Positions 1-64,000 of a stretch of DNA of 64,000 bases are shown here, one piece after another. Within the stretch, counting starts at the first letter, position 1, and every line of letters starts with the position of its first letter. The DNA lies in assembly GCA_021781215.1 (NCBI GenBank), contig JAJXXC010000002.1, positions 16,274-80,273 of the forward strand. The letters are read 5' to 3'. The position numbers were made by a program, and so were the translations under genes. Below the pieces are notes generated by a model. The model saw nothing but the letters and a program-made list of their open reading frames with translations. It ran no database searches and had not been told where the DNA came from. The DNA is from a bacterium. Lineage in GTDB: Bacteria; Patescibacteriota; Saccharimonadia; Saccharimonadales; DATKHC01.

Positions 1-282
1 TCTATATAAATTTTCCCGATGATTATCAGAACGTCTATTAATGTATATTTTTCCACAATTGAAGTATCTTTTTAGATCTTCGAGCGTGTTCAAACTCTTC
101 TCACCTTGAGTAACGACGAATTCTGGAAATACTTGTACTCCAGATTTAGTTGTTGAGTTTTTGAAAATACTTACAGAAAAGCATCCTTCACCATCAGCAA
201 AACCTACTATCCACCACGGATCTAATCTTCCCTGCTGATTGTCTGCACGAGGCTGATTGTCACTTGATGCATAATGATTCAT
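1..282 (-). CDS. LAGLIDADG homing endonuclease encoded inside the 23S rRNA intron. Partial: the C-terminus runs off the window start.
   Basis: Minus-strand translation from the ATG (reverse complement of 280-282) gives MNHYASSDNQPRADNQQGRLDPWWIVGFADGEGCFSVSIFKNSTTKSGVQVFPEFVVTQGEKSLNTLEDLKRYFNCGKIYINRRSDNHRENLYR. The GFADGEGCF block is the LAGLIDADG dodecapeptide. The following ...VTQ....L..L..YF pattern is typical of I-CreI-like single-motif enzymes. There is no stop before coordinate 1, so the ORF is absent from the ORF track. Confidence 0.8.
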   Translation of the reverse strand, partial: MNHYASSDNQPRADNQQGRLDPWWIVGFADGEGCFSVSIFKNSTTKSGVQVFPEFVVTQGEKSLNTLEDLKRYFNCGKIYINRRSDNHRENLYR

Positions 283-419
283 CTATGGAATCATCATACC
301 ATAGTACAGCTCGATACTCAGATATTCCAGCATATAGCCAAATTTTCTTCTTCAAACCTCTCCTTAGAGGAAAACAGAAGGGAGTCTTACACTCCACTAA
401 AGCAGCTTAATTCTCTACC
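1..419 (-). mobile_element. Intron (probably group I) interrupting 23S rRNA at or next to E. coli position U1931-G1933. Partial: continues past the window start.
   Basis: The conserved 23S helix-69/70 sequence CCGTAACTATAACGGTCCTAAGGTAG (reverse complement of 420-445) is followed by AGAATTAAGCTGC... rather than the expected CGAAATTCCTTGTCGGG. The insert carries the homing endonuclease ORF. The upstream exon ends in GGT(AG), consistent with a terminal exon U for group I P1 pairing. Confidence 0.6.
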
Positions 420-2440
<2,021 letters not shown>

Positions 2441-2774
2441 TATGCAATTGACTAACTGTTGCTACTTGCAACAGTTTTTTAATAATTTGTTACCGTTTGC
2501 CTTATTTATCTATTTCGAATTGTTAAGCTGCGAAACTCAAAGACTTTCCCAAAACAATTAATTCTGTCGTCTATAAAACTTGAGTTTACGTTTAAAGTTT
2601 AATACTTAGATTTAAGCTTCTTACTTAAACTCAAGGTGCTTTAGCAGTCTATCAACTTTAACAGAGGTTGTAAAGCATTTTATGAAGCTAAAATTACTAC
2701 GTTATAGCATCAGTTAGATGTGTAGTATTTTTAAATATTTTTATTTTATAGACCTATGTTTATCACAAATCTCT

Positions 2775-2851
2775 TGGTGGAGATGCAGGGATTCGAACCC
2801 TGGACCCCCTGCTTGCAAAGCAGGTGCTCTAACCAGCTGAGCTACATCCCC
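2775..2851 (-). tRNA. tRNA-Ala (anticodon TGC), spacer tRNA
   Basis: Reverse complement: GGGGATGTAGCTCAGCTGGTTAGAGCACCTGCTTTGCAAGCAGGGGGTCCAGGGTTCGAATCCCTGCATCTCCACCA. Cloverleaf with anticodon loop CTTGCAA. Confidence 0.9.
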
Positions 2852-2870
2852 AAGCTTTTAATTTGTAGAA

Positions 2871-2947
2871 TGGTGGGCTTGCCAGGACTTGAACCTGGGA
2901 CCTCGTCATTATCAGTGACGCGCTCTAACCAGCTGAGCTACAAGCCC
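2871..2947 (-). tRNA. tRNA-Ile (anticodon GAT), spacer tRNA
   Basis: Reverse complement: GGGCTTGTAGCTCAGCTGGTTAGAGCGCGTCACTGATAATGACGAGGTCCCAGGTTCAAGTCCTGGCAAGCCCACCA. Anticodon loop CTGATAA. Confidence 0.9.
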
Positions 2948-3205
2948 GAATCTTGATCAAATTGATCTTACATATTGTATACAGTAATTGTCTTAAGGTG
3001 CAAATAGTCTTTAAAAATAAACAGACGCCCATTTTAGGCGTCTGTTATTCTTTAAAAATCTATGTAGTGCAAACAACGTCATAATCTTATATCAAACATC
3101 AAACTTAATCTGTCACCGAAGTGCTAAAGATAACTACTAAGCTTATATTAGTTATCCAGATCGACCATAGCTCTCGATTGCTCGAGGCTTAGTATACTCC
3201 CTAGA

Positions 3206-4675
<1,470 letters not shown>

Positions 4676-4771
4676 AAAAAGAAAACTGACGTTGTATTGC
4701 ACTACATAAATTTTTAAAGTTCAATATCGGTTCAAGAGACACCTCAATTAGAGCCCCAAAAGACTCCGATA

Positions 4772-4801
4772 ATAGTACAGCCTTTTAACATCTCAAGTCA
4801 A
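4772..4801 (-). promoter_or_regulatory. Candidate sigma70-type rRNA operon promoter (TTGACT-18-TACTAT on the minus strand)
   Basis: Reverse complement of 4760-4805 reads cgcTTGACTtgagatgttaaaaggctgTACTATtatcgg, ~90 nt upstream of the 16S 5' end. Sequence inspection only. Confidence 0.3.
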
Positions 4802-4839
4802 GCGTTTTTATAGTTAAATTTTTTCTACAACAATATTTG

Positions 4840-7356
4840 CTAAATATCTTCAGAATCTTCACTGTCTTCAGGAGTAGTTGGCGCTATCGACATTGATGAT
4901 ACTTTATCGTTTTCATTAAGTCTCATAATTCTCACCCCCTGAGTGGCTCGGCTCATTTCCGGAATATCCTTCAGGCCCAGTCTAATGGTTTGGCCTGAAT
5001 TTGATATTAAAATTACTTCATGTTCTTCATCCTCAAGCGTAGCCACACCTATCAATTTACCAGTCTTAGAGTTAACAACAGCAGATCTAATTCCCACTCC
5101 CCCTCTGGCATGAGAAGTAAATTGTGCAACTTTAGTTCGTTTGCCATATCCTTGCTCACTTATAACGAATATATGTGAGTCTTCTTTAACTATATCCATT
5201 CCTATTACTTCGTCGCCAGCTCTGAGTCTAATGCCCCTTACGCCCCTAGATACTCTACCCATTGGTCTTGCATCTTTTTCGTGGAATCTGATAGCCTGTC
5301 CATTAGCCGTTGAAATTAAGATTTCGTTTTTGCCATTAGTCATACATACCCACCTTAATTCATCACCATCATCAAGATTAATCGCATTAATTCCAGATGC
5401 TCTAACATTTTGATACTGGCTAAACGGTGTCTTCTTCACAACACCCCTAACTGTACACATAATTAAGTTACCTTCGCTCTCAGGTGTTTTGCTAATATTT
5501 ACAACATAGCTTACTTTTTCTTCTGGCTGAAGCTGAAGCAGATTAACTAGTGCAATTCCCTTAGAGTTGAGATTGGTAGCAGGTATTTCATAAGTCTTAA
5601 GTCTAAATACCCTGCCCTTGTTGGTAAAGAACAGTAAGAAATCGTGAGTACTAGCATTCAGGAGCTTATCAACTGCATCCTCGTCTCTAGTAACCATACC
5701 CCTACGGCCCTTTCCACCTCGCCCCTGCTTCTTGTAGTCGGCGATTGGGCTCCGCTTTATGTAGTTGGCAACCGTTAGCGTAATTACTACTTGCTCATCT
5801 GGTACTAGATCTTCATCACTCATTTTACCTAGCTCATTTGGAATAATAAGCGTTCTTCTTTCATCGCCATACTTCTCTTTTAGCTCAAGCATTTCGTCGC
5901 GAATAATAGCCAAAATCTTTTTCTCATCTGCCAAAATTGACTCTAGCTGGCCAATTATTTTCAATAACTCATTCAACTCATCTTCTATTTTTTGTCTTTC
6001 TAGTCCCGCTAGACGGCGTAGTTGCATCTCCAATATAGCCTTAGCCTGAATTTCACTTAGTTTGAACTTAGATACTAAATTAACTTGCGCTTCTTCTGTA
6101 GTGTCACTAGATCTAATAACGGCGATGACCTCATCTATGTGATCAAGCGCAATCTTAAGACCTTCCAGTATATGAGCACGTTCCTTGGCTTTTCTTAGTT
6201 CATATTCAGTTCTTCTTCGAACAACTGACTGTCTGTGCTTAATGTGTTCTACGAGTATGTCTTGTAGTCCCAAAACTCTTGGTTGAATGCCGTCTATTAG
6301 CGCTAACATATTATAGTGGAATGTTCCCTGCAGTGGTGTTAGTTTAAATAATTGATTCAACAGTTTCTTAGGATAAGCGTCCTTCTTTAGATCAATTACA
6401 ATTTTTACATCACCCCTAGAACTCTCATCTCTAATATCACTAAGTCCAACAATTTTTTTATCTTTATATAGCTCATACATTTTTTCTAGTAGACTAGCTT
6501 TATTCAAACCATAAGGGATCTCGGTTATAATAATTTGACTTTTACCCCTGTCGTTTTCAACAATCTCTGCTACTCCCCTAACGACTACGCCTCCACGGCC
6601 AGTTGCATAGGCAGTTCGTAGTGAATCCTTGCCATAAACAACTCCTCCGGTTGGAAAATCTGGTCCCTTTAGGTGCACTAATAAATCGTCGAGCGTTGCT
6701 TCAGGATTATCTATCTGATGCACTGTCGCATCTACTAGCTCACTCAAGTTGTGCGGAGGCATGTTTGTTGCCATGCCAACAGCAATACCAAGCTGACCAT
6801 TTAATAGCAGGTTGGGCAACTTGGCTGGTAATACTGACGGCTCCTTGCGTTCACCATCATAAGTATCTATCCAATCCACGGTCTCCTTGTCAATATCAAC
6901 CAAAAGCTCTTCTGCAGCCTTCATCATTTTAGCTTCGGTGTATCGTTCGGCTGCTGGAGGATCTCCATCCATGGAACCAAAATTACCTTGACCATCAACA
7001 AGCATATATCGCATTGACCACGGCTGAGCCAATCTAACCATTGCATCGTATATAGCAACGTTACCATGAGGGTGGTATCTAGCCATTACCGTACCGGTCA
7101 CATTGGCGCTTTTTCTATATTTACCAGTTGGCCTAAGACCTTCTTCATGCATTGTATATAATATTCGTCTATGCACCGGTTTAAGACCGTCTCTGACGTC
7201 AGGCAAGGCACGTGCGACAATAACACTCATAGAGTAGGTTAAATAGCTGGACTCCATAATATCCTCTACACTACGAGGCTCTACGAGCCTTGAATGAGAT
7301 TGTTCTGGAGCTATAATCTCTACATCGTCTTGGTTTGGTTTGGCATCTTCTTCCAT
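4840..7356 (-). CDS. gyrA: DNA gyrase subunit A
   Basis: 838 aa. [26 protein letters not shown], the active-site Tyr region and C-terminal beta-pinwheel repeats. Acidic C-terminal tail. Confidence 0.97.
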   Translation of the reverse strand: [838 protein letters not shown]

Positions 7357-7357
7357 A

Positions 7358-9349
<1,992 letters not shown>

Positions 9350-9440
9350 TTAATTCTTACATCTATTATACATGATTTAACTACCTCTTCCAACCCTAAC
9401 TGAATAGATAGATAATACGCCTACAGCTGTTTACCAATAG

Positions 9441-12194
9441 CTATAAATCCTGTTTTATTACAGGACTATTATTGGCGCCGTCACCGTCTTCAACGACTGG
9501 TAAATTAGCACTAGTTGAAGAATTATTTCTTTGAATCTTAAATTCCTGCTCTTGTCGTGGCTGAACATTATCGTTTAAATTGCTGACGACACTGGATGTG
9601 CTCATGAAATTAGTATTGGTCGCAGGCGGCGTAAATTGTTTTCTTTTGGCCAACCATTCATCAAGAAAAGATGGAGTTGCTTTAGGCCTAGGAGACCCTA
9701 GCCCCTGGTCCTGCGTTGGCAACCCATTAAAAGGGTTGGGTGGTATTGGTGCTCCCAAAGTAGCCAACCGCTCTTCTATTTGTTGAGCAACTAAAGCCTT
9801 AGGACGACCATATTTTGTAGCCGATAATTGTTTTAATGCAACTATGAGTTCCTGGTTGGGGTCCTCTAACGGTGGAGGTACGCCCTCCATACTAAAAGCA
9901 TCGGTTGGCACACCATTGATTAATGTCCTGACAATACAATTATGGTTAGCAACCCTTAGTAAATCATCTTCATCGAATAGCGGTTGAAAATACTTTGCTA
10001 GTATCTGAACATCATTTTGGCCTACTCTAAATGATACAATCGTACCCATATTGCCGAATACTGCATCTCTAATTTCTTCTGACAGCTGTGTCGTAAATTG
10101 ATTAGCTACTATTAGGTTAAGCGCATATTTTCGAGCTTCTGACATTATCGTAGAGAAAGAATCAGTAGAAAAATTCTGAAACTCATCTACATACAAACAA
10201 AAATCCCTTCGATCCTTTTCCAGTATATCTGCTCTACTGAGTGCTGCCTCTTGAAACTTCATAACAAATATCATTCCGAGCAGCTGAGAGTTTAGTTCCC
10301 CGATTCTCCCTTTGCTAAGATTAACTATTAGTATTTTTCCTTCGTCCATTATTTTTCGCAAGTTAAATGAGCTTTTAGGTTGACCTATTATATTTCTCAT
10401 CATTTCGTTTTGCTGAAATGCGCCGAATTTACTTACAAACCAGCTCTTAAGTTCTCCAAAATCACTGGATCGTTCTGATTGGGGCACTTCCTTCTGCCAA
10501 AAATCTAAAACAGTTCTGTCTGTAACGTGTTTTAATTTTTGAGCCAAGAAATTCTTATCAATAAATAATTTTGGTATATCTATGAAAGTGCCTCCTTCCG
10601 GGTCAGCCATTACTGTCAGAGCTGCATTTCTAAACAAGTGTTGATATCTTGGACCAATAATGCCTTGATTGTGCGGATCATATAATTTCTCCAACATCTT
10701 AATGGCCTCTTGAATCAAAAAGTCTTTTCGGTCAGGGCTTTGAAATTCAAAAATATTAAGTCCTAGCGGAAACTCTGTCTCTGCTGGAGAAAAATAGATC
10801 ACATCTTCCGTTCTATGTTTAGGTACCATGGACAGTATTTCTTCCGCAACATCTCCGTGAGGATCTATAAATGCAAAACCTCGACCTGCATTCATATCTT
10901 GAAGCGCGAGATTTTTTAAAAATACGGATTTTCCGGTACCGGTCTGACCAACTACATAAATATGCCGTTGTCTATCAGGGAGACTGAGCATGACTGGTTT
11001 TTTTACACCTCTAAAAATATTATAACCAAGCAATAGGCCCGTTTCAGGCATATTCCTGGGTGCGTCTACTTGCTTAGAAGACTGTCTCTCAAGCTGTGCA
11101 GTAGGCGTATTTTCTCTATCGGGAAAGTGAAAAATAGTAGCTAGCTCCACTGAATTTAATATACTTTTATTATTCTCGGGTGGGAAAAATCTTAATATGT
11201 AGGCAGTAGTAAAGCTCTCCATGTCTCTAGACGGCGTATATTTAAAGCCATTCTTGCCGGGTGAGTCAAAAACCGCAAAACTAGCAACTAAATGGTTCAA
11301 AATAGCCTGAGATTTATCTAGCTTATCTGACGACGCCACTACTCTTATTAAAGACTCAAACCCTGGGTATTTAACCTTCTCTTCTATAGCATCGCTTATA
11401 GCCTGGTCGAGATTAGACGACTTGCTTTCGGATTTATCGCTTTTTTTATCAACTTCTGGATTAACCAGAATCTTATTTGCTATGGCTAGCGTTACGCCTA
11501 GTGCTGTCTTTTTCTTTTCACCACCCTTCCTTTTTGAGTTAGCATAATCAGACGCTGTTTTTCTCCAAGAAGTATTTGCTGGCCTAAGCAAGAACTGGAT
11601 TCCAGCCCCATCTTCCTTATCTAAGGAAGAAAATGAGTTTAAAATCGTTTGCATTGGGTCTCTTTTCAGCTCCTGATAAGTTGCTATTGGATATGCAAAT
11701 TGATTTTTTAATATTAGCTCGCCGCCCACAGTTGAACCTAACTTGCCGATTGGACTAAATAAATTATTATCCGGTACTTCTTCTAGCATAGAACTCGGGT
11801 AAGCACTTATGATTGCCTGTTTGACTATATCAACTAAGTCTATTGGGACTGATGCATAAAAATTAACAAAGCCCTTGGAGCCAATTATCTCAAAAGAGAA
11901 ATGTCTTTGCCCATAGATCCTTGACTTAAAATCAGTCTTTATAGTACTGGCAAGAATACTGTAAATGGTTTGTGCCTTTGAAATATTCTCGTCATCTACG
12001 TCCCTTATGTCTCTACCGTTAGATATGATGTCGTCACTAGATGGTGGTAGATTTATTAATAGAGTAACCATCTTTAAACCACGCTCATAGCTTTTTTGTT
12101 CACGAAGAATACGTCTAACTTGATAAAATATCACTGGTAGCAAAACAAAAACCACTAGGAGTACAAAGAACAGGTCTATGAATAAGGTCTGCAT
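9441..12194 (-). CDS. Membrane-anchored VirB4/VirD4-class (FtsK-HerA clade, AAA_10/TraG-like) P-loop ATPase
   Basis: 917 aa. N-terminal TM helix (FIDLFFVLLVVFVLLPVIFY) and a ~380-aa N-terminal domain. Walker A VVGQTGTGKS at ~aa 415, followed by FAFIDPHGD. Walker B CLYVDEFQNF. A conjugative-ATPase-like C-motif ANQFTTQL...VSFRVGQND. Low-complexity Pro-rich C-terminal tail. The Walker A position (~aa 415) favours a VirB4/TraC-type architecture over a T4CP. Confidence 0.6.
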   Translation of the reverse strand: MQTLFIDLFFVLLVVFVLLPVIFYQVRRILREQKSYERGLKMVTLLINLPPSSDDIISNGRDIRDVDDENISKAQTIYSILASTIKTDFKSRIYGQRHFSFEIIGSKGFVNFYASVPIDLVDIVKQAIISAYPSSMLEEVPDNNLFSPIGKLGSTVGGELILKNQFAYPIATYQELKRDPMQTILNSFSSLDKEDGAGIQFLLRPANTSWRKTASDYANSKRKGGEKKKTALGVTLAIANKILVNPEVDKKSDKSESKSSNLDQAISDAIEEKVKYPGFESLIRVVASSDKLDKSQAILNHLVASFAVFDSPGKNGFKYTPSRDMESFTTAYILRFFPPENNKSILNSVELATIFHFPDRENTPTAQLERQSSKQVDAPRNMPETGLLLGYNIFRGVKKPVMLSLPDRQRHIYVVGQTGTGKSVFLKNLALQDMNAGRGFAFIDPHGDVAEEILSMVPKHRTEDVIYFSPAETEFPLGLNIFEFQSPDRKDFLIQEAIKMLEKLYDPHNQGIIGPRYQHLFRNAALTVMADPEGGTFIDIPKLFIDKNFLAQKLKHVTDRTVLDFWQKEVPQSERSSDFGELKSWFVSKFGAFQQNEMMRNIIGQPKSSFNLRKIMDEGKILIVNLSKGRIGELNSQLLGMIFVMKFQEAALSRADILEKDRRDFCLYVDEFQNFSTDSFSTIMSEARKYALNLIVANQFTTQLSEEIRDAVFGNMGTIVSFRVGQNDVQILAKYFQPLFDEDDLLRVANHNCIVRTLINGVPTDAFSMEGVPPPLEDPNQELIVALKQLSATKYGRPKALVAQQIEERLATLGAPIPPNPFNGLPTQDQGLGSPRPKATPSFLDEWLAKRKQFTPPATNTNFMSTSSVVSNLNDNVQPRQEQEFKIQRNNSSTSANLPVVEDGDGANNSPVIKQDL

Positions 12195-12195
12195 A

Positions 12196-12633
12196 TCAGT
12201 GTTCGCTTATTAATTTATTAAAACGAGGGTTCATCTTGTATTGATTTTTGGCTTTTGCTAAGCTATCACTTTTCATATACGGATCACCTTGCGTATTATT
12301 TACGATTGCTCTAGCTCTATCAACCCAAATCCTCTCAAAATCTTTATCACTAAGCCTCGCCTCATCGTCTACATTAATTTTTTTACTAGCCTCTGCACTC
12401 CCCACATTATTGGCCAATGAATCATCTACGACCGGTGGTAAAACCGAGTCATCTGTAGATACTTGCTGAATAGAATTGAGGCTGGAAAAAATATTAGATG
12501 ATGACTGCTCCGCGGAGTGCTTAATTTTATCCGTATGGTCTTGTGGTGTCTCAGCCTGTTGCGGAAGTATTTCTTCAGGATGGCCCGATTGAATTTCAGG
12601 TGCCAGGCCTTCATTCTTTTTATATTGTTCCAT
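12196..12633 (-). CDS. Hypothetical acidic/disordered protein, translationally coupled to the downstream ATPase
   Basis: 145 aa, no TM segment, Ser/Asp/Glu-rich. Its stop codon is 1 nt from the ATPase start codon. Confidence 0.5.
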   Translation of the reverse strand: MEQYKKNEGLAPEIQSGHPEEILPQQAETPQDHTDKIKHSAEQSSSNIFSSLNSIQQVSTDDSVLPPVVDDSLANNVGSAEASKKINVDDEARLSDKDFERIWVDRARAIVNNTQGDPYMKSDSLAKAKNQYKMNPRFNKLISEH

Positions 12634-12705
12634 AATACGAATAATTATATTACATTTCTAACAATCGACCATTATGAAAAAATAATGTCATGAATATGAT
12701 AAGGT

Positions 12706-13083
12706 TTATTTCTTTTTTATAAAATCCACCCTAGAAAAATATATAGCTATTAATAGAAACAGCACGAGAGCCAAAGATACGTCTTTAAAAGTGAACTCGC
12801 CGATGGAAGCCATAACAAGTAACAAGACTGGTATGATCGAGTATCCGGCCGCAATAAACGCACTACTACCCATAGAATATGTTCTATTTGTAAAAATAGA
12901 TTTTTTTATTATCCAATAAAATATTAAAAAAAATATTAAAAAAACAGATATTATTGGCAATAGTAAGATTAGAACAGGTAAGTTCTTCGGATTGGTAAAA
13001 AGAATAAAATAGAATAAGGAGAGCAATGACAATAGGAAGGATACGAAGTATATAAGAGTGGGTTTATTTTTATTGATGCTCAT
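12706..13083 (-). CDS. Small polytopic membrane protein (3-4 TM helices), first gene of the ATPase operon
   Basis: 125 aa, almost entirely hydrophobic helices (FVSFLLSLLSLFYFILF, VLILLLPIISVFLIFFLIFYWII, IIPVLLLVMASIG, LALVLFLLIAIYF). It sits in the position VirB2/VirB3-like genes take upstream of VirB4. Confidence 0.5.
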   Translation of the reverse strand: MSINKNKPTLIYFVSFLLSLLSLFYFILFTNPKNLPVLILLLPIISVFLIFFLIFYWIIKKSIFTNRTYSMGSSAFIAAGYSIIPVLLLVMASIGEFTFKDVSLALVLFLLIAIYFSRVDFIKKK

Positions 13084-13782
13084 AACTCAAAATAATTGTT
13101 ACATACTAAAACAAAAAAACATACCTACTGGAGGTATGTCAGAAATGGTGTCTGGGCGATAAATCCGCTCTATATTAAAAATAAAATAGCGCTTATCACC
13201 CGAGACTTTGACTGGCTGCTCTCGTAAAACGAGAGCATATCGACACTATACATTTGTGCCATAGAAGTAAGTTTTTTGTCTTCAACTCACTATATAACAT
13301 TAGCATTATACTTTTTGCTTGTCAACTCATTATCGTTGCGATTCATACAATACTATACCTTAAAAAAGTTTATAGTAAGAGTACTACTTACTGTATTTTA
13401 ATGTTGTTATTATATCAATGATATTTATGAACACTAATATTTTAAAATGAACATTTTATGTACACCTATTATAAATTATATTATTTTCGTACACGCGGGA
13501 TAAGCCTTAGTCGTAATTATGTTTTTGATCAACCAAATACTATGAAATATCAATAAATTGATCTAAAGTATCCACACGGTGCATTTACCTATGTAATTTA
13601 ATACACCTACTGGTCAACAATAGTGTGTGAAAACTAATTTTTTTAGTGTCATGCCCAGACCTATTATTATTTGATTTATTATTTACGCAAAAAATCGTCT
13701 TACCATTTAGACTATGCTTGGGCTTTCTAACCGGATAATTTTAAAAAGAGGGTTTATGCACAGTTTTTTTAACATAATCGCG

Positions 13783-13812
13783 TTGACAAGCATATTTTTA
13801 ATACGCTAATAT
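13783..13812 (+). promoter_or_regulatory. Near-consensus sigma70 promoter (TTGACA-18-TAATAT), probably driving infC-rpmI-rplT
   Basis: cgTTGACAagcatatttttaatacgcTAATATagc. Followed by a ~270-nt structured leader with hairpins at ~13862-13889 (aacaacggctt/aagccgttgtt) and ~13931-13960 (ataataaccca/tgggttattat). Confidence 0.4.
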
Positions 13813-14087
13813 AGCTTTAGCACTTGAATAAATAAAGTGCTCAAAAACAAAAATGACCTCGTAACAACGGCTTATAAAAAAGCCGTTGTTCCTTAACAAA
13901 AAACTAAACGACAAATAAAAAAACAACAAAATAATAACCCACATAATGTGGGTTATTATAATTTATAACCCCCAGAACACTTAAGACTAGGAAAGTATTT
14001 TATATTGATTAAATTTTATACTTGAATATTAGCTGCATTATCTGTTATATTAATTCGAATAAAGATGGTTATTAAAGGAGAATATTC

Positions 14088-14615
14088 ATAGACAAGAACG
14101 TCCGCCTGAATGGAGCAATTCGGGCAACTACTCTACGCGTTATAGACGAAAACGGAGAACAGCTCGGGGTTCTATCCCGAAAAGAGGCTCTAGATTTAGC
14201 AGAACAACGCGAATTAGATTTAGTTGAAATTTCACCCAACGCGAATCCTCCTGTCGCTAAGATAGTTGACTGGGGTAAATTTAACTACCAAAGGATTAAG
14301 CAACAACAGAAGAACAGAAAAAATACTAAGATACTGGATCTTAAACAGATAAGGTTTGGTTTGAAAATTAGTGACCACGATCTTGGCGTTAAGCTAAGAA
14401 AAGCTAGTTCTTTTTTAGAGGCTGGTCATAAAGTTAAATTTACGATATTCTATAGAGGACGAGAATTAGCTCATAAGGAAATGGGCTTCAAGCTAGCAGA
14501 GAAAGTAATCATCTATTACGCAGATAAAGTGATAATAGACCAGCCTCCCCAGCTAGCAGGTAAACAATTAAATTTTGTAGCAAGGAGTAATAATGCCAAA
14601 ACTAAAGACGCATAG
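14088..14615 (+). CDS. infC: Translation initiation factor IF-3, probable non-AUG (AUA) start
   Basis: In-frame translation from 14088 gives IDKNVRLNGAIRATTLRVIDENGEQLGVLSRKEALDLAEQRELDLVEISPNANPPVAKIVDWGKFNYQ... continuous with ORF-track 14361..14615. An upstream in-frame stop lies at 14073-14075. SD AAAGGAG at 14074-14080. There is no in-frame ATG/GTG/TTG, so start is inferred at ATA 14088; the exact start codon is uncertain. Non-AUG infC starts are the classic IF-3 autoregulatory feature. Confidence 0.75.
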   Translation: MDKNVRLNGAIRATTLRVIDENGEQLGVLSRKEALDLAEQRELDLVEISPNANPPVAKIVDWGKFNYQRIKQQQKNRKNTKILDLKQIRFGLKISDHDLGVKLRKASSFLEAGHKVKFTIFYRGRELAHKEMGFKLAEKVIIYYADKVIIDQPPQLAGKQLNFVARSNNAKTKDA

Positions 14616-14787
14616 CGGAACAAAAGATAGAGTTAAGATTACCAAAAAAGGTAAACTACTAACAGAACATTCGATGACTAGCCATTTTCTTGAAAAGAAA
14701 TCTAAATCTAGAAAAAGAAAACTGTCCAAGTCAAACAGTGTTATTGGTAAAAATAAGAAGTCTATAAGACTACGGTTAGGAATTTAA
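14593..14787 (+). CDS. rpmI: 50S ribosomal protein L35
   Basis: MPKLKTHSGTKDRVKITKKGKLL...; overlaps the infC 3' end by 23 nt. Confidence 0.9.
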   Translation: MPKLKTHSGTKDRVKITKKGKLLTEHSMTSHFLEKKSKSRKRKLSKSNSVIGKNKKSIRLRLGI

Positions 14788-14788
14788 C

Positions 14789-15139
14789 ATGAGAGTAAAG
14801 AGAGGCGTTGCAGCCCATAAAAAACACCAAAAGATAAGATCATTAACAAAAGGAATGACTCGATCTAATAGATCGAGTATAAAAAGAGGTCGACAGGCGA
14901 CAATTAAAGCCCTGCAGTTCTCGTACAGGGATCGTAGGAATAAAAAAAGAGAACTTAGATCTCTATGGAACACGAGAATAAATGCGGCTGCCAGAATTAA
15001 CGGTATAAGTTATAGCCAACTAATTTCAAAATTAAAATTATCTAACATAATCTTGGATAGAAAAATCTTAAGTGAATTAGCTACCAATTATCCAGATAGC
15101 TTTAAAACAATAGTTGAAACAGCTACAAAGAAAAAATAA
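14789..15139 (+). CDS. rplT: 50S ribosomal protein L20
   Basis: MRVKRGVAAHKKHQKI...RDRRNKKRELRSLW. Confidence 0.9.
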   Translation: MRVKRGVAAHKKHQKIRSLTKGMTRSNRSSIKRGRQATIKALQFSYRDRRNKKRELRSLWNTRINAAARINGISYSQLISKLKLSNIILDRKILSELATNYPDSFKTIVETATKKK

Positions 15140-15142
15140 CTA

Positions 15143-15181
15143 AAAAAGACTAGTGATTATCAAATCATCCTAGTCTTTTTT
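15143..15181. terminator. Bidirectional intrinsic terminator shared by rplT (+) and rnpB (-)
   Basis: AAAAAGACTAG-(16 nt loop)-CTAGTCTTTTTT: an 11-bp stem flanked by an A-tract upstream and a T-tract downstream. Confidence 0.6.
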
Positions 15182-15186
15182 AAATT

Positions 15187-15531
15187 GAGTCAGATTATCT
15201 ATAAGCCGGGTTCTGTTTTACTAATCATCTATCTAGCTCTATGGTCGCCCATAGAATCAAGCGGATAATCGATATTACTAGCGAGAACTAGTCGTAAACG
15301 ACGTGTAATATCTCCTTGCAGCGATTAGGGTTTACCACTACCAGAAGTCACCTACTGGCATTGTGGGCTCTTACCCCACTCTTTTCACCCTTACCATTGA
15401 ATGGCGGTATTGTTTCTGTGACACTTTCCCTGAGATCACTCTCGGTTGCTGTTAGCAACTAATCTTCTCTTTGCTGCCCGGACTTTCCTCTTACCAATTG
15501 AATGATAAGCGATTAGCCAATAATCTGACCA
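15187..15531 (-). ncRNA. rnpB: RNase P RNA (bacterial type A-like, ~345 nt)
   Basis: The minus-strand transcript contains GAGGAAAGTCCGGGCAGC (P4), CACAGAAACAATACCGCC, GGTAAGGGTGAAAAGAGTGGGGTAAGAGCCCAC (compare E. coli GGUAAGGGUGAAAGGGUGCGGUAAGAGCGCACC) and GCAAGG. The 3' block ACAGAACCCGGCTTATAGATAATCTGAC pairs with the 5' GGTCAGATTAT (P1). Not in the ORF track. Confidence 0.8.
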
Positions 15532-15549
15532 CGCCTAATAATAGCATTT

Positions 15550-16290
15550 TTACCTATTTTTTTGGAGGTCAAGACACTTATTAACTTCCAAGTCTGCTAA
15601 TTTATTTAATTCTCTGGGTACGTGAGTAAAAGTAGTTCTATGGAAAGAATTCAATAATACAGTTATTTCCTTATGTATAGGTATTAAATCTGGGTTTTTA
15701 ATTTTATAAATTGCTTTCATTTGATTAATTACCAGCAAACTATCCATATAAACAGAAACTATTTTAGATTCAAGCTGGACTGCATCTTTAAGCGCAAATA
15801 ATAATGCCTTATACTCAGCTTGGTTATTAGTAGTTATGCCGAGATAAATACCGTTTTGTTTAATGATTTGGTCATCTTTAGTTAAAAGCACATATCCTGA
15901 GGCAGATGGCCCAGGATTGCCTCTAGATCCCCCGTCCGCATATATTTTGATTTCTTCAACATTAAGATCTGAATTGGTTGCTAACTTACGCGGCTCGCAA
16001 TACGATTTAAAATTAAAGTACAAAATTTTAATAATATTCGAATTTTCTTCACCCCTAGTCGCAATATTGAAATGTTTAGGCGGATCGTCTTTGCTGTTAT
16101 CAAATTCTGATGAATTCTGAATAACCATCTTTGTTACGGTTGCAACGCCAAAAACTACATTGGAATTATTAAAAAACTCTAGTTCATCATTAACCGTAAT
16201 CTGATCTTCGTCATTAGTAATTCCGATATGATCCAACCGATGCGCTATGATTTCATCTATGGTGTTATCATTTAGTTTTATAAACTTCAT
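15550..16290 (-). CDS. RNase H (RNase HI fold) fused to an uncharacterised ~115-aa N-terminal domain
   Basis: The C-terminal half has IYADGGSRGNPGPSASGYVL, NNQAEYKALLFAL and YMDSLLV, the DEDD-type RNase HI motifs. The N-terminal ~115 aa has no recognisable similarity; it is not the canonical hybrid-binding domain. Confidence 0.65.
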   Translation of the reverse strand: MKFIKLNDNTIDEIIAHRLDHIGITNDEDQITVNDELEFFNNSNVVFGVATVTKMVIQNSSEFDNSKDDPPKHFNIATRGEENSNIIKILYFNFKSYCEPRKLATNSDLNVEEIKIYADGGSRGNPGPSASGYVLLTKDDQIIKQNGIYLGITTNNQAEYKALLFALKDAVQLESKIVSVYMDSLLVINQMKAIYKIKNPDLIPIHKEITVLLNSFHRTTFTHVPRELNKLADLEVNKCLDLQKNR

Positions 16291-16354
16291 TGTTTTCTAT
16301 TTTATCCTTGTTTCTTTTAGTTTATGCTATTTAAATGGTATTGGCTATTTAAAT

Positions 16355-16431
<77 letters not shown>

Positions 16432-16633
16432 TAATTATAGATTTTTTCTGAAGTAAGAGCCGACTGCAAGCATATTAAAATTGGTTGACCAACCCCTTTT
16501 TTAACCTGCATAAATCCAGGTGGATATCCTCACATAATAACCAAAATTATTATAAATATCGGATTACCTTAAATAAAAAATATTCAGATAAACGGCCGAT
16601 TGATCAACCTTAACTATTATACATCCTATTAAA

Positions 16634-17248
16634 CTAGCTCACCAGGAAATTCATTATATGCATATAACAATAGTCAATTGGGCCATATATGAAATTAAAA
16701 ACAAGGATAAAAATTGCGAGAATTGTTAGATATCCAAAAGATTCAATCTTCATCATGGTATTTTGTAACCCTTCGGGTGCAAAAGCATATAGTAACCTAG
16801 ATCCGTCCAGCGGCGGTATCGGAATCATATTAAATATGAAAAATATAACGTTAATTTCTATGAATATGAAAAGAAACTTCAATGCGTAAATCGGAAAATT
16901 AAAAATATGCAATAGTATTGCGGCAATGACTGCAAGTACTAAATTAGTTATAGGACCAGAAACAGCCACCATGGCCGCACCATATTCATTAAATTTCACT
17001 TTCAAGGGATCAAACGGCACCGGCCTTGCTATCAATACTGGGAATTTAAACAATAGGATGGTTATTATTGGCAAAATAACTGTCGTATATAAATCGACAT
17101 GTCTCAGTGGGTTCAGGGTTAGTCTGCCTGCCTGCTGGGCAGTATCATCACCCAGCGCGTGAGCGACAAAAGCATGAGTTGCTTCGTGTAAAACTAGTGA
17201 TATAAATATTGCCGGTATAGCGTATACTAGGTCTGACGATGTAAACAT
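16634..17248 (-). CDS. Peptidase M50 (site-2 protease family) integral membrane zinc metalloprotease
   Basis: 204 aa, multi-TM. The HExxH motif LVLHEATHAFVAHALG is embedded in the first TM helix, as in S2P/SpoIVFB. Confidence 0.7.
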   Translation of the reverse strand: MFTSSDLVYAIPAIFISLVLHEATHAFVAHALGDDTAQQAGRLTLNPLRHVDLYTTVILPIITILLFKFPVLIARPVPFDPLKVKFNEYGAAMVAVSGPITNLVLAVIAAILLHIFNFPIYALKFLFIFIEINVIFFIFNMIPIPPLDGSRLLYAFAPEGLQNTMMKIESFGYLTILAIFILVFNFIYGPIDYCYMHIMNFLVS

Positions 17249-17323
17249 AGTTATAATTATACCAGTCAGCTCTTGACTTTAAGCAAAAAAATAATTAGAC
17301 TACTACTTTAAAGGAAAAATATT

Positions 17324-17515
17324 ATGCAAATTTGTGATATCACCGGTAAGGGCAAACAATACGGGAATAATGTAAGTTTTTCTCAACGTCATACAAAAAA
17401 GGTCTGGAAACCTAATCTACAGACTAAGACTATACTAATTGATGGTAAAAAAACTAAGTTAAGAATTAGCACTCAAGGTATTAGAACGCTAAAAAAACAA
17501 GGTATCATAACCTAA
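17324..17515 (+). CDS. rpmB: 50S ribosomal protein L28
   Basis: MQICDITGKGKQYGNNVSFSQRHTKKVWKPNLQ... Confidence 0.85.
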   Translation: MQICDITGKGKQYGNNVSFSQRHTKKVWKPNLQTKTILIDGKKTKLRISTQGIRTLKKQGIIT

Positions 17516-17520
17516 TAGAT

Positions 17521-18153
17521 TTAGGCTCTTTTTAGAACTACGAGTTTCGTCGCCTGGCCTTCAATAAAATCTGATGACTTAAGTTTAAACTTGTTACTGG
17601 CTTCTATGATTTCTAGTCCCAAAACTTTAGACACTTGTTCTATATTGTCTTGCGTGGCTGAATAAATACTTAAACCGTCTTCATAGTGCACCGGTATTAC
17701 GACAAATGGGTCAATTTTTTTAATTATTTTAAGTGCTTGTGTAGCGTCCAGGGTGACTCCGTTACCCCCCACAGGAATTACGAGTGCGTCCACATGACCC
17801 AAGTCTTCTATTTGAGAATCTGTAAGTTCTGGCGAGACATCTCCTATTACAGCCAGGCTAGCATCGTCACTGATTAGTTTAAAAATGGTGCTACTAAGTT
17901 TTTTAGATGAATCTTCTTTATAGGGGAATGTTGGTATGCCTACAATTAAAACGTCTGCTACTTCATACTCTCCCGCACTTGAAATAAAAAGCCTTGCTTT
18001 CTTATTAAGTTTTTTTTCAGTCTTGTTGGAGAATATTACGATTTCATCATCCTTTAAATTTGATTTAGCATCTGATATTGAATCATTTATAAGTATTGAG
18101 GTTTTTTTTGTAGTTACCCTTACCGTATTAGCTCCTAAAGCTTGAATTTCCAT
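17521..18153 (-). CDS. UPF0173-like MBL-fold protein, apparently lacking the HxHxDH metal motif
   Basis: The N-terminal MEIQALGANTVRVTTKKTSILINDS and C-terminal VDALVIPVGGNGVTLDATQALKIIKKIDPFVVIPVHYED match UPF0173/MBL-fold hydrolases. The expected His-rich motif is replaced by ADVLIVGIPT. Confidence 0.45.
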   Translation of the reverse strand: MEIQALGANTVRVTTKKTSILINDSISDAKSNLKDDEIVIFSNKTEKKLNKKARLFISSAGEYEVADVLIVGIPTFPYKEDSSKKLSSTIFKLISDDASLAVIGDVSPELTDSQIEDLGHVDALVIPVGGNGVTLDATQALKIIKKIDPFVVIPVHYEDGLSIYSATQDNIEQVSKVLGLEIIEASNKFKLKSSDFIEGQATKLVVLKRA

Positions 18154-18176
18154 TTTTATATTCTCCTTTTTTATTA

Positions 18177-18761
18177 TTAATTTAACAAGTTATTCTTATC
18201 TACAATAACCTGTTTTTTGGAACCTATAACTAAATTAACGAACCTGTCATTGACTTGTTTACGATAGTTAAATTCATCTAGCGACATAATCACATACCTT
18301 ATCTCTTTTGCTTCTTGGGTTTCTAAATCTGATATGAATTTCGCCAATTGAGTCGGATTCGTATTGCCAACAATTAGTATGTCAACCCCAGAAGTTTCAT
18401 CTCTAGTAAAGATTCCGGTATATATAGCAAGTTCAATATTCCCTATTGAATGTATGGGGTTGTCTAGTTTTTTATTTTTACCAATAGCAGGCTTGGGGTC
18501 ATTTTTATTAATACCGAATATAAGACTCAGCGGGCTATAGTACTGATATTTTTGATCCACTTCATAATATAATTTATTATTGCTCGTATTAGAGGTAATA
18601 ATACCGATACTTAGCAGATTAGCCAGCTCTCTTCTAACAGAATTGATTTGTTCATCAATTTTTCTTGTTATTTCCCTAACGTAAAATGATCTGTTTACAT
18701 TACCATAAAAAAGCTGCAAAAGCTTTACTCTAGTCTTAGATCCAAACAATTGTTCAACCAT
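18177..18761 (-). CDS. Winged-helix (wHTH) DNA-binding protein with an uncharacterised C-terminal domain
   Basis: N-terminus VKLLQLFYGNVNRSFYVREITRKIDEQINSVRRELANLLSIGII has an ArsR/PadR-like wHTH pattern. Confidence 0.4.
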   Translation of the reverse strand: MVEQLFGSKTRVKLLQLFYGNVNRSFYVREITRKIDEQINSVRRELANLLSIGIITSNTSNNKLYYEVDQKYQYYSPLSLIFGINKNDPKPAIGKNKKLDNPIHSIGNIELAIYTGIFTRDETSGVDILIVGNTNPTQLAKFISDLETQEAKEIRYVIMSLDEFNYRKQVNDRFVNLVIGSKKQVIVDKNNLLN

Positions 18762-18791
18762 AGATACATTGTAGCATAATCTAAGATGTAG

Positions 18792-19661
18792 TTAATTAAA
18801 TTTATTCATAAATGTTGTAACCGAATCAACGAATTGGTATCCGTTGTCGTACCATTGAATACTTTTATTTCGGCCAAACCAAGTTTTCTGTTTCTTTACT
18901 AGTTTTATGGTGTCTTTGTTGATGCGCTCTATTAGTTCCTGTTTATTGATAATGTTATCGAAATAGTCTTTAAACTCTCTGTAGCCAATTCCCTTCATGG
19001 GCTCAATATCCCAACCATATTCAATCACTAGATTTCTTACTTCGTCTTCAAGCCCTAGCTTTATCATTTTTTCAGTTCTATGTTCTATATTTTCCCTGAG
19101 TTTCTCTAGACTAATTTTTATACCCAAAATTAAAATATTATCTTCAAGCGGTTTTGATGTTGGGAAGACACCGTGATTCTCTAAAAATCTTATAACCCTT
19201 CTTTTATTATTGAGATCTATCCTCTCGGTATCGTAGCCTAAATCATCACACATATCCTTTAATTGTTTTAGACTTAGGCTTTCTAGGTATTGTCTTTCTT
19301 CGTTTGATGATGGTGGCAAAAAACTATAATCGTATATCAGGCTATCAATATACAATCCAGTTCCACCAACTATGATTGGTAACTTCCCCCTACTACTAAT
19401 GTTCTCTATCGCCTCTTTTGCTAATTTTTTAAATTCTGCTGCTGAAAATCCCAAAGCTGGATCTGCAACGTCAAGCAGATAGTGTTGTATGCCTCGTCTC
19501 TCGGCTAGCGATGGGGTAGCAGTTCCAATGTTAAAGTTTTTATATACTGCCCATGAATCCGCATTGATAATTTCTCCGCTAAACTTCTCGGCTAGATCTA
19601 TAGCTAAATTAGATTTACCTGATGCAGTTGCACCTACGATAACTATAACTGGTGACTTCAT
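18792..19661 (-). CDS. miaA: tRNA dimethylallyltransferase
   Basis: P-loop VIVIVGATASGKSNLAIDLAEKFSGEIINADSWAVYKNFNIGTATP. Confidence 0.85.
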   Translation of the reverse strand: MKSPVIVIVGATASGKSNLAIDLAEKFSGEIINADSWAVYKNFNIGTATPSLAERRGIQHYLLDVADPALGFSAAEFKKLAKEAIENISSRGKLPIIVGGTGLYIDSLIYDYSFLPPSSNEERQYLESLSLKQLKDMCDDLGYDTERIDLNNKRRVIRFLENHGVFPTSKPLEDNILILGIKISLEKLRENIEHRTEKMIKLGLEDEVRNLVIEYGWDIEPMKGIGYREFKDYFDNIINKQELIERINKDTIKLVKKQKTWFGRNKSIQWYDNGYQFVDSVTTFMNKFN

Positions 19662-19675
19662 AAAAAAATTGCTAC

Positions 19676-21514
19676 CTAAAAAGTTGTTTTTAGGGTCCTG
19701 GTTTTTGATTCCCTAGAAACAGCCTTTAAGAAATCAGTAATTGGTAACTTATTATCGCTTTCATTGATTCTCAAATCTTCCCTTATTCTAGGTATTATAT
19801 CGCCGGATTCAATCTCTTTATCGCCAATTACAACAGTGTAGGGCACCTTATAGACCTCTGCTTCTCTTATCTTCTTACCCACAGATTGACTAGAGTTGTC
19901 TAAAACAATCCTAATACCCATGTCTAATGCCTCGTCCAGTATTTTATTAGCGAATTCTACGGTTTTATCTTCTTGATTAACGGTCAATATTCTTACCTGT
20001 TCTGGTGCGACCCATATAGGGAACTTACCCTTCGTGTGCTCTATATATGCAGCCAAAAATCTTTCAATTGATCCCATAAGCGCAAAGTGGATCATAACTG
20101 GAGTTTTTTCTGCGCCATCCTTATCAACATATTTCAAACCAAATCTCTCTGGTTGTACAAAATCTAATTGAGGTGTAGCTAGCTGTAACTCCCTGCCCAG
20201 TACATCTTTTGCCATAAAATCTATTTTTGGACCATAAAATGCTGCCTCACCTCTAGCAATATAATAATCGACATCTGAGTTCTCTGCTATATTCTTTAAT
20301 ATTCCCTCTGCCCTATCCCAAAGATTCTTATCGCCTAAATAATTGTCCGATTCATCCCTAAAAGACAGTCTTGCCTTAATATCCATACCCATGGTCATAT
20401 AAAACTCTTTTACAACATCGACTAACTGTTTAAGACAATGATCTATCTGATCGGGGGTACAGAATGTGTGGCTATCATCCTGTGTAAGGGATCTAACCCT
20501 GGAAAGACCTAACAATTCTCCAGCTTTCTCATCTCTATAATCAGTCGTAGTCTCCATATACCTAATAGGCAGGTCTCGATAGCTTCTGGGTCTTGATGCA
20601 TAGATTTGCTGATGATGCGGGCAGTTCATAGGCTTCATTACTAAGTCGTCGTGTGATTCTTTGCTGTTAACGGTAAGCCATTCATTACCAAATTTAGCCC
20701 AATGCCCAGAAACTTCATACAATTCTCTCTTTGCTATATGTGGCGTCCATACATTACTATAACCAATCTTTTTTCGCAGTAATTGGGAGTACTCATTCAA
20801 TTCATTTCTTAAAATCGTCCCCCTGGGCGTAAACAAAGGCAGTCCTGAACCAACTAACGGAGAGATCAAAAACAAATCAAGCTCTTGCCCAAGCTTCCTG
20901 TGATCATAGTCTCTAGCTTCTTGCTGCCCTATTAGAAATTTATCGAGTTCTTCTTGGGTGTCAAAAGCAAGCCCATATACTCTCTGCATTTGTGGGTTAG
21001 ATTCTTTTCCTCTCCAATAAGCCCCGGCTACCTTAACTAGTTTAAACGCACCTACCTCACCAGTTGAATCAACATGAGGTCCACGACACAAATCAACAAA
21101 ATCACCATTTTCATAAAAAGACACTTGTTGCGTGCCATCATTTTCAGCTACCGTACTTAGCTCATCTGAGCCTAAGTCTTTTAGCGCCGTTGTTCCGAAC
21201 TTTTTAAGATCATTCAATAGCTCAATTTTGTATGGTTGATCACTGCTTCTTGCCCAATCTAATGCTTCATCGATAGTTTTATAGTGTTTGCTAAATTTCT
21301 GATTGTCCTTAACAATTTTAGCCATTTCATTTTCAATTAATTCAAACTGATCTTCTGATAGCTTATTGTCACCTAAGTCAATGTCGTAAAAGAAGCCATT
21401 TTCTATAACTGGACCAACCCCAAATTTAACCTCAGGCCATAGTTTTTTTATTGCAGCGGCCATTATGTGGGCCAGGCTATGCCTCATTGCTGCTAAATGT
21501 TGATCTTTATCCAT
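19676..21514 (-). CDS. thrS: Threonyl-tRNA synthetase
   Basis: 612 aa. N-terminal second-additional-domain HxxxH (MRHSLAHIMAAA) and class II core (DHRKLGQELDLF). Confidence 0.9.
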   Translation of the reverse strand: MDKDQHLAAMRHSLAHIMAAAIKKLWPEVKFGVGPVIENGFFYDIDLGDNKLSEDQFELIENEMAKIVKDNQKFSKHYKTIDEALDWARSSDQPYKIELLNDLKKFGTTALKDLGSDELSTVAENDGTQQVSFYENGDFVDLCRGPHVDSTGEVGAFKLVKVAGAYWRGKESNPQMQRVYGLAFDTQEELDKFLIGQQEARDYDHRKLGQELDLFLISPLVGSGLPLFTPRGTILRNELNEYSQLLRKKIGYSNVWTPHIAKRELYEVSGHWAKFGNEWLTVNSKESHDDLVMKPMNCPHHQQIYASRPRSYRDLPIRYMETTTDYRDEKAGELLGLSRVRSLTQDDSHTFCTPDQIDHCLKQLVDVVKEFYMTMGMDIKARLSFRDESDNYLGDKNLWDRAEGILKNIAENSDVDYYIARGEAAFYGPKIDFMAKDVLGRELQLATPQLDFVQPERFGLKYVDKDGAEKTPVMIHFALMGSIERFLAAYIEHTKGKFPIWVAPEQVRILTVNQEDKTVEFANKILDEALDMGIRIVLDNSSQSVGKKIREAEVYKVPYTVVIGDKEIESGDIIPRIREDLRINESDNKLPITDFLKAVSRESKTRTLKTTF

Positions 21515-21580
21515 AGAATATAGTTATAAAAAATTAATTCTTTAGTTATTGTACCACGGTGAACTTCTTCAAATTGGCTA

Positions 21581-21627
21581 ATAATAAAAAAAATCGGTTG
21601 AATGTCCTCGTAAATACATTCAACCGA
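21581..21627 (-). terminator. Intrinsic terminator on the minus strand: a 12-bp perfect stem followed by a U9 tract
   Basis: Plus strand: AAAAAAAA-TCGGTTGAATGT-cctcgtaaat-ACATTCAACCGA. On the minus strand the hairpin is followed by UUUUUUUUUAUUAU. It lies ~220 nt downstream of tRNA-Val and ~70 nt upstream of the thrS start, so it is either the tRNA-Val terminator or a thrS leader attenuator. Confidence 0.45.
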
Positions 21628-21844
21628 ATTTGACAGTTTTTCTATTAAATAAACCAACTGTAGAGACTACTATAACAATAGCAGTACTATATGGCTAGTA
21701 GTATTATATTGTTAAATTTACAAAGGTCCTGGGGATACTATGCTAACAAATCTATATTACCATAAAAGATATAGTTTTAATTTTATAAAAAATACTAATT
21801 AAAATAAAAAACTACCTTATATGCGATAAAAGGTAGTTCATGTA

Positions 21845-21921
21845 TGGTGGGCCCTAGAGGATTCGAACCTCTCACCTCTTCCACGTCAAGGAAGCGCTCT
21901 AGCCAAATGAGCTAAGGGCCC
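21845..21921 (-). tRNA. tRNA-Val (anticodon GAC)
   Basis: Reverse complement: GGGCCCTTAGCTCATTTGGCTAGAGCGCTTCCTTGACGTGGAAGAGGTGAGAGGTTCGAATCCTCTAGGGCCCACCA. Confidence 0.85.
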
Positions 21922-22020
21922 AAGCAATTTATACCAGTAAACTATACTCAAAATATTGTAAGACTGCAAACTTATTCCTTAAAACATGCACTATAAATCT
22001 ATGTTTTATATTAGTGCGTG

Positions 22021-22049
22021 TTGACATACTTAATATGTTCTGATAGAAT
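22021..22049 (+). promoter_or_regulatory. Strong sigma70-like promoter (TTGACA-17-TGaTAGAAT, extended -10)
   Basis: gtgTTGACAtacttaatatgttcTGATAGAATtattc. Points toward a 39-codon ORF (22078..22197) and nrdR. Confidence 0.4.
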
Positions 22050-22310
22050 TATTCAGTTAAACGGGAGGCGCTCATTTTTGAGTACCAATACTTCGAGTTC
22101 GCTTGATAAATTTAAGTTATTCTATGAAGAATTATTGACAGCATCTACTCCGGTACGTCGAATTAGACGGACTAGAGTAGTAAATGCAATAAAATAATTC
22201 CATATAATTAACCTCTTTTCATTTAGATATCAGTATAAATAATACACATATACACAGTATTTGTTATTTATACACTGGCTTTTATACTAGGGGCATGTCA
22301 ATATATAGTC

Positions 22311-22718
22311 ATGGAATGCTATATATGTAATCATGACACTAAGGTAATTAATTCGCGGGTGCAATCCAGACTTAAACAAGTGTGGCGTAGACGAGTTTGT
22401 ATAAATTGTGACAATATATTCACAACTATAGAAAAAATCGATCTGGAGCGATCTATGGTAGTCAAAGCCAAGGATGAGACTATTAACCCTTTTATAAGAG
22501 AAAAGTTACTAATAAGTATTAGTAAGAGCCTCGGGCATAGAGTTGATTATGTAAACGATGCCATAGCGCTAACTAATACTATTATTGCAAAACTACAAAC
22601 AGACTATAAAACACCCTTACTGACGAGAAACAATATAATTATCGTATCCGAAAAAGTATTAAAAAATTTTGACAGCGTTGCGACGGTTCACTATAAGGCC
22701 TACCATAAGCTAAACTAG
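22311..22718 (+). CDS. nrdR: Transcriptional repressor NrdR
   Basis: Zn-ribbon CYICNHDTKVINSR...RRRVCINCDNIFTTIEK followed by an ATP-cone-like region (VVKAKDETINPFIREKL). Confidence 0.8.
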   Translation: MECYICNHDTKVINSRVQSRLKQVWRRRVCINCDNIFTTIEKIDLERSMVVKAKDETINPFIREKLLISISKSLGHRVDYVNDAIALTNTIIAKLQTDYKTPLLTRNNIIIVSEKVLKNFDSVATVHYKAYHKLN

Positions 22719-22728
22719 ATATCGCCGA

Positions 22729-24345
22729 TTATCCTCTCGTCTTACTTCCATCTTCCTTGGACACGACTGCCTTTTCGGTAACATCAAAAGTATCCATGTA
22801 TTTACCAATCATCAATCTAGTTTGAGAGTATAATCCCGCTGAAGCATTATAGACGATAGTAGTTAATGGCAGATAGACCCACTGAATTATCATAAAAAGC
22901 CTATGCCTGTTTTTATAATGGCTGGGTTTTGGGGGCAATATTCTCAAACTAAATAATAGTGTTAATAAAATTCCAGACAGGGCTATGGTTTGCATTCTAC
23001 TGACTATGAGGGGTAGCTGATTTGCTGCAAGATTCTGGGGGTGGAAAAAGGCTGGAATAAACGCAGAGTACGCTAATAAGAATGCGGCCGTTGCCCAACT
23101 AACGTGACTCTCGATTAATTGAAACAGTTTAAAACTTAGGTCTCTCTTGGGTATATTATTTTTCGTGAAAAACCCTTTTTCAACGACATAGGCTATATCA
23201 GAAGCCCCCCACGCCCATCTCCTAAGCTGTATAAACTGCGACTTTAAGGTTTTGACGTAACTAGAAGATAACACTGCATCTTGGTATATAGGGACATATA
23301 CTGGAAATACTTCGTGTTTGCCATCATATCTAATATAGGTTCTCCAAAACTGATGGCCGTCTTCAACAATTGTTCTAGTACTCCAAAAATCTGTATCTAT
23401 TAGAGCTTCGAGGCTTTGTGAATGTGCTGAAAAATTTCTTAACGCATGCGGTCTTAAGCTACTAACTGTCATCCAGAATGAATTACCCGTAGCAATCACT
23501 CTCATGGGTGCGGGCGCATCCCATATATTATTAGTAAACATTGGTATTGGCTGGAATGAAACATATTTTGGTTCAGCGCAGCTACAATACAAATAACTTA
23601 CTGATGAAAAATATTCGGGATGGGGTCTATTGTCCGAATCTAAAGTAGTTACCAAAACGTTTCTCGGATTTATCTTCTGGCTATGAATGTATTCTTCTAA
23701 TTTACGACCAGCGAAAGATATGTTTCCCCCCTTGCCCCTAACTTCTCCATTCATATTATTTGGGTGCTTCACGGCAATTGCATACTTAAATAACTGGCCA
23801 TACTCTTTAATTAAATTTAGGCTTTGTTTTTCAATATCATCACCACCCCTCTCCTCATACGCAATAACTAAAATAACCTTTTTCATATTATAGTTGGATG
23901 AGAGTATCGATTCTATAGTGGGTACAACAATTGCTCGACTCTCATTATAGGTTGCAATAATGATTGCATGATAAATATCCTTGGGCATTACGCGATTTGA
24001 AAATTTAGCAATTCGTTTTAGATTTTCAAAGTGCCATTTTGGCAAATCATAACTATCAGAATTTAAGTTTGAAATATCATCGAGCATAGACTCCCAGGGC
24101 AATTTCTGATGCTGCTTCAGCACTCTATAACCCTGAACCGACCTCACGCCCATGCCTACTGCTTTAGTAAACCATAGCAAAAGAAACGATAGTACAAAAA
24201 ATACAGTTAGATAAGGGTTAATGAGGGTTAATATAAAAGGAGCAGCAAGAAATAAATAACTTAATGCGCCGGGTAAAATCTCAAAAAATCTATACCTAAA
24301 GCCTCTTTCGTGAGGATAAGGTATCTCGAGCAATGTTTTCTTCAT
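22729..24345 (-). CDS. Family 2 glycosyltransferase, processive beta-glycan synthase type (cellulose/hyaluronan/PNAG synthase-like), polytopic membrane protein
   Basis: 538 aa. IIIATYNE, DxD (TLDSDN) and the QxxRW motif (QLRRWAWG), with N- and C-terminal TM bundles. Confidence 0.75.
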   Translation of the reverse strand: MKKTLLEIPYPHERGFRYRFFEILPGALSYLFLAAPFILTLINPYLTVFFVLSFLLLWFTKAVGMGVRSVQGYRVLKQHQKLPWESMLDDISNLNSDSYDLPKWHFENLKRIAKFSNRVMPKDIYHAIIIATYNESRAIVVPTIESILSSNYNMKKVILVIAYEERGGDDIEKQSLNLIKEYGQLFKYAIAVKHPNNMNGEVRGKGGNISFAGRKLEEYIHSQKINPRNVLVTTLDSDNRPHPEYFSSVSYLYCSCAEPKYVSFQPIPMFTNNIWDAPAPMRVIATGNSFWMTVSSLRPHALRNFSAHSQSLEALIDTDFWSTRTIVEDGHQFWRTYIRYDGKHEVFPVYVPIYQDAVLSSSYVKTLKSQFIQLRRWAWGASDIAYVVEKGFFTKNNIPKRDLSFKLFQLIESHVSWATAAFLLAYSAFIPAFFHPQNLAANQLPLIVSRMQTIALSGILLTLLFSLRILPPKPSHYKNRHRLFMIIQWVYLPLTTIVYNASAGLYSQTRLMIGKYMDTFDVTEKAVVSKEDGSKTRG

Positions 24346-24359
24346 TTTTTATTTACACC

Positions 24360-24725
24360 TTAAGAGAACGAAGTTAATGATTGGCTAACTAAATAAGTTA
24401 ATGCTACTAGTAGTAGATTTAGACTGAGGATAATAATTGAAAAATCTTTCTTATGCGGATAAACTTTGTGACTTAAAATCCCATTTATTACAAGTGTTAG
24501 TACTATAAATACTACTAAAGAATACAATGAGACTACACTACCGGTGTTATATATTTTTTGGCCAGCCGGAAATCTCCCCTGGACAAATGGATAATAGTCT
24601 GTGGGCAAATTGACTAACTTCAATAATATTATTAAACTTGCCAGTACTGAAACCAATACATTGAAACTCAATAATAGTAGAACTACTCTGTCGTGAAAAT
24701 ATTTATTTTTACTATTCATATACAA
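24360..24725 (-). CDS. Small membrane protein (3 TM) upstream of the GT2 synthase
   Basis: 121 aa, hydrophobic helices. 14-nt gap to the GT2 gene. Confidence 0.45.
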   Translation of the reverse strand: MYMNSKNKYFHDRVVLLLLSFNVLVSVLASLIILLKLVNLPTDYYPFVQGRFPAGQKIYNTGSVVSLYSLVVFIVLTLVINGILSHKVYPHKKDFSIIILSLNLLLVALTYLVSQSLTSFS

Positions 24726-24910
24726 GTTTAGTGATTATTTTAACCTTAGGTTATTATAGCATTTAAGAGCTTAATCCATGAGGCATATGACAGCGTTTCT
24801 ACAATAATTTATCTAGTCGCAAGACTCAATCAACCTGTTTTAGGTTATTACTTATACATTAAAGAACACTTATGGGTAGGAGTTTATATACAGATGATAT
24901 AATAGGCTAA

Positions 24911-25771
24911 ATGGCTGAATTTACTACTTTCCCCGAACACGCAAACGGTGATATTAATGTAATTCAGAGCCCCTTGCTTAGTGACTTCGTTTCAGAAGGA
25001 TTACGTCATGGCTGGTTTGACAATTCGCTAGGAGACACTATGCCTAGATCGATTGACCCAGCACAACCAAACTTGGTGTCAGATTTCTTAACTGAAGAAG
25101 AGCTATCGATAAGATGGAAACAAGCCACCGACACGCTTGGCGTAGATTATGAGCGCTTAGTTAAGACCACCGGGCTATTACAAACAGATAAAGTTATACG
25201 AGTAACTAATGCTGATGCTGGAAAAACAATTGGAAAAGCAGATGCGTATATAACTAATGTTGAAAATCTACCTATTATGCTTAGGGCAGCTGATTGCCAA
25301 GTAGCGTTCTTCTACGATCCTGTTTTAAGAGTTATAGGAGCATGCCACGCTGGTTTTCTAGGTACTCAAAAAGCATCTGTTGCAAACACGGCCCTTCGAA
25401 TGTACCAAGAATTTGGATGTAGCCCAGAAAATCTTAGAGTTGCAATCGGTCCAGCAATAAGTGGTGAGTCGTTTGTTCCTGCAGAGGACCCTAATAAATT
25501 TGATCTTTCAAAAATGTACTTTCCGCACGGTATAAAAGTCGAGCTACCAGATGGTAGAGTGGGTTTTGACATTAGGAAAACCACTCAACGACAACTTATA
25601 GCAATGGCAGGAATTCTTGAAGAAAATATTGAAATATCAGACATAGATACCCAACTTGATCCGCGATTTTTCAGTTTCAACCGGACATATTTAGAGTCTA
25701 ACGGTACGCTTAACGACATGAGACGAAATGCATCAATCATTTCACTTCAAGACGTTAAGAGTAATCACTAA
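24911..25771 (+). CDS. YfiH/PgeF family (Cu-oxidase_4 / DUF152) protein with an N-terminal extension
   Basis: RAADCQVAFFYDPVLRVIGACHAGFLGT matches the ADCxP...HAGWRG core of PgeF/YfiH. Confidence 0.65.
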   Translation: MAEFTTFPEHANGDINVIQSPLLSDFVSEGLRHGWFDNSLGDTMPRSIDPAQPNLVSDFLTEEELSIRWKQATDTLGVDYERLVKTTGLLQTDKVIRVTNADAGKTIGKADAYITNVENLPIMLRAADCQVAFFYDPVLRVIGACHAGFLGTQKASVANTALRMYQEFGCSPENLRVAIGPAISGESFVPAEDPNKFDLSKMYFPHGIKVELPDGRVGFDIRKTTQRQLIAMAGILEENIEISDIDTQLDPRFFSFNRTYLESNGTLNDMRRNASIISLQDVKSNH

Positions 25772-25856
25772 TAAACACCTTCATACCAACAGGTGTTTCC
25801 ATGAAGCCAATTTATTTTACTGAATCAGGGTCCTGAGTCTTCAACACCGAAGCGTC

Positions 25857-26816
25857 CTAGCTTAAACTAATTGCCCCCTCAAGCCTAACCGCCGCATCAA
25901 TTGCAGCTTTAGTCTCCTGGAGTAATTGACTGGGTTTTCTAACTACACCACTATATTCAGCACTGTGTCCGACTGTCTCAACTTGAACACCATAAGGTAA
26001 AGTTAATTCTTGTACTGCTGGTAGATGCTGGCCTTCTGTATAGAACCCAGTTGTCACAGAAACTATTGTTTTGCCTGGATTCTTATCAAGCTCTGCCATA
26101 TCTACCAAGAATTTATAGTTATCATAGGTAGTAGCTCTCTTCTCGCCAATTGTTTGTGGCGTACTTAGCACAAAACCATTTTTAATTTTTCCATCTATTT
26201 CAAATTCATAAAAACGCATCCCCCATGTATCTCCATTCCTCACTATAGTTCTTTCATCGGTTAATTTCGCACCAAGTAAAGTTTCAAATGCTCCACTACC
26301 TAAATCGAATTCAGTTCTAGCTCTAGGAGCATAGTCTTTAGCCTTTTCTCGTTCGACATCATTAACTTCTCTTGATGAACCAAGATAAACTATTTGATCA
26401 AAATCTTCAACAACACTTAAGCCATAACGTAAACGATCAAAAGGGGCTTTATTGGCACCTCCAAGAATAACTAAATAATCAGGGTGTTTATTAACGGGTT
26501 CGCTATCATGAACTAGCCCTAGTTGATCCGCTCCATCAAATACTACATTCCACTGTTCAGTGTTTTCTTGATCAAGCAATTCATCATTCCAATCAACAGC
26601 TTGTCTTTCAGCGCCTTTACGAAAATCCCAATGTTGAGTAGCTAAATCTTGTAATGTTGTTAATTTATCTGCTGTTGCTTCCGGCAGACTATCAACGCCA
26701 AAAAGACCTGCCAATTTAACTAGCCCTGGATTTGAAACAAATGATTCAAGTTGCCGTTGAGCAAGTTCTATTGGCCGAGACAACTCTTCTATTTTTTTAT
26801 TTTCTAACATGACCAT
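25857..26816 (-). CDS. Hypothetical protein
   Basis: 319 aa ORF with no confident family assignment. Contains DYLVILGGANKAPFDRLRYG, faintly DUF218/YdcF-like. Confidence 0.4.
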   Translation of the reverse strand: MVMLENKKIEELSRPIELAQRQLESFVSNPGLVKLAGLFGVDSLPEATADKLTTLQDLATQHWDFRKGAERQAVDWNDELLDQENTEQWNVVFDGADQLGLVHDSEPVNKHPDYLVILGGANKAPFDRLRYGLSVVEDFDQIVYLGSSREVNDVEREKAKDYAPRARTEFDLGSGAFETLLGAKLTDERTIVRNGDTWGMRFYEFEIDGKIKNGFVLSTPQTIGEKRATTYDNYKFLVDMAELDKNPGKTIVSVTTGFYTEGQHLPAVQELTLPYGVQVETVGHSAEYSGVVRKPSQLLQETKAAIDAAVRLEGAISLS

Positions 26817-26910
26817 ATATTATCATAATATAGTTATAAAGTCAATATATACGTGTTTGGCGGTCCGTAGTGGAAGATATATGGAAATATTTTAGTGAAT
26901 ACCAACAAAT

Positions 26911-27843
26911 CTAATTATATGTACCAGAAGTAGTACGGATTAATTTTAGCCAGTTTGCCGCAACTTTAAGCTGTTTAGTGCCAGCGTTGCTCATTATGGA
27001 TGAATGACTTGCGCCTTCCATTGGAGTTACTAAGTCCTGACAACCCACTTCGCCAAGAGTTGCTATAATTTCAGATAGACGAAATACTGGGTCATCTTCG
27101 CCCACAAAAATATTTATAGGATGCTTCTCTTTATTCAGCTTAGCTACATCACCTGCCAAGCTCTTAGATAATGCAAAATCGAGTTTTGGGCCAAGTCGAT
27201 GAGCCCCTATATCATCGATCAAACCTTTTACTGCTTCATATTGGCCTAGCACATTACCTATATCTATATGTGGACTTTTAAAATGAAGTGGCATCTGGTC
27301 ACCTTTAATAGCATTTTTAATAGCGAAGCGATACATAAATCTTAGTCTACGCATACGAATAGCCATATTATCCCCACCATTACCAAAAACCTCTTGATTT
27401 AAACCAACGGGTGCTCGTGAAGCGATTGCATCAAAGAGTTCAGGTGTTTCACTGGCGGTCATAAATACACCCCCTCCGCCCTGTGAACTGCCAAGTAAAT
27501 CTACATGTGAATATTGATTTTTACCTAGTGTTAGGTTCTGATGAGTAACAAATGCAGGAGGGACCTCAACTAAAACTCGTTCGATATTAGCTGGGGTTGG
27601 ATGCAAGTGATGAAATGGAAGAATAATTGCACTAGCTGGCATTCTTAATTCGTCCAATACTTCCATGGCATGAATAGCTGCACGCTTTTCTTCTCTTATT
27701 CCAGCATAAACATGTACCTGTTTAGCCATAGGATTTAATAAAGCCTCATTATTAACTACAAAATCAATAGGTACATCTTTACCATCAGCGCGATATTCTT
27801 CAAACCGCTGTATTTCGAGTGGTTTTAGATAAAGTTCTGACAT
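26911..27843 (-). CDS. Alpha/beta-hydrolase fold protein
   Basis: Nucleophile elbow GSSQGG, an acid in GEDDPVF, and a C-terminal His (EGASHSS). Confidence 0.5.
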   Translation of the reverse strand: MSELYLKPLEIQRFEEYRADGKDVPIDFVVNNEALLNPMAKQVHVYAGIREEKRAAIHAMEVLDELRMPASAIILPFHHLHPTPANIERVLVEVPPAFVTHQNLTLGKNQYSHVDLLGSSQGGGGVFMTASETPELFDAIASRAPVGLNQEVFGNGGDNMAIRMRRLRFMYRFAIKNAIKGDQMPLHFKSPHIDIGNVLGQYEAVKGLIDDIGAHRLGPKLDFALSKSLAGDVAKLNKEKHPINIFVGEDDPVFRLSEIIATLGEVGCQDLVTPMEGASHSSIMSNAGTKQLKVAANWLKLIRTTSGTYN

Positions 27844-27908
27844 TTTTAATTTTATTCCAATAAAAAAATACTACCATAAAAGTAGTATTTTGTAAAGCAT
27901 AAGCTTAA

Positions 27909-27984
27909 TGGCGGGCCCGACCGGATTTGAACCGGCGATCTCCTCCGTGACAGGGAGGCGTGATAACCGCTACACTACGAGCCC
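27909..27984 (-). tRNA. tRNA-Asp (anticodon GTC)
   Basis: Reverse complement: GGGCTCGTAGTGTAGCGGTTATCACGCCTCCCTGTCACGGAGGAGATCGCCGGTTCAAATCCGGTCGGGCCCGCCA. Confidence 0.85.
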
Positions 27985-28060
27985 TTAAATACAAACCGAA
28001 TAATAGCATTTAAAGAGTAAAAAAACAATTTTTTTGGCATTTGTTATACTTAAATCTGAT

Positions 28061-28136
28061 GCCGGCATAGCTCAGTTGGTAGAGCAGCGCTTTCGTAAAG
28101 CGAAGGTCGGTGGTTCGATTCCACTTGTCGGCTCCA
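28061..28136 (+). tRNA. tRNA-Thr (anticodon CGT)
   Basis: GCCGGCATAGCTCAGTTGGTAGAGCAGCGCTTTCGTAAAGCGAAGGTCGGTGGTTCGATTCCACTTGTCGGCTCCA. Anticodon loop TTCGTAA. Confidence 0.8.
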
Positions 28137-28145
28137 AACGTATTT

Positions 28146-28219
28146 GCGGGTGTAGTATATCGGTAATATGTAGCCTTCCCAAGGCTGAGAGCTGGGTTCG
28201 ACTCCCAGTACCCGCACCA
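28146..28219 (+). tRNA. tRNA-Gly (anticodon CCC)
   Basis: GCGGGTGTAGTATATCGGTAATATGTAGCCTTCCCAAGGCTGAGAGCTGGGTTCGACTCCCAGTACCCGCACCA. Anticodon loop TTCCCAA. ORF 28034..28231 is spurious. Confidence 0.75.
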
Positions 28220-28234
28220 AACAATACCTAGTTC

Positions 28235-29329
28235 CTATAATTTAATGTAGACCTGGGATTTGCTATGTTCTTTTAGCGGAGCAATATAAGTACTTATATC
28301 TTTAAAACTAAAAGAAATGTGTGCAGCTTGGATTTGAGCACCATGTTGACTAATATTTTTGACTATCTCTAGACTTGGCCCTGTATTTATAATACCCGAG
28401 TACTGACCGGGTTTAAGGGTGAATAATACAGACATAATTTGGACTGGGATAGAAGGATTGTTCTGTGAAATTGTACCAGGATACTGTCCCCCATTAGATT
28501 TAGTCGTTGAATCATCAGAAAATTGTCCTGCTAAAGTTGCAAAATCACCACCCTTATTCAACAAATCTAATACGCTCTGTGCTCTTGCGTGAGTACCTGT
28601 ATCTAATTTTGATACTAGATCTTGTGCTAAAAGTTGAGTTTTTAATTCTCTTTTAAAATCGTTAATAGACCAACCATAATATGTTTTTAAAACATCTTGT
28701 AGCTCGGCCTGGTTACTTCCCAGCCTGTTCTGTTTGCTAACAATATTTATTTGATTATTTACCTGAGCATTACTCACACTTACGTGATTAATCTTCGCCA
28801 ATTCATTAATGTAGGCATCGTTGAGTACCTTATTTAATGCCTGCTGCTCGTAATTTTTTAACTGCGCCTTTCCAGATTTACCGCTAAAATTTACACCTTG
28901 TTCTGTCTGATAGTAATGTATATAATGTTGAATTTCGAACAAGTAATTATTATAAGACACAAAATGGCCATCAACCCTGGCGATAGGAAACGGAATCACT
29001 GTAGTTACCTTATATAAAAATTGTGACGTTGTATGAAATTTATATAATGCAAGCGTGCAATAACTGAAAAAAATTAGCACAAAAGCAATCACTAAGCTGG
29101 TCGTTATAATTACTATCTTATTTTTAGAGTGCGATAATGGATATATATATTTTCGAGCGCCCTTTAATACATCCTCTCTGTGAATTGAAATAGTATCATT
29201 AGTAATTCTTGGAACATCATTCGTAGATATTTGATCAGTCTGTCTATTGGTCACATCACTTATAGACGGCAATGAGTCTTTAATTTTTTTTATTGGCCCG
29301 AATACATCATTCGCCTGAATCTTCTTCAA
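28235..29329 (-). CDS. Membrane-anchored PpiC/parvulin-type peptidyl-prolyl isomerase (PrsA/PpiD-like foldase)
   Basis: N-terminal TM (IVIITTSLVIAFVLIFFSY). C-terminal GGDFATLAGQFSDDSTTKSNGGQYPGTI...PGQYSGIINTGPSLEIVK matches the parvulin domain pattern. Confidence 0.55.
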   Translation of the reverse strand: MKKIQANDVFGPIKKIKDSLPSISDVTNRQTDQISTNDVPRITNDTISIHREDVLKGARKYIYPLSHSKNKIVIITTSLVIAFVLIFFSYCTLALYKFHTTSQFLYKVTTVIPFPIARVDGHFVSYNNYLFEIQHYIHYYQTEQGVNFSGKSGKAQLKNYEQQALNKVLNDAYINELAKINHVSVSNAQVNNQINIVSKQNRLGSNQAELQDVLKTYYGWSINDFKRELKTQLLAQDLVSKLDTGTHARAQSVLDLLNKGGDFATLAGQFSDDSTTKSNGGQYPGTISQNNPSIPVQIMSVLFTLKPGQYSGIINTGPSLEIVKNISQHGAQIQAAHISFSFKDISTYIAPLKEHSKSQVYIKL

Positions 29330-29849
29330 CTTCTAATTCCTTTCCTATAGGTGGTCCAACGGACAGCACACCTTCGTTTCTTAAAATGCTTAGGATTTCT
29401 TTTTGAACTTTCTTGGGATGATGAGCATCATGAATTGTCAAATCCCCCATATAAGTCTGTATAATTATAGTACCAAAGCTGAGTAAAGTCTCCTGTAATC
29501 CATTTATTTCATAGTTAACCATCTGTATTTGGTTTAATCCTATATCGACAACACTCTTATGAAATAATCCTTTTTGAGTTATCTGTATCAGCCTCTGATT
29601 GGTCACAATATATACACTATAAAACCAAGCTATCCAATAAGGCATAATAAATAAGACAGCTGCCAGAAGTCCAATGCCTAGTCCAATGAAAAAAAGGCTA
29701 ACAACTGGGTTTATAATTGATGGCACTACGCCAACCAATAGACAAAGCATGGCTATTATCAGCCCCTTCCTCATAACTACTGGGTGTTTTCTGAACACTA
29801 ATAAGACTTCTTCGTCGTCTAGTTGATCTTCAAAATGTTTACTAGCCAT
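29307..29849 (-). CDS. Bacterial PH-domain (YdbS/DUF304-like) membrane protein
   Basis: EEVLLVFRKHPVVMRKGLIIAML, two TM helices, then a PH-like C-terminal domain. Confidence 0.5.
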   Translation of the reverse strand: MASKHFEDQLDDEEVLLVFRKHPVVMRKGLIIAMLCLLVGVVPSIINPVVSLFFIGLGIGLLAAVLFIMPYWIAWFYSVYIVTNQRLIQITQKGLFHKSVVDIGLNQIQMVNYEINGLQETLLSFGTIIIQTYMGDLTIHDAHHPKKVQKEILSILRNEGVLSVGPPIGKELEVEEDSGE

Positions 29850-29935
29850 AAGCTATATATATTCTAACTCTAGAGCGATCTATATCCAACAAAAGACTAG
29901 AGTTATTAATTAATAAGTAATACAATCTATCTACT

Positions 29936-30010
29936 GTCCCCGTAGCTCAATGGATAGAGTAGATCCGTCCTAAGGATATGATATAGGTTCGACTCCTATC
30001 GGGGGCACCA
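29936..30010 (+). tRNA. tRNA-Arg (anticodon CCT)
   Basis: GTCCCCGTAGCTCAATGGATAGAGTAGATCCGTCCTAAGGATATGATATAGGTTCGACTCCTATCGGGGGCACCA. Confidence 0.8.
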
Positions 30011-30012
30011 GT

Positions 30013-30408
30013 CTAGAAGTTAATTAACTCTAGGCCAGTAATATTTGAAAAACCTGCATCATTTGTAACAAGCCTATAGCCGTGTTGTTTGCACAGTGCA
30101 GCTATCCAAATATCATTTTGTTGAATTGGTCGCCCAGCCTTTCTCAGTTCAGTAGCTATCTCTCCAAATAATTTTGCAGTACTATCGTTAACATTTAGAA
30201 TTTCAACTCTAGTATTGGATAAGAAGCGCTCAAGTAAAATACTATTTGTCTTAGTCTGGCTACCGTTCATAATCCCAAAGTGAATTTCTCCTAATACAGT
30301 TATCGGTAATCCAATATGAATAACGCTAGCAATAAGTTTGGATAATGGTTTATTGCCTCTGCCTAGTGCGGTGTATGCGTTGGTGTCGAGGGCTAAGTTT
30401 TGCATCAA
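30013..30408 (-). CDS. vapC: PIN-domain toxin, VapC family (type II TA)
   Basis: LALDTNAY near the N-terminus and LVTNDAGF near the C-terminus (PIN acidic residues). Its stop codon lies 2 nt from the tRNA-Arg 3' end. Confidence 0.75.
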   Translation of the reverse strand: MMQNLALDTNAYTALGRGNKPLSKLIASVIHIGLPITVLGEIHFGIMNGSQTKTNSILLERFLSNTRVEILNVNDSTAKLFGEIATELRKAGRPIQQNDIWIAALCKQHGYRLVTNDAGFSNITGLELINF

Positions 30409-30698
30409 TTAACATCCCGCGGAAGAGATTCCAACCAATTCATGGCTTCGTCAAATTCAGCGTCAACTGGCGTAGACCCAACAAACCAGTCAAGATCATT
30501 GAAAGTGGCATCAGGCGTTACGCCCGCACCTTTAGTAAGCGCTTCTATGACTACTTCATTTAGACTTTTACCGGTCTTCTGTGATTTTATGCGTAAAGCC
30601 TGGTCAACTTTAGGTGGAATAGATCGTATAGTATATTGAATATTATTCATGCCTACAGTGTATACAATAATGCATTCATTGTCAATACTGCTTATCAA
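30405..30698 (-). CDS. vapB: Ribbon-helix-helix antitoxin (FitA/VapB-like); the real start is probably the internal Met at ~30650
   Basis: MNNIQYTIRSIPPKVDQALRIKSQKTGKSLNEVVIEAL resembles the FitA/Arc RHH N-terminus. 4-nt overlap with vapC. Confidence 0.6.
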   Translation of the reverse strand: MISSIDNECIIVYTVGMNNIQYTIRSIPPKVDQALRIKSQKTGKSLNEVVIEALTKGAGVTPDATFNDLDWFVGSTPVDAEFDEAMNWLESLPRDVN

Positions 30699-30884
30699 TA
30701 ACCCGGATTACTGCTCGTCCCTACAAATAATTAAACAATTATCATAAACAAGTCGAAGACTTTCTAGTTTACTTACTAACAGGTAGATGCTCGAGATAAA
30801 TTGGTTTCACCTTTTATCCAGTGAGCGCACTATTTAAAATTTTTGTGATATACCACCCTGCCTTAACTCATGTACCAGATATAG

Positions 30885-31442
30885 CTAAGCATGAGTTAGG
30901 TCTTCATGGCTTAACTTATAGTTAAATAACTCCTCTGGTTTAAACCATAGTTTAATTTCATCAATTGCTTCAGTAACAGTACCAGACGCGTGAATTAAAT
31001 TAGCTGCCCCCTTCTTCTTTATAGAAGCCTTGCCCAAACTTAGATGTGCATAATCTCCTCTTATTGTACCCGGAGCAGAATCCTTAGGTCCGGTACTTCC
31101 AACTAACTTACGAACCACTTCAACAGCATGCCCTCCTTCGAGTACGATGGCGACAACAGGGGCGATAGTCATAAACTCCCTGGTCGCATCTAGAATAATC
31201 TTACCTATCTCTTCGGGGGTCTCGGTATATTCAACTCCGTAATTATCCCAATCTGCCTTAGTTTTATGGCCAATAATATCTGCTAATGAATCCGGATAAT
31301 GAGATGCTGCTAGTTGTTTATCGACCTGAATCATCTTCATTCCAATAATCTTAAGCCCAACCCTCTCGAATCTTGATAATATTTCACCAACTAAACCACG
31401 TTTTATAGTATCCGGTTTAAAAACAACTAGAGTTTGCTCCAC
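30885..31442 (-). CDS. ndk: Nucleoside diphosphate kinase, long form with a ~40-aa internal insertion
   Basis: LVVFKPDTIKRGLVGEILSRFE, active-site region IHASGTVTEAIDEIKLWF. 185 aa versus ~140 typical. Confidence 0.8.
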   Translation of the reverse strand: MEQTLVVFKPDTIKRGLVGEILSRFERVGLKIIGMKMIQVDKQLAASHYPDSLADIIGHKTKADWDNYGVEYTETPEEIGKIILDATREFMTIAPVVAIVLEGGHAVEVVRKLVGSTGPKDSAPGTIRGDYAHLSLGKASIKKKGAANLIHASGTVTEAIDEIKLWFKPEELFNYKLSHEDLTHA

Positions 31443-31488
31443 TTTTCATTCCTTCTTTATTTACATTAATTACCTAAATTATAACAGA

Positions 31489-32463
31489 TTGGCATTGAAT
31501 TTATCTAAAATAACAAGCATTATCAAATTAATGTCGTACAATGCTTATATGACCTTTGAATTGGCCAAACAAGATTTTCTTGAATATTTAGAAATTGAGC
31601 AGAATAGATCCCAAAAAACTATTGCCAACTATGATCATTATCTAACTCGATTAATAGATTTTGCTGGAGATATTAGTATTGACGAAATTAACCCAGACCT
31701 AATTAGAAAATACCGATTATGGCTTAATAGGCTGGGCACTGCTAACAGTGACGAACTTCAAAAATCTACTCAAAATTATCATCTCATAGCTATAAGATCA
31801 TTTCTCAAATACTGCGCAAAAAGAGACTTTGCAACTATGCCAGCTGAAAAAATTGATCTAGCTAGAGTAACTCGCAAACAAGTAACCTTTCTGACCCCAG
31901 AAGAAATAAACACAATGCTGTCTCAATTAGACACCTCCAAGATTAGTGGATTAAGAGATAGAGCAATTCTTGAGCTTCTATTTAGTAGCGGGCTTAGGGT
32001 ATCAGAATTAGTAGGACTTAATAAAGACCATATAAATCTATCACGACGAGAATTCACAGTCAGGGGTAAGGGACAAAAAGATAGACCGATATTTATAAGT
32101 GAGGACGCAGCAAATTGGATTACAAAATATTTAGAGCGTAGGATAGACAATGATCCAGCCCTGTTCTTAAGATATAGCGGTAAAAGAAAAACCGATACTA
32201 CCGGCAATTATCTAAGACTTACACAAAGGAGTGTTCAGCGTATGGTTGCTAAGACTGCCTTGCTAGCCGGCATTACTAAACATGTCAGTCCCCATACGAT
32301 GAGACACTCATTTGCAACAGATTTACTGATGAACGGAGCTGACATCAGGAGCGTCCAGTCATTGCTTGGCCACAGCAACATATCCACTACCCAAGTTTAT
32401 ACTCACGTTACAGACACTCATTTGAAAAAAGTTCACGAACAATTTCACAGAAAAAGTAACTAG
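31489..32463 (+). CDS. xerC: Tyrosine recombinase, XerC/XerD family
   Basis: C-terminal catalytic box HTMRHSFATDLLMNGADIRSVQSLLGHSNISTTQVYTHV, plus a core-binding N-domain. The true start may be an internal Met. Confidence 0.8.
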   Translation: MALNLSKITSIIKLMSYNAYMTFELAKQDFLEYLEIEQNRSQKTIANYDHYLTRLIDFAGDISIDEINPDLIRKYRLWLNRLGTANSDELQKSTQNYHLIAIRSFLKYCAKRDFATMPAEKIDLARVTRKQVTFLTPEEINTMLSQLDTSKISGLRDRAILELLFSSGLRVSELVGLNKDHINLSRREFTVRGKGQKDRPIFISEDAANWITKYLERRIDNDPALFLRYSGKRKTDTTGNYLRLTQRSVQRMVAKTALLAGITKHVSPHTMRHSFATDLLMNGADIRSVQSLLGHSNISTTQVYTHVTDTHLKKVHEQFHRKSN

Positions 32464-32466
32464 TTA

Positions 32467-33720
32467 CTATATAGGATTACATGAATCGCCCGGGTTAGAG
32501 CCAGTAAGTTCAGTTTGCCCAACCAATGTAGGCGCAATCGAAGATGGTGATGGACCTGGTGTAGATGGAATGGGTCCAAATGGTGCATTAGATCCACCCC
32601 CTACCGGAGCTGTTGGCAATGAGTAAGATGGGCTAGACGGAGTCAGTTGATAATTCAAGGCTATGAATGGGTTTGGATTACCCGGCTGAGAGTATTCATA
32701 TAGATAGTTATAGTAATTGTCTACTATTAGCGGCTTACATATTGACTGGTAGGCCTGTAGCGCGAAGTTTGGTGGTAAGGGTATGCTATATGGTGAAGAA
32801 TTAGTGCCCAGTGGGTTTACATAGGCGCTAAGTCGCTTTAAAACCGTCCTAGATAATCCTGTAGCATCTATTTGAATTTGAGAATTCGAGAATGCTATTT
32901 GGTTATTTGAAGCGTCGTAGCCATTAAAATCTACTGTTTGAGGTGTACCATAGTAAAATTGAATTCTTATATAATAAGTGCTACTGGTATCTAGTCCGCC
33001 GATTGTAGATGTACAACTACCCCCCTGGCAAGAAGCAGGAATAATTGGGGCCGTGCCACCAGTTAAACTGCCAAAATTCACGTAAGAAGAGGCTGTATTT
33101 TGTGGATATAGGAAGAAGGTTCTTACATTAGTTTCAAGATCCGATACATTGGTAACTCCTCGCTGAAATGGGACTAAATCAATTCTTAGAACTTCTGGAC
33201 AATTTGACCAATTCGAAGACGGTAGGAATGAACTAGTTGACTGACAGGCACCAATATTTTTATTAGCGTCTGTCCAGCTAAGATTAAAATGATCAATACC
33301 GTTACCAACGCTTGCGATATGGGCTATTATCGCATTATTAGGGCAATATGTCGGACACTGGTATCTGAGGGTATTAGGATTAGCGTTAACTAGTATACAT
33401 GTGTATTTGGTATTTTGAGTGCTGCCAACGTCGGCACCAGTATAATAAGGACCGGTACAAGAACCTGTTTGCTGAGGAACGGGTAGGCCTTGATTTTCAT
33501 AATTACGAATTACCGAATAAGTATTATTAATTCCACTCTGAGCGGCATAAAGAGCTTGAGTACTTAAAACTTTGTTTAAAGCATTAACGCCTGCTTTGTT
33601 TGAAATTTGAGCAAAACTTAAAATTAAAATTCCAAAGATCATCATAACCATAATAGTTACGAAAAAGGCAGCAAAACCATTCTGATTATTATTTATAGTC
33701 GAGTGATTAATTTTTTTCAT
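32467..33720 (-). CDS. PilX_N-like minor pilin / large pilus-associated protein
   Basis: 417 aa. N-terminus NQNGFAAFFVTIMVMMIFGILILSFAQ resembles the PilX N-terminal hydrophobic segment. The remainder is S/T/N/G/Y-rich with several Cys pairs. Confidence 0.5.
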   Translation of the reverse strand: MKKINHSTINNNQNGFAAFFVTIMVMMIFGILILSFAQISNKAGVNALNKVLSTQALYAAQSGINNTYSVIRNYENQGLPVPQQTGSCTGPYYTGADVGSTQNTKYTCILVNANPNTLRYQCPTYCPNNAIIAHIASVGNGIDHFNLSWTDANKNIGACQSTSSFLPSSNWSNCPEVLRIDLVPFQRGVTNVSDLETNVRTFFLYPQNTASSYVNFGSLTGGTAPIIPASCQGGSCTSTIGGLDTSSTYYIRIQFYYGTPQTVDFNGYDASNNQIAFSNSQIQIDATGLSRTVLKRLSAYVNPLGTNSSPYSIPLPPNFALQAYQSICKPLIVDNYYNYLYEYSQPGNPNPFIALNYQLTPSSPSYSLPTAPVGGGSNAPFGPIPSTPGPSPSSIAPTLVGQTELTGSNPGDSCNPI

Positions 33721-33728
33721 AAATTAGA

Positions 33729-34391
33729 TTAATTTTGTGTATACGCCTGGGTGCTAAAACTATAAATTGCACAAAACGGTCCAATTAAAACCGTTGGCCT
33801 GCATATCCATTGACTGCCATTATTATTTTGCACTAGATTAGACTGATTCCCGTATAAGATTTCTATATTTACAGAATAAAGCCCACTGGAAACATTAGAT
33901 AACATGCTCTGATTATCATATACTGTATGATTTAGAATTTCCACATTATTGGGCGATAGCAAGGATTGAGTATCGGCACTAAGTCCAGAATTGTTAATAA
34001 ATTGCTGTGGTGAAAAACAATTTTGGCTGCCCAATACTCCCTGCAGAGATACAATCGGTATTTTATATATATTCCCTCCCGGAATATAGAAATATTCATT
34101 CTGAGTTGTGCAAAAATAATAATAAATAGTTGCCTGAGATCCGGTCTTTGTTACTTGAGCAGACTGATCAGTAGTTATTGAAGCAGTTGTGCTAAATTCA
34201 ATATCTCTTGTCATAGTATCCGAAAGGCTAACCGCAATATTCTGAGTTTGACCTCTAATAAAACCATTCGTATAGGTTTTAGATATCTGGATCACTCCAT
34301 AGGTAACAATAAATAGTACAGCCGTAAATACTGATGTAGCTATCAATAGTTCTATTATCGTAAAACCATTTTGATCAAGCTTCTTAATCAT
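33729..34391 (-). CDS. Type IV minor pilin/pseudopilin (class III signal peptide)
   Basis: N-terminus MIKKLDQNG|FTIIELLIATSVFTAVLFIV: G at -1, F at +1, E at +5. Confidence 0.65.
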   Translation of the reverse strand: MIKKLDQNGFTIIELLIATSVFTAVLFIVTYGVIQISKTYTNGFIRGQTQNIAVSLSDTMTRDIEFSTTASITTDQSAQVTKTGSQATIYYYFCTTQNEYFYIPGGNIYKIPIVSLQGVLGSQNCFSPQQFINNSGLSADTQSLLSPNNVEILNHTVYDNQSMLSNVSSGLYSVNIEILYGNQSNLVQNNNGSQWICRPTVLIGPFCAIYSFSTQAYTQN

Positions 34392-34858
34392 ATTGAAGCC
34401 TGATATGAAATACTTAAATTATCGCAATTAAATAGACTTTGACTATTGCAGGCGTGATTAACTGGATTAATACTCAAATTGCGCCAGTAAACGTTAATGG
34501 TAAATGTATAGTCGTAGGTTGTGGGCGGATTAGGAGGTGTGGGGGCTTGAAATTCATACATAAAAGCACCTTTTGTTTGTAGGCTAGAAGTAGCCTGATA
34601 ATTATTGCTACTATTTAAATAGAAATTTCCACCGGATGGATTAATAGAGGTGGGGTTGGAGGCTAATAGCTGTTTTAGAGATTCAATTTGACCAGAAGCA
34701 ATATTTAAAGCCGTTACTCTATTTTCTGAGTTTATAATATTATCTAATGAATATTGAGCCGATTGGTATGCGCCTGTTAAAACAAACGCCAAAATCACCA
34801 TTGCAATCAATACTTCGACAATAGTATCACCATTTTTATTTAATTTAAGTATTCTCAT
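34388..34858 (-). CDS. Type IV pilin-like protein with an atypical processing site
   Basis: MRILKLNKNG|DTIVEVLIAMVILAFVL: E at +5 is conserved but +1 is Asp rather than Phe/Met. 4-nt overlap with the downstream pilin gene. Confidence 0.5.
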   Translation of the reverse strand: MRILKLNKNGDTIVEVLIAMVILAFVLTGAYQSAQYSLDNIINSENRVTALNIASGQIESLKQLLASNPTSINPSGGNFYLNSSNNYQATSSLQTKGAFMYEFQAPTPPNPPTTYDYTFTINVYWRNLSINPVNHACNSQSLFNCDNLSISYQASI

Positions 34859-34869
34859 AGATTAATCCT

Positions 34870-35712
34870 CTAACAACCAGTATAACTATAATTTAATAAT
34901 AGGTTTGTTGCATCAGACTTTCCCTCAAAAGAAATCTGAACAAATTCTCTAGGCTCAAGTGGAGAGCTCAGGCAAACTACAACTGAGCCCACGGGATTGA
35001 TATTGTAGCCACCTACTACTCCGTTAACTACGCTGTCTGCATTTATATAGTTTATGGCATTAGAAGAAGCAGAGGCTTCAGTGGGTATGATAAAAAGATT
35101 GTTTCCGAGAGAACTATTGTCGGTTAAATTTGAGGTTTGAATATTATAAAAACCTACAATATCATTTACGATACCTACAGGATTTCCTGAATAGGTGACT
35201 TTAGAGACAGTAAATTGATCAGGTAATCCTACTACTTTAACTCCTTGGGGAGGAAAACTGCCCGATATCCCAGATCCAACACTAGCGAATACTTTCGCAG
35301 ACCGTGGAAAGGGTGGTGGTGGGTTAAGTGATGTTCCGCCAAATTGATTACCAACCAAACTATAAACATAATAAAAAGACGACCTTGTAGCTAATGGGTT
35401 AAATTGGATGGCTTTACCCACATAAACACAGCCCAAATTCGTGCCTTGGCTTTGAGCGACTGGTGAAAAATATGGTGAGCCCGAAACATCCTTACATGAC
35501 ACGGGACTATTAGTTGTGTAGAGACCATTTTGAACATCAGTGCTAAGCGACTGTAGCTCAGTATATATTTGTCTGGCGCCTGTATCAAATTCGGTTTGTT
35601 TCTGGTCACCGTTCATTGCCATAGCGGCAGCAACAAATAAAAATGAGGCTAGCCCAAGTACAATTAACACTTCTATTATAGTAAAACCGCGTGGTAAATG
35701 ACCACTATTCAT
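34870..35712 (-). CDS. Type IV pilin-like protein (minor pilin)
   Basis: MNSGHLPRG|FTIIEVLIVLGLASFLFVAAAMA. Confidence 0.65.
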   Translation of the reverse strand: MNSGHLPRGFTIIEVLIVLGLASFLFVAAAMAMNGDQKQTEFDTGARQIYTELQSLSTDVQNGLYTTNSPVSCKDVSGSPYFSPVAQSQGTNLGCVYVGKAIQFNPLATRSSFYYVYSLVGNQFGGTSLNPPPPFPRSAKVFASVGSGISGSFPPQGVKVVGLPDQFTVSKVTYSGNPVGIVNDIVGFYNIQTSNLTDNSSLGNNLFIIPTEASASSNAINYINADSVVNGVVGGYNINPVGSVVVCLSSPLEPREFVQISFEGKSDATNLLLNYSYTGC

Positions 35713-35758
35713 GAACTAAATTATAGCATAAGCGTAGTGCTATTACCTGATAAAGAGC

Positions 35759-36574
35759 CTAGCCAATTAATCCGGTATACCAATTCAAGATTTGTGACCC
35801 AAAGAAAAAACACAAGAACGTACTAAAAATTAATAACGGCCCAAAGGCTATGGTCATATTAGCTTTTAATTTCTTCGTTATTAACAAAAACCCCGACATT
35901 AAGCTGCCTGCTAATGAGGCCAAAAAAAGCATTAAAACAACTTCTAGCGGACCGCCCAATATAATGCCGAGTGCGATACATAGCTTAACGTCTCCCCCGC
36001 CTATCCATTTACCATTTGAAACCTGAAAAATTAAATAAAATATACCTGCCGAAAATAGCACTCCATATAATCGAGCCAATAGATAAGCTGAGGTTTGATC
36101 ATATTTAATATAGTAGATAGTAGCAAAGACTAGGGATAGAAAGATGGCACTATAAACTAAATTATTTGGCAGAATCTTATATTTAAAATCGTAGATTGCT
36201 AAACCTACTAGTATTACTAAAATTACCAACCAAAGCATCAACAATATATAGTCCCATAAGTTAAAGCTATATGGCCAGTAAAAGTATGATAGAGAGAATA
36301 GCACTCCGGTGATTAACTCAACTATAGGATATTGAAGACTTATGGCTTTGTGACAATATCTGCACTTGCCTCTTAATAATAACCAGCTAAAGATTGGGAA
36401 TAAGTCGACCGGCGACAATATATGCTTACATTTTGGGCACATTGACCTTCCCTTAAAAAATGAGTGTTTTTTGCTGACTTTTTTTGAAGAACTATATTTT
36501 AAGTGTAGCCTCCATACAAAAGAATTAATGAAACTGCCAAATATAAGACCGAGTACCAGAAAGATTATTGTCAT
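35759..36574 (-). CDS. pilD: Prepilin peptidase (A24 family)
   Basis: N-terminal TM, the cytoplasmic tetracysteine CPKCKHIL...CRYCHKAIS, and multiple TM helices with the conserved Asp-bearing GGGDVKL. Confidence 0.8.
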   Translation of the reverse strand: MTIIFLVLGLIFGSFINSFVWRLHLKYSSSKKVSKKHSFFKGRSMCPKCKHILSPVDLFPIFSWLLLRGKCRYCHKAISLQYPIVELITGVLFSLSYFYWPYSFNLWDYILLMLWLVILVILVGLAIYDFKYKILPNNLVYSAIFLSLVFATIYYIKYDQTSAYLLARLYGVLFSAGIFYLIFQVSNGKWIGGGDVKLCIALGIILGGPLEVVLMLFLASLAGSLMSGFLLITKKLKANMTIAFGPLLIFSTFLCFFFGSQILNWYTGLIG

Positions 36575-36643
36575 AATTTTTACTACTTACAATAGTAACA
36601 TCTTATATAGATAGAAAATAAGCCTGATATTGTTTACTGGTTT

Positions 36644-37255
36644 CTACTGAGCCTGCAAACAGTTCCAGTCAGGGGCACCAGATGTCTGTGAAGTATACAA
36701 TATAGCAATATTAGACTGGCTGCCTGCTGTAAGAACGAGTGATGGACCGCTTAGGGTTGCTGTGTTGGATGCGTTTTGGCAAGTGACTCCCGGATCAATA
36801 ACTACTACCCAAGGAAATGGTGAATAACTAGTAATGGCGCTGGCGAGCAATAAGGTGCCTGCTCCCGATACGCTTTCACTGCCCAAATACCATCCAGATG
36901 AAATAGTAGACGATGTTGATGCTGCGCCATTTAAATTAGCACTGTTAAAAGCAGTGGGTGGTGGTGGTTGCGTACCCGGTTCAACTAATTTAGAAAGTGC
37001 TCCGACGTTATTATATATATCTGAAAGCTGTGTATTCGAAGTTGGTACTATTCCATTATTATTTGAGGACCAAGTGCTAACAGCCGCTGCAATATGAGAA
37101 GCATCTGTCTTGGCGGCAGTGTTGGCTTGTGACCTTTGAAGGCCTGGAACAGCTAGCAATACTACAGCCATAATTAATCCGGCAATAGCCAGTACAATCA
37201 ATACCTCTATGATGGTAAAACCACTATTGTCATTACTTTTTAATATTTTATTCAT
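36644..37255 (-). CDS. pilA: Type IV major pilin (PilA-like)
   Basis: MNKILKSNDNSG|FTIIEVLIVLAIAGLIMAVVLLAVPGL: a canonical class III signal peptide and alpha1 helix. 203 aa, located between pilC and pilD. Confidence 0.75.
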   Translation of the reverse strand: MNKILKSNDNSGFTIIEVLIVLAIAGLIMAVVLLAVPGLQRSQANTAAKTDASHIAAAVSTWSSNNNGIVPTSNTQLSDIYNNVGALSKLVEPGTQPPPPTAFNSANLNGAASTSSTISSGWYLGSESVSGAGTLLLASAITSYSPFPWVVVIDPGVTCQNASNTATLSGPSLVLTAGSQSNIAILYTSQTSGAPDWNCLQAQ

Positions 37256-37349
37256 TGTTTTGGTGCCCCTATTATATATGATTAAAATTATATCGCTTAT
37301 GGCTATTGTATGCTAGTTAGAAATAGATAACAATACGAATATTCTTACC

Positions 37350-38576
37350 TTAAGTTCCTCCAGTAAAACTACTATTGCCCGCAAGGCTATAAATCGGAAG
37401 CAGTACTGCTGCAACAATGATAAAAGCAAAAACTCCTAAAACAATCATCAGAACTGGTTCAATTAATGTCGATATATTTTTGACCTCATCATCTACTTCT
37501 TTTTCGTAATAGATGGCCAGTCTCTCTAGCATTTGATCAATGGTTCCAGAGGCTTCACCAATTTTTAACATACTTGGCACCAATGGCAAAAAATTCTTAT
37601 TGTTTTCAATAGTTTCAGACAATGACTTGCCGAGTTTAACTTTTTTTATAGATTCAACGATTGTGCCCTCTATGTGGACATTGTTAATTGCCTTAGATGT
37701 AATTTCCAGAACCTGAATTAAGGGTAAGCCGCTACTAACTAATGTTGCTGCTGTTCTAGAAAATCTTGCCATATATAGTTTCATAAACAAAGGACCGATT
37801 GGCCAAATATTCATCTTCAAATTATCGAGGGTTTCCGTACCTACTTTAGTTTTTCTCCATGAATTTATAAATACAATGATCACAACTAAAACTAGAATGA
37901 TTAACCACCAAAAACCAATTATAAAATGAGATACGCTAAGCAAAACTCTAGTTAAGATAGGTAAACTACTGCCACTTGCAAGCCCATTGTATAAAGTCCC
38001 TACTGCAGGCAAAACTTTAACCACCATAAATGACATAACACCAAGCATGACAATTAATACGATAATTGGATAAGTAAACGCGCTTCTAATTTTTTTATTT
38101 ACATCAGCATCTTTCTCTAATTGATCAGCTAATCTTTCCAAAGATTTATCAAGCGACCCAGAGATTTCACCCGCGGCTATCAAATTTAAATATATAACTC
38201 CAAATACCTTTGGGTATGCTGATAGCGCCTGAGAAAGCGATTTACCAGATTTAATTGCATCAATTACCGACCGAATAATATCTTTTAGGTTTTTAGCTTG
38301 TGTCTGGTCCGCAGTATTAACTAGTGCCTGCATCAAGGGCAAACCGGCATTAATTAAAGTAGATAATTGTCGAGTAAAAAGTATAGTGTCTTTTTGTTTA
38401 ACTTTTGAGCTCGTAAAAGAAAAAGCTGAAAATGGATTCTTTAATTTAACGTCTATTGGATTTAGCCCCTGTTTTCTAATGGTTTCGGTAGCCTCTTTAA
38501 TGCTCCCGGCTATAAGATCTGAGCTTACTCTTTTACCAGTAGCAGCTTTTATTGCTGAGAATTTATATATAGGCAT
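37350..38576 (-). CDS. pilC: Type IV pilus platform protein PilC (GspF family)
   Basis: 408 aa, two T2SSF repeats, three TM segments. Confidence 0.85.
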   Translation of the reverse strand: MPIYKFSAIKAATGKRVSSDLIAGSIKEATETIRKQGLNPIDVKLKNPFSAFSFTSSKVKQKDTILFTRQLSTLINAGLPLMQALVNTADQTQAKNLKDIIRSVIDAIKSGKSLSQALSAYPKVFGVIYLNLIAAGEISGSLDKSLERLADQLEKDADVNKKIRSAFTYPIIVLIVMLGVMSFMVVKVLPAVGTLYNGLASGSSLPILTRVLLSVSHFIIGFWWLIILVLVVIIVFINSWRKTKVGTETLDNLKMNIWPIGPLFMKLYMARFSRTAATLVSSGLPLIQVLEITSKAINNVHIEGTIVESIKKVKLGKSLSETIENNKNFLPLVPSMLKIGEASGTIDQMLERLAIYYEKEVDDEVKNISTLIEPVLMIVLGVFAFIIVAAVLLPIYSLAGNSSFTGGT

Positions 38577-39646
38577 TATTCTCTCACCATTCTCTCTAAT
38601 TCATCAGCATCAACCGCAAAGCTCATGGCGTTATCAAAGGTTATAGTCCCTTTTTGGACTAGATTTGCTAAGGTTCTATCCATGGCCTGCATACCAAATT
38701 GAGCACCTGTTTGAATTACTGCCTCTAACTGATGGCTTTTGCCTTCTCTGATTATATTTCTTACAGCCGCATTGGCAATTAAAATTTCAGCGGCGGCAAT
38801 TCTTCCACCCCCAGTGGTCGGAATCAACCTTTGGGAACAAATTGCCATTAAAATACTCGATAGCTGTGTACGAATTTGATTTTGTTGGTGTGGAGGAAAT
38901 ACGTCAATCATTCTATCAATACTTTGTGATGCTGAATTGGTATGAAGTGTTGCAAACACTAAATGACCAGTCTCGGCGATAGTAATTGCGGCGGCAATTG
39001 TTTCAAGATCCCTCATTTCACCAATTAAGACTACGTCGGGGTCTTCTCGCAAAACAGACCTTAGTGCTACCCCAAAAGAAAAGGTGTCATAATGCACTTC
39101 TCTCTGAGCTACTACGGATCTAATTGACTTATGCATGTATTCAATTGGGTCTTCAATAGTAATAATATGAGCAGCTTTTTCACTATTAATTTTGTGAATT
39201 ATAGATGCCAAAGTAGTTGATTTACCCGAGCCAGTTGGACCCGTAATTAATACTAAGCCCCGCGGATAATTTCCAAACTCGTTAACAATCGCCGGTAATC
39301 CTAGCTCCTCAACAGTAAAAATCTTGGTTGGGATAAGCCTTAGGGCCATCGCCAAGTTGCCACTTTCATGAAATGAGTTAACTCTGAATCGAGCCTGATC
39401 ACCAAAAGCAAAACTGAAATCAAACTCCTTATCTTTTAGAAGAATTTGTTTCTGATCATCGTCCAATATTGAAAATATCAGTAGTTCGACATCAGCCTCA
39501 GTTAATGGTTTATACCCAGCAACCGGAGCCAATACTCCGTCAACACGAATCATTGGTGGCGTTGCCACTTGAATATGAAGATCTGACGCATTGCGTTTAA
39601 TAACTTCACTGAGTAGATTTTCGATTTTTAATTCTTGGTTCATCAT
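38576..39646 (-). CDS. pilT: Twitching-motility retraction ATPase PilT
   Basis: 356 aa. Walker A GPTGSGKSTT, Asp box, His box, and the PilT-signature AVRNIIREGK (AIRNLIRE). Confidence 0.85.
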   Translation of the reverse strand: MMNQELKIENLLSEVIKRNASDLHIQVATPPMIRVDGVLAPVAGYKPLTEADVELLIFSILDDDQKQILLKDKEFDFSFAFGDQARFRVNSFHESGNLAMALRLIPTKIFTVEELGLPAIVNEFGNYPRGLVLITGPTGSGKSTTLASIIHKINSEKAAHIITIEDPIEYMHKSIRSVVAQREVHYDTFSFGVALRSVLREDPDVVLIGEMRDLETIAAAITIAETGHLVFATLHTNSASQSIDRMIDVFPPHQQNQIRTQLSSILMAICSQRLIPTTGGGRIAAAEILIANAAVRNIIREGKSHQLEAVIQTGAQFGMQAMDRTLANLVQKGTITFDNAMSFAVDADELERMVRE

Positions 39647-39658
39647 ATTATCTATAAT

Positions 39659-41446
39659 TTATGCGTTGTCTGTAGCTGCGACTCTATCAACTTCCTGTAG
39701 AGTTGTCTGTCCAGCTAAGGCTCTTAAATAACCGTCCTGCCTTAATTCAATCATCCCCTGTGATATGGCAACTTTTTGGATTTCTTCACTGGTTACACGT
39801 TTCATTATTAGATTTTGAATTTCCTGTGTTACCTCAAATACTTCGAACAAACCCAATCTTCCGCGATATCCGTTCGGATAACCAGGGCTTTCGATTCCCT
39901 TATATAAAGTATAAGCATTTTGGTTAGCTAATGGCAAATTATCATAGCCTAAATCAGCCGAGACTCTAGCTACATCAGCGGGGGTTTTGGGTAGTAAATT
40001 CCCTACTGTCTTGTGAATAGCATCAGTCTCGATACTGCTGGATTGGTAAGCCGTTTTGTCATTACTAATTCTTCTAATTAATCTCTGTCCAATTACCGTT
40101 CTAACCGTACTGGCAATTAAGAATGGCTCAACTTCCATATCTAGTAATCGGGGCAATATTCCAGCCGCCGAGTTAGTATGGAGCGTAGATAGCACTAAAT
40201 GCCCGGTTAAGGACGCCTGCACAGCTAAGGCTGCGGTTTCACCATCTCGTATCTCACCAACCATTACCACGTTTGGGTCTTGTCTTAATATTGATCTAAG
40301 CCCGGTTGAAAATGTTAGACCTATATCAGGATTGACCTGTATCTGATTAATCCCGTCCATTTTATACTCAACCGGATCCTCCAAGGTCACAATATTTATC
40401 GAATCACTCTTAATTTCTTGAATTAAGGCGTATAGAGTGGTCGATTTACCCGATCCAGTGGGACCACTGGTTAAGATCATGCCGCTAGATTGTTTCAAAG
40501 ATAATTGGATAGCTCTAAGCGATCTACCGGTAAAGCCCATTTGATCGAGCTTAAGATTAATTCCGGTTTTATCGAGTAGCCTAATTACAACCTGCTCCCC
40601 CCACACAACTGGCGCTATGGCAATTCTAAGGTCGATTTCCTTATCTGGTAATTTAAAGGTAAATTGTCCGTCTTGAGGTATTCTATGCTCATCAATTTTT
40701 AAGTTAGACAGAATCTTAATCCTAGAGATTAGAGCGGCTTCAGTATTTTTTGGTAATATCATCAATTCACGCAAAATACCGTCAATTCGACATCTAATTT
40801 TCAAATTATACTCTAAGGGCTCAACATGAATATCACTGGCCCCATTATCTGCAGCATAGGTCAAAATAGTAGTCAGAGTTTTTGAGATTGGAGAATCTTG
40901 ATCGTTGGTAATTGAGATTTTTTTGCTACTTATTAGAGAGTCACCGGCATCAGATTCCTTGTTTTGTTCTTGATCTATATTTTTACCTATATTTTTATCT
41001 ATGAACGTTTGGTATTGTTTCAAGACTCTTTTTATACCGGTTTCACTAGCTGAATAGACTTTAAGCGGAACCCTAATCTTATTAGATAAAAAATCTACTA
41101 CCTGAACATTATCAGCATCCAACATTGCTACGACTAGATACCCCTGGCTCTTACCAAGAGGTACGGCCATGTATTTTTCAGCAGTTTCTTTAGGTAGCAT
41201 AGCTAAAAATTCAGGATCAACGTAGGCATTACTCAAATCTACATAGGGTAGTTTATTTATCTTGGCCAAAATTTTAGTTACGGCCTCTTCGGATATTTTT
41301 TGTTTATTTATTAAGTACGCCAGTATTGGGGTTTTAGCTTTTTCGGCTTCAAGTTTTAAGCTACTGAATTCGGTTGCAGAAAAATATCCATCTTGGATAA
41401 ACGTTTCTTCTAGTCGACTTTGGTTAACTGGTGAGAGTAGGCTCAT
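39659..41446 (-). CDS. pilB: Type IV pilus extension ATPase PilB (GspE family)
   Basis: 595 aa. N-terminal GSPII_E_N domain and C-terminal ATPase (SGPTGSGKSTTLYA, VGEIRD, HT...STLHTNSA). Confidence 0.85.
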   Translation of the reverse strand: MSLLSPVNQSRLEETFIQDGYFSATEFSSLKLEAEKAKTPILAYLINKQKISEEAVTKILAKINKLPYVDLSNAYVDPEFLAMLPKETAEKYMAVPLGKSQGYLVVAMLDADNVQVVDFLSNKIRVPLKVYSASETGIKRVLKQYQTFIDKNIGKNIDQEQNKESDAGDSLISSKKISITNDQDSPISKTLTTILTYAADNGASDIHVEPLEYNLKIRCRIDGILRELMILPKNTEAALISRIKILSNLKIDEHRIPQDGQFTFKLPDKEIDLRIAIAPVVWGEQVVIRLLDKTGINLKLDQMGFTGRSLRAIQLSLKQSSGMILTSGPTGSGKSTTLYALIQEIKSDSINIVTLEDPVEYKMDGINQIQVNPDIGLTFSTGLRSILRQDPNVVMVGEIRDGETAALAVQASLTGHLVLSTLHTNSAAGILPRLLDMEVEPFLIASTVRTVIGQRLIRRISNDKTAYQSSSIETDAIHKTVGNLLPKTPADVARVSADLGYDNLPLANQNAYTLYKGIESPGYPNGYRGRLGLFEVFEVTQEIQNLIMKRVTSEEIQKVAISQGMIELRQDGYLRALAGQTTLQEVDRVAATDNA

Positions 41447-41466
41447 ATTACTAAAATCTTTGCTTA

Positions 41467-41709
41467 TTAATGAGTGAATGGAGAATTGTTTGCGTTATTA
41501 CCAATTTTAACTAGTAGAGTTGGGTCAATAGAATTTGAGTTTAAATATTGATTACCTGGTAACTTAAAAGTGGTATTAATCGTGTTAACGACCGTAACTT
41601 CTTGCTGAGTAGAAATAAAATGCGACAGAAGTGCCGAGGTAACAATTATAGCCAAAACTGCACTCAAAAACATTGTGCTAATAATTAACGCTAAGTCATT
41701 TTTTTTCAT
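41467..41709 (-). CDS. Small single-pass membrane protein in the PilP position
   Basis: 80 aa, one TM (LALIISTMFLSAVLAIIVTSALL) plus a short extracytoplasmic tail. 4-nt overlap with upstream pilO-like gene. Confidence 0.35.
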   Translation of the reverse strand: MKKNDLALIISTMFLSAVLAIIVTSALLSHFISTQQEVTVVNTINTTFKLPGNQYLNSNSIDPTLLVKIGNNANNSPFTH

Positions 41710-42407
41710 TGTACAACCTCCGTGCTGGTATAGATTCCCGATGAAGGATTGTAATAGTAGGTTTGGGCTGTAATCGAAGCAGTTAAATCAGCGTCGGTAC
41801 CTGTCAATTGAATGGTCAATATATCAATTGGTGAAACCGACCTATTAATAACGGCTAAGAAATTCTGAATATTAGTATAGCTCCCTTGTACTGAAAACGA
41901 TATTGGAATAGGCACGGGCTGAGCAGACTGGACTAAAGATAGTGAATTATCGGTACCGGTCAAACTTTCGACAGTGATGCCCGGCATAGTAAACAATGCC
42001 TGCAGACTAGATATTATTGCCGGGAAGTCGTATGACTGAGGCAGTGCATCTAGAATAATTTTAGCGTTATTCCCAGAAGTTGAGCCATTACCGGTACTTG
42101 AACCACCAATTATATTGACAGGCTGATTAATAAAATTAGTGTAGGCACTTTGTACATTATTGGCAACCTGCTGATCCTGGACAATATTATTAATTGAAGT
42201 CCTTTGAGCCGATAATACTCGGCCTTGATAAATATAAAAACCAAGCAAAGTTTTGCTAGTAAAAAGTCCAAATATTAATAAAAATGAAGCAATTGCCAGA
42301 GAGGTCACAGCATTAGCTTTGGCTTTATCGATTTTAATCTTAGTATTTAGTTTAGCTTTCATCTTTTTACCCGTTTGACGTATTAAATAATGCCGCTGGT
42401 TGATCAA
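41706..42407 (-). CDS. pilO: PilO-like pilus alignment protein (bitopic); the true start is probably the internal Met at ~42362
   Basis: Basic cytoplasmic N-terminus, one TM (AVTSLAIASFLLIFGLFTS), then an extracytoplasmic domain. Sits between pilN and pilB. Confidence 0.5.
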   Translation of the reverse strand: MINQRHYLIRQTGKKMKAKLNTKIKIDKAKANAVTSLAIASFLLIFGLFTSKTLLGFYIYQGRVLSAQRTSINNIVQDQQVANNVQSAYTNFINQPVNIIGGSSTGNGSTSGNNAKIILDALPQSYDFPAIISSLQALFTMPGITVESLTGTDNSLSLVQSAQPVPIPISFSVQGSYTNIQNFLAVINRSVSPIDILTIQLTGTDADLTASITAQTYYYNPSSGIYTSTEVVQ

Positions 42408-43047
42408 CTGCAGACCTTGTAGTAATTTTATTCGGAACTATTAACTGAACCCCGGATACACTTGTAGCAAAGATTTGAGGAGAGAAAACAGCCGTAACTG
42501 AAAAATTTTGACCAGTAGTTGAGGCTGGAGAATAGGAATAGCTCGATAAAACAACTTTGCTAAACGCCAGTTGATTCGAGGTAGTACTACTGGTGGTATA
42601 TTCACAAAACTTTAGTGTATCGACGAAAGTATTTATTGAATCTATAGTATTGGCGCTACCGGAAAGACTAATCGTATTAGTGGTAAAGTTTAAACTTAGG
42701 GTCTTTATAGACACACTAGCTGGTGTTATGAGTGATAAATATTGGGATAGGCGAGTAACATCTGGCCTTGAATTATATAGTATCGGCAACGCCTTAATCG
42801 TATCGTTAATTTTAAGAATTGAATTTAAACCGGACACCTTATTTAAAGTAGCTATATTATTAGTTATCTGCTCCCTATTTTTAGATATGTTATTCCCTTG
42901 GACAATCTTAACTTCGATGAATAATCCGATCATTATTGCAATCATTAAGACAGAGCCTAAGAATGTGACTCTAGTAATGAGATTATAAATCTTTTTAGCT
43001 CTTATTTCGTACAAGACGGAATCTGGTAGTAAATTAAGTTGAATCAT
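42367..43047 (-). CDS. pilN: PilN-like pilus alignment protein
   Basis: N-terminal MIQLNLLPDS (the INLLP motif), one TM, and an extracytoplasmic domain. Confidence 0.6.
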   Translation of the reverse strand: MIQLNLLPDSVLYEIRAKKIYNLITRVTFLGSVLMIAIMIGLFIEVKIVQGNNISKNREQITNNIATLNKVSGLNSILKINDTIKALPILYNSRPDVTRLSQYLSLITPASVSIKTLSLNFTTNTISLSGSANTIDSINTFVDTLKFCEYTTSSTTSNQLAFSKVVLSSYSYSPASTTGQNFSVTAVFSPQIFATSVSGVQLIVPNKITTRSAVDQPAALFNTSNG

Positions 43048-44078
43048 TCTATTCTCTCCGCCAACCCTACTGCAACACCAAAATAATCTGATATCGCTAA
43101 TAATTCATTCTGTCGCTTTATATCATAAGCTACATTTCTCCAGGCATTACCTATTTCAACATCTATACCTGTATGATTAGCAACTGCTAGAGGAAATTCT
43201 GGAATGATTGCCGCTGATCCAGCAACAATTATCTTACTAAGTTTAATATTGTATTTATCAGTGAAAAATTTAATACTCATATCAATTTCGGCCAAGAGCG
43301 AATTGACTGGATTAATAATCGCTTGATAAACCTGACCCTGAGCTCTGGTTTTATTTAATCCAAATTTAAATACCACTTCTTCAGCTTGTTCTCTCTTGAT
43401 ATTTAGGTCTTGGGTAGCAGCGCGAATAAGAGTCTCGGTGCCATAATTGATTGATCTCGTCAGCATTGCCGCATTATTCATACTAATTACCAAATCGGAG
43501 TTATAGCGCCCTAGATCAAAAACCATCTGCGGGCTAGTGTTGCTAGGATCCAATAAAGCACGGGTTAGGGCTAAGTTATCTGGTTCTAACGAAATAACTT
43601 TCAAACCAATCGACTCAAGCATATCTAATCTTTCTTTGGCTACGCTATTTAAGACACTGCTAATGAGCAGCTTTACCTTAGCAGGGTTCGTAGGAGAGTC
43701 ACCAATAATTGACCAATCGACTTTTGATTCATCAATTGGGGTCGGAATAAAAGAACTAATTTGAAATTTAATACTTTTAATCATTTCCTTGCGTGGTAGT
43801 TTATCTACCTCGACTACAGTAGTAAAAACTTTTTGCGATGGCAGACCAACAGCAACATTCTTGGTAGTAATTTTAGATTTAGTAATTAACTGTTTTAAGG
43901 CATTGGTAACCATGATGTTTGATTTTGTATCAACTGCCGGAGTCGTCGTGTCTAGCGGTGCAAAACCATATTTAACTAAGTTTTTTACTGGTCCACTGCC
44001 CTGTAATTGGACTAGTCTGATAGAAGAAGTACCAATATCTAGCCCAAAGAAATCAGTAACCCCATGTAAAATGCTCAT
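43044..44078 (-). CDS. pilM: Actin-like pilus assembly ATPase PilM
   Basis: FFGLDIGTSSIRLVQL (the actin/HSP70 phosphate-1 motif). 344 aa. Confidence 0.8.
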   Translation of the reverse strand: MSILHGVTDFFGLDIGTSSIRLVQLQGSGPVKNLVKYGFAPLDTTTPAVDTKSNIMVTNALKQLITKSKITTKNVAVGLPSQKVFTTVVEVDKLPRKEMIKSIKFQISSFIPTPIDESKVDWSIIGDSPTNPAKVKLLISSVLNSVAKERLDMLESIGLKVISLEPDNLALTRALLDPSNTSPQMVFDLGRYNSDLVISMNNAAMLTRSINYGTETLIRAATQDLNIKREQAEEVVFKFGLNKTRAQGQVYQAIINPVNSLLAEIDMSIKFFTDKYNIKLSKIIVAGSAAIIPEFPLAVANHTGIDVEIGNAWRNVAYDIKRQNELLAISDYFGVAVGLAERIE

Positions 44079-44139
44079 ATTGTTAAAATTATATCATAAG
44101 CATAAGCATCAACTGACTAAAAAATTGAGTTACAAAAAA

Positions 44140-47100
44140 TTAAATGACTGGAGATAATTCAGTTAAAGCCTGATAATCTGGATTTACAGGCAAAGAACCC
44201 TGGACTTGAGATAACCAAACCTCCGGCCCATAATTGAAGGTTTCTGCTGCGCCAGTAGATCCATACTGTCCGGGTAGGCCGCCATAAACTCTACCGAACT
44301 TTATCTGATTAGCAACAAGGGATCCGTTAACTGTTAGTTGGTTATTACATCCGGCAATTAACGCTTGATCAGCTTGATTCCCAGAAAATGAATTACCGGT
44401 ACCGGCGTTTGCGCAAGTAAAGATCGTACCATTTGCCGAATAAACCCCATCAATACTAGTAGCGGCACTATCTATATAGATATTAGAATTAGAAATGACG
44501 TAGAGTAGTGGAATATCTGCAGCCGAATTTAGACCCGAGCCATTATTATAGATACTTATACTTTCGCTAATCTCAGCATTGCCATTAATATAAACTACGA
44601 CTTTAGATCCAGCCGGTGGATTGCCGCTAATTTTTATCGGTCCATTAAGGCTGCAGTAATTAGTCGTATCAATTAGTTTACAGGCACTGTTACCAGTAGC
44701 AGTCGATAGATCAAACCCACCAGATGCTGGAGAGACAGAGAAACCGACTAGATTATTCTTTGTTGAATAATAATCGAGGTTACATACTCCGTTGGCTGAG
44801 CCAAAATTACCGCCATATGGAGCGTTAACAGTGTTAGCAAAAGTTAATGCGTCTCCTCCACTACCAGTGGATAAACCATTTATTACACTAGGAGCGAGTG
44901 CCGACAAATTATCCGATGCTCCGATCCATGAAGAACCACCAACATTTGAAGCAAATATATTAGCAGAATAGTTTGGTGAGCAAAATCCGTTACTATTAGC
45001 CGAGCCACTGCCGGCTATAATATCTCCGCCGCTAACTGTAAAATATGGTTGTGAATCACAAATTGTAGCCTGATTCTGGTAAGCGGTTTTCCATACATTA
45101 AGGGCAGACACTGACGCATTATATAAATTAAGATCTTGATTATAAAAACTATTTGAGTTATAGGTTGGATACCATGGGGCCAATAAAGGATAGTTCATAG
45201 TCTGATAATAAGTATTATCACTTAGATTCAACCATGGCTTGTAATAAGGCTGCATGTCATTCCAGGCAGTAATTGCTGCAGTCCTAGCTGCAGCTTCTTG
45301 CGCTCGGGCTGGTGGCATAGCTATATTATAAGCATTTCGTGCTGCAATGACTGCTGCCTTATAATTAGCGAGGTTTGTCTGATAAGCTAATTCGCCAGCG
45401 GTATTTGACGCAGTGATAATCGCATTAGCAGCCGCATTACTGGTGGTCACAGGGGTAACAACATAGGTGGTGGTGGGTGGCACCCAAATATACCCACTGT
45501 GTCGATTGTGATTCTTAAGGCTGCCACTTGTCCAGTATTTCCAGTAGCCAGGCGTAGTGACAGGAGTGATGGTATAAGTGGTAGTGGTGGGGGGAAGTAG
45601 CGCTGTGGGAACAAATGCTGCTGGGGGCCCGCTATTTACAACAGCGTCATATGCGGCCTGAATACTTGCAACGTTAGCTACGGCATTATTATAGGCATTG
45701 TAGGCATTAATATACGTGCTTAAAGGGCCTTGTAGCGCCACGGCCGCATTATCAGTCGCAGTTTTATAGTGTTGATAGCCATCCCAAAAAGTACTCCCCT
45801 GATAACTTCCCTGGTCATAGTTAAACCAATTATTGTAGGCAGGATTATATACATTTTTCTGAGCTGCTTCTTGCGCAAGTCCTGCGGCTGTACAAGCTAA
45901 AGACGTAGAGCCAGACCCCGAAGGGCTGCCACCCCATACTATTGAAGTCGGTGAGCAAGTTATGTTTGTGCCATTACCATTTGATGAAGTTACATAGGTT
46001 AGTGATGCTGAATAGACAATTCCCCCTGACGCACTCATGCTAGGAGAATCTACGATCGTTATCGGGTTAGAGTTTGAGTTGCCCTGATTCCACATATAGC
46101 CCGGCGGCCCGAGACTTACGCCCACCGGCCCCTGGAGTACTTGGGGGGCAATATTCTCTCCTGGCCCATTACCGTTAACTATCTTTTGAACTACTACATC
46201 CTTTACTCTTATTGCAGTTGGATTTGCAGTTGGTAAATGCCAATTAATATATACAGAAGTTTGTTGATTCAAGCTTGGCGAATAATTAGTTGCTACCATT
46301 AGGCAAGAAGCGACACAAATACCTACACAAGCTATCTGTGGAATCCTCCCCTGGGGATATGATGAAATATTACCACATACTATATCTAGTTTATTATAAA
46401 AACCATTAGTGGGTATTGAACCACACTTACCGGCCCATTGTGGTCCCACTAGCCCCACCATTGTTCGCGGAGTCGTATCGGCCGCAGCTCTTCCAATATC
46501 ATAAGACCCAGAGGTGATATCCATGGCAGTATTATAGGTGTCGGTCATGTTCTTTTGCTGACACACCTGATTATTATTATCATAACTTACTACTAAATCA
46601 GTTATAGGCGATATTACGTTAAAAAGTGTTACGTATGATCCATTATAGTGAAAATAATTAGTTGAAACATTATCGCCTTTTAAGATAGTCAACATATCGA
46701 ATGCCGCACCAATATTGTCCAATGAAGCTATAGAGTTTGGATTTGTTAAGCCTGTATTTTCAGTATATCCACAGCTACTTGCATTGACGCCATAATAGTA
46801 CGCGAATAATGATGCCAATAATATATATGCATCACTAGTTTTATTTGTAATGCCAATGTTTGCTTTAGCCGCTTGATAGGCGGCCGCCCCTCCGTTAAAG
46901 CCACTGCCATAGAAGTTATTTCCATTAGCTGCTGCAACTACACAAAAATGAACGCCCCACTGCACCAGCGCATCACAAGTACTGGTCATACATATGTTTG
47001 ACCTATTTGTGTAAAATTCTTGCCCGGATGTAATTGACGCGGCGCTAGCATATGGTGCGAAAATGAGTTGAGATAAAATTGTAGCGATAAAAACTATTAC

Positions 47101-47142
47101 TACTGATATGGTTTTTAAATTAAAACTTCGGAGCATTACCAC
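44140..47142 (-). CDS. Giant (1000 aa) secreted low-complexity protein, immediately upstream of pilM
   Basis: Signal peptide MVMLRSFNLKTISVVIVFIATILSQLIFAPYASA|AS. The mature protein is dominated by N/S/G/T/A/Y with scattered Cys. No enzymatic motifs were found. Confidence 0.55.
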   Translation of the reverse strand: MVMLRSFNLKTISVVIVFIATILSQLIFAPYASAASITSGQEFYTNRSNICMTSTCDALVQWGVHFCVVAAANGNNFYGSGFNGGAAAYQAAKANIGITNKTSDAYILLASLFAYYYGVNASSCGYTENTGLTNPNSIASLDNIGAAFDMLTILKGDNVSTNYFHYNGSYVTLFNVISPITDLVVSYDNNNQVCQQKNMTDTYNTAMDITSGSYDIGRAAADTTPRTMVGLVGPQWAGKCGSIPTNGFYNKLDIVCGNISSYPQGRIPQIACVGICVASCLMVATNYSPSLNQQTSVYINWHLPTANPTAIRVKDVVVQKIVNGNGPGENIAPQVLQGPVGVSLGPPGYMWNQGNSNSNPITIVDSPSMSASGGIVYSASLTYVTSSNGNGTNITCSPTSIVWGGSPSGSGSTSLACTAAGLAQEAAQKNVYNPAYNNWFNYDQGSYQGSTFWDGYQHYKTATDNAAVALQGPLSTYINAYNAYNNAVANVASIQAAYDAVVNSGPPAAFVPTALLPPTTTTYTITPVTTPGYWKYWTSGSLKNHNRHSGYIWVPPTTTYVVTPVTTSNAAANAIITASNTAGELAYQTNLANYKAAVIAARNAYNIAMPPARAQEAAARTAAITAWNDMQPYYKPWLNLSDNTYYQTMNYPLLAPWYPTYNSNSFYNQDLNLYNASVSALNVWKTAYQNQATICDSQPYFTVSGGDIIAGSGSANSNGFCSPNYSANIFASNVGGSSWIGASDNLSALAPSVINGLSTGSGGDALTFANTVNAPYGGNFGSANGVCNLDYYSTKNNLVGFSVSPASGGFDLSTATGNSACKLIDTTNYCSLNGPIKISGNPPAGSKVVVYINGNAEISESISIYNNGSGLNSAADIPLLYVISNSNIYIDSAATSIDGVYSANGTIFTCANAGTGNSFSGNQADQALIAGCNNQLTVNGSLVANQIKFGRVYGGLPGQYGSTGAAETFNYGPEVWLSQVQGSLPVNPDYQALTELSPVI

Positions 47143-47202
47143 TATTCTACAACATATTAGTTTTTCCCGTAATTTAAATTATAACGGATACATGTATGCA
47201 CG

Positions 47203-48924
47203 CTATAGGGGGTGAGCAGTTACTTTGCTATTATTATAATCAGCTACCCAGAGGTTAGTACCGTCATATAGTATCGATGTACTCGTACTTGGCAGTAACC
47301 TATAATTAAACTTAGCTATTAGTCTAGTGCCGTTAGTAGTGTACTCTGATGCCGATGCTACTGGATAAACACTTGTCACAAATAAATCGCTTCCAGTAAA
47401 AATTATTTGGTCTGGACTAATAACGTTTATCTCTCTAACGTATGCTCCGTCTGCTGCATTAAATTCAATAGCCTTATTGTTGTCGGTGCTAGTAATCCAT
47501 ACGTAACCACTATGATAAGAAACACAATTTATTCCTGAACCATATTGTGGTTGAGTCTGCCTCAAATAAGCCCCCGTGTTAATACTATACTGATATGCCG
47601 AATTACTAATCTGGTCTGACACCCAAATATAATTTCCATCGACTGCTAAACAAGTGGGATTGCCGAGAGCATGTGATGAGTTGCCCCTTATAGCCCTCAC
47701 AATGTTTCCACTAGTAGCGTTAAACTCAGATAGAAATGATCCGGGGCCTGCTGATGAACCAGTATTATTATTAGCCACCCAAATATGCGTTCCATCAAAA
47801 GCTAGGGCTGCTGGAGCATATATATCCGTACCAGTAATCGTCTGTTTCAGAGATCCGGTAGATGCATAAAACTGTGTTAGGGAATTACCCGAACGATTAG
47901 CCACCCAAATATGCGTTCCATCAAAAGCTAGGGCGTCGGGACAGCTAAACCCATAAGAGAGATTAGAAGGATTAGACGTGTTAGTTAAGGTCATAATAAT
48001 CTGTTTAGTATTCTTATCAATCTCAGTGACTGCATTTCCTTGACAACTAGCAACCCAAATATCTGAACCAGCCTGAACAAATGCATCAGGACCAGCTGGT
48101 ACGGATATCGTATTACCGGTACTTACTGGAGGCGGGGTTGTTGTGGTGGGTGGGGGCGTTGTGGTTGTGGTAGTAGGAACCGTAGATGTTGGATAAACAA
48201 TCACTGTCAAAACTTTAGTAGTTGCACTAACATCACCGTTCACGGTTAGTGTAAAGACATAATTAATTTGAGATGGGGACGAGTTAGCTGGCATTACTAC
48301 GGGGACTGAGATTGATCCTGAACCACATGGAACAATGTTGCTACTAGTGCCTTGAATAGCTGGGCTTGCTGTAATACTACAACCAATTTCATTAGCTACC
48401 TGTCCGGTTAAAGTTACGTTACCACCGGCATTAGGTAATCCACTAACTGAAGCTGTGAAGCTTTTTATAACAGGTCTAGGCGCAGCAACCACAGTCACTC
48501 TTTTTAAAGGCGCAACAGCTACTCCCTTACCTTTTCTGCCAGCAACAATCAGTTTAAAAGTATATACAATATTTGAACCAGAAATATTTTTAGGCAAGCT
48601 AGGTGTGTATATTACCACCCCATCTCTGCAGGCTATATTCCTATTTACTCCAGCCACAGCTGGAGAAACTCTAAAAATACATTTAGTAGCATTTTTAACA
48701 TCTGCCGAAAGTCTTATACGACCACCTGGGTAGTTTAGAGTAACTGGGGCAACAACAAAATTACTTACTGCCGGTTTAGTCGAGATAGCTGCAGATACTC
48801 CACCGACAGAGGCTAGTGATGCGACAAGTAGCAGCAGGGCAACCGAAGTCACTCTCAAGTCTCTGAACATCGCTAACTTACGCTTGTTCTTATATTTTAA
48901 GTATAATAGTGTCTTTTCATCCAT
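47203..48924 (-). CDS. Secreted Ig-like + 7-bladed beta-propeller protein (NHL/YVTN-type repeats); the start is probably the internal Met at ~48870
   Basis: Signal peptide MFRDLRVTSVALLLLVASLASVGGVSAA. Two ~100-aa Ig-like modules and a TTTTTPPPTTTTPPP linker. Seven repeats of G-T/S-x-I/L-W-V-A/S-N/D (DIWVASCQG, THIWVANRSG, THIWVANNNTG, NYIWVSDQIS, GYVWITSTDN, SDLFVTSVYP, TNLWVADYNN). Confidence 0.6.
   Translation of the reverse strand: MDEKTLLYLKYKNKRKLAMFRDLRVTSVALLLLVASLASVGGVSAAISTKPAVSNFVVAPVTLNYPGGRIRLSADVKNATKCIFRVSPAVAGVNRNIACRDGVVIYTPSLPKNISGSNIVYTFKLIVAGRKGKGVAVAPLKRVTVVAAPRPVIKSFTASVSGLPNAGGNVTLTGQVANEIGCSITASPAIQGTSSNIVPCGSGSISVPVVMPANSSPSQINYVFTLTVNGDVSATTKVLTVIVYPTSTVPTTTTTTPPPTTTTPPPVSTGNTISVPAGPDAFVQAGSDIWVASCQGNAVTEIDKNTKQIIMTLTNTSNPSNLSYGFSCPDALAFDGTHIWVANRSGNSLTQFYASTGSLKQTITGTDIYAPAALAFDGTHIWVANNNTGSSAGPGSFLSEFNATSGNIVRAIRGNSSHALGNPTCLAVDGNYIWVSDQISNSAYQYSINTGAYLRQTQPQYGSGINCVSYHSGYVWITSTDNNKAIEFNAADGAYVREINVISPDQIIFTGSDLFVTSVYPVASASEYTTNGTRLIAKFNYRLLPSTSTSILYDGTNLWVADYNNSKVTAHPL
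47771..47934. repeat. 38-nt perfect intragenic direct repeat (two copies, 126 nt apart) inside the beta-propeller gene
   Basis: TTAGCCACCCAAATATGCGTTCCATCAAAAGCTAGGGC at 47771-47808 and again at 47897-47934. The spacing equals one 42-codon propeller blade (FDGTHIWVAN twice). Confidence 0.6.
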
Positions 48925-49115
48925 CAGATTACCGCAGACCTACTTAATCGCTTTTACAGGTATATATTAACATAATATTAAATAATTTCAATGATATTAT
49001 TATCTCTATTTAAAATACTAGGTATGAGCTCATTAGAAATTGGCATAGTTACGAGACAGGCTAACCTAGTTAGATTAATCCCGTTCTTGCAGAGATAAAT
49101 TCGAAAATATTAACA

Positions 49116-50036
49116 TTAGAGCGCTTCGGGGCTCGGATTTAATTTTTCATGGACTAATTTATTCAACTCTGCGGTATTTCCAAATCTTGAAGAAATAACC
49201 GCCAGTCTTTCTACAACCCCAAACTCACTAAGCATCTTATCCGTTATTTTATCTAGCTTTGTAAATTCAACTCCCCATTTACGGTAGTCAACGCCTGCGT
49301 GTATATATCTATTATCCTTTATCTTATCCTTTGTGCTCCTAGAAAAACCATTTGGGATTTTACGATAAATTATCACTTCGACTCCCACCCTAATGCTTGA
49401 CTTAGTGCGCGGATTAATCACATATTCACCACCCTCATTCGAGTAAGAGTCTATCAAGCTAGCTTGGACATATTTATCATTAGCATTTTCCTTAGATATT
49501 TCATCAAGTGCATCTAGCTCCTTATCCCAACCCGTCATCGAAATCAACTCACCGGTTTGCGCCGATAATAACAATACTGTGCTCAATTTACGATTCTGGC
49601 TGGTATCAGGCGTTAAGACTGAGCGTCCGATTAAATAAAAAGGACGATATTTTTCATAGCTAGCCATAGTTGAAGTTGACATCAATAGCTCACTTGGCGT
49701 TGGCTGAGTAGGAGTAGTAGGTAACCAAATAACACTAGAAACTACTGCTAACGCGTCTTTACCGGTCTTAACTCTCATGCTCTCACCACTCTCGGAACGT
49801 GGAAGATGTTCACCAAATTTTTGTATAAATTCTAAATTTAATTTAGACCTAGCCTCTTTAGACTTTTCGGACTGTACTCTTTCAAGCATAACTGAGTCTA
49901 GTGCCTCGGCTAACGCCTGTTGATGGAAAACTCCTAAATCAATCTCCCTACCAGCTAGGTCAATTATGGTATCATTCAGTTCGGTATCTTTAAGTGACTC
50001 TGGCAATATATTTGGTTTTTCTTGTGAATGGTTCAT
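49116..50036 (-). CDS. Hypothetical protein
   Basis: 306 aa ORF, no recognisable motifs. Confidence 0.4.
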   Translation of the reverse strand: MNHSQEKPNILPESLKDTELNDTIIDLAGREIDLGVFHQQALAEALDSVMLERVQSEKSKEARSKLNLEFIQKFGEHLPRSESGESMRVKTGKDALAVVSSVIWLPTTPTQPTPSELLMSTSTMASYEKYRPFYLIGRSVLTPDTSQNRKLSTVLLLSAQTGELISMTGWDKELDALDEISKENANDKYVQASLIDSYSNEGGEYVINPRTKSSIRVGVEVIIYRKIPNGFSRSTKDKIKDNRYIHAGVDYRKWGVEFTKLDKITDKMLSEFGVVERLAVISSRFGNTAELNKLVHEKLNPSPEAL

Positions 50037-50132
50037 ATTTATTTTTTATTTCCTAAACATATACTAGCATAGTTTTGCATATTTATCAATTATATAGTTC
50101 CTATAATACAGTATATCTGTTACAATCTTTTT

Positions 50133-51215
50133 ATGTCAACATCTTTAGAAATCGGTATAGTTGGACTGCCCAATGTTGGTAAGTCGACACTATACAATGC
50201 GCTGACTAGAAATAACGCTTTGGCCGCAAACTACCCCTTTGCTACCATTGAGCCTAACGTCGGCGTAGTGGCTATACCAGATTCTAGGCTCCAGGAATTA
50301 GCGAAGATTTATGAAACCGACAATATTATTCCTGCGACTATTAAATTTATAGACATTGCCGGACTAGTTGAGGGTGCTAGTAGGGGTGACGGCATGGGAA
50401 ATAAATTCCTATCCCATATCCGAGAGTGTAGTGTAATTTGTCAGGTAGTAAGAGCGTTCAGTGACGATAACGTATTACACGTTAATAACAATAGTGACCC
50501 AAAAAAAGATATTGACATTATTAATACCGAACTAGCGCTGAGTGACTTGGCTACAATCGAAAAACGAATTTTAACTGTTAGCAAACAGGCTAAAACTGAT
50601 CCAAAAGTAGCCACAATATTAATTGAGTACAATAAAGCCCTAAAACATCTTGAAGACAACATCCCATTATTCGATACAACTGATATAGATTTCGAATTAT
50701 TAAAAGATTTGAATCTACTAACTGCTAAGAAAATAATTTATCTTTTTAATGTCGATGAGGCATCACTCCAAGACCAACCAAAACAAGACAAACTAAAAGC
50801 CTTGGTTCCAAACCATTCCGCGGTATTTATTAATGCCCAACTAGAACATGAACTAAATAGCCTTTCAGAAGATGAGGCTAAGGAACTTTTAGCCAGTTAC
50901 GGGCAGCTAAAATCAGGCTTGGAACAGTTAATAACTGAATCGTATAAAACCTTGGGATTACAGAGCTATCTAACGGCGGGGCCAAAAGAAGTTAGAGCTT
51001 GGACTATAGAAAAAGGGGCCACAGCGCCACAGGCTGCCGGAGTGATTCATACAGATTTTGAGAAAGGTTTCATAGCGGCTCAAATTGTAGATTTTAAAGA
51101 CTTAATAGAGTCTGGCTCGATTACGAGTGCTAGAAACAAAGGCCTAGTCCGAACCGAAGGCAAAACTTACGTTATGCAGCCTGATGACGTAGTCGAATTT
51201 AGATTCAATAACTAA
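50133..51215 (+). CDS. ychF: Ribosome-binding ATPase YchF
   Basis: IGIVGLPNVGKSTLYNALT and a C-terminal TGS domain (RAWTIEKGATAPQAAGVIHTDFEKGFI). Confidence 0.9.
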   Translation: MSTSLEIGIVGLPNVGKSTLYNALTRNNALAANYPFATIEPNVGVVAIPDSRLQELAKIYETDNIIPATIKFIDIAGLVEGASRGDGMGNKFLSHIRECSVICQVVRAFSDDNVLHVNNNSDPKKDIDIINTELALSDLATIEKRILTVSKQAKTDPKVATILIEYNKALKHLEDNIPLFDTTDIDFELLKDLNLLTAKKIIYLFNVDEASLQDQPKQDKLKALVPNHSAVFINAQLEHELNSLSEDEAKELLASYGQLKSGLEQLITESYKTLGLQSYLTAGPKEVRAWTIEKGATAPQAAGVIHTDFEKGFIAAQIVDFKDLIESGSITSARNKGLVRTEGKTYVMQPDDVVEFRFNN

Positions 51216-51937
51216 AGGCTCTTCTTCAATAAAAAGAACCGCTCTAAATTACCCTTAGTTCCAGATATTCCTGAATCTAATGTTTTAATGATAAAAAAGT
51301 TATTCAATTTTAACCACTGTTCAAAGCCCTTTATAAGATCACGACGGATTCGGTCATTCTTGATTATACCCCTAATTTTTGATTCCGATTCTGCTTCAAA
51401 TTGGGGTTTAAACATAGCTATAATTTTAGTTTGGTTGTTAGAAAGTGAATAAATTTTTGGTAGAATTTGTCTAAGACTAATGAATGAAACGTCGATTAGC
51501 ACTATATCGATTAAATCTTTAGGTTGATTGAGGTTTCTGATATCGCACTGCTCATGTAACTCAACTATTGGGCTATTTCTTAGAGTCTGATGGAGTTGAT
51601 TACTACCAACATCAACCGCTATTACTTTCTTAGCACCATGTTTAACTGAATAGTCGGTGAATCCACCGGTTGATGACCCTACATCTAAAACAGTTTTGTC
51701 TTTAAAATCTACTTCAAACTGATCGGCTACAGATGCTAATTTTAAACCGGCTCGTGAAACATATTGTTCTTTAGATATAATCTCAATCTTATCCTTATCC
51801 GAAACCCGCATCAGCGTGCTGGACGAAATATTGCCATTTACTCGAACTAAGCCCAACTTAATATACGATTCTGCTTGAGTCCGAGAACTAGCTAGTCCAC
51901 GATTAGCAATCGCTTGGTCTAGCCTAAATTCACTCAT
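51212..51937 (-). CDS. tlyA: TlyA-family rRNA 2'-O-methyltransferase (S4 domain + FtsJ-like MTase)
   Basis: RLDQAIANRGLASSRTQAESYIKLGLVRVNG and VLDVGSSTGGFTDYSVKHGAKKVIAVDVG. Confidence 0.85.
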   Translation of the reverse strand: MSEFRLDQAIANRGLASSRTQAESYIKLGLVRVNGNISSSTLMRVSDKDKIEIISKEQYVSRAGLKLASVADQFEVDFKDKTVLDVGSSTGGFTDYSVKHGAKKVIAVDVGSNQLHQTLRNSPIVELHEQCDIRNLNQPKDLIDIVLIDVSFISLRQILPKIYSLSNNQTKIIAMFKPQFEAESESKIRGIIKNDRIRRDLIKGFEQWLKLNNFFIIKTLDSGISGTKGNLERFFLLKKSL

Positions 51938-52497
51938 TTCTCTCTTTCAAGATAGTCATTCGTACGGGTATCAACTCTTACGACGTCTCCGCGCTTTATA
52001 AATGCCGGTACTTTAATAACCAAACCGGTTTCTAGAGTTGCGTCTTTTAATAAATTAGTAGCAGTATCGCCTTTTACCACTTCCTCAGTATAAGTCACTT
52101 CAAGAGGTACATTTTTGGCAATAACAATATTGATTGGAACATTATTAAACAGTTGCATTTGAATCATATCGTTTTCTTTAAGAAAATATTTCTGATCTTC
52201 AATAAAATCTGCTGGAACTGTAAACTGTTCATAGCTATTGGTATCCATGAAATAAAAACTGTCATTGTCGCTGTATAAGAATTGCACGTCTTTTTTGGCT
52301 ATATCTGCATTATCAACCTGATCGCTCCCTTTTAACGCCTTATCCAATACCTTGCCGTCAAGTAAACTCTTGATCCGGATGTTAACTATAGAGCCACCCC
52401 TACCAACAACTTTTTGATTATACTCAAGAACCTTGTACGGAATTCCGTCCAATTCAAAAACTACACCTTTTCTAAGATCGGTTATTGCTAAAGCCAT
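51934..52497 (-). CDS. efp: Elongation factor P
   Basis: MALAITDLRKGVVFELDGIPYKVLEYNQKVVGRGGSIVNIRIKSLLDG. Confidence 0.9.
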   Translation of the reverse strand: MALAITDLRKGVVFELDGIPYKVLEYNQKVVGRGGSIVNIRIKSLLDGKVLDKALKGSDQVDNADIAKKDVQFLYSDNDSFYFMDTNSYEQFTVPADFIEDQKYFLKENDMIQMQLFNNVPINIVIAKNVPLEVTYTEEVVKGDTATNLLKDATLETGLVIKVPAFIKRGDVVRVDTRTNDYLEREK

Positions 52498-52506
52498 TTG
52501 TCGCCC

Positions 52507-52707
52507 CTAATTTGATATAAATGGTAACAAGGCCAAGTGTCTAGCTCGCTTAATAGCAATTGCTAGCCTTCTCTGCTCATGTTCTCTTAAACCAGTCTTT
52601 TTTCGACTTTCAATCTGACCAAATTGGTTAATATATCTTTGAAGGGTTTTGAAATCCTTGTAGTCAAAAAAAGCAGCTTCTGTTTTATATTTAAAAATCT
52701 TTGCCAT
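52507..52707 (-). CDS. rpsR: 30S ribosomal protein S18
   Basis: [27 protein letters not shown]...[18 protein letters not shown]. Confidence 0.9.
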
Positions 52708-52732
52708 ATTCTATATATTCCTTCTGTTCTTA

Positions 52733-53200
52733 TTAAAATGGTATATCGTCAAGATTAATCGGCTCCTCACCAATATCTTCAACCACTACGTCTTCTTTTT
52801 TCTTTGGAGATAGTTTTGCGTCACTAGTTGCTTCAGCTGAGCCAGAATCATCTGATTCACCAGCAGCACCACGACCATCTAGAAATGTAACATCGCTAGC
52901 TAATACCTCTAGCTTACTGCGTTTTTGACCGTCCTGTTCCCATGAACGACTCTGTAATCTTCCCTGTACCATACACCTTCTGCCCTTAGATAGATATTGC
53001 GCAACTCTCTCGCCAAGATCAGCCCATGCAACTACATCAACAAAATCAGTAGCATCTTTCCACTCACCCGCTTGATCTTTATAGCTTCTATTTAAAGCTA
53101 GGCTAAAACTACAAACATTTTGTCCGGTTGGTGTTTGGCGTAAATCTGGATCTCTAGTTAGATTTCCCATTAGTATTACTTGGTTGATACTTCGTGCCAT
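52733..53200 (-). CDS. ssb: Single-stranded DNA-binding protein
   Basis: OB fold (MARSINQVILMGNLTRDPDLRQTPTGQNVCSFSLALNRSY) and the acidic tail ending DDIPF. Confidence 0.9.
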   Translation of the reverse strand: MARSINQVILMGNLTRDPDLRQTPTGQNVCSFSLALNRSYKDQAGEWKDATDFVDVVAWADLGERVAQYLSKGRRCMVQGRLQSRSWEQDGQKRSKLEVLASDVTFLDGRGAAGESDDSGSAEATSDAKLSPKKKEDVVVEDIGEEPINLDDIPF

Positions 53201-53227
53201 AATTATTCTCCTATCTTAGATTAGAGT

Positions 53228-53605
53228 TTATTCTTCTGTTTCTTGGCTATTGCCTTCAGAATCATCATCTCGACGATTCTTAGATTTCCTAGCAACTTCA
53301 GATGCAGCGTATTCACGACCCTTATAATCAGGTTTAACGATCAAATATCTAATGATCTCATTGGTAATATTGAGAGTTGATTCGACCTTACCGACGGTCT
53401 CGCCCGGTAATTCAACAGTATAGATGACGTAAATGGCATAATCTTGTTTTTTAATTGGATATGCTAATTTTCGCTTACCCCAAGTTTCACGATCTAAAAC
53501 CTTACCCTTATTGCCGACAAATATTTTAGTAATCTGTTCTTCTGCTTTGCCCAAGTCAACTTCCAAACTAGGATCATACAGTACCGTAATTTCGTATTTA
53601 TTCAT
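53228..53605 (-). CDS. rpsF: 30S ribosomal protein S6
   Basis: MNKYEITVLYDPSLEVD..., in the classic rpsF-ssb-rpsR order. Confidence 0.85.
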   Translation of the reverse strand: MNKYEITVLYDPSLEVDLGKAEEQITKIFVGNKGKVLDRETWGKRKLAYPIKKQDYAIYVIYTVELPGETVGKVESTLNITNEIIRYLIVKPDYKGREYAASEVARKSKNRRDDDSEGNSQETEE

Positions 53606-53728
53606 ATAGAATCTCCTTTGGTTAATGCCTATATCCTAATAAATTAGTTATAAGCTGAGTTATGTTGCTTAAAATTATACTATATAATCTAGTTTTTAAC
53701 AAATTAACTGTGCTAACTTATTAAAATA

Positions 53729-55945
53729 TCATTCTATTTCTTCAGACTGAATGCCGCTATCATCTTCTTCATTATGGGGAGAGAAAACCTCATCAAGTGA
53801 TGAAACTAAAACTTCTCTAGGCCGATTGCCATCAGCTGTGCCAACTATACCCTGCTCTTCCATCTGTTCAATAAGTCTAGCCGCTCTTCCATAGCCGATT
53901 CTAAGACGACGCTGAAGTAGACTTGTACTGGCCTTCTTCCCCTCGATAACTACCCTAACCGCGTCTCTCCACATATCATCATCTACGTTAACGTCATAAT
54001 CAGCCACAATACCACCTTTGCCGTTGAGATGTACTGGTTGGCTGACAACTTCGTCATTATATTGTGGGGGTCGCTGAGCTTTAATAAAATCGATTACTTT
54101 TATTGTTTCGTCGTCGGTAATGAATGAAGCCTGAACTCGTTTTGGTTTTGGCATACTGGCTGTTAATAGCAACATGTCACCATTACCGAGCAGCTTTTCG
54201 GCGCCGCCCTGATCGATAATAGTCCTTGAGTCGACCTGAGATGCGGTCGTAAAAGCGATTCTAGCCGGAACGTTAGCTTTAATTAAACCAGTAATAACGT
54301 CGACGCTTGGTCGCTGAGTAGCTAATACTAGATGAATTCCGGATGCCCTAGCCTTTTGAGCTAATCTAACAACTAAAGATTCTACATCTCTGGCGGCCAT
54401 CATCATTAAATCAGCCAACTCATCAATGACGATTACGATGAATGGCATCGGCTCATCTTTCTTCAAATTATTGTATTCATAAATATTTCGCCTACCGACT
54501 GTTGCCATGGTTTTAAGCCTTCGATCCATCTCGGCAACTGCCCATTTTAGAGCACTGATTGTTTTTTCTGGATCATGAATAACCGGAGTTAATAGATGAG
54601 GTATATCATTATATGGCGTAAGCTCAACCTGTTTTGGGTCAACCAATATAAGCTTTAGGTCTGACGGCGTATTATGATAGATCAAACTGGTTAGTATCGT
54701 GTTAATCATTACCGACTTACCAGAACCAGTCTGTCCGGCAATCATTAAGTGTGGCATGCTTGCCAAATCGCCCAATATTGGCGCACCAGAAATGTCTTTG
54801 CCTATTATAAATCCTAGGCTACTATCGACCGCCTGCCACTCTGGGGTTTTTATAATGCTGGAGATTCTAACTATAGCTGGTTTTACATTCGGTACTTCAA
54901 TTCCAACCAATCTCTTGCCAGGTATTGGCGCTTCGATTCTAATTGAATGAGCGGCCAGATCTAGGGCTAAGTTATTTTCAAGTGCAGTTATCTTAGTTAG
55001 CTTTACCCCGTTTGGTGGTTTCAAAGTATATTGAGTTACAGTTGGGCCAACGTTTGCTCCATCCATATCAACCGGTATATTAAAATTTAGAAATGTATCT
55101 TTTATAGATTGAGCATTAGCAGCAATGTCACCTGCGTAAGCTTTTTCTTGTTTTTGAATCAAAAGATCTACTCCTGGAAATTTCCAATCTGGATCGTTAG
55201 TAGTAGTAAGAGCTGTTAAATCGGGCTCTGCAACCATTTTTTGTGCACTATTTCGAAAACTAGACAATCTAGGCTTTGGCGCACTGCTATTGTGCTCAAC
55301 AGGAACGCCTTCATTCAATTTAAATTCCATATTATCAGCTTTAGACTTTAATTCAGATAGATTAGTGTCAGAGTTTTTTGTATCCGTACTGAAGAAACCA
55401 AGTACTTTTAATATAGTTTTGGGGGATAGCTTAAAGCTATATAGCACCATCAATATTGTTAGTACTAAGAATAGAATACTGGTCGGGATTTTATCTAAAA
55501 TATCGAATACTGCTCTGCCCAATACTAAACCAACGTTACCACCATGAGCTTTTGAATACTGCCCAGTTAACAAATTTTTAGTGGTGAATGTCGCAAATAA
55601 CCAACCCGAACTTAAAATAACTACGCTTACTAGCCCTATGGTTCGGCCTACACTAACTATCTTATGTTCATCTGATAGCTTAAAAACACCGTAACCAATT
55701 AAACACATGATCGCAATCCAGGCGCCCCAACCAAAAGCCCAATAGATTGCATGGAATAAAGCTCGGGGTAAGGGACCACCAGCTCCAAAACCACCGATAA
55801 ACGCTAGGGCAGATAAAATAATTACCGCAATCGCTATAGACATTGGTAAGAACAGAGATTTTTGTTCTAAATCTACGCTTTTTGTTTTTTTAGAATTTTT
55901 GTTTTTTTTCTTGGCCATTATCTTAAAATTATACCCTACAATCAA
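53729..55945 (-). CDS. ftsK: DNA translocase FtsK/SpoIIIE
   Basis: 738 aa. N-terminal 4-TM domain. Motor with MIAGQTGSGKSVMINTIL and VIVIDELADLMM. C-terminal gamma winged helix (LLQRRLRIGYGRAARLIEQMEEQGIV). Confidence 0.9.
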   Translation of the reverse strand: MIVGYNFKIMAKKKNKNSKKTKSVDLEQKSLFLPMSIAIAVIILSALAFIGGFGAGGPLPRALFHAIYWAFGWGAWIAIMCLIGYGVFKLSDEHKIVSVGRTIGLVSVVILSSGWLFATFTTKNLLTGQYSKAHGGNVGLVLGRAVFDILDKIPTSILFLVLTILMVLYSFKLSPKTILKVLGFFSTDTKNSDTNLSELKSKADNMEFKLNEGVPVEHNSSAPKPRLSSFRNSAQKMVAEPDLTALTTTNDPDWKFPGVDLLIQKQEKAYAGDIAANAQSIKDTFLNFNIPVDMDGANVGPTVTQYTLKPPNGVKLTKITALENNLALDLAAHSIRIEAPIPGKRLVGIEVPNVKPAIVRISSIIKTPEWQAVDSSLGFIIGKDISGAPILGDLASMPHLMIAGQTGSGKSVMINTILTSLIYHNTPSDLKLILVDPKQVELTPYNDIPHLLTPVIHDPEKTISALKWAVAEMDRRLKTMATVGRRNIYEYNNLKKDEPMPFIVIVIDELADLMMMAARDVESLVVRLAQKARASGIHLVLATQRPSVDVITGLIKANVPARIAFTTASQVDSRTIIDQGGAEKLLGNGDMLLLTASMPKPKRVQASFITDDETIKVIDFIKAQRPPQYNDEVVSQPVHLNGKGGIVADYDVNVDDDMWRDAVRVVIEGKKASTSLLQRRLRIGYGRAARLIEQMEEQGIVGTADGNRPREVLVSSLDEVFSPHNEEDDSGIQSEEIE

Positions 55946-55998
55946 GATTTTTTGGTTTTTATTAACAAACCATATTATACCAATAATTCAAGTAGTTA

Positions 55999-56676
55999 TC
56001 AAACGATTCGACTCCTAAGATCAAATAGAATATCTCTCTTAAGTGTATCCCTCACTCTATTTTTCTGCTTATCATCCAAGAGTTCGCCCAGACCCTCTAA
56101 AATCGAACTATTTGAAACATTACTATCTATATAATCTATTAAATATTTAAAATATTCTTGAACATTTTTACCAGTCCTAATTTTTATAATCTCATCGTTT
56201 ATCTCGAAGTGTTGTTTAAACATAAAATGAGCATCAAAAAGATCACGGTTTTGAATTTTCTTTCGATCGGTGATAGCGCAAAGCTTATGTGCAAACATAT
56301 AGCTAGGCTCCATTATTGGAACGCTTAAGCCGTAAAAATCTTTTATAATATATTTATCAGGGTAGTCTCTTTTACTAACTTCAACCTTAATTTTTGCAAA
56401 GGCTTTTTTATAACTACCCAGCCAAAACCAAGTGTTAAATTTGTTTGTCATCTCGGTGATATCCATGTTTTTTTCTATGGCCTTTGTTAACTGATTATTA
56501 TTAAATTCATCAGACCTTAAGTTGAAATCAAGGTCTACAGAAAATCTATCTAATCCAAAAAACATATAAAGGCATGTCCCTCCCTTCAATGCCAGGGATC
56601 CCTGTAAATATTTATTAGTATAAATATCCTTTAAAATATTCCTTAATATTTGTTCATGGATTTGTTTATCAAGCAT
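55999..56676 (-). CDS. abiEii: AbiEii/AbiGii-family nucleotidyltransferase toxin (DUF1814), type IV TA / abortive infection
   Basis: YLQGSLALKGGTCLYMFFGLDRFSVDLDFNL matches the GG(T)...RFSxDLDF NTase core of AbiEii. Confidence 0.7.
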   Translation of the reverse strand: MLDKQIHEQILRNILKDIYTNKYLQGSLALKGGTCLYMFFGLDRFSVDLDFNLRSDEFNNNQLTKAIEKNMDITEMTNKFNTWFWLGSYKKAFAKIKVEVSKRDYPDKYIIKDFYGLSVPIMEPSYMFAHKLCAITDRKKIQNRDLFDAHFMFKQHFEINDEIIKIRTGKNVQEYFKYLIDYIDSNVSNSSILEGLGELLDDKQKNRVRDTLKRDILFDLRSRIV

Positions 56677-56680
56677 ACGA

Positions 56681-57262
56681 CTACCTGCCCTCCTTTATTT
56701 GCGTTACGATATTTTTAACGTCTTTTTCCAATCGTTTATTGTGATAAATCTTTGAAATTTTTTTGAACAACATTATATCTATATTACTTATATTATCTAG
56801 CTCAATTCCTGGAAAAACATAGAGTAAATCACAAACCGTACGCTCCCTATTAGCGAATGTGCAGTTATCTTGTGTAATCAACCCAAGATTATTAAAAAAT
56901 ATTTCGTTCTTAACTTTCCTATAAATATATTTATGACTATCTATTTCAAAATTTACTGATCTTAGCGACATACAGTATATCGAGGAATAATGCTGAAAAG
57001 TAAGTCCATGCATCTGACTAGTGGTGTATAACGATACATAAGATAATGGAACTAGTTTTTGAGCGATTTCAAGAGGACTAGGTTCACCATATACATAGAC
57101 CCCCCTATAAATTGAAGAAAACTTTTGTTGACGAAGATAATATTTAATTCTCTCTATGAGTTTTCGGTGGTCCGAAATATTCCATATAACCGCAAGATCT
57201 TCAACCGTAAAGACCTTTTTACCGCTAATTATAAGTTTCTCTATACTACTTTGGTTATTCAT
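56681..57262 (-). CDS. abiEi: AbiEi-like antitoxin/transcriptional regulator
   Basis: 193 aa. N-terminal wHTH-like region (KVFTVEDLAVIWNISDHRKLIERIKYYLRQQKFSSIYRGVYVY) typical of AbiEi_4. Immediately upstream of AbiEii with a 4-nt gap. Confidence 0.55.
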   Translation of the reverse strand: MNNQSSIEKLIISGKKVFTVEDLAVIWNISDHRKLIERIKYYLRQQKFSSIYRGVYVYGEPSPLEIAQKLVPLSYVSLYTTSQMHGLTFQHYSSIYCMSLRSVNFEIDSHKYIYRKVKNEIFFNNLGLITQDNCTFANRERTVCDLLYVFPGIELDNISNIDIMLFKKISKIYHNKRLEKDVKNIVTQIKEGR

Positions 57263-57338
57263 AGGGTAGTTTTCCTACCCTGCAGAATACCATATCAATA
57301 ATAATTTGTCAATATTCTTATTCCTGTAGTGCTACTAG

Positions 57339-59336
57339 CTAGTCAGTTCTAGCGTCTTGTGAAAGTAGACGCAATCTCATTTCCTGAAATCGTTTTTGTT
57401 GATCTATGGCAATCTCCTGATTACTCTGAGCAGGTTTATCGGGATTGCCGGGTTTATTTTCAGATCTCCCACCGACTACATTAACTACAGGGATAACAAT
57501 TGGGCTTCTTTGAGTATGCTCAAATAAGAAATGAGTTACATGCTCTCGTATCTCTTGCTTAAATCTATCGATATCAACTCGTTTAAATCTTTGAGACACG
57601 GCTCTTCTTAACTCATTTCTAAGCTCTTTCATCATCTCTTCGTTGTCACGCATATAGATAAATCCTCGGCTAATGATATCGGGGCTAGTTAAAGTTTCGC
57701 CTCGTTTTTTGTCGATTGTTAAGACTACGGCCACCAAACCTTCTTCGGCCAACATTAATCTATCTTTAATTACTATCGAACTAACAGTAGATCCAGTTTG
57801 GTCAACCAAAACCGTACCGGTCGGAACCTCACCGATTGTTTGCATTTTGTCATGAGTTAGAGCAATAATTTGTCCATTGTTAATATTGGTAGTATCCTGA
57901 CGCGGGAACCCTCTCTCAATAGCAGCTTCGTTATGATATTTCTGAGCGGTAAAACTACCATAAATTGGGATCAAGAATTTTGGCTTAATCATATCAATCA
58001 TGTCCATGTATTCGTCCTGAGAACAGTGTCCACTAACATGTAGGGGGCCACAACCATCTGCTTCATGGGTAGAATGACGTTTTACAAATACTCCATTTCG
58101 GTTCAACTCATCAACCATCTTAGTGATTAATCTATCATTTCCACTGTCGGGAATTGGTGTCGAGCTTAAAATCACCGTATCCTGAGCTTTAAGTTTGATG
58201 TACTTATGATCCCCTACACTCATTCTTTGAAGTGCTGAGTTTGGTTCACCCTGAGAACCAGTACAAACTACCACAACTTCCCGGTCATTCATTTTTGGAA
58301 CAGATGCAATGGGCACGAAAGTTCCTTTTGGAATCTTAATCATTCCAAGTTTAACTGCTACTTCTAGAGTGCCCATCATACTCCTACCGTCCATGGCAAT
58401 TTTTCTACCGTGAGCAACTGCTGCATTCACTAGCATTTGAATTCGATTAATATTACTAGAAAAAACTGCTACGAATACCCGACCTGGTGCATTAGCGAAT
58501 AGATCAACAAAAGTTGGCTCAATAGTACTCTCACTCGGAGTTCTACCAAGCCTATCGGCACATAAACATTCATTTAAAAGTGCTAATACACCTTCATTAC
58601 CAATTTGTTTGAGTCTTTCGGTATCTGATTTTTCATGATCCAGCGGATTGGGGTCTAGACGATAGTCGCCGGTACATACAATCTTTCCAACTGGGGTATC
58701 GACAATCACACAAGTACTACCTGGTATTGAATGAGTAATTCTAACTAATTCAATAAAAAATGGGCCAACTTTTAATTTTTCATGAGTTTCTTCATTCATA
58801 ACAACTGTCTTTAGCTCAAAACCATCGGGCATAGATTGGCCAAAATTCTCAAAATGTTTATCTATCATTCCAATTGTAAACTTTGAGCCATATATAAGAG
58901 CCGGTACTTTGGGCACTATATGTGGTAGTCCCCCGATATGATCTAGGTGACCATGAGTAATGACATAGCCTCTCAGCTTATTTTTAATTGACTCTAAATA
59001 GGAAATGTCACAAATTGCGTAGTTGATTCCCGGGAGGTCGACTCCAAGTTCGTTACCGCAATCTATAACAATCGCGTCGTTTAAGTATTCGAGAATAATC
59101 ATATTCTTTGAACCACCAGCATCCATGCCACCCAAAGCAATTATTTTTAGTCTTGGAGAGTCATCTATCTGATTGGCTCTAATTTTAGTATTAGTTGGCG
59201 CGATGTCATACTGATCTATTACCCTTTGGGCATCACCTTGACTCCGTTGTTGGGCCCTAATGGCCGCTCCACGGCTAGCATTTCTCGGCTGTGCCTTTCG
59301 GTCGCTTGGTTTATTATTATTTTGTTTATCATTCAT
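57339..59336 (-). CDS. rnj: Ribonuclease J (MBL/beta-CASP) with a low-complexity N-terminal extension
   Basis: IIALGGMDAGGSKNMIILEY, VITHGHLDHIGGLPH, a beta-CASP region and a C-terminal domain. The first ~60 aa are Q/R/N-rich. Confidence 0.9.
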   Translation of the reverse strand: MNDKQNNNKPSDRKAQPRNASRGAAIRAQQRSQGDAQRVIDQYDIAPTNTKIRANQIDDSPRLKIIALGGMDAGGSKNMIILEYLNDAIVIDCGNELGVDLPGINYAICDISYLESIKNKLRGYVITHGHLDHIGGLPHIVPKVPALIYGSKFTIGMIDKHFENFGQSMPDGFELKTVVMNEETHEKLKVGPFFIELVRITHSIPGSTCVIVDTPVGKIVCTGDYRLDPNPLDHEKSDTERLKQIGNEGVLALLNECLCADRLGRTPSESTIEPTFVDLFANAPGRVFVAVFSSNINRIQMLVNAAVAHGRKIAMDGRSMMGTLEVAVKLGMIKIPKGTFVPIASVPKMNDREVVVVCTGSQGEPNSALQRMSVGDHKYIKLKAQDTVILSSTPIPDSGNDRLITKMVDELNRNGVFVKRHSTHEADGCGPLHVSGHCSQDEYMDMIDMIKPKFLIPIYGSFTAQKYHNEAAIERGFPRQDTTNINNGQIIALTHDKMQTIGEVPTGTVLVDQTGSTVSSIVIKDRLMLAEEGLVAVVLTIDKKRGETLTSPDIISRGFIYMRDNEEMMKELRNELRRAVSQRFKRVDIDRFKQEIREHVTHFLFEHTQRSPIVIPVVNVVGGRSENKPGNPDKPAQSNQEIAIDQQKRFQEMRLRLLSQDARTD

Positions 59337-59369
59337 GGATAAAACCTTTCTTTTAAATTAATATAATTT

Positions 59370-59939
59370 TTAAATTGTGTTCAAAATTGAAGGAATTTGC
59401 TGAAAATCATTAATCAGTGTCTTCTTCAAAAGACCGTTATACAAGGCAGCCGCAGGGTGAAAAAGTGGTAGAAAAAGTCTATCACCTAATTTTTGTAGTT
59501 TTCCGTGAACAACAGAGATGGTCAGTTCAGGGAAAAAACAATTCATACTGTGGCGGCCGAGGGTAACAATTAATTTTGGATTTATGATCTCAATTTGTCT
59601 GTTAAGAAAGGGCATAAAAATTGCCTTCTCATCAGTCAACGGATCACGATTATTTGGTGGTCTATATTTAACAATATTGGTTATATAGACCTGATCCCTC
59701 GATAAATTAATGGTTTCGAGCATTTGATTTAAGAATTTACCCGATGCGCCAACAAACGGCAATCCCAGAATATCTTCGTTCTTTCCAGGAGCTTCACCTA
59801 TAAAACAGATCTTAGCGTCTATGTCACCAACACCAAAAACTAAATTTGTGGCACTATCGGCCAGTTCTGGACAAACCCTATCATCAATTATCTGATTTTT
59901 AAGTTTATCAAGCTCAAGTTGCTTGTTCATTTTACCCAT
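59370..59939 (-). CDS. udg: Uracil-DNA glycosylase, family 4
   Basis: FIGEAPGKNEDILGLPFVGASGKFL, the family 4 UDG signature. Confidence 0.8.
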   Translation of the reverse strand: MGKMNKQLELDKLKNQIIDDRVCPELADSATNLVFGVGDIDAKICFIGEAPGKNEDILGLPFVGASGKFLNQMLETINLSRDQVYITNIVKYRPPNNRDPLTDEKAIFMPFLNRQIEIINPKLIVTLGRHSMNCFFPELTISVVHGKLQKLGDRLFLPLFHPAAALYNGLLKKTLINDFQQIPSILNTI

Positions 59940-59943
59940 ATAC

Positions 59944-60135
59944 TTATCTTCTAAGAATAGCTCTCTTTATAAGATTAATAACGAGCCCAAGGCAGACAAA
60001 ACCCCAAAAATATTGCCATAAACTGCCACTGTTTAAGGCTAGTGAAAATATAATATAGTCTAGGGCTAGAAATACCAATGCTAAGAAAACGGATAATCTT
60101 CTATCTTGATTAATTTTTTTGATAAATTTATTCAT
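59944..60135 (-). CDS. Small hypothetical membrane protein
   Basis: 63 aa, two hydrophobic helices, tightly packed between udg and pnp. Confidence 0.35.
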   Translation of the reverse strand: MNKFIKKINQDRRLSVFLALVFLALDYIIFSLALNSGSLWQYFWGFVCLGLVINLIKRAILRR

Positions 60136-60150
60136 TATCTATGACTCTAA

Positions 60151-62274
60151 TTAATCTTTGTTGATGGCTTTGATGCTTAGATTTAATCGACCCTTGTCAT
60201 CTATAGCCATTAACTTAACTGTAACTCTTTCGCCTTCTTTAATCACGTCGCTGACTCTTTCAACTCTTTCGTTTCTAAGCTCAGAAATATGAACCAATCC
60301 TTCTTTACCTGGCATAATTTCGACGAAAGCACCGAAATCCAGTACGCTTACCACTCGACAATTATCATAAATACGACCGACTTCTGGTTCAGCCGTGATG
60401 CTTTCAATCCAGGCAACAGTAGCATCAATGCTCTTCTGATCCGGACTAGCAATGAACACAGTACCGTCATCTTTGATATCTATATCAGCACCAGTTTCAG
60501 CAATAATCTTGTTAATTGTTTCGCCACCCTTACCAATAACTTCTCTAATCTTATCTGGGTTTATTGATATGGTTCTAACCTGAGGGGCGTACTTACTTAG
60601 TTGTTTTCTTGGCTCCGATATAGTTTCGAGCATATGATTTAAAATTTCTTTTCTACCAGACTTTGCTTGTTCAAGAGCGGCTGTCATAATCTCGGGAGTA
60701 ATCCCGTGAACCTTAATATCCATCTGCAAGGCTGTAATTCCATTATCAGTTCCAGCGACCTTGAAATCCATATCGCCTGCAAAATCTTCGGTTCCTTGAA
60801 TATCGCTCAATATTACATATTTACCACTATCTGAGTCCGTAATTAGACCCATAGCTATTCCACTTACAGGTGCTTTTAGTGGTACACCTGCGTCCATTAA
60901 GCTAAGAGTACTAGAGCATACACTTGCCATAGATGTAGAACCGTTACTACTTAGAATTTCACTTACAGTTCTTATGGCATATGGGAAAACATTTTCATCA
61001 GGTATAACTGCCATTATCGCTCGTTCAGCCAAAGCTCCATGTCCAATTTCTCGTCTTCCCGGGCTACCCATTCGTCTTATCTCGCCTACAGTATAGCCAG
61101 GCATATTATAGTGATGGATAAACCTTTTTTCCCTACTCTCTTCCATGCTGTCTATAGTCTGAGAATAGCTTAGCGGAGCAAGTGTGGTAATGTTAAGCGC
61201 CTGTGTACTGCCTCTAGTAAATAAGCTAGAACCGTGAGTTCTTGGCAAAATACCAACTTCTGAGCTAAGGGTTCTAATTTGTAAATTAGTTCGGTTATCT
61301 GGTCTAACACCATCTTTTAGTATGGAGTTTCTGACATCTTGTTTTAGTGCATGTTCAAAGGCATCTAAATAAGCGGCCTTATCAAAATTCTCAGCTAATT
61401 TTTCTTCAAAATGCCCAACAAAAGTCTCCTTTAATTGTTGTATAGCTTTATCTCGCTGCGATTGATTGCCGCGCAATAACTCACCTAGTTTTTTGTCCAA
61501 GTATTCATCAACATGAGTCTGAATTGCTGGATCAGGTAACAATAAATCAAATGGTCGTTTTTCAACTCCAACTTTTTGAACTAACTCATTTTGTAATTCA
61601 ATGGCGCTCTGGAATGACTTATGTGCTAATTTGATAGCATCAATCATCATTGCTTCACTTACTTCTTCAGCACCAGCCTCAACCATCATAATTGCATCTT
61701 TAGTACCGGCTACAATTAAATCTAATTTGCTAGTGGCTAATTCGGTAGTAGTCGGAAAAGCCTTAAGCTTATCGTCAATTAAACCGACCCTAACACCCGC
61801 TACAGGACCCTCGAAAGGTGTTCCAGCTAGCATTAATGCCGTACTAATAGCAATCATGGCTATGATATCGGGCTTTAAATCTGGGTCTAGGCTAAGAACT
61901 GTAGCTATTGCCTGAACTTCGTTACGATATCCCTTTGGAAATAGCGGTCTAATGGGCCTATCTATTAATCGTCCAGATAGTATCGCGGTGTCTGTTGGGC
62001 GACCTTCTCTTTTCATAAATCGGCTGCCGCTTATCTTGCCAGCTGCATAAAGTTTCTCTTCATATTCAACAGACAAAGGAAAATAATCCATGCCTTTTAT
62101 TGGCTCATCAGCAACACTGACTACTGCCATAATGACCGTATCGCCATAACTTGCAGTTACTGTAGCGCCGGCTTGAAAAGCTAATCTACCAGTTTCTAGT
62201 GTCAACTTTTGACCACAAAAATCACCACTAACTGAGGTTATTTTCTTATTGAATGGGTGGATTGTTTGCCCCAT
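60151..62274 (-). CDS. pnp: Polynucleotide phosphorylase
   Basis: 707 aa. Two RNase PH domains plus KH (GKGGETINKI) and S1 C-terminal domains. Confidence 0.95.
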   Translation of the reverse strand: MGQTIHPFNKKITSVSGDFCGQKLTLETGRLAFQAGATVTASYGDTVIMAVVSVADEPIKGMDYFPLSVEYEEKLYAAGKISGSRFMKREGRPTDTAILSGRLIDRPIRPLFPKGYRNEVQAIATVLSLDPDLKPDIIAMIAISTALMLAGTPFEGPVAGVRVGLIDDKLKAFPTTTELATSKLDLIVAGTKDAIMMVEAGAEEVSEAMMIDAIKLAHKSFQSAIELQNELVQKVGVEKRPFDLLLPDPAIQTHVDEYLDKKLGELLRGNQSQRDKAIQQLKETFVGHFEEKLAENFDKAAYLDAFEHALKQDVRNSILKDGVRPDNRTNLQIRTLSSEVGILPRTHGSSLFTRGSTQALNITTLAPLSYSQTIDSMEESREKRFIHHYNMPGYTVGEIRRMGSPGRREIGHGALAERAIMAVIPDENVFPYAIRTVSEILSSNGSTSMASVCSSTLSLMDAGVPLKAPVSGIAMGLITDSDSGKYVILSDIQGTEDFAGDMDFKVAGTDNGITALQMDIKVHGITPEIMTAALEQAKSGRKEILNHMLETISEPRKQLSKYAPQVRTISINPDKIREVIGKGGETINKIIAETGADIDIKDDGTVFIASPDQKSIDATVAWIESITAEPEVGRIYDNCRVVSVLDFGAFVEIMPGKEGLVHISELRNERVERVSDVIKEGERVTVKLMAIDDKGRLNLSIKAINKD

Positions 62275-62347
62275 ATATTATGTTACCTTTCTTTAATCTA
62301 TTCGTCTGTGTTTTAATCTTTTAAAAACAGGCGTTGATTCTTTTAGT

Positions 62348-62408
62348 TAATGTGCAGACTTGTCATACCAAGAAAATACATCTATGGAATGGTTATAGTC
62401 TACACATT
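62348..62408 (-). promoter_or_regulatory. Long-range hairpin in the rpsO-pnp intergenic region (candidate rpsO terminator / pnp leader RNase III site)
   Basis: AATGTGCAGACT ... AGTCTACACATT (12 bp with 1 mismatch) enclosing a ~35-nt loop between the rpsO stop and the pnp start. It corresponds to the well-known rpsO-pnp processing hairpin. Confidence 0.4.
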
Positions 62409-62421
62409 AGTTGTTAATAAT

Positions 62422-62686
62422 CTAGTGTCTTAAACCAAGTTTCTCAACTATAGTTGAGTACTGATCAGAATCTTTTCTAGCGATATATTTAAGTAGTCTC
62501 TTTCTTCTTCCAACTAACTGCAGTAAGCCACGTCGAGACATAAAATCATGCTTATTCAGTTTTGCGTGAGCAGTCAAAGAAACGATACGGTCAGTTAATT
62601 CAGCAATCTGAACGGCGCTTGATCCGGTATCGGTCTTGTGTAACTTAAGGGTTACCTTTTCTGATTTCTTCACACTTGTAGGCATA
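62422..62686 (-). CDS. rpsO: 30S ribosomal protein S15
   Basis: ...[36 protein letters not shown]... The ORF-track start (62739) is probably too far upstream; Met at ~62686 ([10 protein letters not shown]) gives the expected ~88 aa. Confidence 0.85.
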
Positions 62687-63012
62687 ATTGTCAGTAAATT
62701 GTAACACATATTAAACCTTTGTTCAACATCAAAATTCACTGATTGAGGATGGTGTCAATTTAAAAGGCTTTTTTGTAGGTCGTTATCAAAAGTCATTACA
62801 CCGTTTTTTCCGTCCAACATAAACAAAAGACAATCAGCATAATCCAACTTGGGGTATTTCTTATATAGCTTTAGTGTGGCTAAGGTTTCATCTTCCTTAC
62901 ATATTCAATTGGTAGAGTGATTTGATTTCAACTACTTATACAGATATTTTTTATGACCATAGTAAGTAACATACTATTTCCTTATAGCATGTCGAGATAA
63001 GTTTTTGGGGTA

Positions 63013-64000
63013 CTATTTAGAAATTATTGGCGGCGGAACTGGTGGCGGCGGAGTTGGATCAGAGAATTCAATATTCGATCCAGCTCCATAATCTACGCCC
63101 GATTCATTTTTAGGAGTGTGATCAAACTTAGGGGCTTCTACACTATTACCCCTGTCTAGGTCTACCGGTTGAGCATTCAAGGCTTCCACTGGCTTTAAGG
63201 ATACGCTGGGCGCTGGGGTCGGAATAGTGTTATTAGATACTGGGACGGGAGGAATTGATTCACCCATTACTACTGAGTGATGGCTCATCATGGGTGTATT
63301 AAACGTTGGTGCTATAGCAATCTGATCAACATCATCGGGATCCGGAACCGTAGGAAGCCCAAAATCATTACCATCAGAATTTGGTACTGACTTGGGCGCC
63401 GGATTATTAATACTGGGAGAATTATCGTTTTGATTAGGTTTCTCTTGGCTAGGAGCAGTGTTGTTTGTCGGTTCTTGTTTCGGGTGATCAATCGAAAAAG
63501 CACCGTCATCTGCTGTGTCGGGGCTTGGTGTTCCCGATGATTTATCTGAGTCTACGTTGACTGTGGAAGTTTGTGGTTTATTGGCCTCAGCTTCACCATT
63601 TAAAACTTCTTTTGAAACTAGTTGTTGGTTAGCCCCTGCTTCTAAGAGCCGAGACCCAGCCGCCATTGTCGCAGATGTAGTTTTACTATTACTAAATTGA
63701 GCGGTCTCTTCAATAATTCCAGACAATAAGGCATTGGCAATTTGACCGTCTAATAATTTTTCTACCTTTATGTTAGACGATAGACCAACTAACATTTCAC
63801 ACAAACTACTAGCCTTGGCATCATTCCAATTAATTGTGCCAAGACTACTTTGTGTTGCAGTATTGATGGTGGCTATGGTTGCATCATGTAATATTCTACC
63901 CTGCTCAATAATTACTTTGTCTAACTCTTCTCTTTTTACAATGCCCAAAGCAATCACAACGTCAACATTGAAATCCCCCATTGAGTAGATGAAGTCTTTT
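63013..64000 (-). CDS. Hypothetical protein with a Pro-rich C-terminal tail. 5'-truncated: the ORF stays open to the window end.
   Basis: The frame is open upstream of Met 63981 (..KDFIYSMGDFNVDVV..), so the N-terminus lies beyond 64000. The C-terminal 200 aa is low complexity (P/S/N/T-rich, ends PPPPVPPPIISK). Confidence 0.45.
   Translation of the reverse strand, partial: KDFIYSMGDFNVDVVIALGIVKREELDKVIIEQGRILHDATIATINTATQSSLGTINWNDAKASSLCEMLVGLSSNIKVEKLLDGQIANALLSGIIEETAQFSNSKTTSATMAAGSRLLEAGANQQLVSKEVLNGEAEANKPQTSTVNVDSDKSSGTPSPDTADDGAFSIDHPKQEPTNNTAPSQEKPNQNDNSPSINNPAPKSVPNSDGNDFGLPTVPDPDDVDQIAIAPTFNTPMMSHHSVVMGESIPPVPVSNNTIPTPAPSVSLKPVEALNAQPVDLDRGNSVEAPKFDHTPKNESGVDYGAGSNIEFSDPTPPPPVPPPIISK

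Follow-up and report, generated by a model that had tools for sequence, protein, structure and literature searches.

At the left end of the window, by which we mean the whole stretch of 64,000 nucleotides that was analysed, a 23S rRNA gene on the minus strand gives way to sequence that is not rRNA before the stretch ends. What has been inserted here, and how might it behave? An earlier note, made from the sequence alone, had proposed that the gene is interrupted around U1931 by an intron carrying an "I-CreI-like" LAGLIDADG homing endonuclease. Our analysis leads us, with a probability of roughly 0.9, to regard window positions 416..1 as the 5' part of a group I intron of the mobile kind, which interrupts the 23S rRNA gene of a small-genome Saccharimonadales (CPR) bacterium directly after U1931.

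The 23S rRNA junction and its closest counterpart

The Rfam LSU_rRNA_bacteria alignment carries maximal posterior probability up to ...CGGUAACUAUAACCGUCCUAAGGUAG (CCUAAGGUAG; GGCGGUAACUAUAACCGUCCUAAGGUAG) and is forced and of low confidence beyond that point, which bears out an interruption around U1931 followed by non-rRNA sequence. The last exon base, U1931 in E. coli numbering, falls at window position 417, and positions 416..1 are non-rRNA; for this numbering, helix 69 of E. coli, with the positions at which it is known to be modified, served as the ruler. The 5' exon ends in ...CCUAAGGU both in the window and in its closest relative, L001, and the 3' exon would be expected to start with AGCGAAAUU (AGCGAAAUUCC). 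An ambiguous "AG" permits three placements of the junction, a single one of which leaves U as the last base of the 5' exon and G as that of the intron; because this is the only placement canonical for group I introns, the site is L1931. The earlier note had located the right region, whereas the bracketed "AG" that it counted to the 23S rRNA represents the first two intron bases, which mimic the start of the 3' exon. The 23S string that it quoted, CCGTAACTATAACGGTCC, is the E. coli sequence; helix 69 of the window reads CGGTAACTATAACCGTCC, with a compensatory swap of the pair 1909-1921 from C-G in E. coli to G-C. The swapped pair lies at window positions 427 and 439 (minus strand), and position 1921, about 10 bp from the insertion point, may fall inside the recognition site of the endonuclease; the G-C variant also occurs in at least 120 intron-less metagenome alleles.

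The insertion lies exactly between E. coli 23S positions U1931 and A1932, as given by the 5' junction in the window and by the 3' junction in L001 and 68 other loci. Altogether, an insert of 590–980 nt exactly between CCTAAGGT and AGCGAAATTCC (L1931) was found in 69 of the 88 family loci that were fetched. L001 is a contig of 1,084 nt from another sample that encodes a protein of 162 aa (P0001); its insert is flanked by both 23S exons, so that the contig contains a complete element. It is 98.1% identical to the window in the 23S exon and 92% in the intron, with about 95% in the untranslated 5' part of the intron and 95% in the protein. Its insert comprises 751 nt and ends in ...CAACUAG with a terminal G, after which the 23S rRNA resumes exactly with AGCGAAAUUCCUUGUC (AGCGAAATTCCTTGTC; AGCGAAAUUCCUUGUCAGGUAAGUUC). 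The 3' exon had been predicted to lie beyond the window edge, with AGCGAAATTCCTTGTC named as the sequence whose absence there would speak against an intron; L001, by proxy, resumes with precisely this sequence.

The window carries about 55% of the intron, the 3' 45% being located beyond the edge. In a scan of GTDB species genomes for the window's own continuation, identities did not exceed 69%; JGI metagenomes contained no exact copy of a 31-mer specific to the window, and a protein database search gave no relative more than 95% identical to the ORF fragment. As this continuation was not found in these collections, we infer the 3' part of the intron from L001.

The junction belongs to an rRNA operon at the left end of the window (minus strand), with the 16S rRNA gene at 4677..3205, tRNA-Ile and tRNA-Ala at 2947..2778 and the 23S rRNA gene starting at 2436; gyrA and gyrB adjoin the 16S rRNA gene directly upstream. 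In domain I of the 23S rRNA (window 2013..2149, minus strand), the sequence is longer than the bacterial LSU model at two places, by about 36 nt near model position 282, where the extra bases enlarge a hairpin loop, and by about 69 nt near model position 312. The 5' exon thereby comes to 2,020 nt compared to 1,931 in E. coli; these short expansions are similar to the insertions without introns that have been reported as typical of rRNA in Saccharibacteria (PMC11270868). The window also contains ordinary housekeeping RNAs, namely a class A bacterial RNase P RNA (15186..15528, minus strand, 254 bits) and eight scattered tRNA genes. Beside gyrB, an ORF of 917 aa (9441..12194, minus strand) shows weak matches to HerA/AAA and TraG/TraD C-terminal domains and may encode a coupling-protein-like ATPase.

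RNA elements and the catalytic core

For folding of the 5' segment of the intron, the 134 nt in front of the ATG were taken together with 8 nt of the exon. The fold contains P1, P2, a two-tier P2.1 and a hairpin before the start codon (Table 1), with a z-score of −3.2.

Table 1. Coordinates of the 23S rRNA exon, the intron and the endonuclease gene in the window.
Feature	Position	Strand	Remarks
23S rRNA 5' exon	417..2436	−	Corresponds to E. coli 1–1931; Rfam LSU_rRNA_bacteria, 1,573 bits; junction set by comparison with L001
Group I intron at L1931, 5' 416 nt	1..416	−	92.1% identical to positions 1–416 of the L001 intron; rest past window edge
P1	397..423	−	Exon CUAAGGU (423..417) pairs with guide GCUUUAG (403..397); loop 416..404; recovered in minimum-free-energy fold
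Possible P10 guide GCU	404..406	−	Directly 5' of P1 guide; complementary to AGC, the first three bases of the 3' exon
P2 hairpin GGAGU-GUAAG-ACUCC	381..395	−	From fold
P2.1 hairpin	347..380	−	Outer stem CUUCU/AGAAG, inner stem CCUCU/GGAGA (five pairs); from fold
P3 5' strand UUUGGC	337..342	−	Partner GCCAGA after P7, outside window
Conserved P element UAUAU-GCUGGAA (J3/4 and P4 5' strand)	325..336	−	Nearly invariant in all related introns
Hairpin CUAUGG-(10 nt)-CCAUAG	283..304	−	Directly before start codon; from fold
LAGLIDADG homing endonuclease gene, first 94 codons	1..282	−	About 58% of the 162 codons in relatives; start codon 282..280
LAGLIDADG motif IVGFADGEG	184..210	−	Presumed catalytic Glu32 kept

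P1 places a U1931·G wobble at the splice site. In the fold, the exon bases CUAAGGU and the first AG of the intron pair together with CUGCUUUAG, the AG being matched by CU at 405..404. All seven P1 pairs are formed in most of the 64 distinct related introns, and compensatory changes keep the pairing in relatives (GCCAUAG as the guide for exon CUAUGGU, GCUUUUG as that for CAAAGGU). For the possible P10, three to four of four positions pair in roughly half of the related introns; the 3' exon of the window copy is past the edge. Among relatives, the P2 stem covaries, as read from the sequences (GGAGU/ACUCC, GAGG/CCUC, GGGG/CCCC, AGGGU/ACCCU), as does the hairpin in front of the start codon (CCUAGG/CCUAGG, GGUAUACU/AGUAUGCC). 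A two-tier P2.1 of different sequence is also present in L009, L016, L020, L027 and L048 and is missing in many other family members, in which P1 runs straight into P3.

Covariation is most extensive in P3, which forms six of six pairs in about 58 of these 64 introns and does so with more than 15 combinations of strand sequences (e.g. UUCGGC/GCCGAA, UUCUGC/GCAGAA, UUUAAC/GUUAGA, CCCGGC/GCCGGG); in these introns the partner hexamer sits four bases after a conserved CCUCAGAGACUACA block. Downstream of UUUGGC follows the block UAUAUGCUGGAA, nearly invariant among related introns, in which UAUAU-GCUGGAA resembles what we take to be the group I consensus P element. RNAalifold on mini-introns from which the ORF had been deleted recovers only P3, a 4-bp pairing between CUGG and UCAG (the latter in the CCUCAGAGACUACA block) and P8. 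The modelled pairing of CUGG in the P element with this UCAG is one candidate: GCUGGAA has two possible partners, CCUCAG or the UUCUGG just before it, which are inseparable given that both strands are nearly invariant. Placement of the ORF by hand and with RNAalifold puts it between the P and R elements, that is, probably inside the P4–P6 domain, and gave nothing finer.

The Rfam Intron_gpI model found no match in window positions 1..700 at E-values up to 10, which is not evidence against an intron because the core lies beyond the window edge. Among the relatives, L002 and L004 score 52.4 bits (cut-off 50), and L001 reaches 32.2 bits (E = 3.7e-6) over the R and S elements, P8 and P9, which is below the gathering threshold. 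Relatives carry classic R (UCAGAGACUACA) and S (AAGAUAUAGUCC) elements as well as P8 and P9, and the introns of L001, L002, L005 and L009 all end in G. The U·G-containing P1, the covarying P3 and the Intron_gpI matches in relatives together uphold the group I assignment. By analogy with these relatives, the window copy is expected to continue with P7, P3', P8, P9, a terminal G and the 3' exon, and to be capable of self-splicing; the case for splicing and homing is built on conservation, covariation and homology to tested enzymes.

In several family members (L019, L020, L027, L013, L022 and others), some of the more distant ones among them, the intron has no terminal G at the boundary deduced from exon homology (e.g. 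...UAAUA, ...AAAUA). Either their splice site is shifted by the ambiguous AG, or they are without a canonical omega-G, the lack of which has been reported for one Coxiella 23S intron.

Introns at L1931 are well documented, with tabulated lengths of 654–700 nt and an endonuclease of 162 aa in four of six cases (Thermotoga, S. lividus; PMC1995217). Those of Thermotoga measure 698–700 nt and encode 162 aa (Nesbo & Doolittle, 2003, as tabulated in PMC1995217), those of Synechococcus 666–675 nt and 162–167 aa, and that of Simkania 654 nt and 143 aa (PMC1995217); the family extends to algal organelles and Acanthamoeba mitochondria (PMC1995217). The Thermotoga intron, whose enzyme in T. naphthophila is I-TnaI (PDB 5GKK), shares the site with the element described here, is of similar length (698–700 versus about 751 nt), and its single-motif family enzyme has exactly 162 aa, whereas its host is a hyperthermophile of the Thermotogae rather than a CPR Saccharimonadales bacterium and protein identity is about 40%. 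Compared by description, the Simkania, Synechococcus, green-algal organellar and Acanthamoeba introns occupy the same site with 654–675 nt and single-motif enzymes of 143–167 aa (PMC1995217). The Simkania intron differs in that it is reported to be unspliced, according to the title of a 1999 paper by Everett et al that PMC11270868 cites, so that the presence of an intron does not guarantee splicing. P2 and P2.1 intervene here between P1 and P3, whereas PMC1995217 describes the cyanobacterial L1931 intron that it depicts as having no P2; this is the only structural difference that we saw from published L1931 introns.

The endonuclease gene and its kin

An ORF that starts with ATG at position 282, with an in-frame TAG just upstream, remains open for 94 codons up to the window edge, and, being cut off there, does not appear in the mechanical ORF list. 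Its translation contains GFADGEGCF, as the earlier note had stated, and VTQGEKSLNTLEDLKRYF, to which the "VTQ...L..L..YF" block given there corresponds with only approximate spacing. Against Pfam LAGLIDADG_1 (PF00961), the 94-aa fragment scores 57 bits (cut-off 23.1, E = 4e-15), a match far beyond chance that confirms the LAGLIDADG identity of the ORF. D30, G31, E32 and G33 are invariant in the 30 family members sampled, which have a mean column identity of 75%. Glu32 is presumed to be the catalytic acidic residue by analogy with I-OnuI and I-LtrI relatives, for which PDB titles name Glu mutants, one of them "at catalytic site". The 26 base differences between the ORF and its counterpart in L001 amount to 18 synonymous and five non-synonymous codon changes; judged from this ratio, the ORF is under purifying selection.

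The protein search returned more than 569 homologues, nearly all of 162 aa with one LAGLIDADG_1 domain; among the best 120 of these, nearly all have 157–163 aa and one domain, the exceptions being shorter and of fragment length. The closest, P0001, is 95% identical over the shared 94 residues. Its AlphaFold model (pLDDT 78, pTM 0.74) has low confidence in the N-terminal motif helix. Foldseek comparison of this model with the PDB gave I-TnaI as best match (E = 3e-11, TM 0.67–0.74, 40% identity), followed by single domains of I-PanMI, I-LtrI, I-OnuI and I-SmaMI, the top hits having a probability of 1.00. Sequence searches agree: I-TnaI matches the profile with E = 6e-37, and I-ShaI, taken from Fig S7 of PMC11270868, is 39% identical over 136 residues (E = 4e-30).

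"I-CreI-like" holds for the architecture, with one motif, about 160 aa and a dimeric type, and not for kinship, since the nearest enzymes in sequence and predicted fold are I-TnaI, I-ShaI and domains of the I-OnuI family. The closest I-CreI-family match to the fragment is I-CvuI (E = 0.002, 21 bits) and I-CreI itself is not among the best 60 matches listed, and we rejected I-CreI as a family assignment. I-CreI likewise resides in a 23S group I intron, in the Chlamydomonas chloroplast, and forms a homodimer, but at another insertion site (L2593) and with marginal sequence similarity. The highest PDB sequence scores were obtained for I-OnuI, I-LtrI, I-PanMI and I-SmaMI, each of whose two domains aligns with the whole protein at 31–38% identity; these, however, are two-motif monomers of about 300 aa from fungal mitochondria, where their setting is protein-coding or rps3. 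I-ShaI of Ca. Shapirobacteria, from the CPR insertion 23IS7 (~1931), comes from the same 23S region of a CPR host and is a single-domain LAGLIDADG_1 protein, and it has been shown to form dimers and to cleave the site at which it is inserted (Tsurumaki et al, 2024; PMC11270868). It differs in belonging to another CPR phylum, in its length of 173 aa and in its reported 42% identity to I-CeuI (PMC11270868).

In L001 (731–832) and at the corresponding place in relatives, the endonuclease ORF ends (...TMNRRK...) within, or directly next to, the conserved ribozyme block that immediately precedes CCUCAGAGACUACA, and many members of the family seem to have an ORF that continues into this part of the core. 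The shared bases would then be constrained by the protein as well as by the RNA, a situation noted for cyanobacterial introns by Haugen et al (PMC1995217).

Host, spread and competing explanations

The 23S 5' exon is 89.5% identical over 2,030 nt to a Candidatus Saccharimonadales MAG (L009), the next best being L005 and L006 with 83.9%, and non-CPR loci have 71–74%; the 16S rRNA is 90.5% identical to that of the groundwater contig L005, which shares the gyrB–gyrA–rRNA order. Going by these rRNA comparisons, the host is a member of the Saccharimonadales (CPR, Patescibacteria). A scan of one genome per species identified at least 543 genomes that encode relatives. Within the CPR these include Saccharimonadales, Parcubacteria, Microgenomates-type phyla, Uhrbacteria and Magasanikbacteria, and relatives were also found in MAGs labelled Actinomycetota, Acidobacteria, Planctomycetota, Bipolaricaulota and Gammaproteobacteria. 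Some host labels look doubtful, as short rRNA contigs are easily mis-binned: a contig of 1,119 nt binned as "Nanoarchaeota archaeon", one of 1,941 nt binned as Rikenella microfusus, and several "uncultured Gammaproteobacteria" MAGs that also carry an L1931 intron (these doubts concern L027 (JBBSWR010000007.1), L012 and L016/L018/L019).

In the CPR, 82% of 23S genes have been described as carrying insertions, and LAGLIDADG_1 genes cluster at positions 1917, 1931, 1952, 2593, 2604 and 2657 (Tsurumaki et al, 2024; PMC11270868). The earlier suggestion that rRNA introns with homing endonucleases are a hallmark of CPR bacteria agrees with their frequency in the CPR generally, but not with the Saccharibacteria, in which 64 of 66 rRNA insertions are short and contain neither intron nor endonuclease gene (PMC11270868). 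The window copy belongs to the minority of Saccharibacteria with an intron, as do several other Saccharibacteria MAGs in the species scan. Further insertions were seen in relatives downstream within the 23S rRNA gene: in L002 (9511–10041) and L003, another LAGLIDADG ORF of 176 aa follows at a distance of about 1 kb, and the 23S rRNA gene of L005 and L006 spans 4,452 nt (L005 7529–11980). Additional introns may thus be present in the unseen 3' part of the window's 23S rRNA gene.

Over the 5' 400 nt of the intron, L002 and L009 are 79.6 and 79.1% identical to the window, and over the full length 74.6 and 72.8% identical to L001, whereas the 23S rRNA of L002 is far more distant from that of the window (76% compared to 89.5% for L009). 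Intron similarity hence does not closely follow host 23S similarity, a weak hint of horizontal spread. Tentatively, and with considerable doubt, these identities, together with intron-less alleles at 85–90% 23S identity, could suggest an L1931 sub-lineage bearing P2 and P2.1 that moves horizontally among Saccharimonadales and more distant CPR bacteria instead of being inherited vertically.

In the mechanism that we propose, the internal guide GCUUUAG would pair with the last seven exon bases to form P1, with U·G at the cleavage site; the intron would be excised by two guanosine-initiated transesterifications, P10 aligning the exons. The gene, probably inside the P4–P6 domain, would give rise to a single-motif LAGLIDADG enzyme of 162 aa that would act as a homodimer and is predicted to cut intron-less 23S genes around position 1931, whereupon repair would copy the intron in (homing). 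Natural candidate targets are intron-less alleles (GGTAACTATAACCGTCCTAAGGTAGCGAAATTCCTTGTC) with identical exon sequence in 23S genes 85–90% identical to that of the window, so that possibly susceptible targets exist among relatives.

Could the element be a real L1931 intron that is no longer spliced or mobile, a decaying relic either retained in the rRNA, as reported for Simkania, or with an endonuclease broken past the edge? As the visible part amounts to no more than 55% for the intron and 58% for the ORF, a frameshift further downstream in the window copy is possible, the core of L001 scores below the Rfam threshold (32 versus 50 bits), some family members have large insertions or shortened ORFs (e.g. 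L041, L047, L050, L060), and a cycle of gain, decay and loss is the expected fate of such elements (PMC1995217). We nevertheless consider decay improbable, given that the visible ORF is intact, with the synonymous excess noted above and the presumed catalytic Glu kept, that P1 with its U·G, P2, P2.1 and the P3 strand are intact and 95% conserved relative to L001, and that L001 itself has a complete ORF, a terminal G and conserved R and S elements.

Two further explanations question the nature of the insert or its existence, and both appear very unlikely to us. Many CPR rRNA insertions are unclassifiable as introns (PMC11270868), and together with the missing Intron_gpI match in the window this might point to another kind of intervening sequence with a LAGLIDADG gene, such as an RNase III-processed IVS or an archaeal-type bulge-helix-bulge intron. 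Neither of these accounts for the exon–guide pairing of P1 with U·G at the junction, for the covariation of P3 or for relatives with canonical R and S elements and Intron_gpI matches; moreover, L1931 is a classic group I site (PMC1995217), and known IVS sites lie elsewhere in the 23S rRNA (PMC11270868). The location of the feature at the very edge of the window, in an rRNA operon and hence at a notorious break point of metagenome assemblies, could in turn indicate an artefact, with a 23S fragment chimerically joined to unrelated intron-bearing reads at the contig end. Against such a join, the same junction recurs base for base in independent assemblies from other samples (L001, L002–L009) and in dozens of named genomes, and the adjoining exon is 98% identical to that of L001.

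A mobile group I intron at L1931 is accordingly our preferred reading, and as such the element is real but ordinary, a further case of a well-documented and widespread family. For annotation, this means that the 23S rRNA gene of the host genome is split and that the insert should not be called a host protein-coding locus; rRNA-based binning or phylogeny should mask it. A Saccharimonadales example is added to an L1931 family known in Thermotoga, cyanobacteria, Simkania, organelles and many CPR phyla. Because the enzyme family is large and well conserved, natural variants of a meganuclease directed at one fixed 23S target could be drawn from it, a property generic to the family and not specific to this copy. 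Should horizontal spread prove true, the Saccharibacteria, reported to be nearly intron-free, would be a group that is currently being invaded.

Follow-up and report, generated by a model that had tools for sequence, protein, structure and literature searches.

Archetypal type IV coupling proteins (T4CPs) carry two membrane helices, and the VirB4 of most type IV secretion systems (T4SSs) lacks its own membrane helix and is encoded beside VirB3. Two plasmid-borne proteins resemble the CPR ATPase described here over their full length, including the N-terminal domain, and match it in the Walker A and Walker B motifs and the TraG-D_C region. The first, of 812 aa, is encoded by a plasmid of Embleya sp., an actinomycete of the Actinomycetota (NZ_CP108778.1), is annotated as a [quoted passage not shown], and also shares the N-terminal membrane helix; the second, of 913 aa, is encoded by a B. 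subtilis plasmid (NZ_OX419568.1) and annotated "DUF87". Each gene belongs to a conjugation cluster and immediately precedes a replication-relaxation relaxase gene; the Embleya gene has a VirB4-like gene on its other side. An identification of the Bacillus plasmid as pLS20 was dropped, since the gene order around the pLS20 T4CP differs. Proteins of SPO1-like Bacillus phages, such as SPO1 gp27.4, are also similar over their full length, aligning with aa 41–851 of the CPR ATPase at 22–24% identity, and PHROG 5156 matches it at E 7e-91; the phage genes have a nicking replication initiator gene and a partition gene as neighbours, without a T4SS. Within the CPR, a full and essential T4SS cluster (SEML1_0006–0019) has been reported in Southlakia epibionticum without a recognisable coupling protein, and the published view is that CPR T4SSs either have no recognisable coupling protein or have a homologue of one that is dispensable.

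The locus considered here belongs to an ultra-small bacterium of the Saccharibacteria (CPR) and lies in a stretch of 64 kb, referred to as the window. The first-pass annotation described a three-gene minus-strand operon directly upstream of gyrB and gyrA, and all three open reading frames were confirmed exactly, as was the gap of 118 nt that precedes gyrB. The genes and their setting are as follows.

12706–13083, minus strand: gene 1, encoding a 125-aa basic membrane protein
12196–12633, minus strand: gene 2, encoding a 145-aa acidic protein
9441–12194, minus strand: gene 3, encoding the 917-aa ATPase
9365–9393, minus strand: promoter-like site before gyrB (TTGGAA-17-TATAAT), a consensus match only
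7358–9322, minus strand: gyrB, after the gap downstream of the ATPase gene
4840–7356, minus strand: gyrA, downstream of gyrB
53729–55945: FtsK of canonical layout (4TM, alpha, beta, gamma), elsewhere in the window

The membrane-protein and acidic-protein genes are separated by 72 nt, and the stop codon of the latter (12196–12198) and the ATG of the ATPase gene (12194) are one base apart. The 16S and 23S rRNA genes are further downstream than gyrB-gyrA, and a type IV pilus cluster is present among the scanned ORFs of the window. A conserved block at 13760–13925, considered as a non-coding RNA gene, was reread as the divergent promoter and leader of an infC-rpmI-rplT operon. The proposed read-through into gyrB fared less well, as in most Saccharibacteria a pair of convergent genes stands between gyrB and the ATPase gene (DUF5353 and DUF11 genes in S. 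epibionticum, both absent in the window), and the intervening gap here also carries the putative promoter listed above, whose sequence suggests that gyrB is transcribed from its own promoter. No T4SS genes and no relaxase were found among the ORFs scanned in the window, in agreement with the earlier description.

The ATPase can be divided into four parts, which together with the principal motifs are located as follows.

12075–12194, minus strand: aa 1–40, a membrane helix (hydropathy; AF2 helix at aa 2–40), then a positively charged stretch
11040–12074, minus strand: aa 41–385, DUF8128 domain, with an alpha/beta fold like the VirB4 N-terminal domain
9750–11039, minus strand: aa 386–815, P-loop motor
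10926–10949, minus strand: Walker A, GQTGTGKS, aa 416–423
10170–10196, minus strand: Walker B region, with LYVDEF at aa 667–672
9444–9749, minus strand: aa 816–917, disordered C-terminal tail
9639–9668, minus strand: FLDEWLAKRK motif in the tail, aa 843–852

Hydropathy and AF2 agree on a single N-terminal helix at aa ~2–31, and all 60 aligned homologues have a membrane helix within the first 80 aa; by the positive-inside rule the N-terminus is predicted to be outside and the remainder of the protein cytoplasmic. TrwB-type proteins have two membrane helices followed by the motor, whereas this ATPase has one helix and then a domain that, initially described as ~380 aa of unknown function, is ~345 aa long and is structurally a VirB4 N-terminal domain; the VirB4-like placement of Walker A is therefore real. 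The DUF8128 assignment (PF26449) comes from precomputed Pfam annotation of an identical protein and of all close homologues, and no mention of DUF8128 was found in the literature. A profile of this domain alone matched only fragments, nearly all with CPR names and the few others being partial proteins on short contigs, and it found no named families outside the CPR. The P-loop domain is of the VirD4/FtsK/HerA class with Walker A and B intact and a helical insertion, apparently all-alpha, between them (aa ~485–620), and the key Walker residues, DPHGD and Q699 are invariant among 60 homologues. The tail has pLDDT values below 50 except in the short helix formed by FLDEWLAKRK, a motif present in 29 of 33 Saccharibacteria orthologues and in none of 45 orthologues from other CPR groups.

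Judged by sequence profiles, the ATPase belongs to the T4CP (VirD4) lineage of monoderm conjugative elements and not to VirB4. The best curated matches are T4CPs, namely SXT_TraD (1e-10), a VirD4-like CD1115-family model (1e-6) and TraG-D_C, and among solved structures TrwB and DotL are closest in sequence; all of the curated T4CP cut-offs are missed, with 20.7 bits against 22 for TraG-D_C, 12.9 against 20.5 for TrwB_AAD_bind and 40.8 against 366 for SXT_TraD. Members from other CPR groups have precomputed matches to TrwB_AAD_bind (PF10412) and T4SS-DNA_transf (PF02534) beside DUF8128. The VirB4 model TIGR00929 scores 16.2 bits against a cut-off of 643 and AAA_10 13.6 against 27.5, and the CagE_TrbE_VirB profile does not match the protein. 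Conversely, a profile of the CPR family scores 300.7 bits against the relaxase-adjacent ATPase of the Embleya plasmid (profile positions 77–776) and 241.5 against that of the Bacillus plasmid (two segments, 92–231 and 272–858), compared with 18 bits or nothing for the VirB4s of the same plasmids; BLASTP aligns the Embleya protein at 27% identity over aa 89–773 (E 2e-66). Of the VirB4/VirD4-class assignment made at first, the motor class stands, and membership of VirB4 gives way on sequence to the T4CP lineage. The motor is neither an FtsK paralogue nor a HerA-NurA helicase; the FtsK/SpoIIIE set of 4TM, alpha, beta and gamma domains was not found in the 917-aa protein, nor was a HerA N-terminal barrel with a nuclease partner gene.

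The two small proteins are conserved in order and sequence at about 35 Saccharibacteria loci, contrary to the concern that they might be unconserved ORFs. The 125-aa protein has about four membrane helices and a pI of 9.9 (hydropathy and pI calculation) and shares 33% identity with its positional counterpart at another locus (L004); jackhmmer finds its family at 36 loci, the window included, where it precedes the acidic and ATPase genes. Its helix number is unlike the one or two of a VirB3/PrgI-type partner, and neither the protein nor 32 family members match VirB3, PrgI or TrbD, or any Pfam family consistently. The 145-aa protein has no membrane helix and an overall pI of 5.05; its N-terminal ~95 aa are acidic, variable and probably disordered (pI 4.4 for the N-terminal part), and its last 50 aa have a pI of 9.5 and form a conserved module.

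12199–12348, minus strand: conserved basic C-terminal module of the 145-aa protein, consensus DLIEKEWVxKAKxIVxxTxxDPY...ADYLKKRY

The acidic gene lies directly upstream of the ATPase gene at 37 loci including the window. VirB2 and TrbC were rejected as identities, with no match in the protein or in 32 homologues, and none of the 32 members examined has a Pfam family. The resemblance to a VirB3-VirB4 gene pair is not borne out by the small proteins, whose families match none of the VirB3, PrgI, VirB2 and TrbC profiles. At 29 loci in other CPR classes a same-strand ORF of 90–300 aa lies directly upstream of the ATPase gene; hhalign found nothing significant between these and the acidic protein, and position alone is conserved.

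Upstream of the membrane-protein gene are three further features.

13297–13325, minus strand: putative operon promoter, with TTGACA at −35 (13325–13320), a 17-nt spacer with TG, and TAATGT (13302–13297)
13127–13246, minus strand: structured RNA in the 5′ leader, from a 16-locus alignment and RNAalifold
13108–13140, minus strand: terminator-like hairpin and T-run, a 9-pair stem followed by TTTTTGTTTT, lying between the leader RNA and the start codon of gene 1

The promoter was read directly off the sequence, a consensus scan not having listed the site, and a TTGAC box with a downstream TA-rich box aligns across many Saccharibacteria loci. The leader RNA contains a variable hairpin, P1 (GCTCTC..GAGAGC), a near-invariant box, GAGCGGTCAGTC (GAGCAGCCAGTC in the window), and a long stem, P2 (GGGTGATAAGCGCT / AGAGCGGATTTATCGCCC). 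RNAalifold predicts 12 pairs across the 16 loci, seven of them with compensatory changes; 97.9% of cells are paired as compared with 33–46% when the partners are slid, and there are 28 double-change cells as compared with 8.4 in shuffles, none of 500 shuffles reaching 28. A covariance model finds each locus once, with a strong match that invariably lies immediately before the membrane-protein gene, and an Rfam search of the leader returned no family at E≤5. Related loci have a different hairpin with a T-run in the same place as the terminator-like hairpin, which could possibly act as an attenuator.

Clustered at 90% identity, the proteins that match the ATPase form more than 6,400 clusters; at 50% identity there are 21,303 representatives. 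With so many matches, it is not a chance ORF. The family extends across the CPR, with the three-gene synteny held throughout Saccharibacteria, where the ATPase gene is single-copy, syntenic across the phylum and ~65% identical. T4CP-like genes are present in 2,918 of 3,035 CPR genomes, with 148 of 5,713 such genes near virB4, and there is no T4SS or relaxase gene among the recurrent neighbours at ~80 CPR loci. The CPR ATPase differs from the plasmid ones in being chromosomal, unlinked to T4SS or relaxase genes, and in having its own small partners and RNA leader.

In S. epibionticum ML1, SEML1_0140–0142 (354 bp, 420 bp and 3,060 bp) have the same order, followed by gyrB and gyrA; their status as counterparts is based on synteny, gene sizes and annotation. 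SEML1_0142 carries the annotation "TraM recognition domain-containing protein", and its P-loop was placed in an FtsK-motor-like class (Wang et al. 2023, Tables S1/S2). In Tn-seq it was scored ES/ES/ES, falling from 114 input insertions to 11, while SEML1_0141 was GD/ES/ES (9 input insertions to 0), SEML1_0140 NE/GD/GD, and the second T4CP-like gene, SEML1_0293, NE/NE/NE (Wang et al. 2023, PMC10633639, Table S1). The essentiality of the ATPase and acidic protein, in the one CPR species tested, appears only in that supplementary table (PMC10633639), and SEML1_0293, a different paralogue, is probably what was published as the "non-essential t4cp".

We put at about an even chance the reading that the operon encodes a Patescibacteria-wide, chromosomally fixed ATPase of the T4CP (VirD4-like) lineage, together with two small partners specific to Saccharibacteria, and serves a T4SS; the motor so far missing from the CPR T4SS has a good candidate here. 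The ATPase would form a membrane-bound hexamer and, by analogy with known coupling proteins, would recruit substrate and supply energy at the cytoplasmic face of an MPF-FATA-type T4SS encoded elsewhere. Its VirB4-like N-domain may dock to small membrane subunits, with the four-helix protein taking a VirB3-like anchoring role, and the basic C-terminal module of the acidic protein and the FLDEWLAKRK tail may provide adaptor or regulator contacts comparable to those of TraD-TraM, DotL-IcmSW and Cagbeta-CagZ. Because there is no linked relaxase, the substrate is more likely to be protein, or DNA handled without a relaxase. In its fullest form the proposal casts the operon as the module, missing until now and essential, that couples and energises the T4SS: a T4CP with a VirB4-like docking domain, relaxase-free, with lineage-specific adaptors and controlled by a structured RNA leader not described before. 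In this form it is tentative, and we rate it as possible but less likely than not. Counting against T4SS coupling are the missed T4CP cut-offs, the lack of linkage to T4SS genes among the scanned ORFs of the window and at the ~80 CPR loci, the VirB4-like N-domain, which has not been described for T4CPs and could point to a role in assembly instead, the phage homologues, which work without any T4SS, and the CPR neighbours, which are DNA-metabolism and division genes (gyrBA, and in other CPR groups dnaX, an XerC/D-like recombinase and DivIC); essentiality in an obligate epibiont is compatible with a general viability role and a host-interaction role alike.

The phage homologues also favour the idea of a stand-alone minimal translocon, as does the tight conserved operon that includes a membrane protein: the ATPase hexamer and four-helix protein would make their own channel, with the acidic protein as substrate, plug or regulator. 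The ATPase brings a membrane anchor of its own, and its VirB4-like N-domain could bind a small membrane subunit; CPR assemblies with T4CP-like genes (2,918) outnumber those with VirB4 (2,417). However, a four-helix protein of 125 aa is small for a pore and is detectable only in Saccharibacteria whereas the ATPase is CPR-wide; pheST separates its gene from the other two at three loci, and loss of SEML1_0140 causes only a growth defect, while the ATPase counterpart is essential. All characterised contexts of the family outside the CPR are conjugative T4SS clusters, and the minimal device first suggested is further weakened by the full essential T4SS elsewhere in a related Saccharibacterium. We regard it as unlikely.

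A T4CP-descended DNA motor that no longer secretes and acts in chromosome biology (replication, segregation, dimer resolution or DNA uptake) appears to us improbable. It would accord with the conserved gyrB-gyrA synteny in Saccharibacteria, the dnaX, recombinase and DivIC genes adjoining the ATPase gene in other groups, the nickase or relaxase always found beside the plasmid and phage homologues, and the essentiality of the S. epibionticum counterpart. The neighbourhoods nevertheless vary between CPR classes, and the DNA-related neighbours may reflect only proximity to housekeeping genes; the ATPase lacks a gamma-like domain for binding DNA, no nickase is linked to it in the CPR, S. epibionticum can do without ComEC-dependent transformation, and the complete FtsK already in the window rules out an FtsK replacement.

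A further alternative is a divergent second VirB4 serving as an assembly or pilus-biogenesis ATPase and not as a coupling protein. The sequence profiles separate VirB4 (TrwK of R388 and T. pseudethanolicus VirB4) clearly from the CPR family, and we think this reading quite improbable. An integrated mobile-element remnant, or a HerA-, DptH- or MADS-like ATPase of a defence system, is barely credible for an essential (in S. epibionticum), single-copy gene with phylum-wide synteny and no nuclease, Sir2, methylase or integrase partners, where a patchy distribution with flanking repeats or integrases was not seen. The PADLOC matches are confined to the generic P-loop region, and the gene context does not suit a defence system.

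Few machines are known on which the epibiotic life of CPR bacteria depends, and the T4SS is one of them; the evidence points to a second, CPR-wide coupling-protein paralogue whose S. epibionticum counterpart is essential together with its small acidic partner. A VirB4-like N-domain in a protein of the T4CP lineage bears on how the two T4SS ATPase families diverged. Regulatory elements of this kind are almost unknown in the phylum, and the covarying RNA leader adds a new candidate. If the ATPase serves the T4SS, then the ATPase, its tail motif and the acidic protein would offer a direct route to the substrates, and so a direct handle on what epibionts move to and from their hosts.

The operon comprises three minus-strand genes, which ORF calling places at exactly the coordinates of the first-pass annotation, and gyrB lies beyond them:

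12706-13083, minus strand, 125-aa membrane protein (ORF call)
12196-12633, minus strand, 145-aa acidic protein (ORF call)
9441-12194, minus strand, 917-aa ATPase (ORF call)
7358-9322, minus strand, gyrB, starting 118 nt past the ATPase stop

The genes are as tightly spaced as first described: a single base separates the end of the 145-aa gene from the start codon of the ATPase, and the 125-aa and 145-aa genes are 72 nt apart; beyond gyrB the same strand carries gyrA, 16S, tRNA-Ile, tRNA-Ala and 23S. Hydropathy and charge bear out the characters assigned to the three products: the 125-aa protein is polytopic, with about four membrane helices and a pI of 9.9, the 145-aa protein is acidic (pI 5.05) and has no membrane helix, and the ATPase has a single N-terminal membrane helix. 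Within the 145-aa protein the charge is split, with an N-terminal part of pI 4.4 and a basic final 50 aa of pI 9.5. Elsewhere in the window, the 23S rRNA (329-2436, minus strand) needs just 2,108 nt to span model positions 1-2925, at a modest 1573 bits; against a standard bacterial 23S the gene appears to be some 800 nt short, and the remaining 328 nt beyond it gave no 5S rRNA match. A complete type IV pilus cluster (33729-44078, minus strand) encodes PilM, PilN, PilO, PilB, PilT, PilC, a pilin, a prepilin peptidase and three further pilins with N-methyl motifs, and directly upstream of it is a gene pair encoding a 1,000-aa ORF without a Pfam match (44140-47142, minus strand) and a 573-aa NHL-repeat protein (47203-48924, minus strand).

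All of the ATPase motifs quoted previously are found in the sequence, and the catalytic residues are intact: G416, G419, G421, K422, D670, E671, Q699 and the DPHG at aa 444-447 are invariant in an alignment of 60 sequences with identities down to 37%. In the AlphaFold2 model of the full-length protein (mean pLDDT 82.7), a long helix at the N-terminus is followed by an alpha/beta domain predicted with confidence (aa 42-355). The P-loop domain spans aa 385-815, its Walker A and Walker B motifs being separated by eight helices (aa ~488-618), and the tail is predicted to be disordered. In structure comparisons the highest score is to the VirB4 C-terminal domain (4ag5; 29.1), followed by the DptH C-domain (28.4), TrwB (26.8), HerA (24.7), DotL (24.2), Cagbeta (21.4) and FtsK (17.4). 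At the sequence level, TrwB and DotL are the only meaningful PDB matches of the ATPase. A DNA motor for chromosome biology is one of the main rivals to the coupling-protein reading. The N-terminal ~345 aa correspond to PF26449 (DUF8128) in precomputed Pfam annotation, a domain of which we found no mention in the literature searched. Among the matches listed, the N-domain matched neither the C-terminal-only VirB4 entry nor any other RecA-like ATPase, which identifies the N-terminal domain of VirB4 as the part it matches; on the predicted structure, DUF8128 is a VirB4-NTD-like fold.

The general class proposed for the ATPase, a VirB4/VirD4-class motor, proves right. Among curated profiles the coupling-protein ones match best, namely SXT_TraD (1e-10), a VirD4-like CD1115-family profile (1e-6) and TraG-D_C (4e-4), compared with 2e-3 for VirB4_CagE; each of them stays below its cut-off. 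Full-length relatives that include the N-domain were found by tblastn in 596 plasmid records (Bacillus, Streptomyces, Staphylococcus, Clostridium, Sulfolobus, haloarchaea) and in 50 phages (SPO1-like). The Embleya plasmid homolog has a VirB4-like gene on one side and a replication-relaxation relaxase on the other, with PrgI and NlpC/P60 in the cluster, and the B. subtilis plasmid homolog directly precedes a relaxase and a TcpE/AAA_10 conjugation cluster. With the CPR family profile, the Embleya homolog scores 300.7 bits (covering profile positions 77-776) and the Bacillus homolog 241.5 bits; the VirB4s of the same two plasmids reach 18 bits or give no match. By BLASTP the Embleya protein is 27% identical to the ATPase across aa 89-773. 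The profile scores and relaxase contexts therefore place the ATPase in a monoderm coupling-protein lineage carrying a VirB4-like N-domain, a placement that, taken alone, we consider very likely. The reading of the ATPase as a second VirB4 is a further main rival, and the likeness to a VirB3-VirB4 arrangement noted at first pass holds in part: the N-domain has the VirB4-NTD-like fold, but the membrane protein and ATPase are not a VirB3-VirB4 pair. In phage SPO1, gp27.4 (locus L089) is a full-length homolog with N-domain and motor, and adjoins a nicking replication initiator and a partition protein.

The ATPase is widespread: its homologs form more than 6,400 clusters at 90% identity, and clustering at 50% identity leaves 21,303 representatives, 5,431 of which have E<=1e-30; a protein identical to that of the window exists on public contigs. 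Saccharibacteria orthologs share about 65% identity. More distant full-length relatives, 35-43% identical, come from Woese-, Levy-, Curtiss-, Berkel-, Staskawicz-, Uhr-, Portnoy- and Peregrinibacteria and from Paceibacterota. ORF calls in 85 related loci with a jackhmmer search, together with direct comparisons, show that both small ORFs are kept in related Saccharibacteria genomes, the membrane protein in 36 loci and the acidic protein in 37 (both counts including the window), and the order membrane protein, acidic protein, ATPase is found wherever the upstream flank is present. The acidic protein has a variable N-terminal part rich in Pro, Ala and Ser and a conserved C-terminal module, DLIEKEWVxKAKxIVxxTxxDPY...ADYLKKRY. 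The tail of the ATPase, otherwise disordered, contains the motif FLDEWLAKRK (aa 843-852; window 9639-9668, minus strand), which 29 of the 33 Saccharibacteria orthologs carry but which is absent from all 45 orthologs of other CPR groups; a loose likeness between EKEWVxKAK of the acidic protein and DEWLAKRK of this tail is only a lead. At 29 loci of other CPR classes the ATPase is immediately preceded by an ORF of 90-300 aa on the same strand, and those examined have a low-complexity N-terminal part and a helical C-terminal end; hhalign found no significant similarity between them and the Saccharibacteria acidic protein, and the upstream ORFs are thus common to the CPR classes by position only. 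Some genomes of these other classes (loci L045, L047, L072 and L079) have two ATPase paralogs, in tandem or a few kb apart, and in one Saccharibacteria clade (loci L034, L037 and L042) pheS, pheT and a ~480-aa ORF lie between the membrane-protein and acidic-protein genes.

Reading of the operon into gyrB, suggested at first, is not borne out as a conserved feature. Two convergent genes (DUF5353-like and DUF11/CLIPPER) separate the ATPase from gyrB in most Saccharibacteria, and the 118-nt gap in the window holds a promoter-like TTGGAA-17-TATAAT site, so that proximity to gyrBA is a conserved synteny and not a conserved transcript.

Upstream of the operon, a region of about 1 kb contains two conserved non-coding blocks, the proximal one followed by a terminator-like hairpin:

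13127-13246, minus strand, proximal block, structured RNA leader of the operon (alignment)
13108-13140, minus strand, terminator-like hairpin and T-run after the RNA leader
13760-13925, distal block, divergent promoter and two hairpins facing infC-rpmI-rplT

In the proximal element the P1 hairpin is variable, the GAGCGGTCAGTC box (GAGCAGCCAGTC in the window) is near-invariant, and a 12-pair stem shows compensatory changes in 7 of its pairs. In a covariation test 97.9% of cells are paired, compared with 33-46% when the partners are slid, and double-change cells number 28 where shuffles give 8.4, with none of 500 shuffles reaching the observed value; the operon strand also agrees with a conserved G-U pair. 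A covariance model gives one strong match per locus in 17 Saccharibacteria loci (one of them outside the seed alignment), in each case immediately ahead of the membrane-protein gene, and weak matches upstream of that gene in four more; no match was found in other CPR groups. In L034 and L042 weak matches lie a few hundred nt upstream of the gene. No Rfam family matches the leader, which looks like an undescribed cis-regulatory element. The distal block shares 75-94% nucleotide identity between genomes with ~65% identical proteins, contains a plus-strand promoter (TTGACA-18-TAATAT, 13783-13812) and two conserved hairpins, faces yifB-infC in other genomes, and may be an r-protein-type leader. 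The infC ORF (14361-14615, plus strand) is 84 aa and covers only the IF3 C-terminal domain, probably reflecting a non-canonical start codon further upstream, as is ordinary for infC.

Published Tn-seq data for Ca. Southlakia epibionticum ML1 (Wang et al. 2023, PMC10633639, supplementary table) bear on the same block, where the order is yifB, SEML1_0140, 0141, 0142, 0143, 0144, gyrB, gyrA, in agreement with the synteny across the compared Saccharibacteria loci. SEML1_0140 (354 bp), 0141 (420 bp) and 0142 (3,060 bp, annotated 'TraM recognition domain-containing protein') are scored NE/GD/GD, GD/ES/ES and ES/ES/ES, respectively (ES, essential; GD, growth defect; NE, non-essential), with insertions falling from 9 in the input to 0 after selection in 0141 and from 114 to 11 in 0142. 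From synteny, gene sizes and annotation we infer that the window ATPase is orthologous to SEML1_0142. A separate gene resembling a type IV coupling protein (T4CP), SEML1_0293 (TrwB_AAD_bind), is NE/NE/NE, and the essential T4SS (SEML1_0006-0019) is without recognisable coupling or relaxase proteins (PMC10633639). Quinonero-Coronel et al. report 5,713 VirD4-like genes across 2,918 of 3,035 CPR genomes, mostly distant from virB4, and argue from 'the' non-essential ML1 homolog, a gene they do not name, that the T4CP may be exapted; from the Tn-seq calls this is most likely SEML1_0293. The main text of PMC10633639 mentions neither SEML1_0141 nor SEML1_0142, and the essential paralog appears to have been overlooked by earlier work.

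We propose that the ATPase would form a membrane-bound hexamer, its bulk cytoplasmic, acting as substrate receptor and motor at the base of an unlinked T4SS. Its VirB4-like N-domain may touch small membrane subunits, comparable to the contact of the VirB4 NTD with VirB3 in R388, with the 125-aa protein as the candidate membrane partner in Saccharibacteria, and the C-terminal module of the acidic protein and the FLDEWLAKRK tail motif could provide adaptor or regulatory contacts. That the ATPase actually operates as a coupling protein we put at about even chances. The remaining main rival, an autonomous translocon, was raised at first pass as a possible minimal translocation device; the operon is probably not self-sufficient. 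The operon is already partly present in databases and a supplementary table, yet without interpretation; we would class the ATPase as a chromosomally encoded member of the monoderm T4CP lineage that is CPR-wide, bears a VirB4-like N-domain and is essential judging by its syntenic counterpart in S. epibionticum, in an operon that adds two lineage-specific partners and an RNA leader of its own.

Follow-up and report, generated by a model that had tools for sequence, protein, structure and literature searches.

A T4P-1-type pilus locus of a Saccharibacterium with a fast-evolving secreted beta-solenoid protein encoded upstream of pilM

Within the 64-kb window, i.e., the whole stretch of DNA analysed here, a gene cluster was identified which, with a probability of roughly 80%, represents T4P-1 ('locus one') of a Saccharibacterium, a type IVa-like and retractile pilus system of a cell without outer membrane, to which the secreted 1000-aa protein encoded at this site would be linked. 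The pilus core is a new and complete member of an already known system, secretin-less and PilT-containing, as the earlier note had proposed for a CPR bacterium, and it matches the published T4P-1 (PMC12206443, PMC10633639). What had not been reported before is the secreted, fast-evolving protein with a beta-solenoid which is encoded directly ahead of pilM, both here and in most of the related environmental genomes sampled. The nearest genome loci belong to uncultured Saccharibacteria MAGs, and the homologs carry the name Candidatus Saccharimonadales.

The region 32467-48924 (minus strand) was found to hold 16 genes transcribed in one direction, and all 16 open reading frames were recovered at their coordinates. 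In order of transcription, and together with the neighbouring genes, the features are:

50133..51215, plus strand: ychF (YchF-GTPase_C 1.5e-35 plus MMR_HSR1, Pfam), left edge of the conserved backbone, outside the pilus system
49116..50036, minus strand: gene for a 306-aa orphan cytoplasmic protein, in the ychF-pilM interval
47203..48924, minus strand: gene for a 573-aa secreted protein (Pfam NHL 25.3 bits; weak SGL and Lactonase matches)
44140..47142, minus strand: gene for a 1000-aa Sec-secreted protein with C-terminal beta-solenoid, directly upstream of pilM
43044..44078, minus strand: pilM, actin-like cytoplasmic alignment protein (PilM_2 2.7e-36)
42367..43047, minus strand: pilN, bitopic, N-terminal MIQLNLLP motif (Pfam PilN 21.9 bits, under the 22.8 cutoff)
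41706..42407, minus strand: pilO (Pfam PilO 29.5 bits, cutoff 22)
41467..41709, minus strand: gene for an 80-aa single-pass membrane protein, conserved T4P-1 component (no family match in Pfam or NCBIfam)
39659..41446, minus strand: pilB, extension ATPase (T2SSE 1.4e-118 plus MshEN)
38576..39646, minus strand: pilT, retraction ATPase (TIGR01420 pilT_fam 474.8 bits, cutoff 319.1; AVRNIIREGK motif)
37350..38576, minus strand: pilC, platform protein (T2SSF twice, 6.9e-57)
36644..37255, minus strand: pilA, major pilin, 203 aa (N_methyl 31.2 bits; TIGR02532; 12-aa leader, G|FTIIE)
35759..36574, minus strand: pilD, prepilin peptidase / N-methylase (A24_N_bact 7.9e-29 plus Peptidase_A24 6.6e-14)
34870..35712, minus strand: minor pilin 1, 280 aa, GspH/FimU position (G|FTIIE; N_methyl 21.3 bits; top NCBIfam match GspH, 3.7e-6, sub-cutoff)
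34388..34858, minus strand: minor pilin 2, 156 aa, GspI/PilV position (G|DTIVE; N_methyl 24.5 bits; top NCBIfam matches GspI and PilV, sub-cutoff)
33729..34391, minus strand: minor pilin 3, 220 aa, GspJ/PilW position (G|FTIIE; N_methyl 21.7 bits; weak GspI and GspJ matches)
32467..33720, minus strand: PilX1/GspK-like tip minor pilin, 417 aa, without Glu5 (PilX/GspK likeness via homologs and predicted fold only)
31489..32463, plus strand: xerC-like tyrosine recombinase (Phage_integrase 4.8e-44), convergent, right boundary

Likely start codons are M19 at 48870 for the 573-aa protein and the ATG at 42362 for pilO, yielding 218 aa, the same length as its homologs; for the 1000-aa protein the ATG at 47136 (998 aa) is the probable start. 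The earlier note had regarded the 16.5 kb as one supercluster, a view that did not hold, as the conserved core comprises 11.6 kb from pilM to the PilX-like gene (13 genes) and the 573-aa gene occurs in the four nearest relatives only. With regard to the one or two transcription units presumed in the earlier note, promoter and terminator scans as well as intergenic folds yielded nothing exceeding chance.

For the T4P-1 of Nanosynbacter lyticus TM7x (TM7x_00415-00475) the order pilM, pilN, pilO, a small unnamed gene, pilB, pilT, pilC, pilA, pilD and four minor pilins was reported, and the comparison of gene tables revealed the same 13 genes in the window, gene for gene, in the same order and with similar lengths (PMC12206443); such a synteny comparison had been suggested in the earlier note. 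The window's three genes ahead of pilM, including that of the solenoid protein, are located outside the described TM7x locus. Gene order is likewise identical to the T4P1 of Southlakia epibionticum (SEML1_0104-0116, all of which are essential), with which the window also shares the flanks efp-tlyA-ychF on one side and a tyrosine recombinase (SEML1_0117), ndk and tRNA-Arg on the other (PMC10633639). Both ndk and tRNA-Arg were found in the window beyond the xerC-like gene, whose convergent orientation had been described correctly before, and the locus thereby occupies the T4P-1 backbone position; here, however, 6 kb with three genes (306-, 573- and 1000-aa) are inserted between ychF and pilM, whereas in S. 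epibionticum ychF abuts pilM and neither large gene is present (PMC10633639). PilT is encoded in the locus, a feature separating T4P-1 from T4P-2.

The gene names given in the earlier note were backed by profile searches for PilM, PilO, PilB, PilT, PilC, PilD, the major pilin and three minor pilins, while PilN stayed under its cutoff and the 417-aa protein was recognised through homologs and fold. In favour of PilN are the LNLLP motif, a TM segment, a location flanked by pilM and pilO, and the homologs that occupy the pilN position in related loci. The 80-aa gene had been placed at the PilP position; its position, single TM helix and conservation stood, but it was rejected as PilP, since position is all that they share, a Cys lipobox and the secretin-binding beta-sandwich domain of PilP (Pfam, NCBIfam) being absent. 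In 54 loci a homolog of 72-88 aa separates pilO from pilB, with an N-terminal TM helix and, within a short ectodomain stretch, the motif KYFN..S.DPTQ.I.IG...N..PF; the counterparts are the unnamed TM7x_00430 and SEML1_0107, which is essential (75 aa).

Profile searches, run over every open reading frame of the 64-kb window that reaches 100 aa, identified no member of the Secretin, PilP or TsaP families, in agreement with the earlier note on PilQ and TsaP, and within the same set the hallmark of the canonical diderm T4aP, PilQ with PilP, TsaP or PilF, was not found. In a cell without outer membrane, no secretin would be required. Monoderm T4P, e.g., of Streptococcus sanguinis and Clostridioides difficile, likewise combine PilM/N/O, PilB, PilC, PilD and PilT in secretin-less, retractile systems, but differ from the window in gene order and minor-pilin sets and possess neither the 80-aa component nor a solenoid partner. 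For TM7x, TXSScan reported neither pilQ nor pilP (PMC12206443).

The five pilin-like genes noted before were identified as one major and four minor pilins. The major pilin possesses a C-terminal cysteine pair (Cys159-Cys199), and its G|F...E signature is kept across 34 related loci. With a cutoff of 21.2 bits the N_methyl scores of the 280-, 156- and 220-aa proteins qualify these as type IV pilins marginally; minor pilin 2 carries an unusual Asp at +1, which was found in 15 of 15 homologs with recognisable motif. The predicted fold of the 417-aa protein consists of a pilin helix (13-76), a beta-sandwich (100-300) and a subsequent Pro/Ser-rich disordered tail, and like the final T4P-1 gene in general it is of PilX1 type, without canonical PilD site or Glu5 and with an added beta domain. 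TM7x PilX1 likewise is without PilD site and has a beta-sandwich or jelly-roll domain (PMC12206443), and the final T4P1 gene of S. epibionticum was classed as GspK-like plus galactose-binding-like (PMC10633639).

In the ychF-pilM interval, the 306-aa protein has no Pfam match and no signal peptide, and its homologs are absent from all 93 fetched loci. The 573-aa protein, described earlier as an Ig/beta-propeller protein, consists of a Sec signal peptide, two tandem repeats of ~95 aa, a Thr/Pro linker and an NHL-type beta-propeller; the propeller was thus confirmed, while the Ig part found no profile match. Its homologs (35-53% identity) occur only in loci L004, L006, L011 and L012, each time between ychF and the solenoid gene. 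Both genes are treated as lineage-specific cargo, not as pilus components.

The 1000-aa protein had been characterised as secreted and of low complexity. Secretion was confirmed and low complexity applies to the Ala/Asn/Tyr-rich middle, which follows a Cys-rich variable N-terminal region, but the C-terminal ~300 aa (residues ~696-1000, window 44140-45057, ending ...ELSPVI) form a structured, conserved beta-solenoid. An exhaustive HMMER search yielded 795 representatives of this domain, invariably C-terminal, and the family members bear Sec signal peptides. Pfam DUF7305 (PF23981) matches the solenoid with 21.1 bits (E 3e-4), under its gathering threshold of 27, and reached E<=0.01 in only 5 of 30 family members. 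What the earlier note had overlooked is the tight linkage of this protein family to pilM. In locus pairs with 88-95% identical PilM, identity amounts to 52% for the major pilin, 49% for the solenoid domain and 40% for the whole 1000-aa-type protein; judged by these values, the solenoid protein changes as quickly as the major pilin, as exposed parts do. It is a putative adhesin or receptor of the cell surface, linked to the pilus.

The linkage to pilM was assessed in an independent scan of 66 metagenome loci, which were found via the solenoid domain alone and hold at least 1 kb of sequence downstream. In 61 of these, pilM follows on the same strand at a distance of 41-541 bp (median gap 72 bp), and the adjacency spans PilM divergence down to 45%. 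The solenoid gene is also located upstream of pilM in L001, L004-L006, L010, L013 and the PilM-seeded L003. It could be argued that all three inserted genes, that of the 1000-aa protein included, are cargo without relation to the pilus, in an interval prone to recombination, and that adjacency reflects inherited synteny, and indeed the order efp-tlyA-ychF...pilM is conserved, wherefore the adjacency could partly be inherited. In line with this, ychF and the solenoid gene are separated by anything between 0.2 and 8.3 kb, with differing genes in between, the other two genes are lineage-restricted and S. epibionticum has nothing at this site. However, it is the solenoid gene that abuts pilM throughout the range of PilM divergence given above, minimal family members of 379 aa, consisting of the solenoid alone, still adjoin pilM, and in L014 the solenoid gene was relocated but stayed inside the T4P locus, between pilD and the first minor pilin, so that unrelated cargo is considered rather unlikely. 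Nevertheless, the solenoid protein is not a universal core part, because the T4P-1 of S. epibionticum is functional and essential without such a gene beside pilM; the structure-based annotation of that organism lists no ice-binding or ComZ-like domain.

Structural comparison of the solenoid revealed ComZ as top match, followed by ice-binding proteins, with bactofilin and adhesins also among the top matches; the Foldseek comparison was not significant, and sequence similarity to ComZ was not detected. DUF3494, the ice-binding protein family, is marked by a triangular beta-solenoid with flanking helix and is a candidate family for the solenoid. In ComZ of Thermus thermophilus (PDB 6QVI; PMC6561018), a pilin, the solenoid forms an insertion within a GspK-like pilin fold, while the 1000-aa protein carries a Sec signal and lacks a pilin domain; as a ComZ-like tip pilin it was rejected, there being no GspK-like pilin fold around its solenoid. 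The likeness nonetheless raises the idea of a DNA receptor that would cooperate with the retractile pilus, either in natural transformation or in the scavenging of nucleotides, in the manner of ComZ on the competence-pilus tip of Thermus. This is regarded as clearly unlikely, since the protein is exported by a Sec and not a class III signal and without pilin domain, the ComZ likeness is no stronger than that to ice-binding proteins, S. epibionticum is competent yet lacks the gene at this position, and the very rapid divergence suits host or surface recognition better than a generic ligand like DNA.

An enzymatic role was considered as well, in which the solenoid would act as a beta-helix depolymerase of glycans or peptidoglycan and open the cell's own wall or host surface layers for the pilus. 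Beta-helices are common among depolymerases, peptidoglycan must still be crossed by secretin-less pili, and the domain holds invariant polar residues (the Asp of a GGD motif, Asn, Arg and Glu); yet no hydrolase or lyase family was matched by sequence or fold, no Pfam catalytic domain was found and the top structural matches listed above are non-enzymatic, making this explanation very improbable. That the locus as a whole encodes a type II secretion or competence pseudopilus, to which the sub-threshold GspH, GspI and GspJ matches of the minor pilins and the absent secretin might point, is scarcely credible given a PilT-family retraction ATPase far over its cutoff, the presence of PilM, PilN and PilO, and orthologous T4P-1 loci whose pili were imaged by cryo-ET and which have been connected with twitching.

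The assignment to T4P-1 rests on which genes are present, on their order and on the domains identified, whereas pilus function is carried over by analogy from TM7x, TM7i and S. epibionticum, in which alone a ~3-nm retractile pilus, twitching and essentiality are known. The mechanistic steps for the core components follow established knowledge of these protein families. PilD would cut and methylate the prepilins, and PilM-PilN-PilO, the conserved 80-aa protein and the PilC platform would form the membrane complex; PilB would polymerise the 203-aa major pilin, primed by the four minor pilins in GspH-I-J-K order with the Glu5-less PilX/GspK-like 417-aa protein at the tip. Depolymerisation of the fibre by PilT would then cause retraction and twitching. 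Host attachment by this locus, as assumed in the earlier note, would be an extrapolation, because it was the second pilus, T4P-2, that was shown to bind the host in TM7x, with twitching inferred for the pilT-containing locus.

For the solenoid protein, a precedent in logic is PilY1 / PilC of diderm T4aP, tip-associated adhesins thought to ride the minor-pilin tip complex. Like these, it is a Sec-secreted non-pilin with conserved C-terminal domain and variable N-terminus that is encoded with pilus genes; the PilY1 C-domain, however, is a beta-propeller (Pfam Neisseria_PilC) and its gene is located with the minor pilins, not before pilM. An assignment of the 1000- and 573-aa proteins to PilY1 / Neisseria PilC was rejected, as neither gave such a Pfam match and the propeller of the 573-aa protein is NHL-type. 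Caldicellulosiruptor tapirins (PDB 4WA0, 6N2B, 6N2C; bioRxiv 10.1101/359786) are cellulose-binding surface adhesins. By analogy to PilY1, ComZ and tapirins, the solenoid with its conserved C-terminal tail may dock on the pilus or envelope, while the variable part may contact the host or another ligand. Tentatively, and with doubts prevailing, pilM-upstream solenoids might constitute an unrecognised, widespread T4P-1 part, namely a Sec-secreted, diversifying receptor at the pilus tip or base, whose solenoid and ...SLPPVL tail dock on the GspK-like complex and whose variable N-terminus picks the host cell or ligand (possibly DNA) for a single retractile pilus. If this were true, the solenoid protein would be the counterpart, in T4P-1-only lineages, of the PilX2 propeller adhesin known from the T4P-2 of oral clade-G1 strains.

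The core locus itself adds nothing new, such pili having been described already, and examined genetically, in Saccharibacteria that are in culture. How hosts are recognised, however, is the central question still to be answered for the episymbiotic CPR bacteria, of which nearly all lineages are uncultured. S. epibionticum is without a solenoid gene in this place, which shows that model strains may depart from the usual layout of the locus. The unnamed 80-aa membrane protein, whose S. epibionticum counterpart is essential, and the Asp(+1) minor pilin provide further small, testable pieces of the machine. Being secreted, evolving as fast as a pilin, varying in its N-terminal part and neighbouring pilM across much of the sampled environmental Saccharibacteria, the solenoid protein offers a concrete candidate for what determines host specificity or ligand binding in the one pilus common to these lineages.

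The region under study (32467-48924, minus strand) holds 16 consecutive open reading frames, all on the minus strand and of the sizes listed in the earlier note. For the pil genes, profile searches gave the following.

Minus strand, PilM: PilM_2 at 2.7e-36
Minus strand, PilN: sub-threshold at 21.9 bits (cutoff 22.8), yet with LNLLP N-terminus, TM helix and expected position
Minus strand, PilO: 29.5 bits against a cutoff of 22
39659-41446, minus strand, PilB: T2SSE at 1.4e-118 plus MshEN
Minus strand, PilT: TIGR01420, 474.8 bits against a cutoff of 319.1
Minus strand, PilC: two T2SSF domains
Minus strand, 203-aa major pilin: 12-residue leader, G|FTIIE, N_methyl 31.2 bits
Minus strand, PilD: A24_N_bact plus Peptidase_A24
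Minus strand, 280-, 156- and 220-aa proteins: N_methyl 21.3-24.5 bits, above the cutoff of 21.2, as their pilin-like N-termini had suggested

The same searches returned no family match for the 417-aa, 80-aa and 1000-aa proteins, and neither a secretin nor PilP nor TsaP was identified among all window ORFs of at least 100 aa, hence the previously claimed absence of a secretin holds within the window. A reading as type II secretion or Com pseudopilus was rejected because both PilT and PilMNO are present. The PilB translation has only one cysteine, hence this ATPase is devoid of the tetracysteine zinc motif that is present in many PilB/GspE ATPases.

Scanning species-representative genomes with PilM revealed only uncultured Saccharibacteria MAGs (52-54% identity) with the same gene order, and homologs of the 417-aa and 1000-aa proteins carry the label Candidatus Saccharimonadales. 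For Nanosynbacter lyticus TM7x, Grossman et al. 2025 (PMC12206443) reported "T4P locus one" (TM7x_00415-00475) to comprise, in this order, pilM1, pilN1, pilO1, the unnamed 00430, pilB1, pilT, pilC1, pilA1, pilD, pilV1, pilZ1, pilW1 and pilX1, while pilP and pilQ were not found in TM7x. The identical 13 genes were reported for Southlakia epibionticum (SEML1_0104-0116) by Wang et al. 2023 (PMC10633639), where all of them, including the 75-aa SEML1_0107, were found to be essential and the last one was classed as GspK-like plus galactose-binding-like. The synteny comparison proposed in the earlier note recovered the same 13 genes in the same order, from pilM to the last minor pilin, and the core thus compared is T4P-1, the PilT-containing type IV pilus locus of Saccharibacteria. 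The S. epibionticum locus (PMC10633639) reads efp, tlyA, ychF (opposite strand) and pilM to pilX1, after which come a tyrosine recombinase in convergent orientation, ndk and tRNA-Arg; on both flanks, the window locus matches this order.

51934-52497, left flank, efp
51212-51937, left flank, tlyA
50133-51215, plus strand, left flank, ychF
31489-32463, plus strand, right flank, xerC
30885-31442, right flank, ndk
29936-30010, right flank, tRNA-Arg

Given that gene content, order and flanks are as published, the 11.6 kb from pilM to the 417-aa gene are a typical representative of a system that is known and has been studied experimentally, in which PilB would extend the pilus, PilT would retract it and four minor pilins would prime it. 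The reading as a secretin-less, retractile CPR pilus was consequently right, but already known, and of the proposed 16.5-kb supercluster it is this 11.6-kb core that is conserved, while the upstream module is variable. Compared with S. epibionticum, the window has three additional genes between ychF and pilM, and a PIN-domain protein gene (4.7e-12) with a small upstream ORF (30013-30698, minus strand), which constitutes an insertion between ndk and tRNA-Arg. Elsewhere in the window, the 23S rRNA gene (329-2436, minus strand) has a length of just 2108 nt, even though it matched the Rfam LSU model from end to end; blastn against E. coli 23S aligned positions ~47-260 and ~390-1916, but nothing of ~1917-2830 (domains V-VI including the peptidyl-transferase centre), which reflects either an assembly collapse or a split or fragmented gene, and no 5S rRNA was found in the window. 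At 55999-57262 (minus strand), an AbiEii-type nucleotidyltransferase toxin (1.9e-21) follows a 193-aa ORF without match, the two probably forming an AbiE toxin-antitoxin pair between ftsK and RNase J, and at 9441-13083 (minus strand) a 917-aa HerA/DUF87-like ATPase, which adjoins gyrB and is followed by two small ORFs without match, may be a VirB4-like component of a Saccharibacterial type IV secretion system.

Next to the core identities, the minor pilins and the small gene within the core were characterized. The best NCBIfam matches, all sub-threshold, were GspH for the 280-aa protein, GspI/PilV for the 156-aa protein and GspI/GspJ for the 220-aa protein. The 417-aa protein possesses the motif G|FAAFFV, devoid of Glu5; AF2 modelling on a 24-sequence alignment predicted an N-terminal helix of 64 residues, a beta-sandwich across residues 100-300 (pLDDT ~80-90) and, behind it, a disordered tail rich in Pro and Ser. 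Pfam PilX_N, one of the two kinds of N-terminus proposed earlier for these four genes, was matched by 12 of 24 homologs of the 417-aa protein but not by the window copy. Taken together, these matches suggest, as judged from family knowledge, that the four genes follow the GspH-I-J-K / FimU-PilV-PilW-PilX order of the priming tip complex. The +1 residue of class III signals is usually an N-methylated Phe, Met or Leu; the 156-aa minor pilin (34388-34858, minus strand; GspI/PilV position) carries G|DTIVE, hence an unusual Asp at +1, and G|DT[IV][IV]E is conserved in all 15 homologs with a recognisable motif. In 54 of the fetched loci, the 80-aa gene (41467-41709, minus strand) has homologs of 72-88 aa that separate pilO from pilB, with a single N-terminal TM helix and the ectodomain motif KYFN..S.DPTQ.I.IG...N..PF, and its counterparts are the essential SEML1_0107 of S. 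epibionticum (PMC10633639) and the unnamed TM7x_00430 (PMC12206443). The protein is a genuine conserved component; the earlier note had placed it in the PilP position, yet an identity as PilP was rejected, as lipobox and PilP domain are absent and there is no secretin to bind.

In two stretches, pilM-pilC and pilD to the 417-aa gene, neighbouring genes overlap or lie at most 20 bp apart, and larger gaps precede the 1000-aa gene (60 bp), pilM (61 bp), pilA (94 bp), pilD (69 bp) and the 280-aa gene (46 bp). Consensus scans of 31.4-50.2 kb revealed neither promoters (75 versus 64±8 in shuffled sequence) nor terminators (10 versus 13±4) above expectation, and five intergenic regions, when folded, had z-scores between 0.15 and 1.5, thus nothing beyond chance.

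The variable upstream module consists of three genes. The first encodes a 306-aa cytoplasmic orphan (49116-50036, minus strand), located between ychF and the secreted-protein genes, without signal peptide, Pfam match or homolog in the 93 fetched loci. The second encodes a 573-aa protein with beta-propeller matches of NHL type, whose homologs among the fetched loci are confined to the four nearest relatives, each time between ychF and the large gene. Neither this protein nor the 1000-aa protein gave a profile match to PilY1, and this identity was rejected for both. Where flanks sufficed, ychF was found upstream in 22 of 29 loci at 0.2-8.3 kb, hence the ychF-pilM interval is variable; its last member is always the gene that corresponds to the third one of the window (44140-47142, minus strand), which encodes the 1000-aa protein.

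Full-length homologs of the latter (43-49% identity) locate immediately upstream of pilM in three related loci (L004-L006), and exhaustive HMMER searches found wide conservation to be limited to its last ~300 residues. This domain defines a family of 795 cluster representatives at E<=1e-3 (349 at E<=1e-10), in which it is C-terminal without exception, within proteins of roughly 300-1250 aa; a word-indexed profile search returned only 4 proteins. Sec-type signal peptides occur on members of the family, whose C-termini read ...SLPPVL; in the window protein, domain and tail cover residues ~690-1000 and finish with ...ELSPVI. Minimal 379-aa members (L074, L080, L083) consist of signal peptide and domain only, which places the conserved function in the domain itself; in L080, ychF is 182 bp from the domain start. 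Modelling by AF2 (30-sequence alignment) predicted a beta-solenoid (pLDDT 75, pTM 0.82) whose last 22 residues are unstructured. The Pfam match to DUF7305 was sub-threshold (21 bits versus 27), no literature on DUF7305 was found, the domain profile had no sequence match in the PDB, and in Foldseek searches of the PDB, ComZ and ice-binding proteins came out on top, though not significantly. No second copy of the domain was found in the window.

Linkage to pilM was assessed independently of the pil genes, by scanning metagenome contigs with two peptide patterns derived from the solenoid domain of distant members, which yielded 79 loci. Downstream DNA of at least 1 kb was available for 66 of them; in 61 of these, pilM starts on the same strand after 41-541 bp (median 72) and is followed by pilN, pilO, the small gene, pilB, pilT and pilC, with PilM being 45-86% identical to that of the window. 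The solenoid gene also adjoins pilM in L001, L010 and L013, and likewise in L003, a locus found via PilM rather than via the solenoid. As to the five exceptions, pilM is 1.7 kb away in L081, the solenoid gene is located ~1.8 kb beyond xerC in L055, two loci offer only 1.6-1.7 kb of flank, and in L014 the gene (L014:25-3461) resides between pilD and the first, GspH-like minor pilin, having relocated independently and yet stayed within the pilus locus. That the solenoid protein is cargo unrelated to the pilus is, next to this linkage, an unlikely reading, albeit the strongest of the rivals. Where two loci shared 88-95% identity in PilM (54 pairs), the median identities amounted to 93% for PilT, 84% for PilB, 81% for PilC, 66% for PilO, 56% for PilN, 52% for the major pilin, 49% for the solenoid domain and 40% for the whole solenoid protein, the latter thus resembling the machine's exposed parts in its evolution. 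A function as DNA receptor appears improbable, and an enzyme is the least probable of these readings of the solenoid protein.

The family is hence tightly and widely linked to pilM, secreted and fast-evolving, and the solenoid protein may be a pilus-associated surface protein, an adhesin or receptor, by a logic analogous to that of PilY1, ComZ or tapirins, which would dock via its conserved C-domain and tail. A universal role is argued against by S. epibionticum, which lacks a gene at this site (PMC10633639) and in whose structure-based annotation neither ice-binding nor ComZ-like domains are listed. Searches of the papers on TM7x, TM7i and S. epibionticum found neither a gene upstream of pilM nor such a domain mentioned, and no literature mention of the solenoid gene was found. 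Within a pilus locus that is otherwise known, it is this pilM-linked beta-solenoid family that deserves follow-up.

What the first reader, a model, noticed from the sequence alone, without database searches (positions are those of the whole stretch)
44140..47142. 1000-aa secreted N/S/G/T/Y-rich protein fused into the pilM-N-O transcription unit: candidate pilus-associated adhesin or sheath/surface-layer component
It has a clear Sec signal peptide (..APYASA|AS). Composition is extremely biased (long runs such as NGNGTNITCSPTS, GSGSTSLACTAAG, TTTYTITPVTTPGYW) with scattered Cys pairs and no catalytic motifs. It sits 61 nt upstream of pilM on the same strand. In diderm systems this neighbourhood holds the secretin; here a giant fibrous or adhesive protein occupies the slot. 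It may be a tip adhesin (PilY1-like role) or cell-surface matrix protein specific to this lineage.
Basis: inference. Interest (0 to 1): 0.6.

Follow-up and report, generated by a model that had tools for sequence, protein, structure and literature searches.

The report
Pilus-linked secreted adhesin-like surface protein
This is a real 998-1000-residue exported protein of a Saccharibacteria (TM7) bacterium; its last ~310 residues define a very large, unnamed protein family that sits directly in front of the type IV pilus gene pilM in almost every related genome examined, which makes it a good but unproven candidate for a pilus-associated host-attachment protein.

Summary
The ORF is real (minus strand, 44140-47142; probable start ATG 47136). 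It has a Sec-type signal peptide, strongly biased composition and 19 Cys.

It has three parts:
- a Cys-rich head found only in this clade;
- a low-complexity stalk with repeats;
- a conserved ~310-aa C-terminal domain (CTD).

The CTD defines a family of at least 3,371 clusters at 50% identity. It is always at the extreme C-terminus, behind Sec signals and never behind prepilin signals. CTD genes lie 44-171 nt upstream of pilM in 20 of 20 genome loci and 24 of 28 metagenome loci, in one to three tandem copies.

The CTD models as a beta-solenoid. It resembles, weakly, the solenoid of the pilus-tip pilin ComZ and Pfam DUF7305.

The gene is not part of the core machine. Cultivated Southlakia has essential pili with no gene in this slot. 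Both pilM and the target carry their own leaderless-type promoter elements.

Best reading: a modular, fast-evolving surface adhesin that plays a PilY1-like role without PilY1 homology. The secretin-substitute idea is not supported. Function is inferred from sequence and synteny only.

The parts
44140..47142 (-). Target ORF, 1000 codons from GTG 47142. The probable true start is ATG 47136 (998 aa, = P0001). Stop codon at 44140-44142.
47144..47154 (-). -10-like element TGTTGTAGAAT, 7 nt upstream of ATG 47136. It is conserved upstream of the orthologues in L001-L004. It suggests a separate, leaderless-type promoter for the target gene.
   Evidence: inference, no expression data
47041..47142 (-). 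Sec-type signal peptide, residues 1-34: basic n-region, ~20-residue hydrophobic core, A-S-A then A. Orthologues keep V/A-x-A at the same place.
   Evidence: heuristic only
45907..47040 (-). Clade-specific Cys-rich head, residues 35-412, with 11 Cys of which 9 (C51, C56, C67, C124, C194, C240, C256, C276, C396) are invariant among the 7 clade members. No detectable homology outside about 7 protein clusters. No Pfam, NCBIfam or PDB match.
45073..45906 (-). Low-complexity A/N/Y/T/P-rich stalk, residues 413-690. It carries two PPTTTY(T/V)(I/V)TPVTT repeats (residues 517-534 and 555-567). Length and repeats vary between orthologues. Long helices are predicted, but only at very low confidence.
44143..45072 (-). 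Family-defining C-terminal domain (CTD), residues 691-1000. It has a predicted beta-solenoid core (residues ~786-950, pLDDT about 90), conserved Cys 695/721/787/910/932, and the tail ..YQALTELSPVI-COOH.
44088..44101 (-). GCTTATGATATAAT, a conserved extended -10 promoter-like motif 9 nt upstream of the pilM ATG. It lies between the target gene and pilM.
43044..44078 (-). pilM (PF11104, E 2.7e-36), the first gene of the pilus machinery operon: pilM-N-O, an 80-aa gene, pilB-T-C, pilin, pilD, minor pilins, down to 32467.
47203..48924 (-). 573-aa secreted protein with Ig-like repeats, a T/P linker and an NHL beta-propeller, 60 nt upstream of the target. It is conserved in this position only in the target's own clade (L001, L003, L004).

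Best explanation
The gene encodes a modular surface protein exported by Sec from a Saccharibacteria cell. The signal peptide is probably cut after residue 34.

Proposed roles of the three parts:
- The conserved C-terminal beta-solenoid (CTD) is a docking module. It ties the protein to the type IV pilus (T4P) system, most plausibly to the minor-pilin tip complex, or otherwise to the envelope next to the machine.
- The low-complexity stalk acts as a spacer.
- The fast-evolving Cys-rich head is the part that contacts the outside world, probably the wall of the host bacterium.

In logic this resembles PilY1/PilC: a non-pilin with a Sec signal, a conserved C-terminal docking domain and a variable N-terminal binding domain. 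It is built on a different fold, one that weakly resembles the solenoid of the tip pilins ComZ and cyanobacterial PilX.

Shown here: the architecture, the family, the synteny and the relative evolutionary rates. Inferred: export, surface location, docking to the pilus and adhesion.
For: - The ORF is real and has Sec-like features. Of 127 complete-looking family representatives, 119 have Sec-like N-termini and none has a prepilin motif.
- The CTD family has 3,371 clusters at E<=1e-3 and 1,210 at E<=1e-30. The CTD reaches the extreme C-terminus in 151 of 152 cases.
- Only the CTD is shared between the target's clade and typical members (hhalign probability 100, E 4.7e-46).
- A CTD gene lies immediately upstream of pilM on the same strand in 20 of 20 genome loci and 24 of 28 metagenome loci, and in all four contigs that reach downstream of the three protein homologues concerned (P0002, P0003, P0005). 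There are one to three tandem paralogues with different N-terminal regions.
- In the complete genomes that gave a hit, only the pilM-adjacent locus was found.
- Some members carry PA14, PKD, CARDB/DUF11 or DUF1349 (lectin-like) modules.
- The head and stalk diverge much faster than the CTD and the Pil proteins.
- The CTD model is a beta-solenoid (pTM 0.69, core pLDDT about 90). The best PDB fold match is ComZ 6qvi (E 8.7e-3, probability 0.97), followed by FfIBP-type solenoids.
- DUF7305 was the only Pfam family matched by more than one of the 16 diverse CTDs scanned: 7 of 16 (best E 6.3e-5; the target's CTD E 3.3e-4), all at or below the level of the gathering score.
- ComZ and cyanobacterial PilX solenoids are proposed tip or 'plug' modules (PMC6561018; bioRxiv 10.64898/2026.02.12.705559).
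Against: - There is no experimental or expression evidence.
- The fold match is weak (TM 0.26). The DUF7305 score of 21.1 bits is below the 27-bit gathering score. No sequence match to any PDB chain was found.
- Saccharibacteria genomes are highly syntenic, and the YchF-pilM junction is a variable island of 0-11 kb. Adjacency could therefore partly reflect a permissive insertion site.
- pilM and the minor-pilin operon share a promoter motif that the target lacks.
- In most of the family each CTD gene is translationally coupled to a membrane-anchored TPR protein. That fits anchoring at the cell surface at least as well as riding on the pilus. The window's clade lacks this partner.
- Cultivated Southlakia, and apparently TM7x, make functional pili with no such gene in the locus.
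Confidence: 0.45

Rival explanations
1. It is a cell-surface or surface-layer-type adhesin that is not carried on the pilus. The CTD would be an envelope-anchoring module, held in most of the family by the adjacent membrane-anchored TPR protein. The gene would sit next to pilM only because both serve host attachment, or because the YchF-pilM junction tolerates insertions.
For: - The TM-TPR partner gene overlaps the CTD gene start in nearly all non-clade loci.
- 'Conserved anchor plus variable exposed part' is the usual layout of wall-anchored surface proteins (general knowledge).
- The target has its own promoter-like element and lacks the pil motif.
- The island size is variable.
Against: - No SLH, LysM, LPXTG, C-terminal TM or other known anchor was found.
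- The 19 Cys are atypical of S-layer proteins (general knowledge).
- The CTD gene is always the last gene before pilM and in the same orientation, and the family seems confined to this slot.
- The only fold and Pfam leads point to a pilus-tip module.
Confidence: 0.3
2. It is a structural accessory of the pilus machine that guides the filament through the wall or surface layer of a cell without an outer membrane. In function it would stand in for the secretin/pilotin pair, with the TPR partner acting like PilF, Tgl or TadD.
For: - A conserved C-terminal domain with variable N-terminal domains, a TPR partner and adjacency to pilMNO all recall PilQ plus pilotin (knowledge of PilQ/PilF).
- No PilQ is present in CPR bacteria (PMC6744442).
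Against: - There is no secretin or N0 domain.
- The model is a monomeric solenoid and gives no fold match to any secretin in the PDB.
- There are 0-3 copies per locus, with unrelated N-terminal regions.
- The slot is empty in Southlakia, where the pilus genes are essential.
- The window's clade has no TPR partner.
- Divergence is far faster than for the machinery proteins.
Confidence: 0.08
3. It is a secreted effector or enzyme. For example, it could be a beta-helix polysaccharide lyase or hydrolase acting on the host wall, or a cargo that the pilus machine pushes out, with the CTD serving as the export recognition domain.
For: - Beta-solenoids are common in polysaccharide lyases and tailspikes (PMC6561018 discussion).
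- One weak CHAP hit (E 0.013) occurs in 1 of 23 typical members.
Against: - No catalytic family was detected in the target or in most members.
- Pectate-lyase and tailspike fold matches are insignificant.
- The conserved part is the solenoid, while the variable parts look like binding modules (PA14, PKD, CARDB).
Confidence: 0.1

Closest known systems
PilY1 / PilC (non-pilin tip adhesins of type IVa pili in Pseudomonas, Neisseria and Myxococcus)
   Same: Large (about 1000 aa), with a Sec signal rather than a prepilin signal. A conserved C-terminal domain is combined with a variable N-terminal domain. It is encoded within the pilus gene cluster, and paralogues with different N-terminal domains can coexist.
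   Different: There is no PF05567 domain or beta-propeller; the conserved domain here models as a beta-solenoid. The gene is upstream of pilM, not inside the minor-pilin operon. No calcium-site or vWA motifs were found. Pilus association is untested.
ComZ (Thermus thermophilus, PDB 6qvi) and cyanobacterial PilX: tip pilins with an inserted triangular beta-solenoid (probably Pfam DUF7305)
   Same: ComZ is the best fold match of the CTD model. DUF7305 is the only recurrent Pfam signal. Both belong to type IV pilus gene clusters.
   Different: ComZ and PilX are pilins, with a pilin fold and the solenoid inserted between the last two strands. The target has a Sec signal, no pilin domain, and the solenoid at the extreme C-terminus. 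The similarity is weak (TM 0.26; 21 bits against a 27-bit cut-off).
Tapirins of Caldicellulosiruptor (bioRxiv 10.1101/359786)
   Same: They are secreted adhesins of a cell without an outer membrane. [quoted passage not shown]
   Different: In tapirins the C-terminal domain is itself the cellulose-binding part. Fold matches to tapirin structures here are insignificant (E 4-7). They come from a different phylum, and no sequence similarity was detected.
PilQ secretin with its TPR pilotin (PilF/Tgl/TadD)
   Same: A conserved C-terminal region with variable N-terminal domains, next to pilMNO. In most of the family, though not in this window, a small TPR protein is co-encoded.
   Different: There is no secretin fold or domain. 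The gene is present in 0-3 copies and is dispensable in cultivated relatives. There is no outer membrane to cross.

Membership tests
PilY1/PilC tip adhesins | C-terminal PilY1/PilC beta-propeller domain (Pfam PF05567) | tested here: not met
   Pfam gave no family at E<=0.1 for the whole protein. The CTD models as a beta-solenoid. No propeller appears among the fold matches.
PilY1/PilC tip adhesins | Non-pilin protein with a Sec signal, encoded in the pilus gene cluster | tested here: met
   The N-terminus is Sec-like and has no prepilin motif. The gene is 61 nt upstream of pilM.
PilY1/PilC tip adhesins | Physical association with minor pilins at the pilus tip | not testable with these tools
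   This needs complex prediction, pull-downs or immuno-electron microscopy.
ComZ/PilX-type solenoid pilins (DUF7305) | Match to PF23981 above the gathering score | tested here: not met
   The target's CTD scores 21.1 bits (E 3.3e-4) against a 27-bit cut-off. Seven of 16 diverse CTDs hit DUF7305 at E<=1, with the best at 6.3e-5.
ComZ/PilX-type solenoid pilins (DUF7305) | Pilin-like N-terminal helix and fold carrying the solenoid as an insertion | tested here: not met
   The signal is Sec-type. No N_methyl or pilin match was found, and the solenoid is C-terminal.
ComZ/PilX-type solenoid pilins (DUF7305) | [quoted passage not shown] | tested here: inconclusive
Secretins (PilQ/GspD) | Secretin C-terminal domain (PF00263) and N0/N1 domains | tested here: not met
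   There are no such Pfam or NCBIfam hits and no secretin among the fold matches.
S-layer / wall-anchored surface proteins | A known anchor: SLH, LysM, LPXTG sorting signal, or C-terminal TM | tested here: not met
   No such domains were found. There is a single N-terminal hydrophobic segment, and the C-terminus ends ..ELSPVI.
Tapirins | Structural similarity to the tapirin C-terminal domain (4wa0, 6n2b) | tested here: not met
   Foldseek E 4.3-6.6 and TM about 0.1.
Unnamed Saccharibacteria 'pilM-upstream CTD' family (defined here) | About 310-aa CTD at the extreme C-terminus behind a Sec signal | tested here: met
   CTD HMM score 513.7 bits; hhalign probability 100.
Unnamed Saccharibacteria 'pilM-upstream CTD' family (defined here) | Gene immediately upstream of pilM on the same strand | tested here: met
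   The gap is 61 nt in the window. The same arrangement holds in 20 of 20 genome loci and 24 of 28 metagenome loci.
Unnamed Saccharibacteria 'pilM-upstream CTD' family (defined here) | Translationally coupled upstream gene for a membrane-anchored TPR protein | tested here: not met
   The partner HMM finds nothing in the window at E<=10, and nothing in L001-L004. This clade has an NHL-propeller gene in that position instead.

The most novel reading that the evidence does not exclude
The CTD is a free-standing version of the ComZ/PilX 'tip plug' solenoid. It would be exported by Sec and dock non-covalently onto the minor-pilin tip complex. Saccharibacteria would then mount interchangeable tip adhesins (one to three cassettes per genome, each with a different head) on one conserved retractile pilus. 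The repertoire of heads would set which host bacteria an epibiont can attach to. The mammal-associated lineages would have lost the system.
Probability: 0.25. Interest if true: 0.75.

Novelty: new variant of a known kind. Interest (0 to 1): 0.55.

Why it matters
Type IV pili are essential for the epibiotic life of cultivated Saccharibacteria. What decides host recognition in the vast environmental diversity of this phylum is unknown.

This work identifies a very large, unannotated family of secreted proteins that:
- has no Pfam or NCBIfam model;
- was not mentioned in the pilus papers read here;
- is genetically locked to the 5' edge of the pilus operon;
- has rapidly diverging outer domains.

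This gives a concrete, testable set of candidate host-specificity factors. It also offers a new example of how a pilus-associated adhesin can be built without a PilY1 propeller.

Tried and rejected
- Whole-protein Pfam, NCBIfam and PDB sequence searches found nothing. PDB profile searches with the CTD and family alignments found nothing meaningful.
- The full-length AlphaFold model from 5 sequences was unusable (pLDDT 32).
- The word-indexed homologue search with a CTD profile returned only 16 proteins, so the CTD alignment used for modelling stayed shallow at 21 sequences.
It was rerun with alignment A1.
- An exact look-up of P0001 gave no contig record and no source names, so the organism name was not obtained. 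Saccharibacteria is inferred from the related loci and from synteny with Southlakia.
- The generic promoter/terminator scan was uninformative: 20 promoter-like sites against 18.9 expected, and no terminator in the gaps.
- Literature searches for DUF7305 and PF23981 returned nothing.
- Considered and rejected: secretin, PilY1 membership, pilin, sortase substrate, lipoprotein, a second CTD gene in the window, and homology of the head to the typical family N-domain.
Full report
**1. Observation**

The ORF exists exactly where stated, on the minus strand (44140-47142, 1000 codons from GTG). The public copy of the protein (P0001) is 998 aa and starts at ATG 47136. A -10-like element, TGTTGTAGAAT at 47144-47154, ends 7 nt before that ATG. 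The same element lies 9-12 nt before the start codon of the orthologues in L001-L004. I therefore take ATG 47136 as the start and suspect a leaderless transcript.

Composition is strongly biased: A+N+S+G+T make up 50 %, K+R+D+E only 7.6 %, and there are 19 Cys. The only strongly hydrophobic segment is N-terminal and is followed by ASA|A. Orthologues keep a small-x-small site at the same position. No SignalP-type tool was available, so export is a rule-of-thumb call. The gap to pilM is 61 nt on the same strand.

**2. Context**

The window carries a complete type IV pilus (T4P) cluster on the minus strand. In order: pilM, pilN, pilO, an 80-aa gene, pilB, pilT, pilC, a pilin, pilD, three minor pilins and a 417-aa PilX-like gene.

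The wider gene order is S6-SSB-EF-P-TlyA-YchF ... pil cluster ... XerC-Ndk. This matches the T4P1 locus of the cultivated saccharibacterium Southlakia epibionticum (supplement of PMC10633639). All related genome loci come from Saccharibacteria/Saccharimonadales assemblies, or from assemblies labelled only as 'bacterium' or 'Patescibacteria group'.

**3. Anatomy**

Alignment of the few full-length homologues (43-49 % identity) and the exhaustive profile search show three parts.
- **Head and stalk (residues 35-690).** These occur only in about 7 protein clusters. They have no Pfam, NCBIfam or PDB match.
- **Stalk repeats.** The stalk is low-complexity and varies in length and repeats. This protein has two PPTTTY..TPVTT units. 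P0002 has PPAYN and NSYNKQLT repeats instead, and P0004 lacks about 130 residues.
- **CTD (the last ~310 residues).** This domain defines a very large family: 3,371 clusters at 50 % identity with E<=1e-3, and 1,210 with E<=1e-30.

The CTD ends within 5 residues of the C-terminus in 151 of 152 top representatives. Family proteins are 650-1,575 aa long. Their N-termini look like Sec signals in 119 of 127 complete-looking cases, and none has a prepilin motif.

Profile-profile comparison of the target's clade with typical ~760-aa members aligns the CTD only (probability 100, E 4.7e-46). Typical members have a different conserved N-domain and DUF11/CARDB Ig-like modules. A few carry PA14, PKD or DUF1349. 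Nearly invariant Cys residues (695, 721, 787, 910, 932) fit an extracytoplasmic, disulfide-bonded domain.

**4. Linkage to the pilus genes**

- In all 20 loci recovered from species-representative genomes, the CTD gene is on the same strand as pilM and ends 45-150 nt before it.
- The same holds in 24 of 28 metagenome loci, with gaps of 44-171 nt. The other four are contig ends or a tandem copy (L035, L039) and two short or unclear cases (L050, L052).
- It also holds for all four contigs that carry P0002, P0003 (two contigs) or P0005 and reach beyond the gene. P0004's contig ends 57 nt past the gene. Those 57 nt already contain the pilM promoter motif.
- Several genomes carry two or three tandem CTD genes with different N-terminal regions (L005, L007-L010).
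- In the complete genomes that gave a hit, only this locus was found.

The space between the divergently oriented ychF gene and pilM is a variable island. It measures 0 kb in Southlakia, 2.7-11 kb elsewhere and 6 kb in the window.

**5. Not core machinery, and not obviously co-transcribed**

Southlakia has ychF directly next to pilM, and its T4P1 genes are essential. The TM7x locus as published lists no such gene.

Between the target and pilM lies GCTTATGATATAAT (44088-44101), an extended -10 element 9 nt before the pilM ATG. The motif GCTTATG(n)TATAAT occupies the same place in 18 of the 25 first loci and in 23 of 28 metagenome loci. The window holds only one other exact copy (35720-35733), 7 nt before the first minor-pilin gene. 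That position is also conserved in several other loci.

CTD genes never carry this motif. In L007 a long perfect hairpin separates the CTD gene from the pilM promoter. No terminator was detected in the window's 61-nt gap, so read-through is possible. The claim that the gene is 'fused into the pilMNO transcription unit' is nevertheless not supported.

**6. Evolutionary rate**

| Compared with | Machinery proteins | Target |
|---|---|---|
| L001 | PilM/N/O/B/T/C 74-94 % | 49 % overall; head 44 %, stalk 39 %, CTD 74 % |
| L027 (closest metagenome relative) | PilM 96.5 %, PilB 94 % | CTD 82 % |

This is the pattern expected for an exposed, diversifying protein that carries a constrained docking module.

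**7. Fold of the CTD**

With 21 sequences, AlphaFold gave pTM 0.69. It produced a confident all-beta solenoid-like core (CTD residues about 100-265, pLDDT about 90) and poorly defined ends.
- Foldseek against the PDB ranks the three chains of ComZ (6qvi) first. The best has E 8.7e-3 and probability 0.97, but TM is only 0.26. Next come HpmA and FfIBP-type ice-binding solenoids. Tapirin and pectate-lyase matches are insignificant.
- Independently, DUF7305 was the only Pfam family matched by more than one of the 16 diverse CTDs. It hit 7 of them (best E 6.3e-5; the target 3.3e-4 at 21.1 bits against a 27-bit cut-off). The match falls on the same confident core.

ComZ is a tip pilin whose solenoid resembles FfIBP (PMC6561018). 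Cyanobacterial PilX proteins carry the same kind of solenoid, which has been proposed to replace the PilY1 'plug' (bioRxiv 10.64898/2026.02.12.705559).

Two weak, independent signals thus point to the same pilus-tip module. I treat this as a lead, not as established homology. The link between DUF7305 and ComZ/PilX is my inference; I could not check the Pfam membership.

**8. A partner the window lacks**

In the broader family every CTD gene is preceded, usually with a 4-nt overlap, by a 160-200-aa protein. That protein has a short basic N-terminus, one TM helix and a TPR ectodomain (TPR_1/2/8 above gathering scores). A partner HMM finds it in L005-L011, L013-L020 and L022-L024. It finds nothing in the window (E<=10) or in L001-L004.

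The target's clade instead has a secreted Ig/NHL-propeller protein upstream. Its C-terminal tail also differs..YQALTELSPVI against the family consensus ..YDAITSLPPVL.

The TPR partner is compatible with a chaperone or docking role. It strengthens the rival in which the CTD anchors the protein at the cell surface. It also gives the secretin/pilotin analogy some substance.

**9. Verdict**

The adhesin-type interpretation is partly supported: the synteny is strong, the architecture and evolutionary rates fit, and the fold lead is suggestive. The secretin-slot and co-transcription ideas are not supported.

The protein is not a member of the PilY1, secretin, pilin, tapirin or known anchor families. 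It belongs to an unnamed family specific to Saccharibacteria, and it is an atypical member: new head, no TPR partner.

I found no description of this family in the Saccharibacteria/CPR pilus papers I read. I rate it a new variant of a known kind (a non-pilin adhesin associated with pilus genes), with moderate interest.

Noticed in passing
window 44088-44101 (-) and 35720-35733 (-); same positions in L001, L002, L006, L008, L013, L017 and others: A conserved motif GCTTATG(n)TATAAT (extended -10) lies 7-11 nt before the ATG of pilM and of the first minor-pilin gene. These are the only two exact copies in 64 kb. The motif is conserved across distant Saccharibacteria. It looks like a leaderless promoter or operator specific to the pilus genes. 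A one-mismatch copy lies at 43117-43130, inside pilM and about 70 nt before pilN.
   Followed up: partly
L005-L024, e.g. L007 8010-8567, L009 10925-11518, L011 8466-8972: Every CTD gene outside the window's clade is translationally coupled to an upstream gene of about 180 aa. That gene encodes a single-pass membrane protein with an external TPR domain. The two form a repeated two-gene cassette present in one to three copies. The partner is absent from the window and from L001-L004.
   Followed up: partly
window 44079-50132; L006-L024 between ychF and pilM: The ychF-pilM junction is a hypervariable island: 0 kb in Southlakia epibionticum, 2.7-11 kb in environmental Saccharibacteria. The flanking gene order (S6-SSB-EF-P-TlyA-YchF / pil cluster / XerC-Ndk) is conserved.
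   Followed up: partly
window 47203-48924 (-): A 573-aa secreted protein has two Ig-like repeats, a T/P-rich linker and an NHL beta-propeller. It is conserved directly upstream of the target only in the target's clade (46-54 % identity). It may be a second surface or adhesion factor, or a replacement for the TPR partner.
   Followed up: partly
window 41467-41709 (-): An 80-aa ORF lies between pilO and pilB. It is conserved in nearly every related locus. Its Southlakia counterpart (SEML1_0107, 75 aa) is scored essential. It has no family assignment.
   Followed up: no
window 329-2436 (-): The 23S rRNA match covers the whole Rfam model (positions 1-2925) in only 2,108 nt, at 1,573 bits. This implies large internal deletions or a fragmented gene. 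No 5S rRNA was found in the window. The 16S (3205-4677), tRNA-Ile and tRNA-Ala look normal.
   Followed up: partly
L007 about 13455-13570: A long, near-perfect inverted repeat (a hairpin of about 50 bp) lies between the last CTD gene and the pilM promoter motif. It may be a terminator or a regulatory structure.
   Followed up: no
window 49116-50036 (-): A 306-aa ORF without a signal peptide or any family match is inserted between ychF and the NHL-propeller gene. It is absent from the corresponding place in L004. A strong promoter-like site (11 of 12 matches) lies at 50139-50110.
   Followed up: no
P0012 and about 20 similar proteins (alignment A6): Typical family members share a conserved N-terminal domain of about 200 aa of unknown fold. 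Its motifs include GYFxNxxD, TGAAFIIxTM and YAIKRxCANPVG. It has no Pfam or PDB match, apart from one weak CHAP hit.
   Followed up: partly
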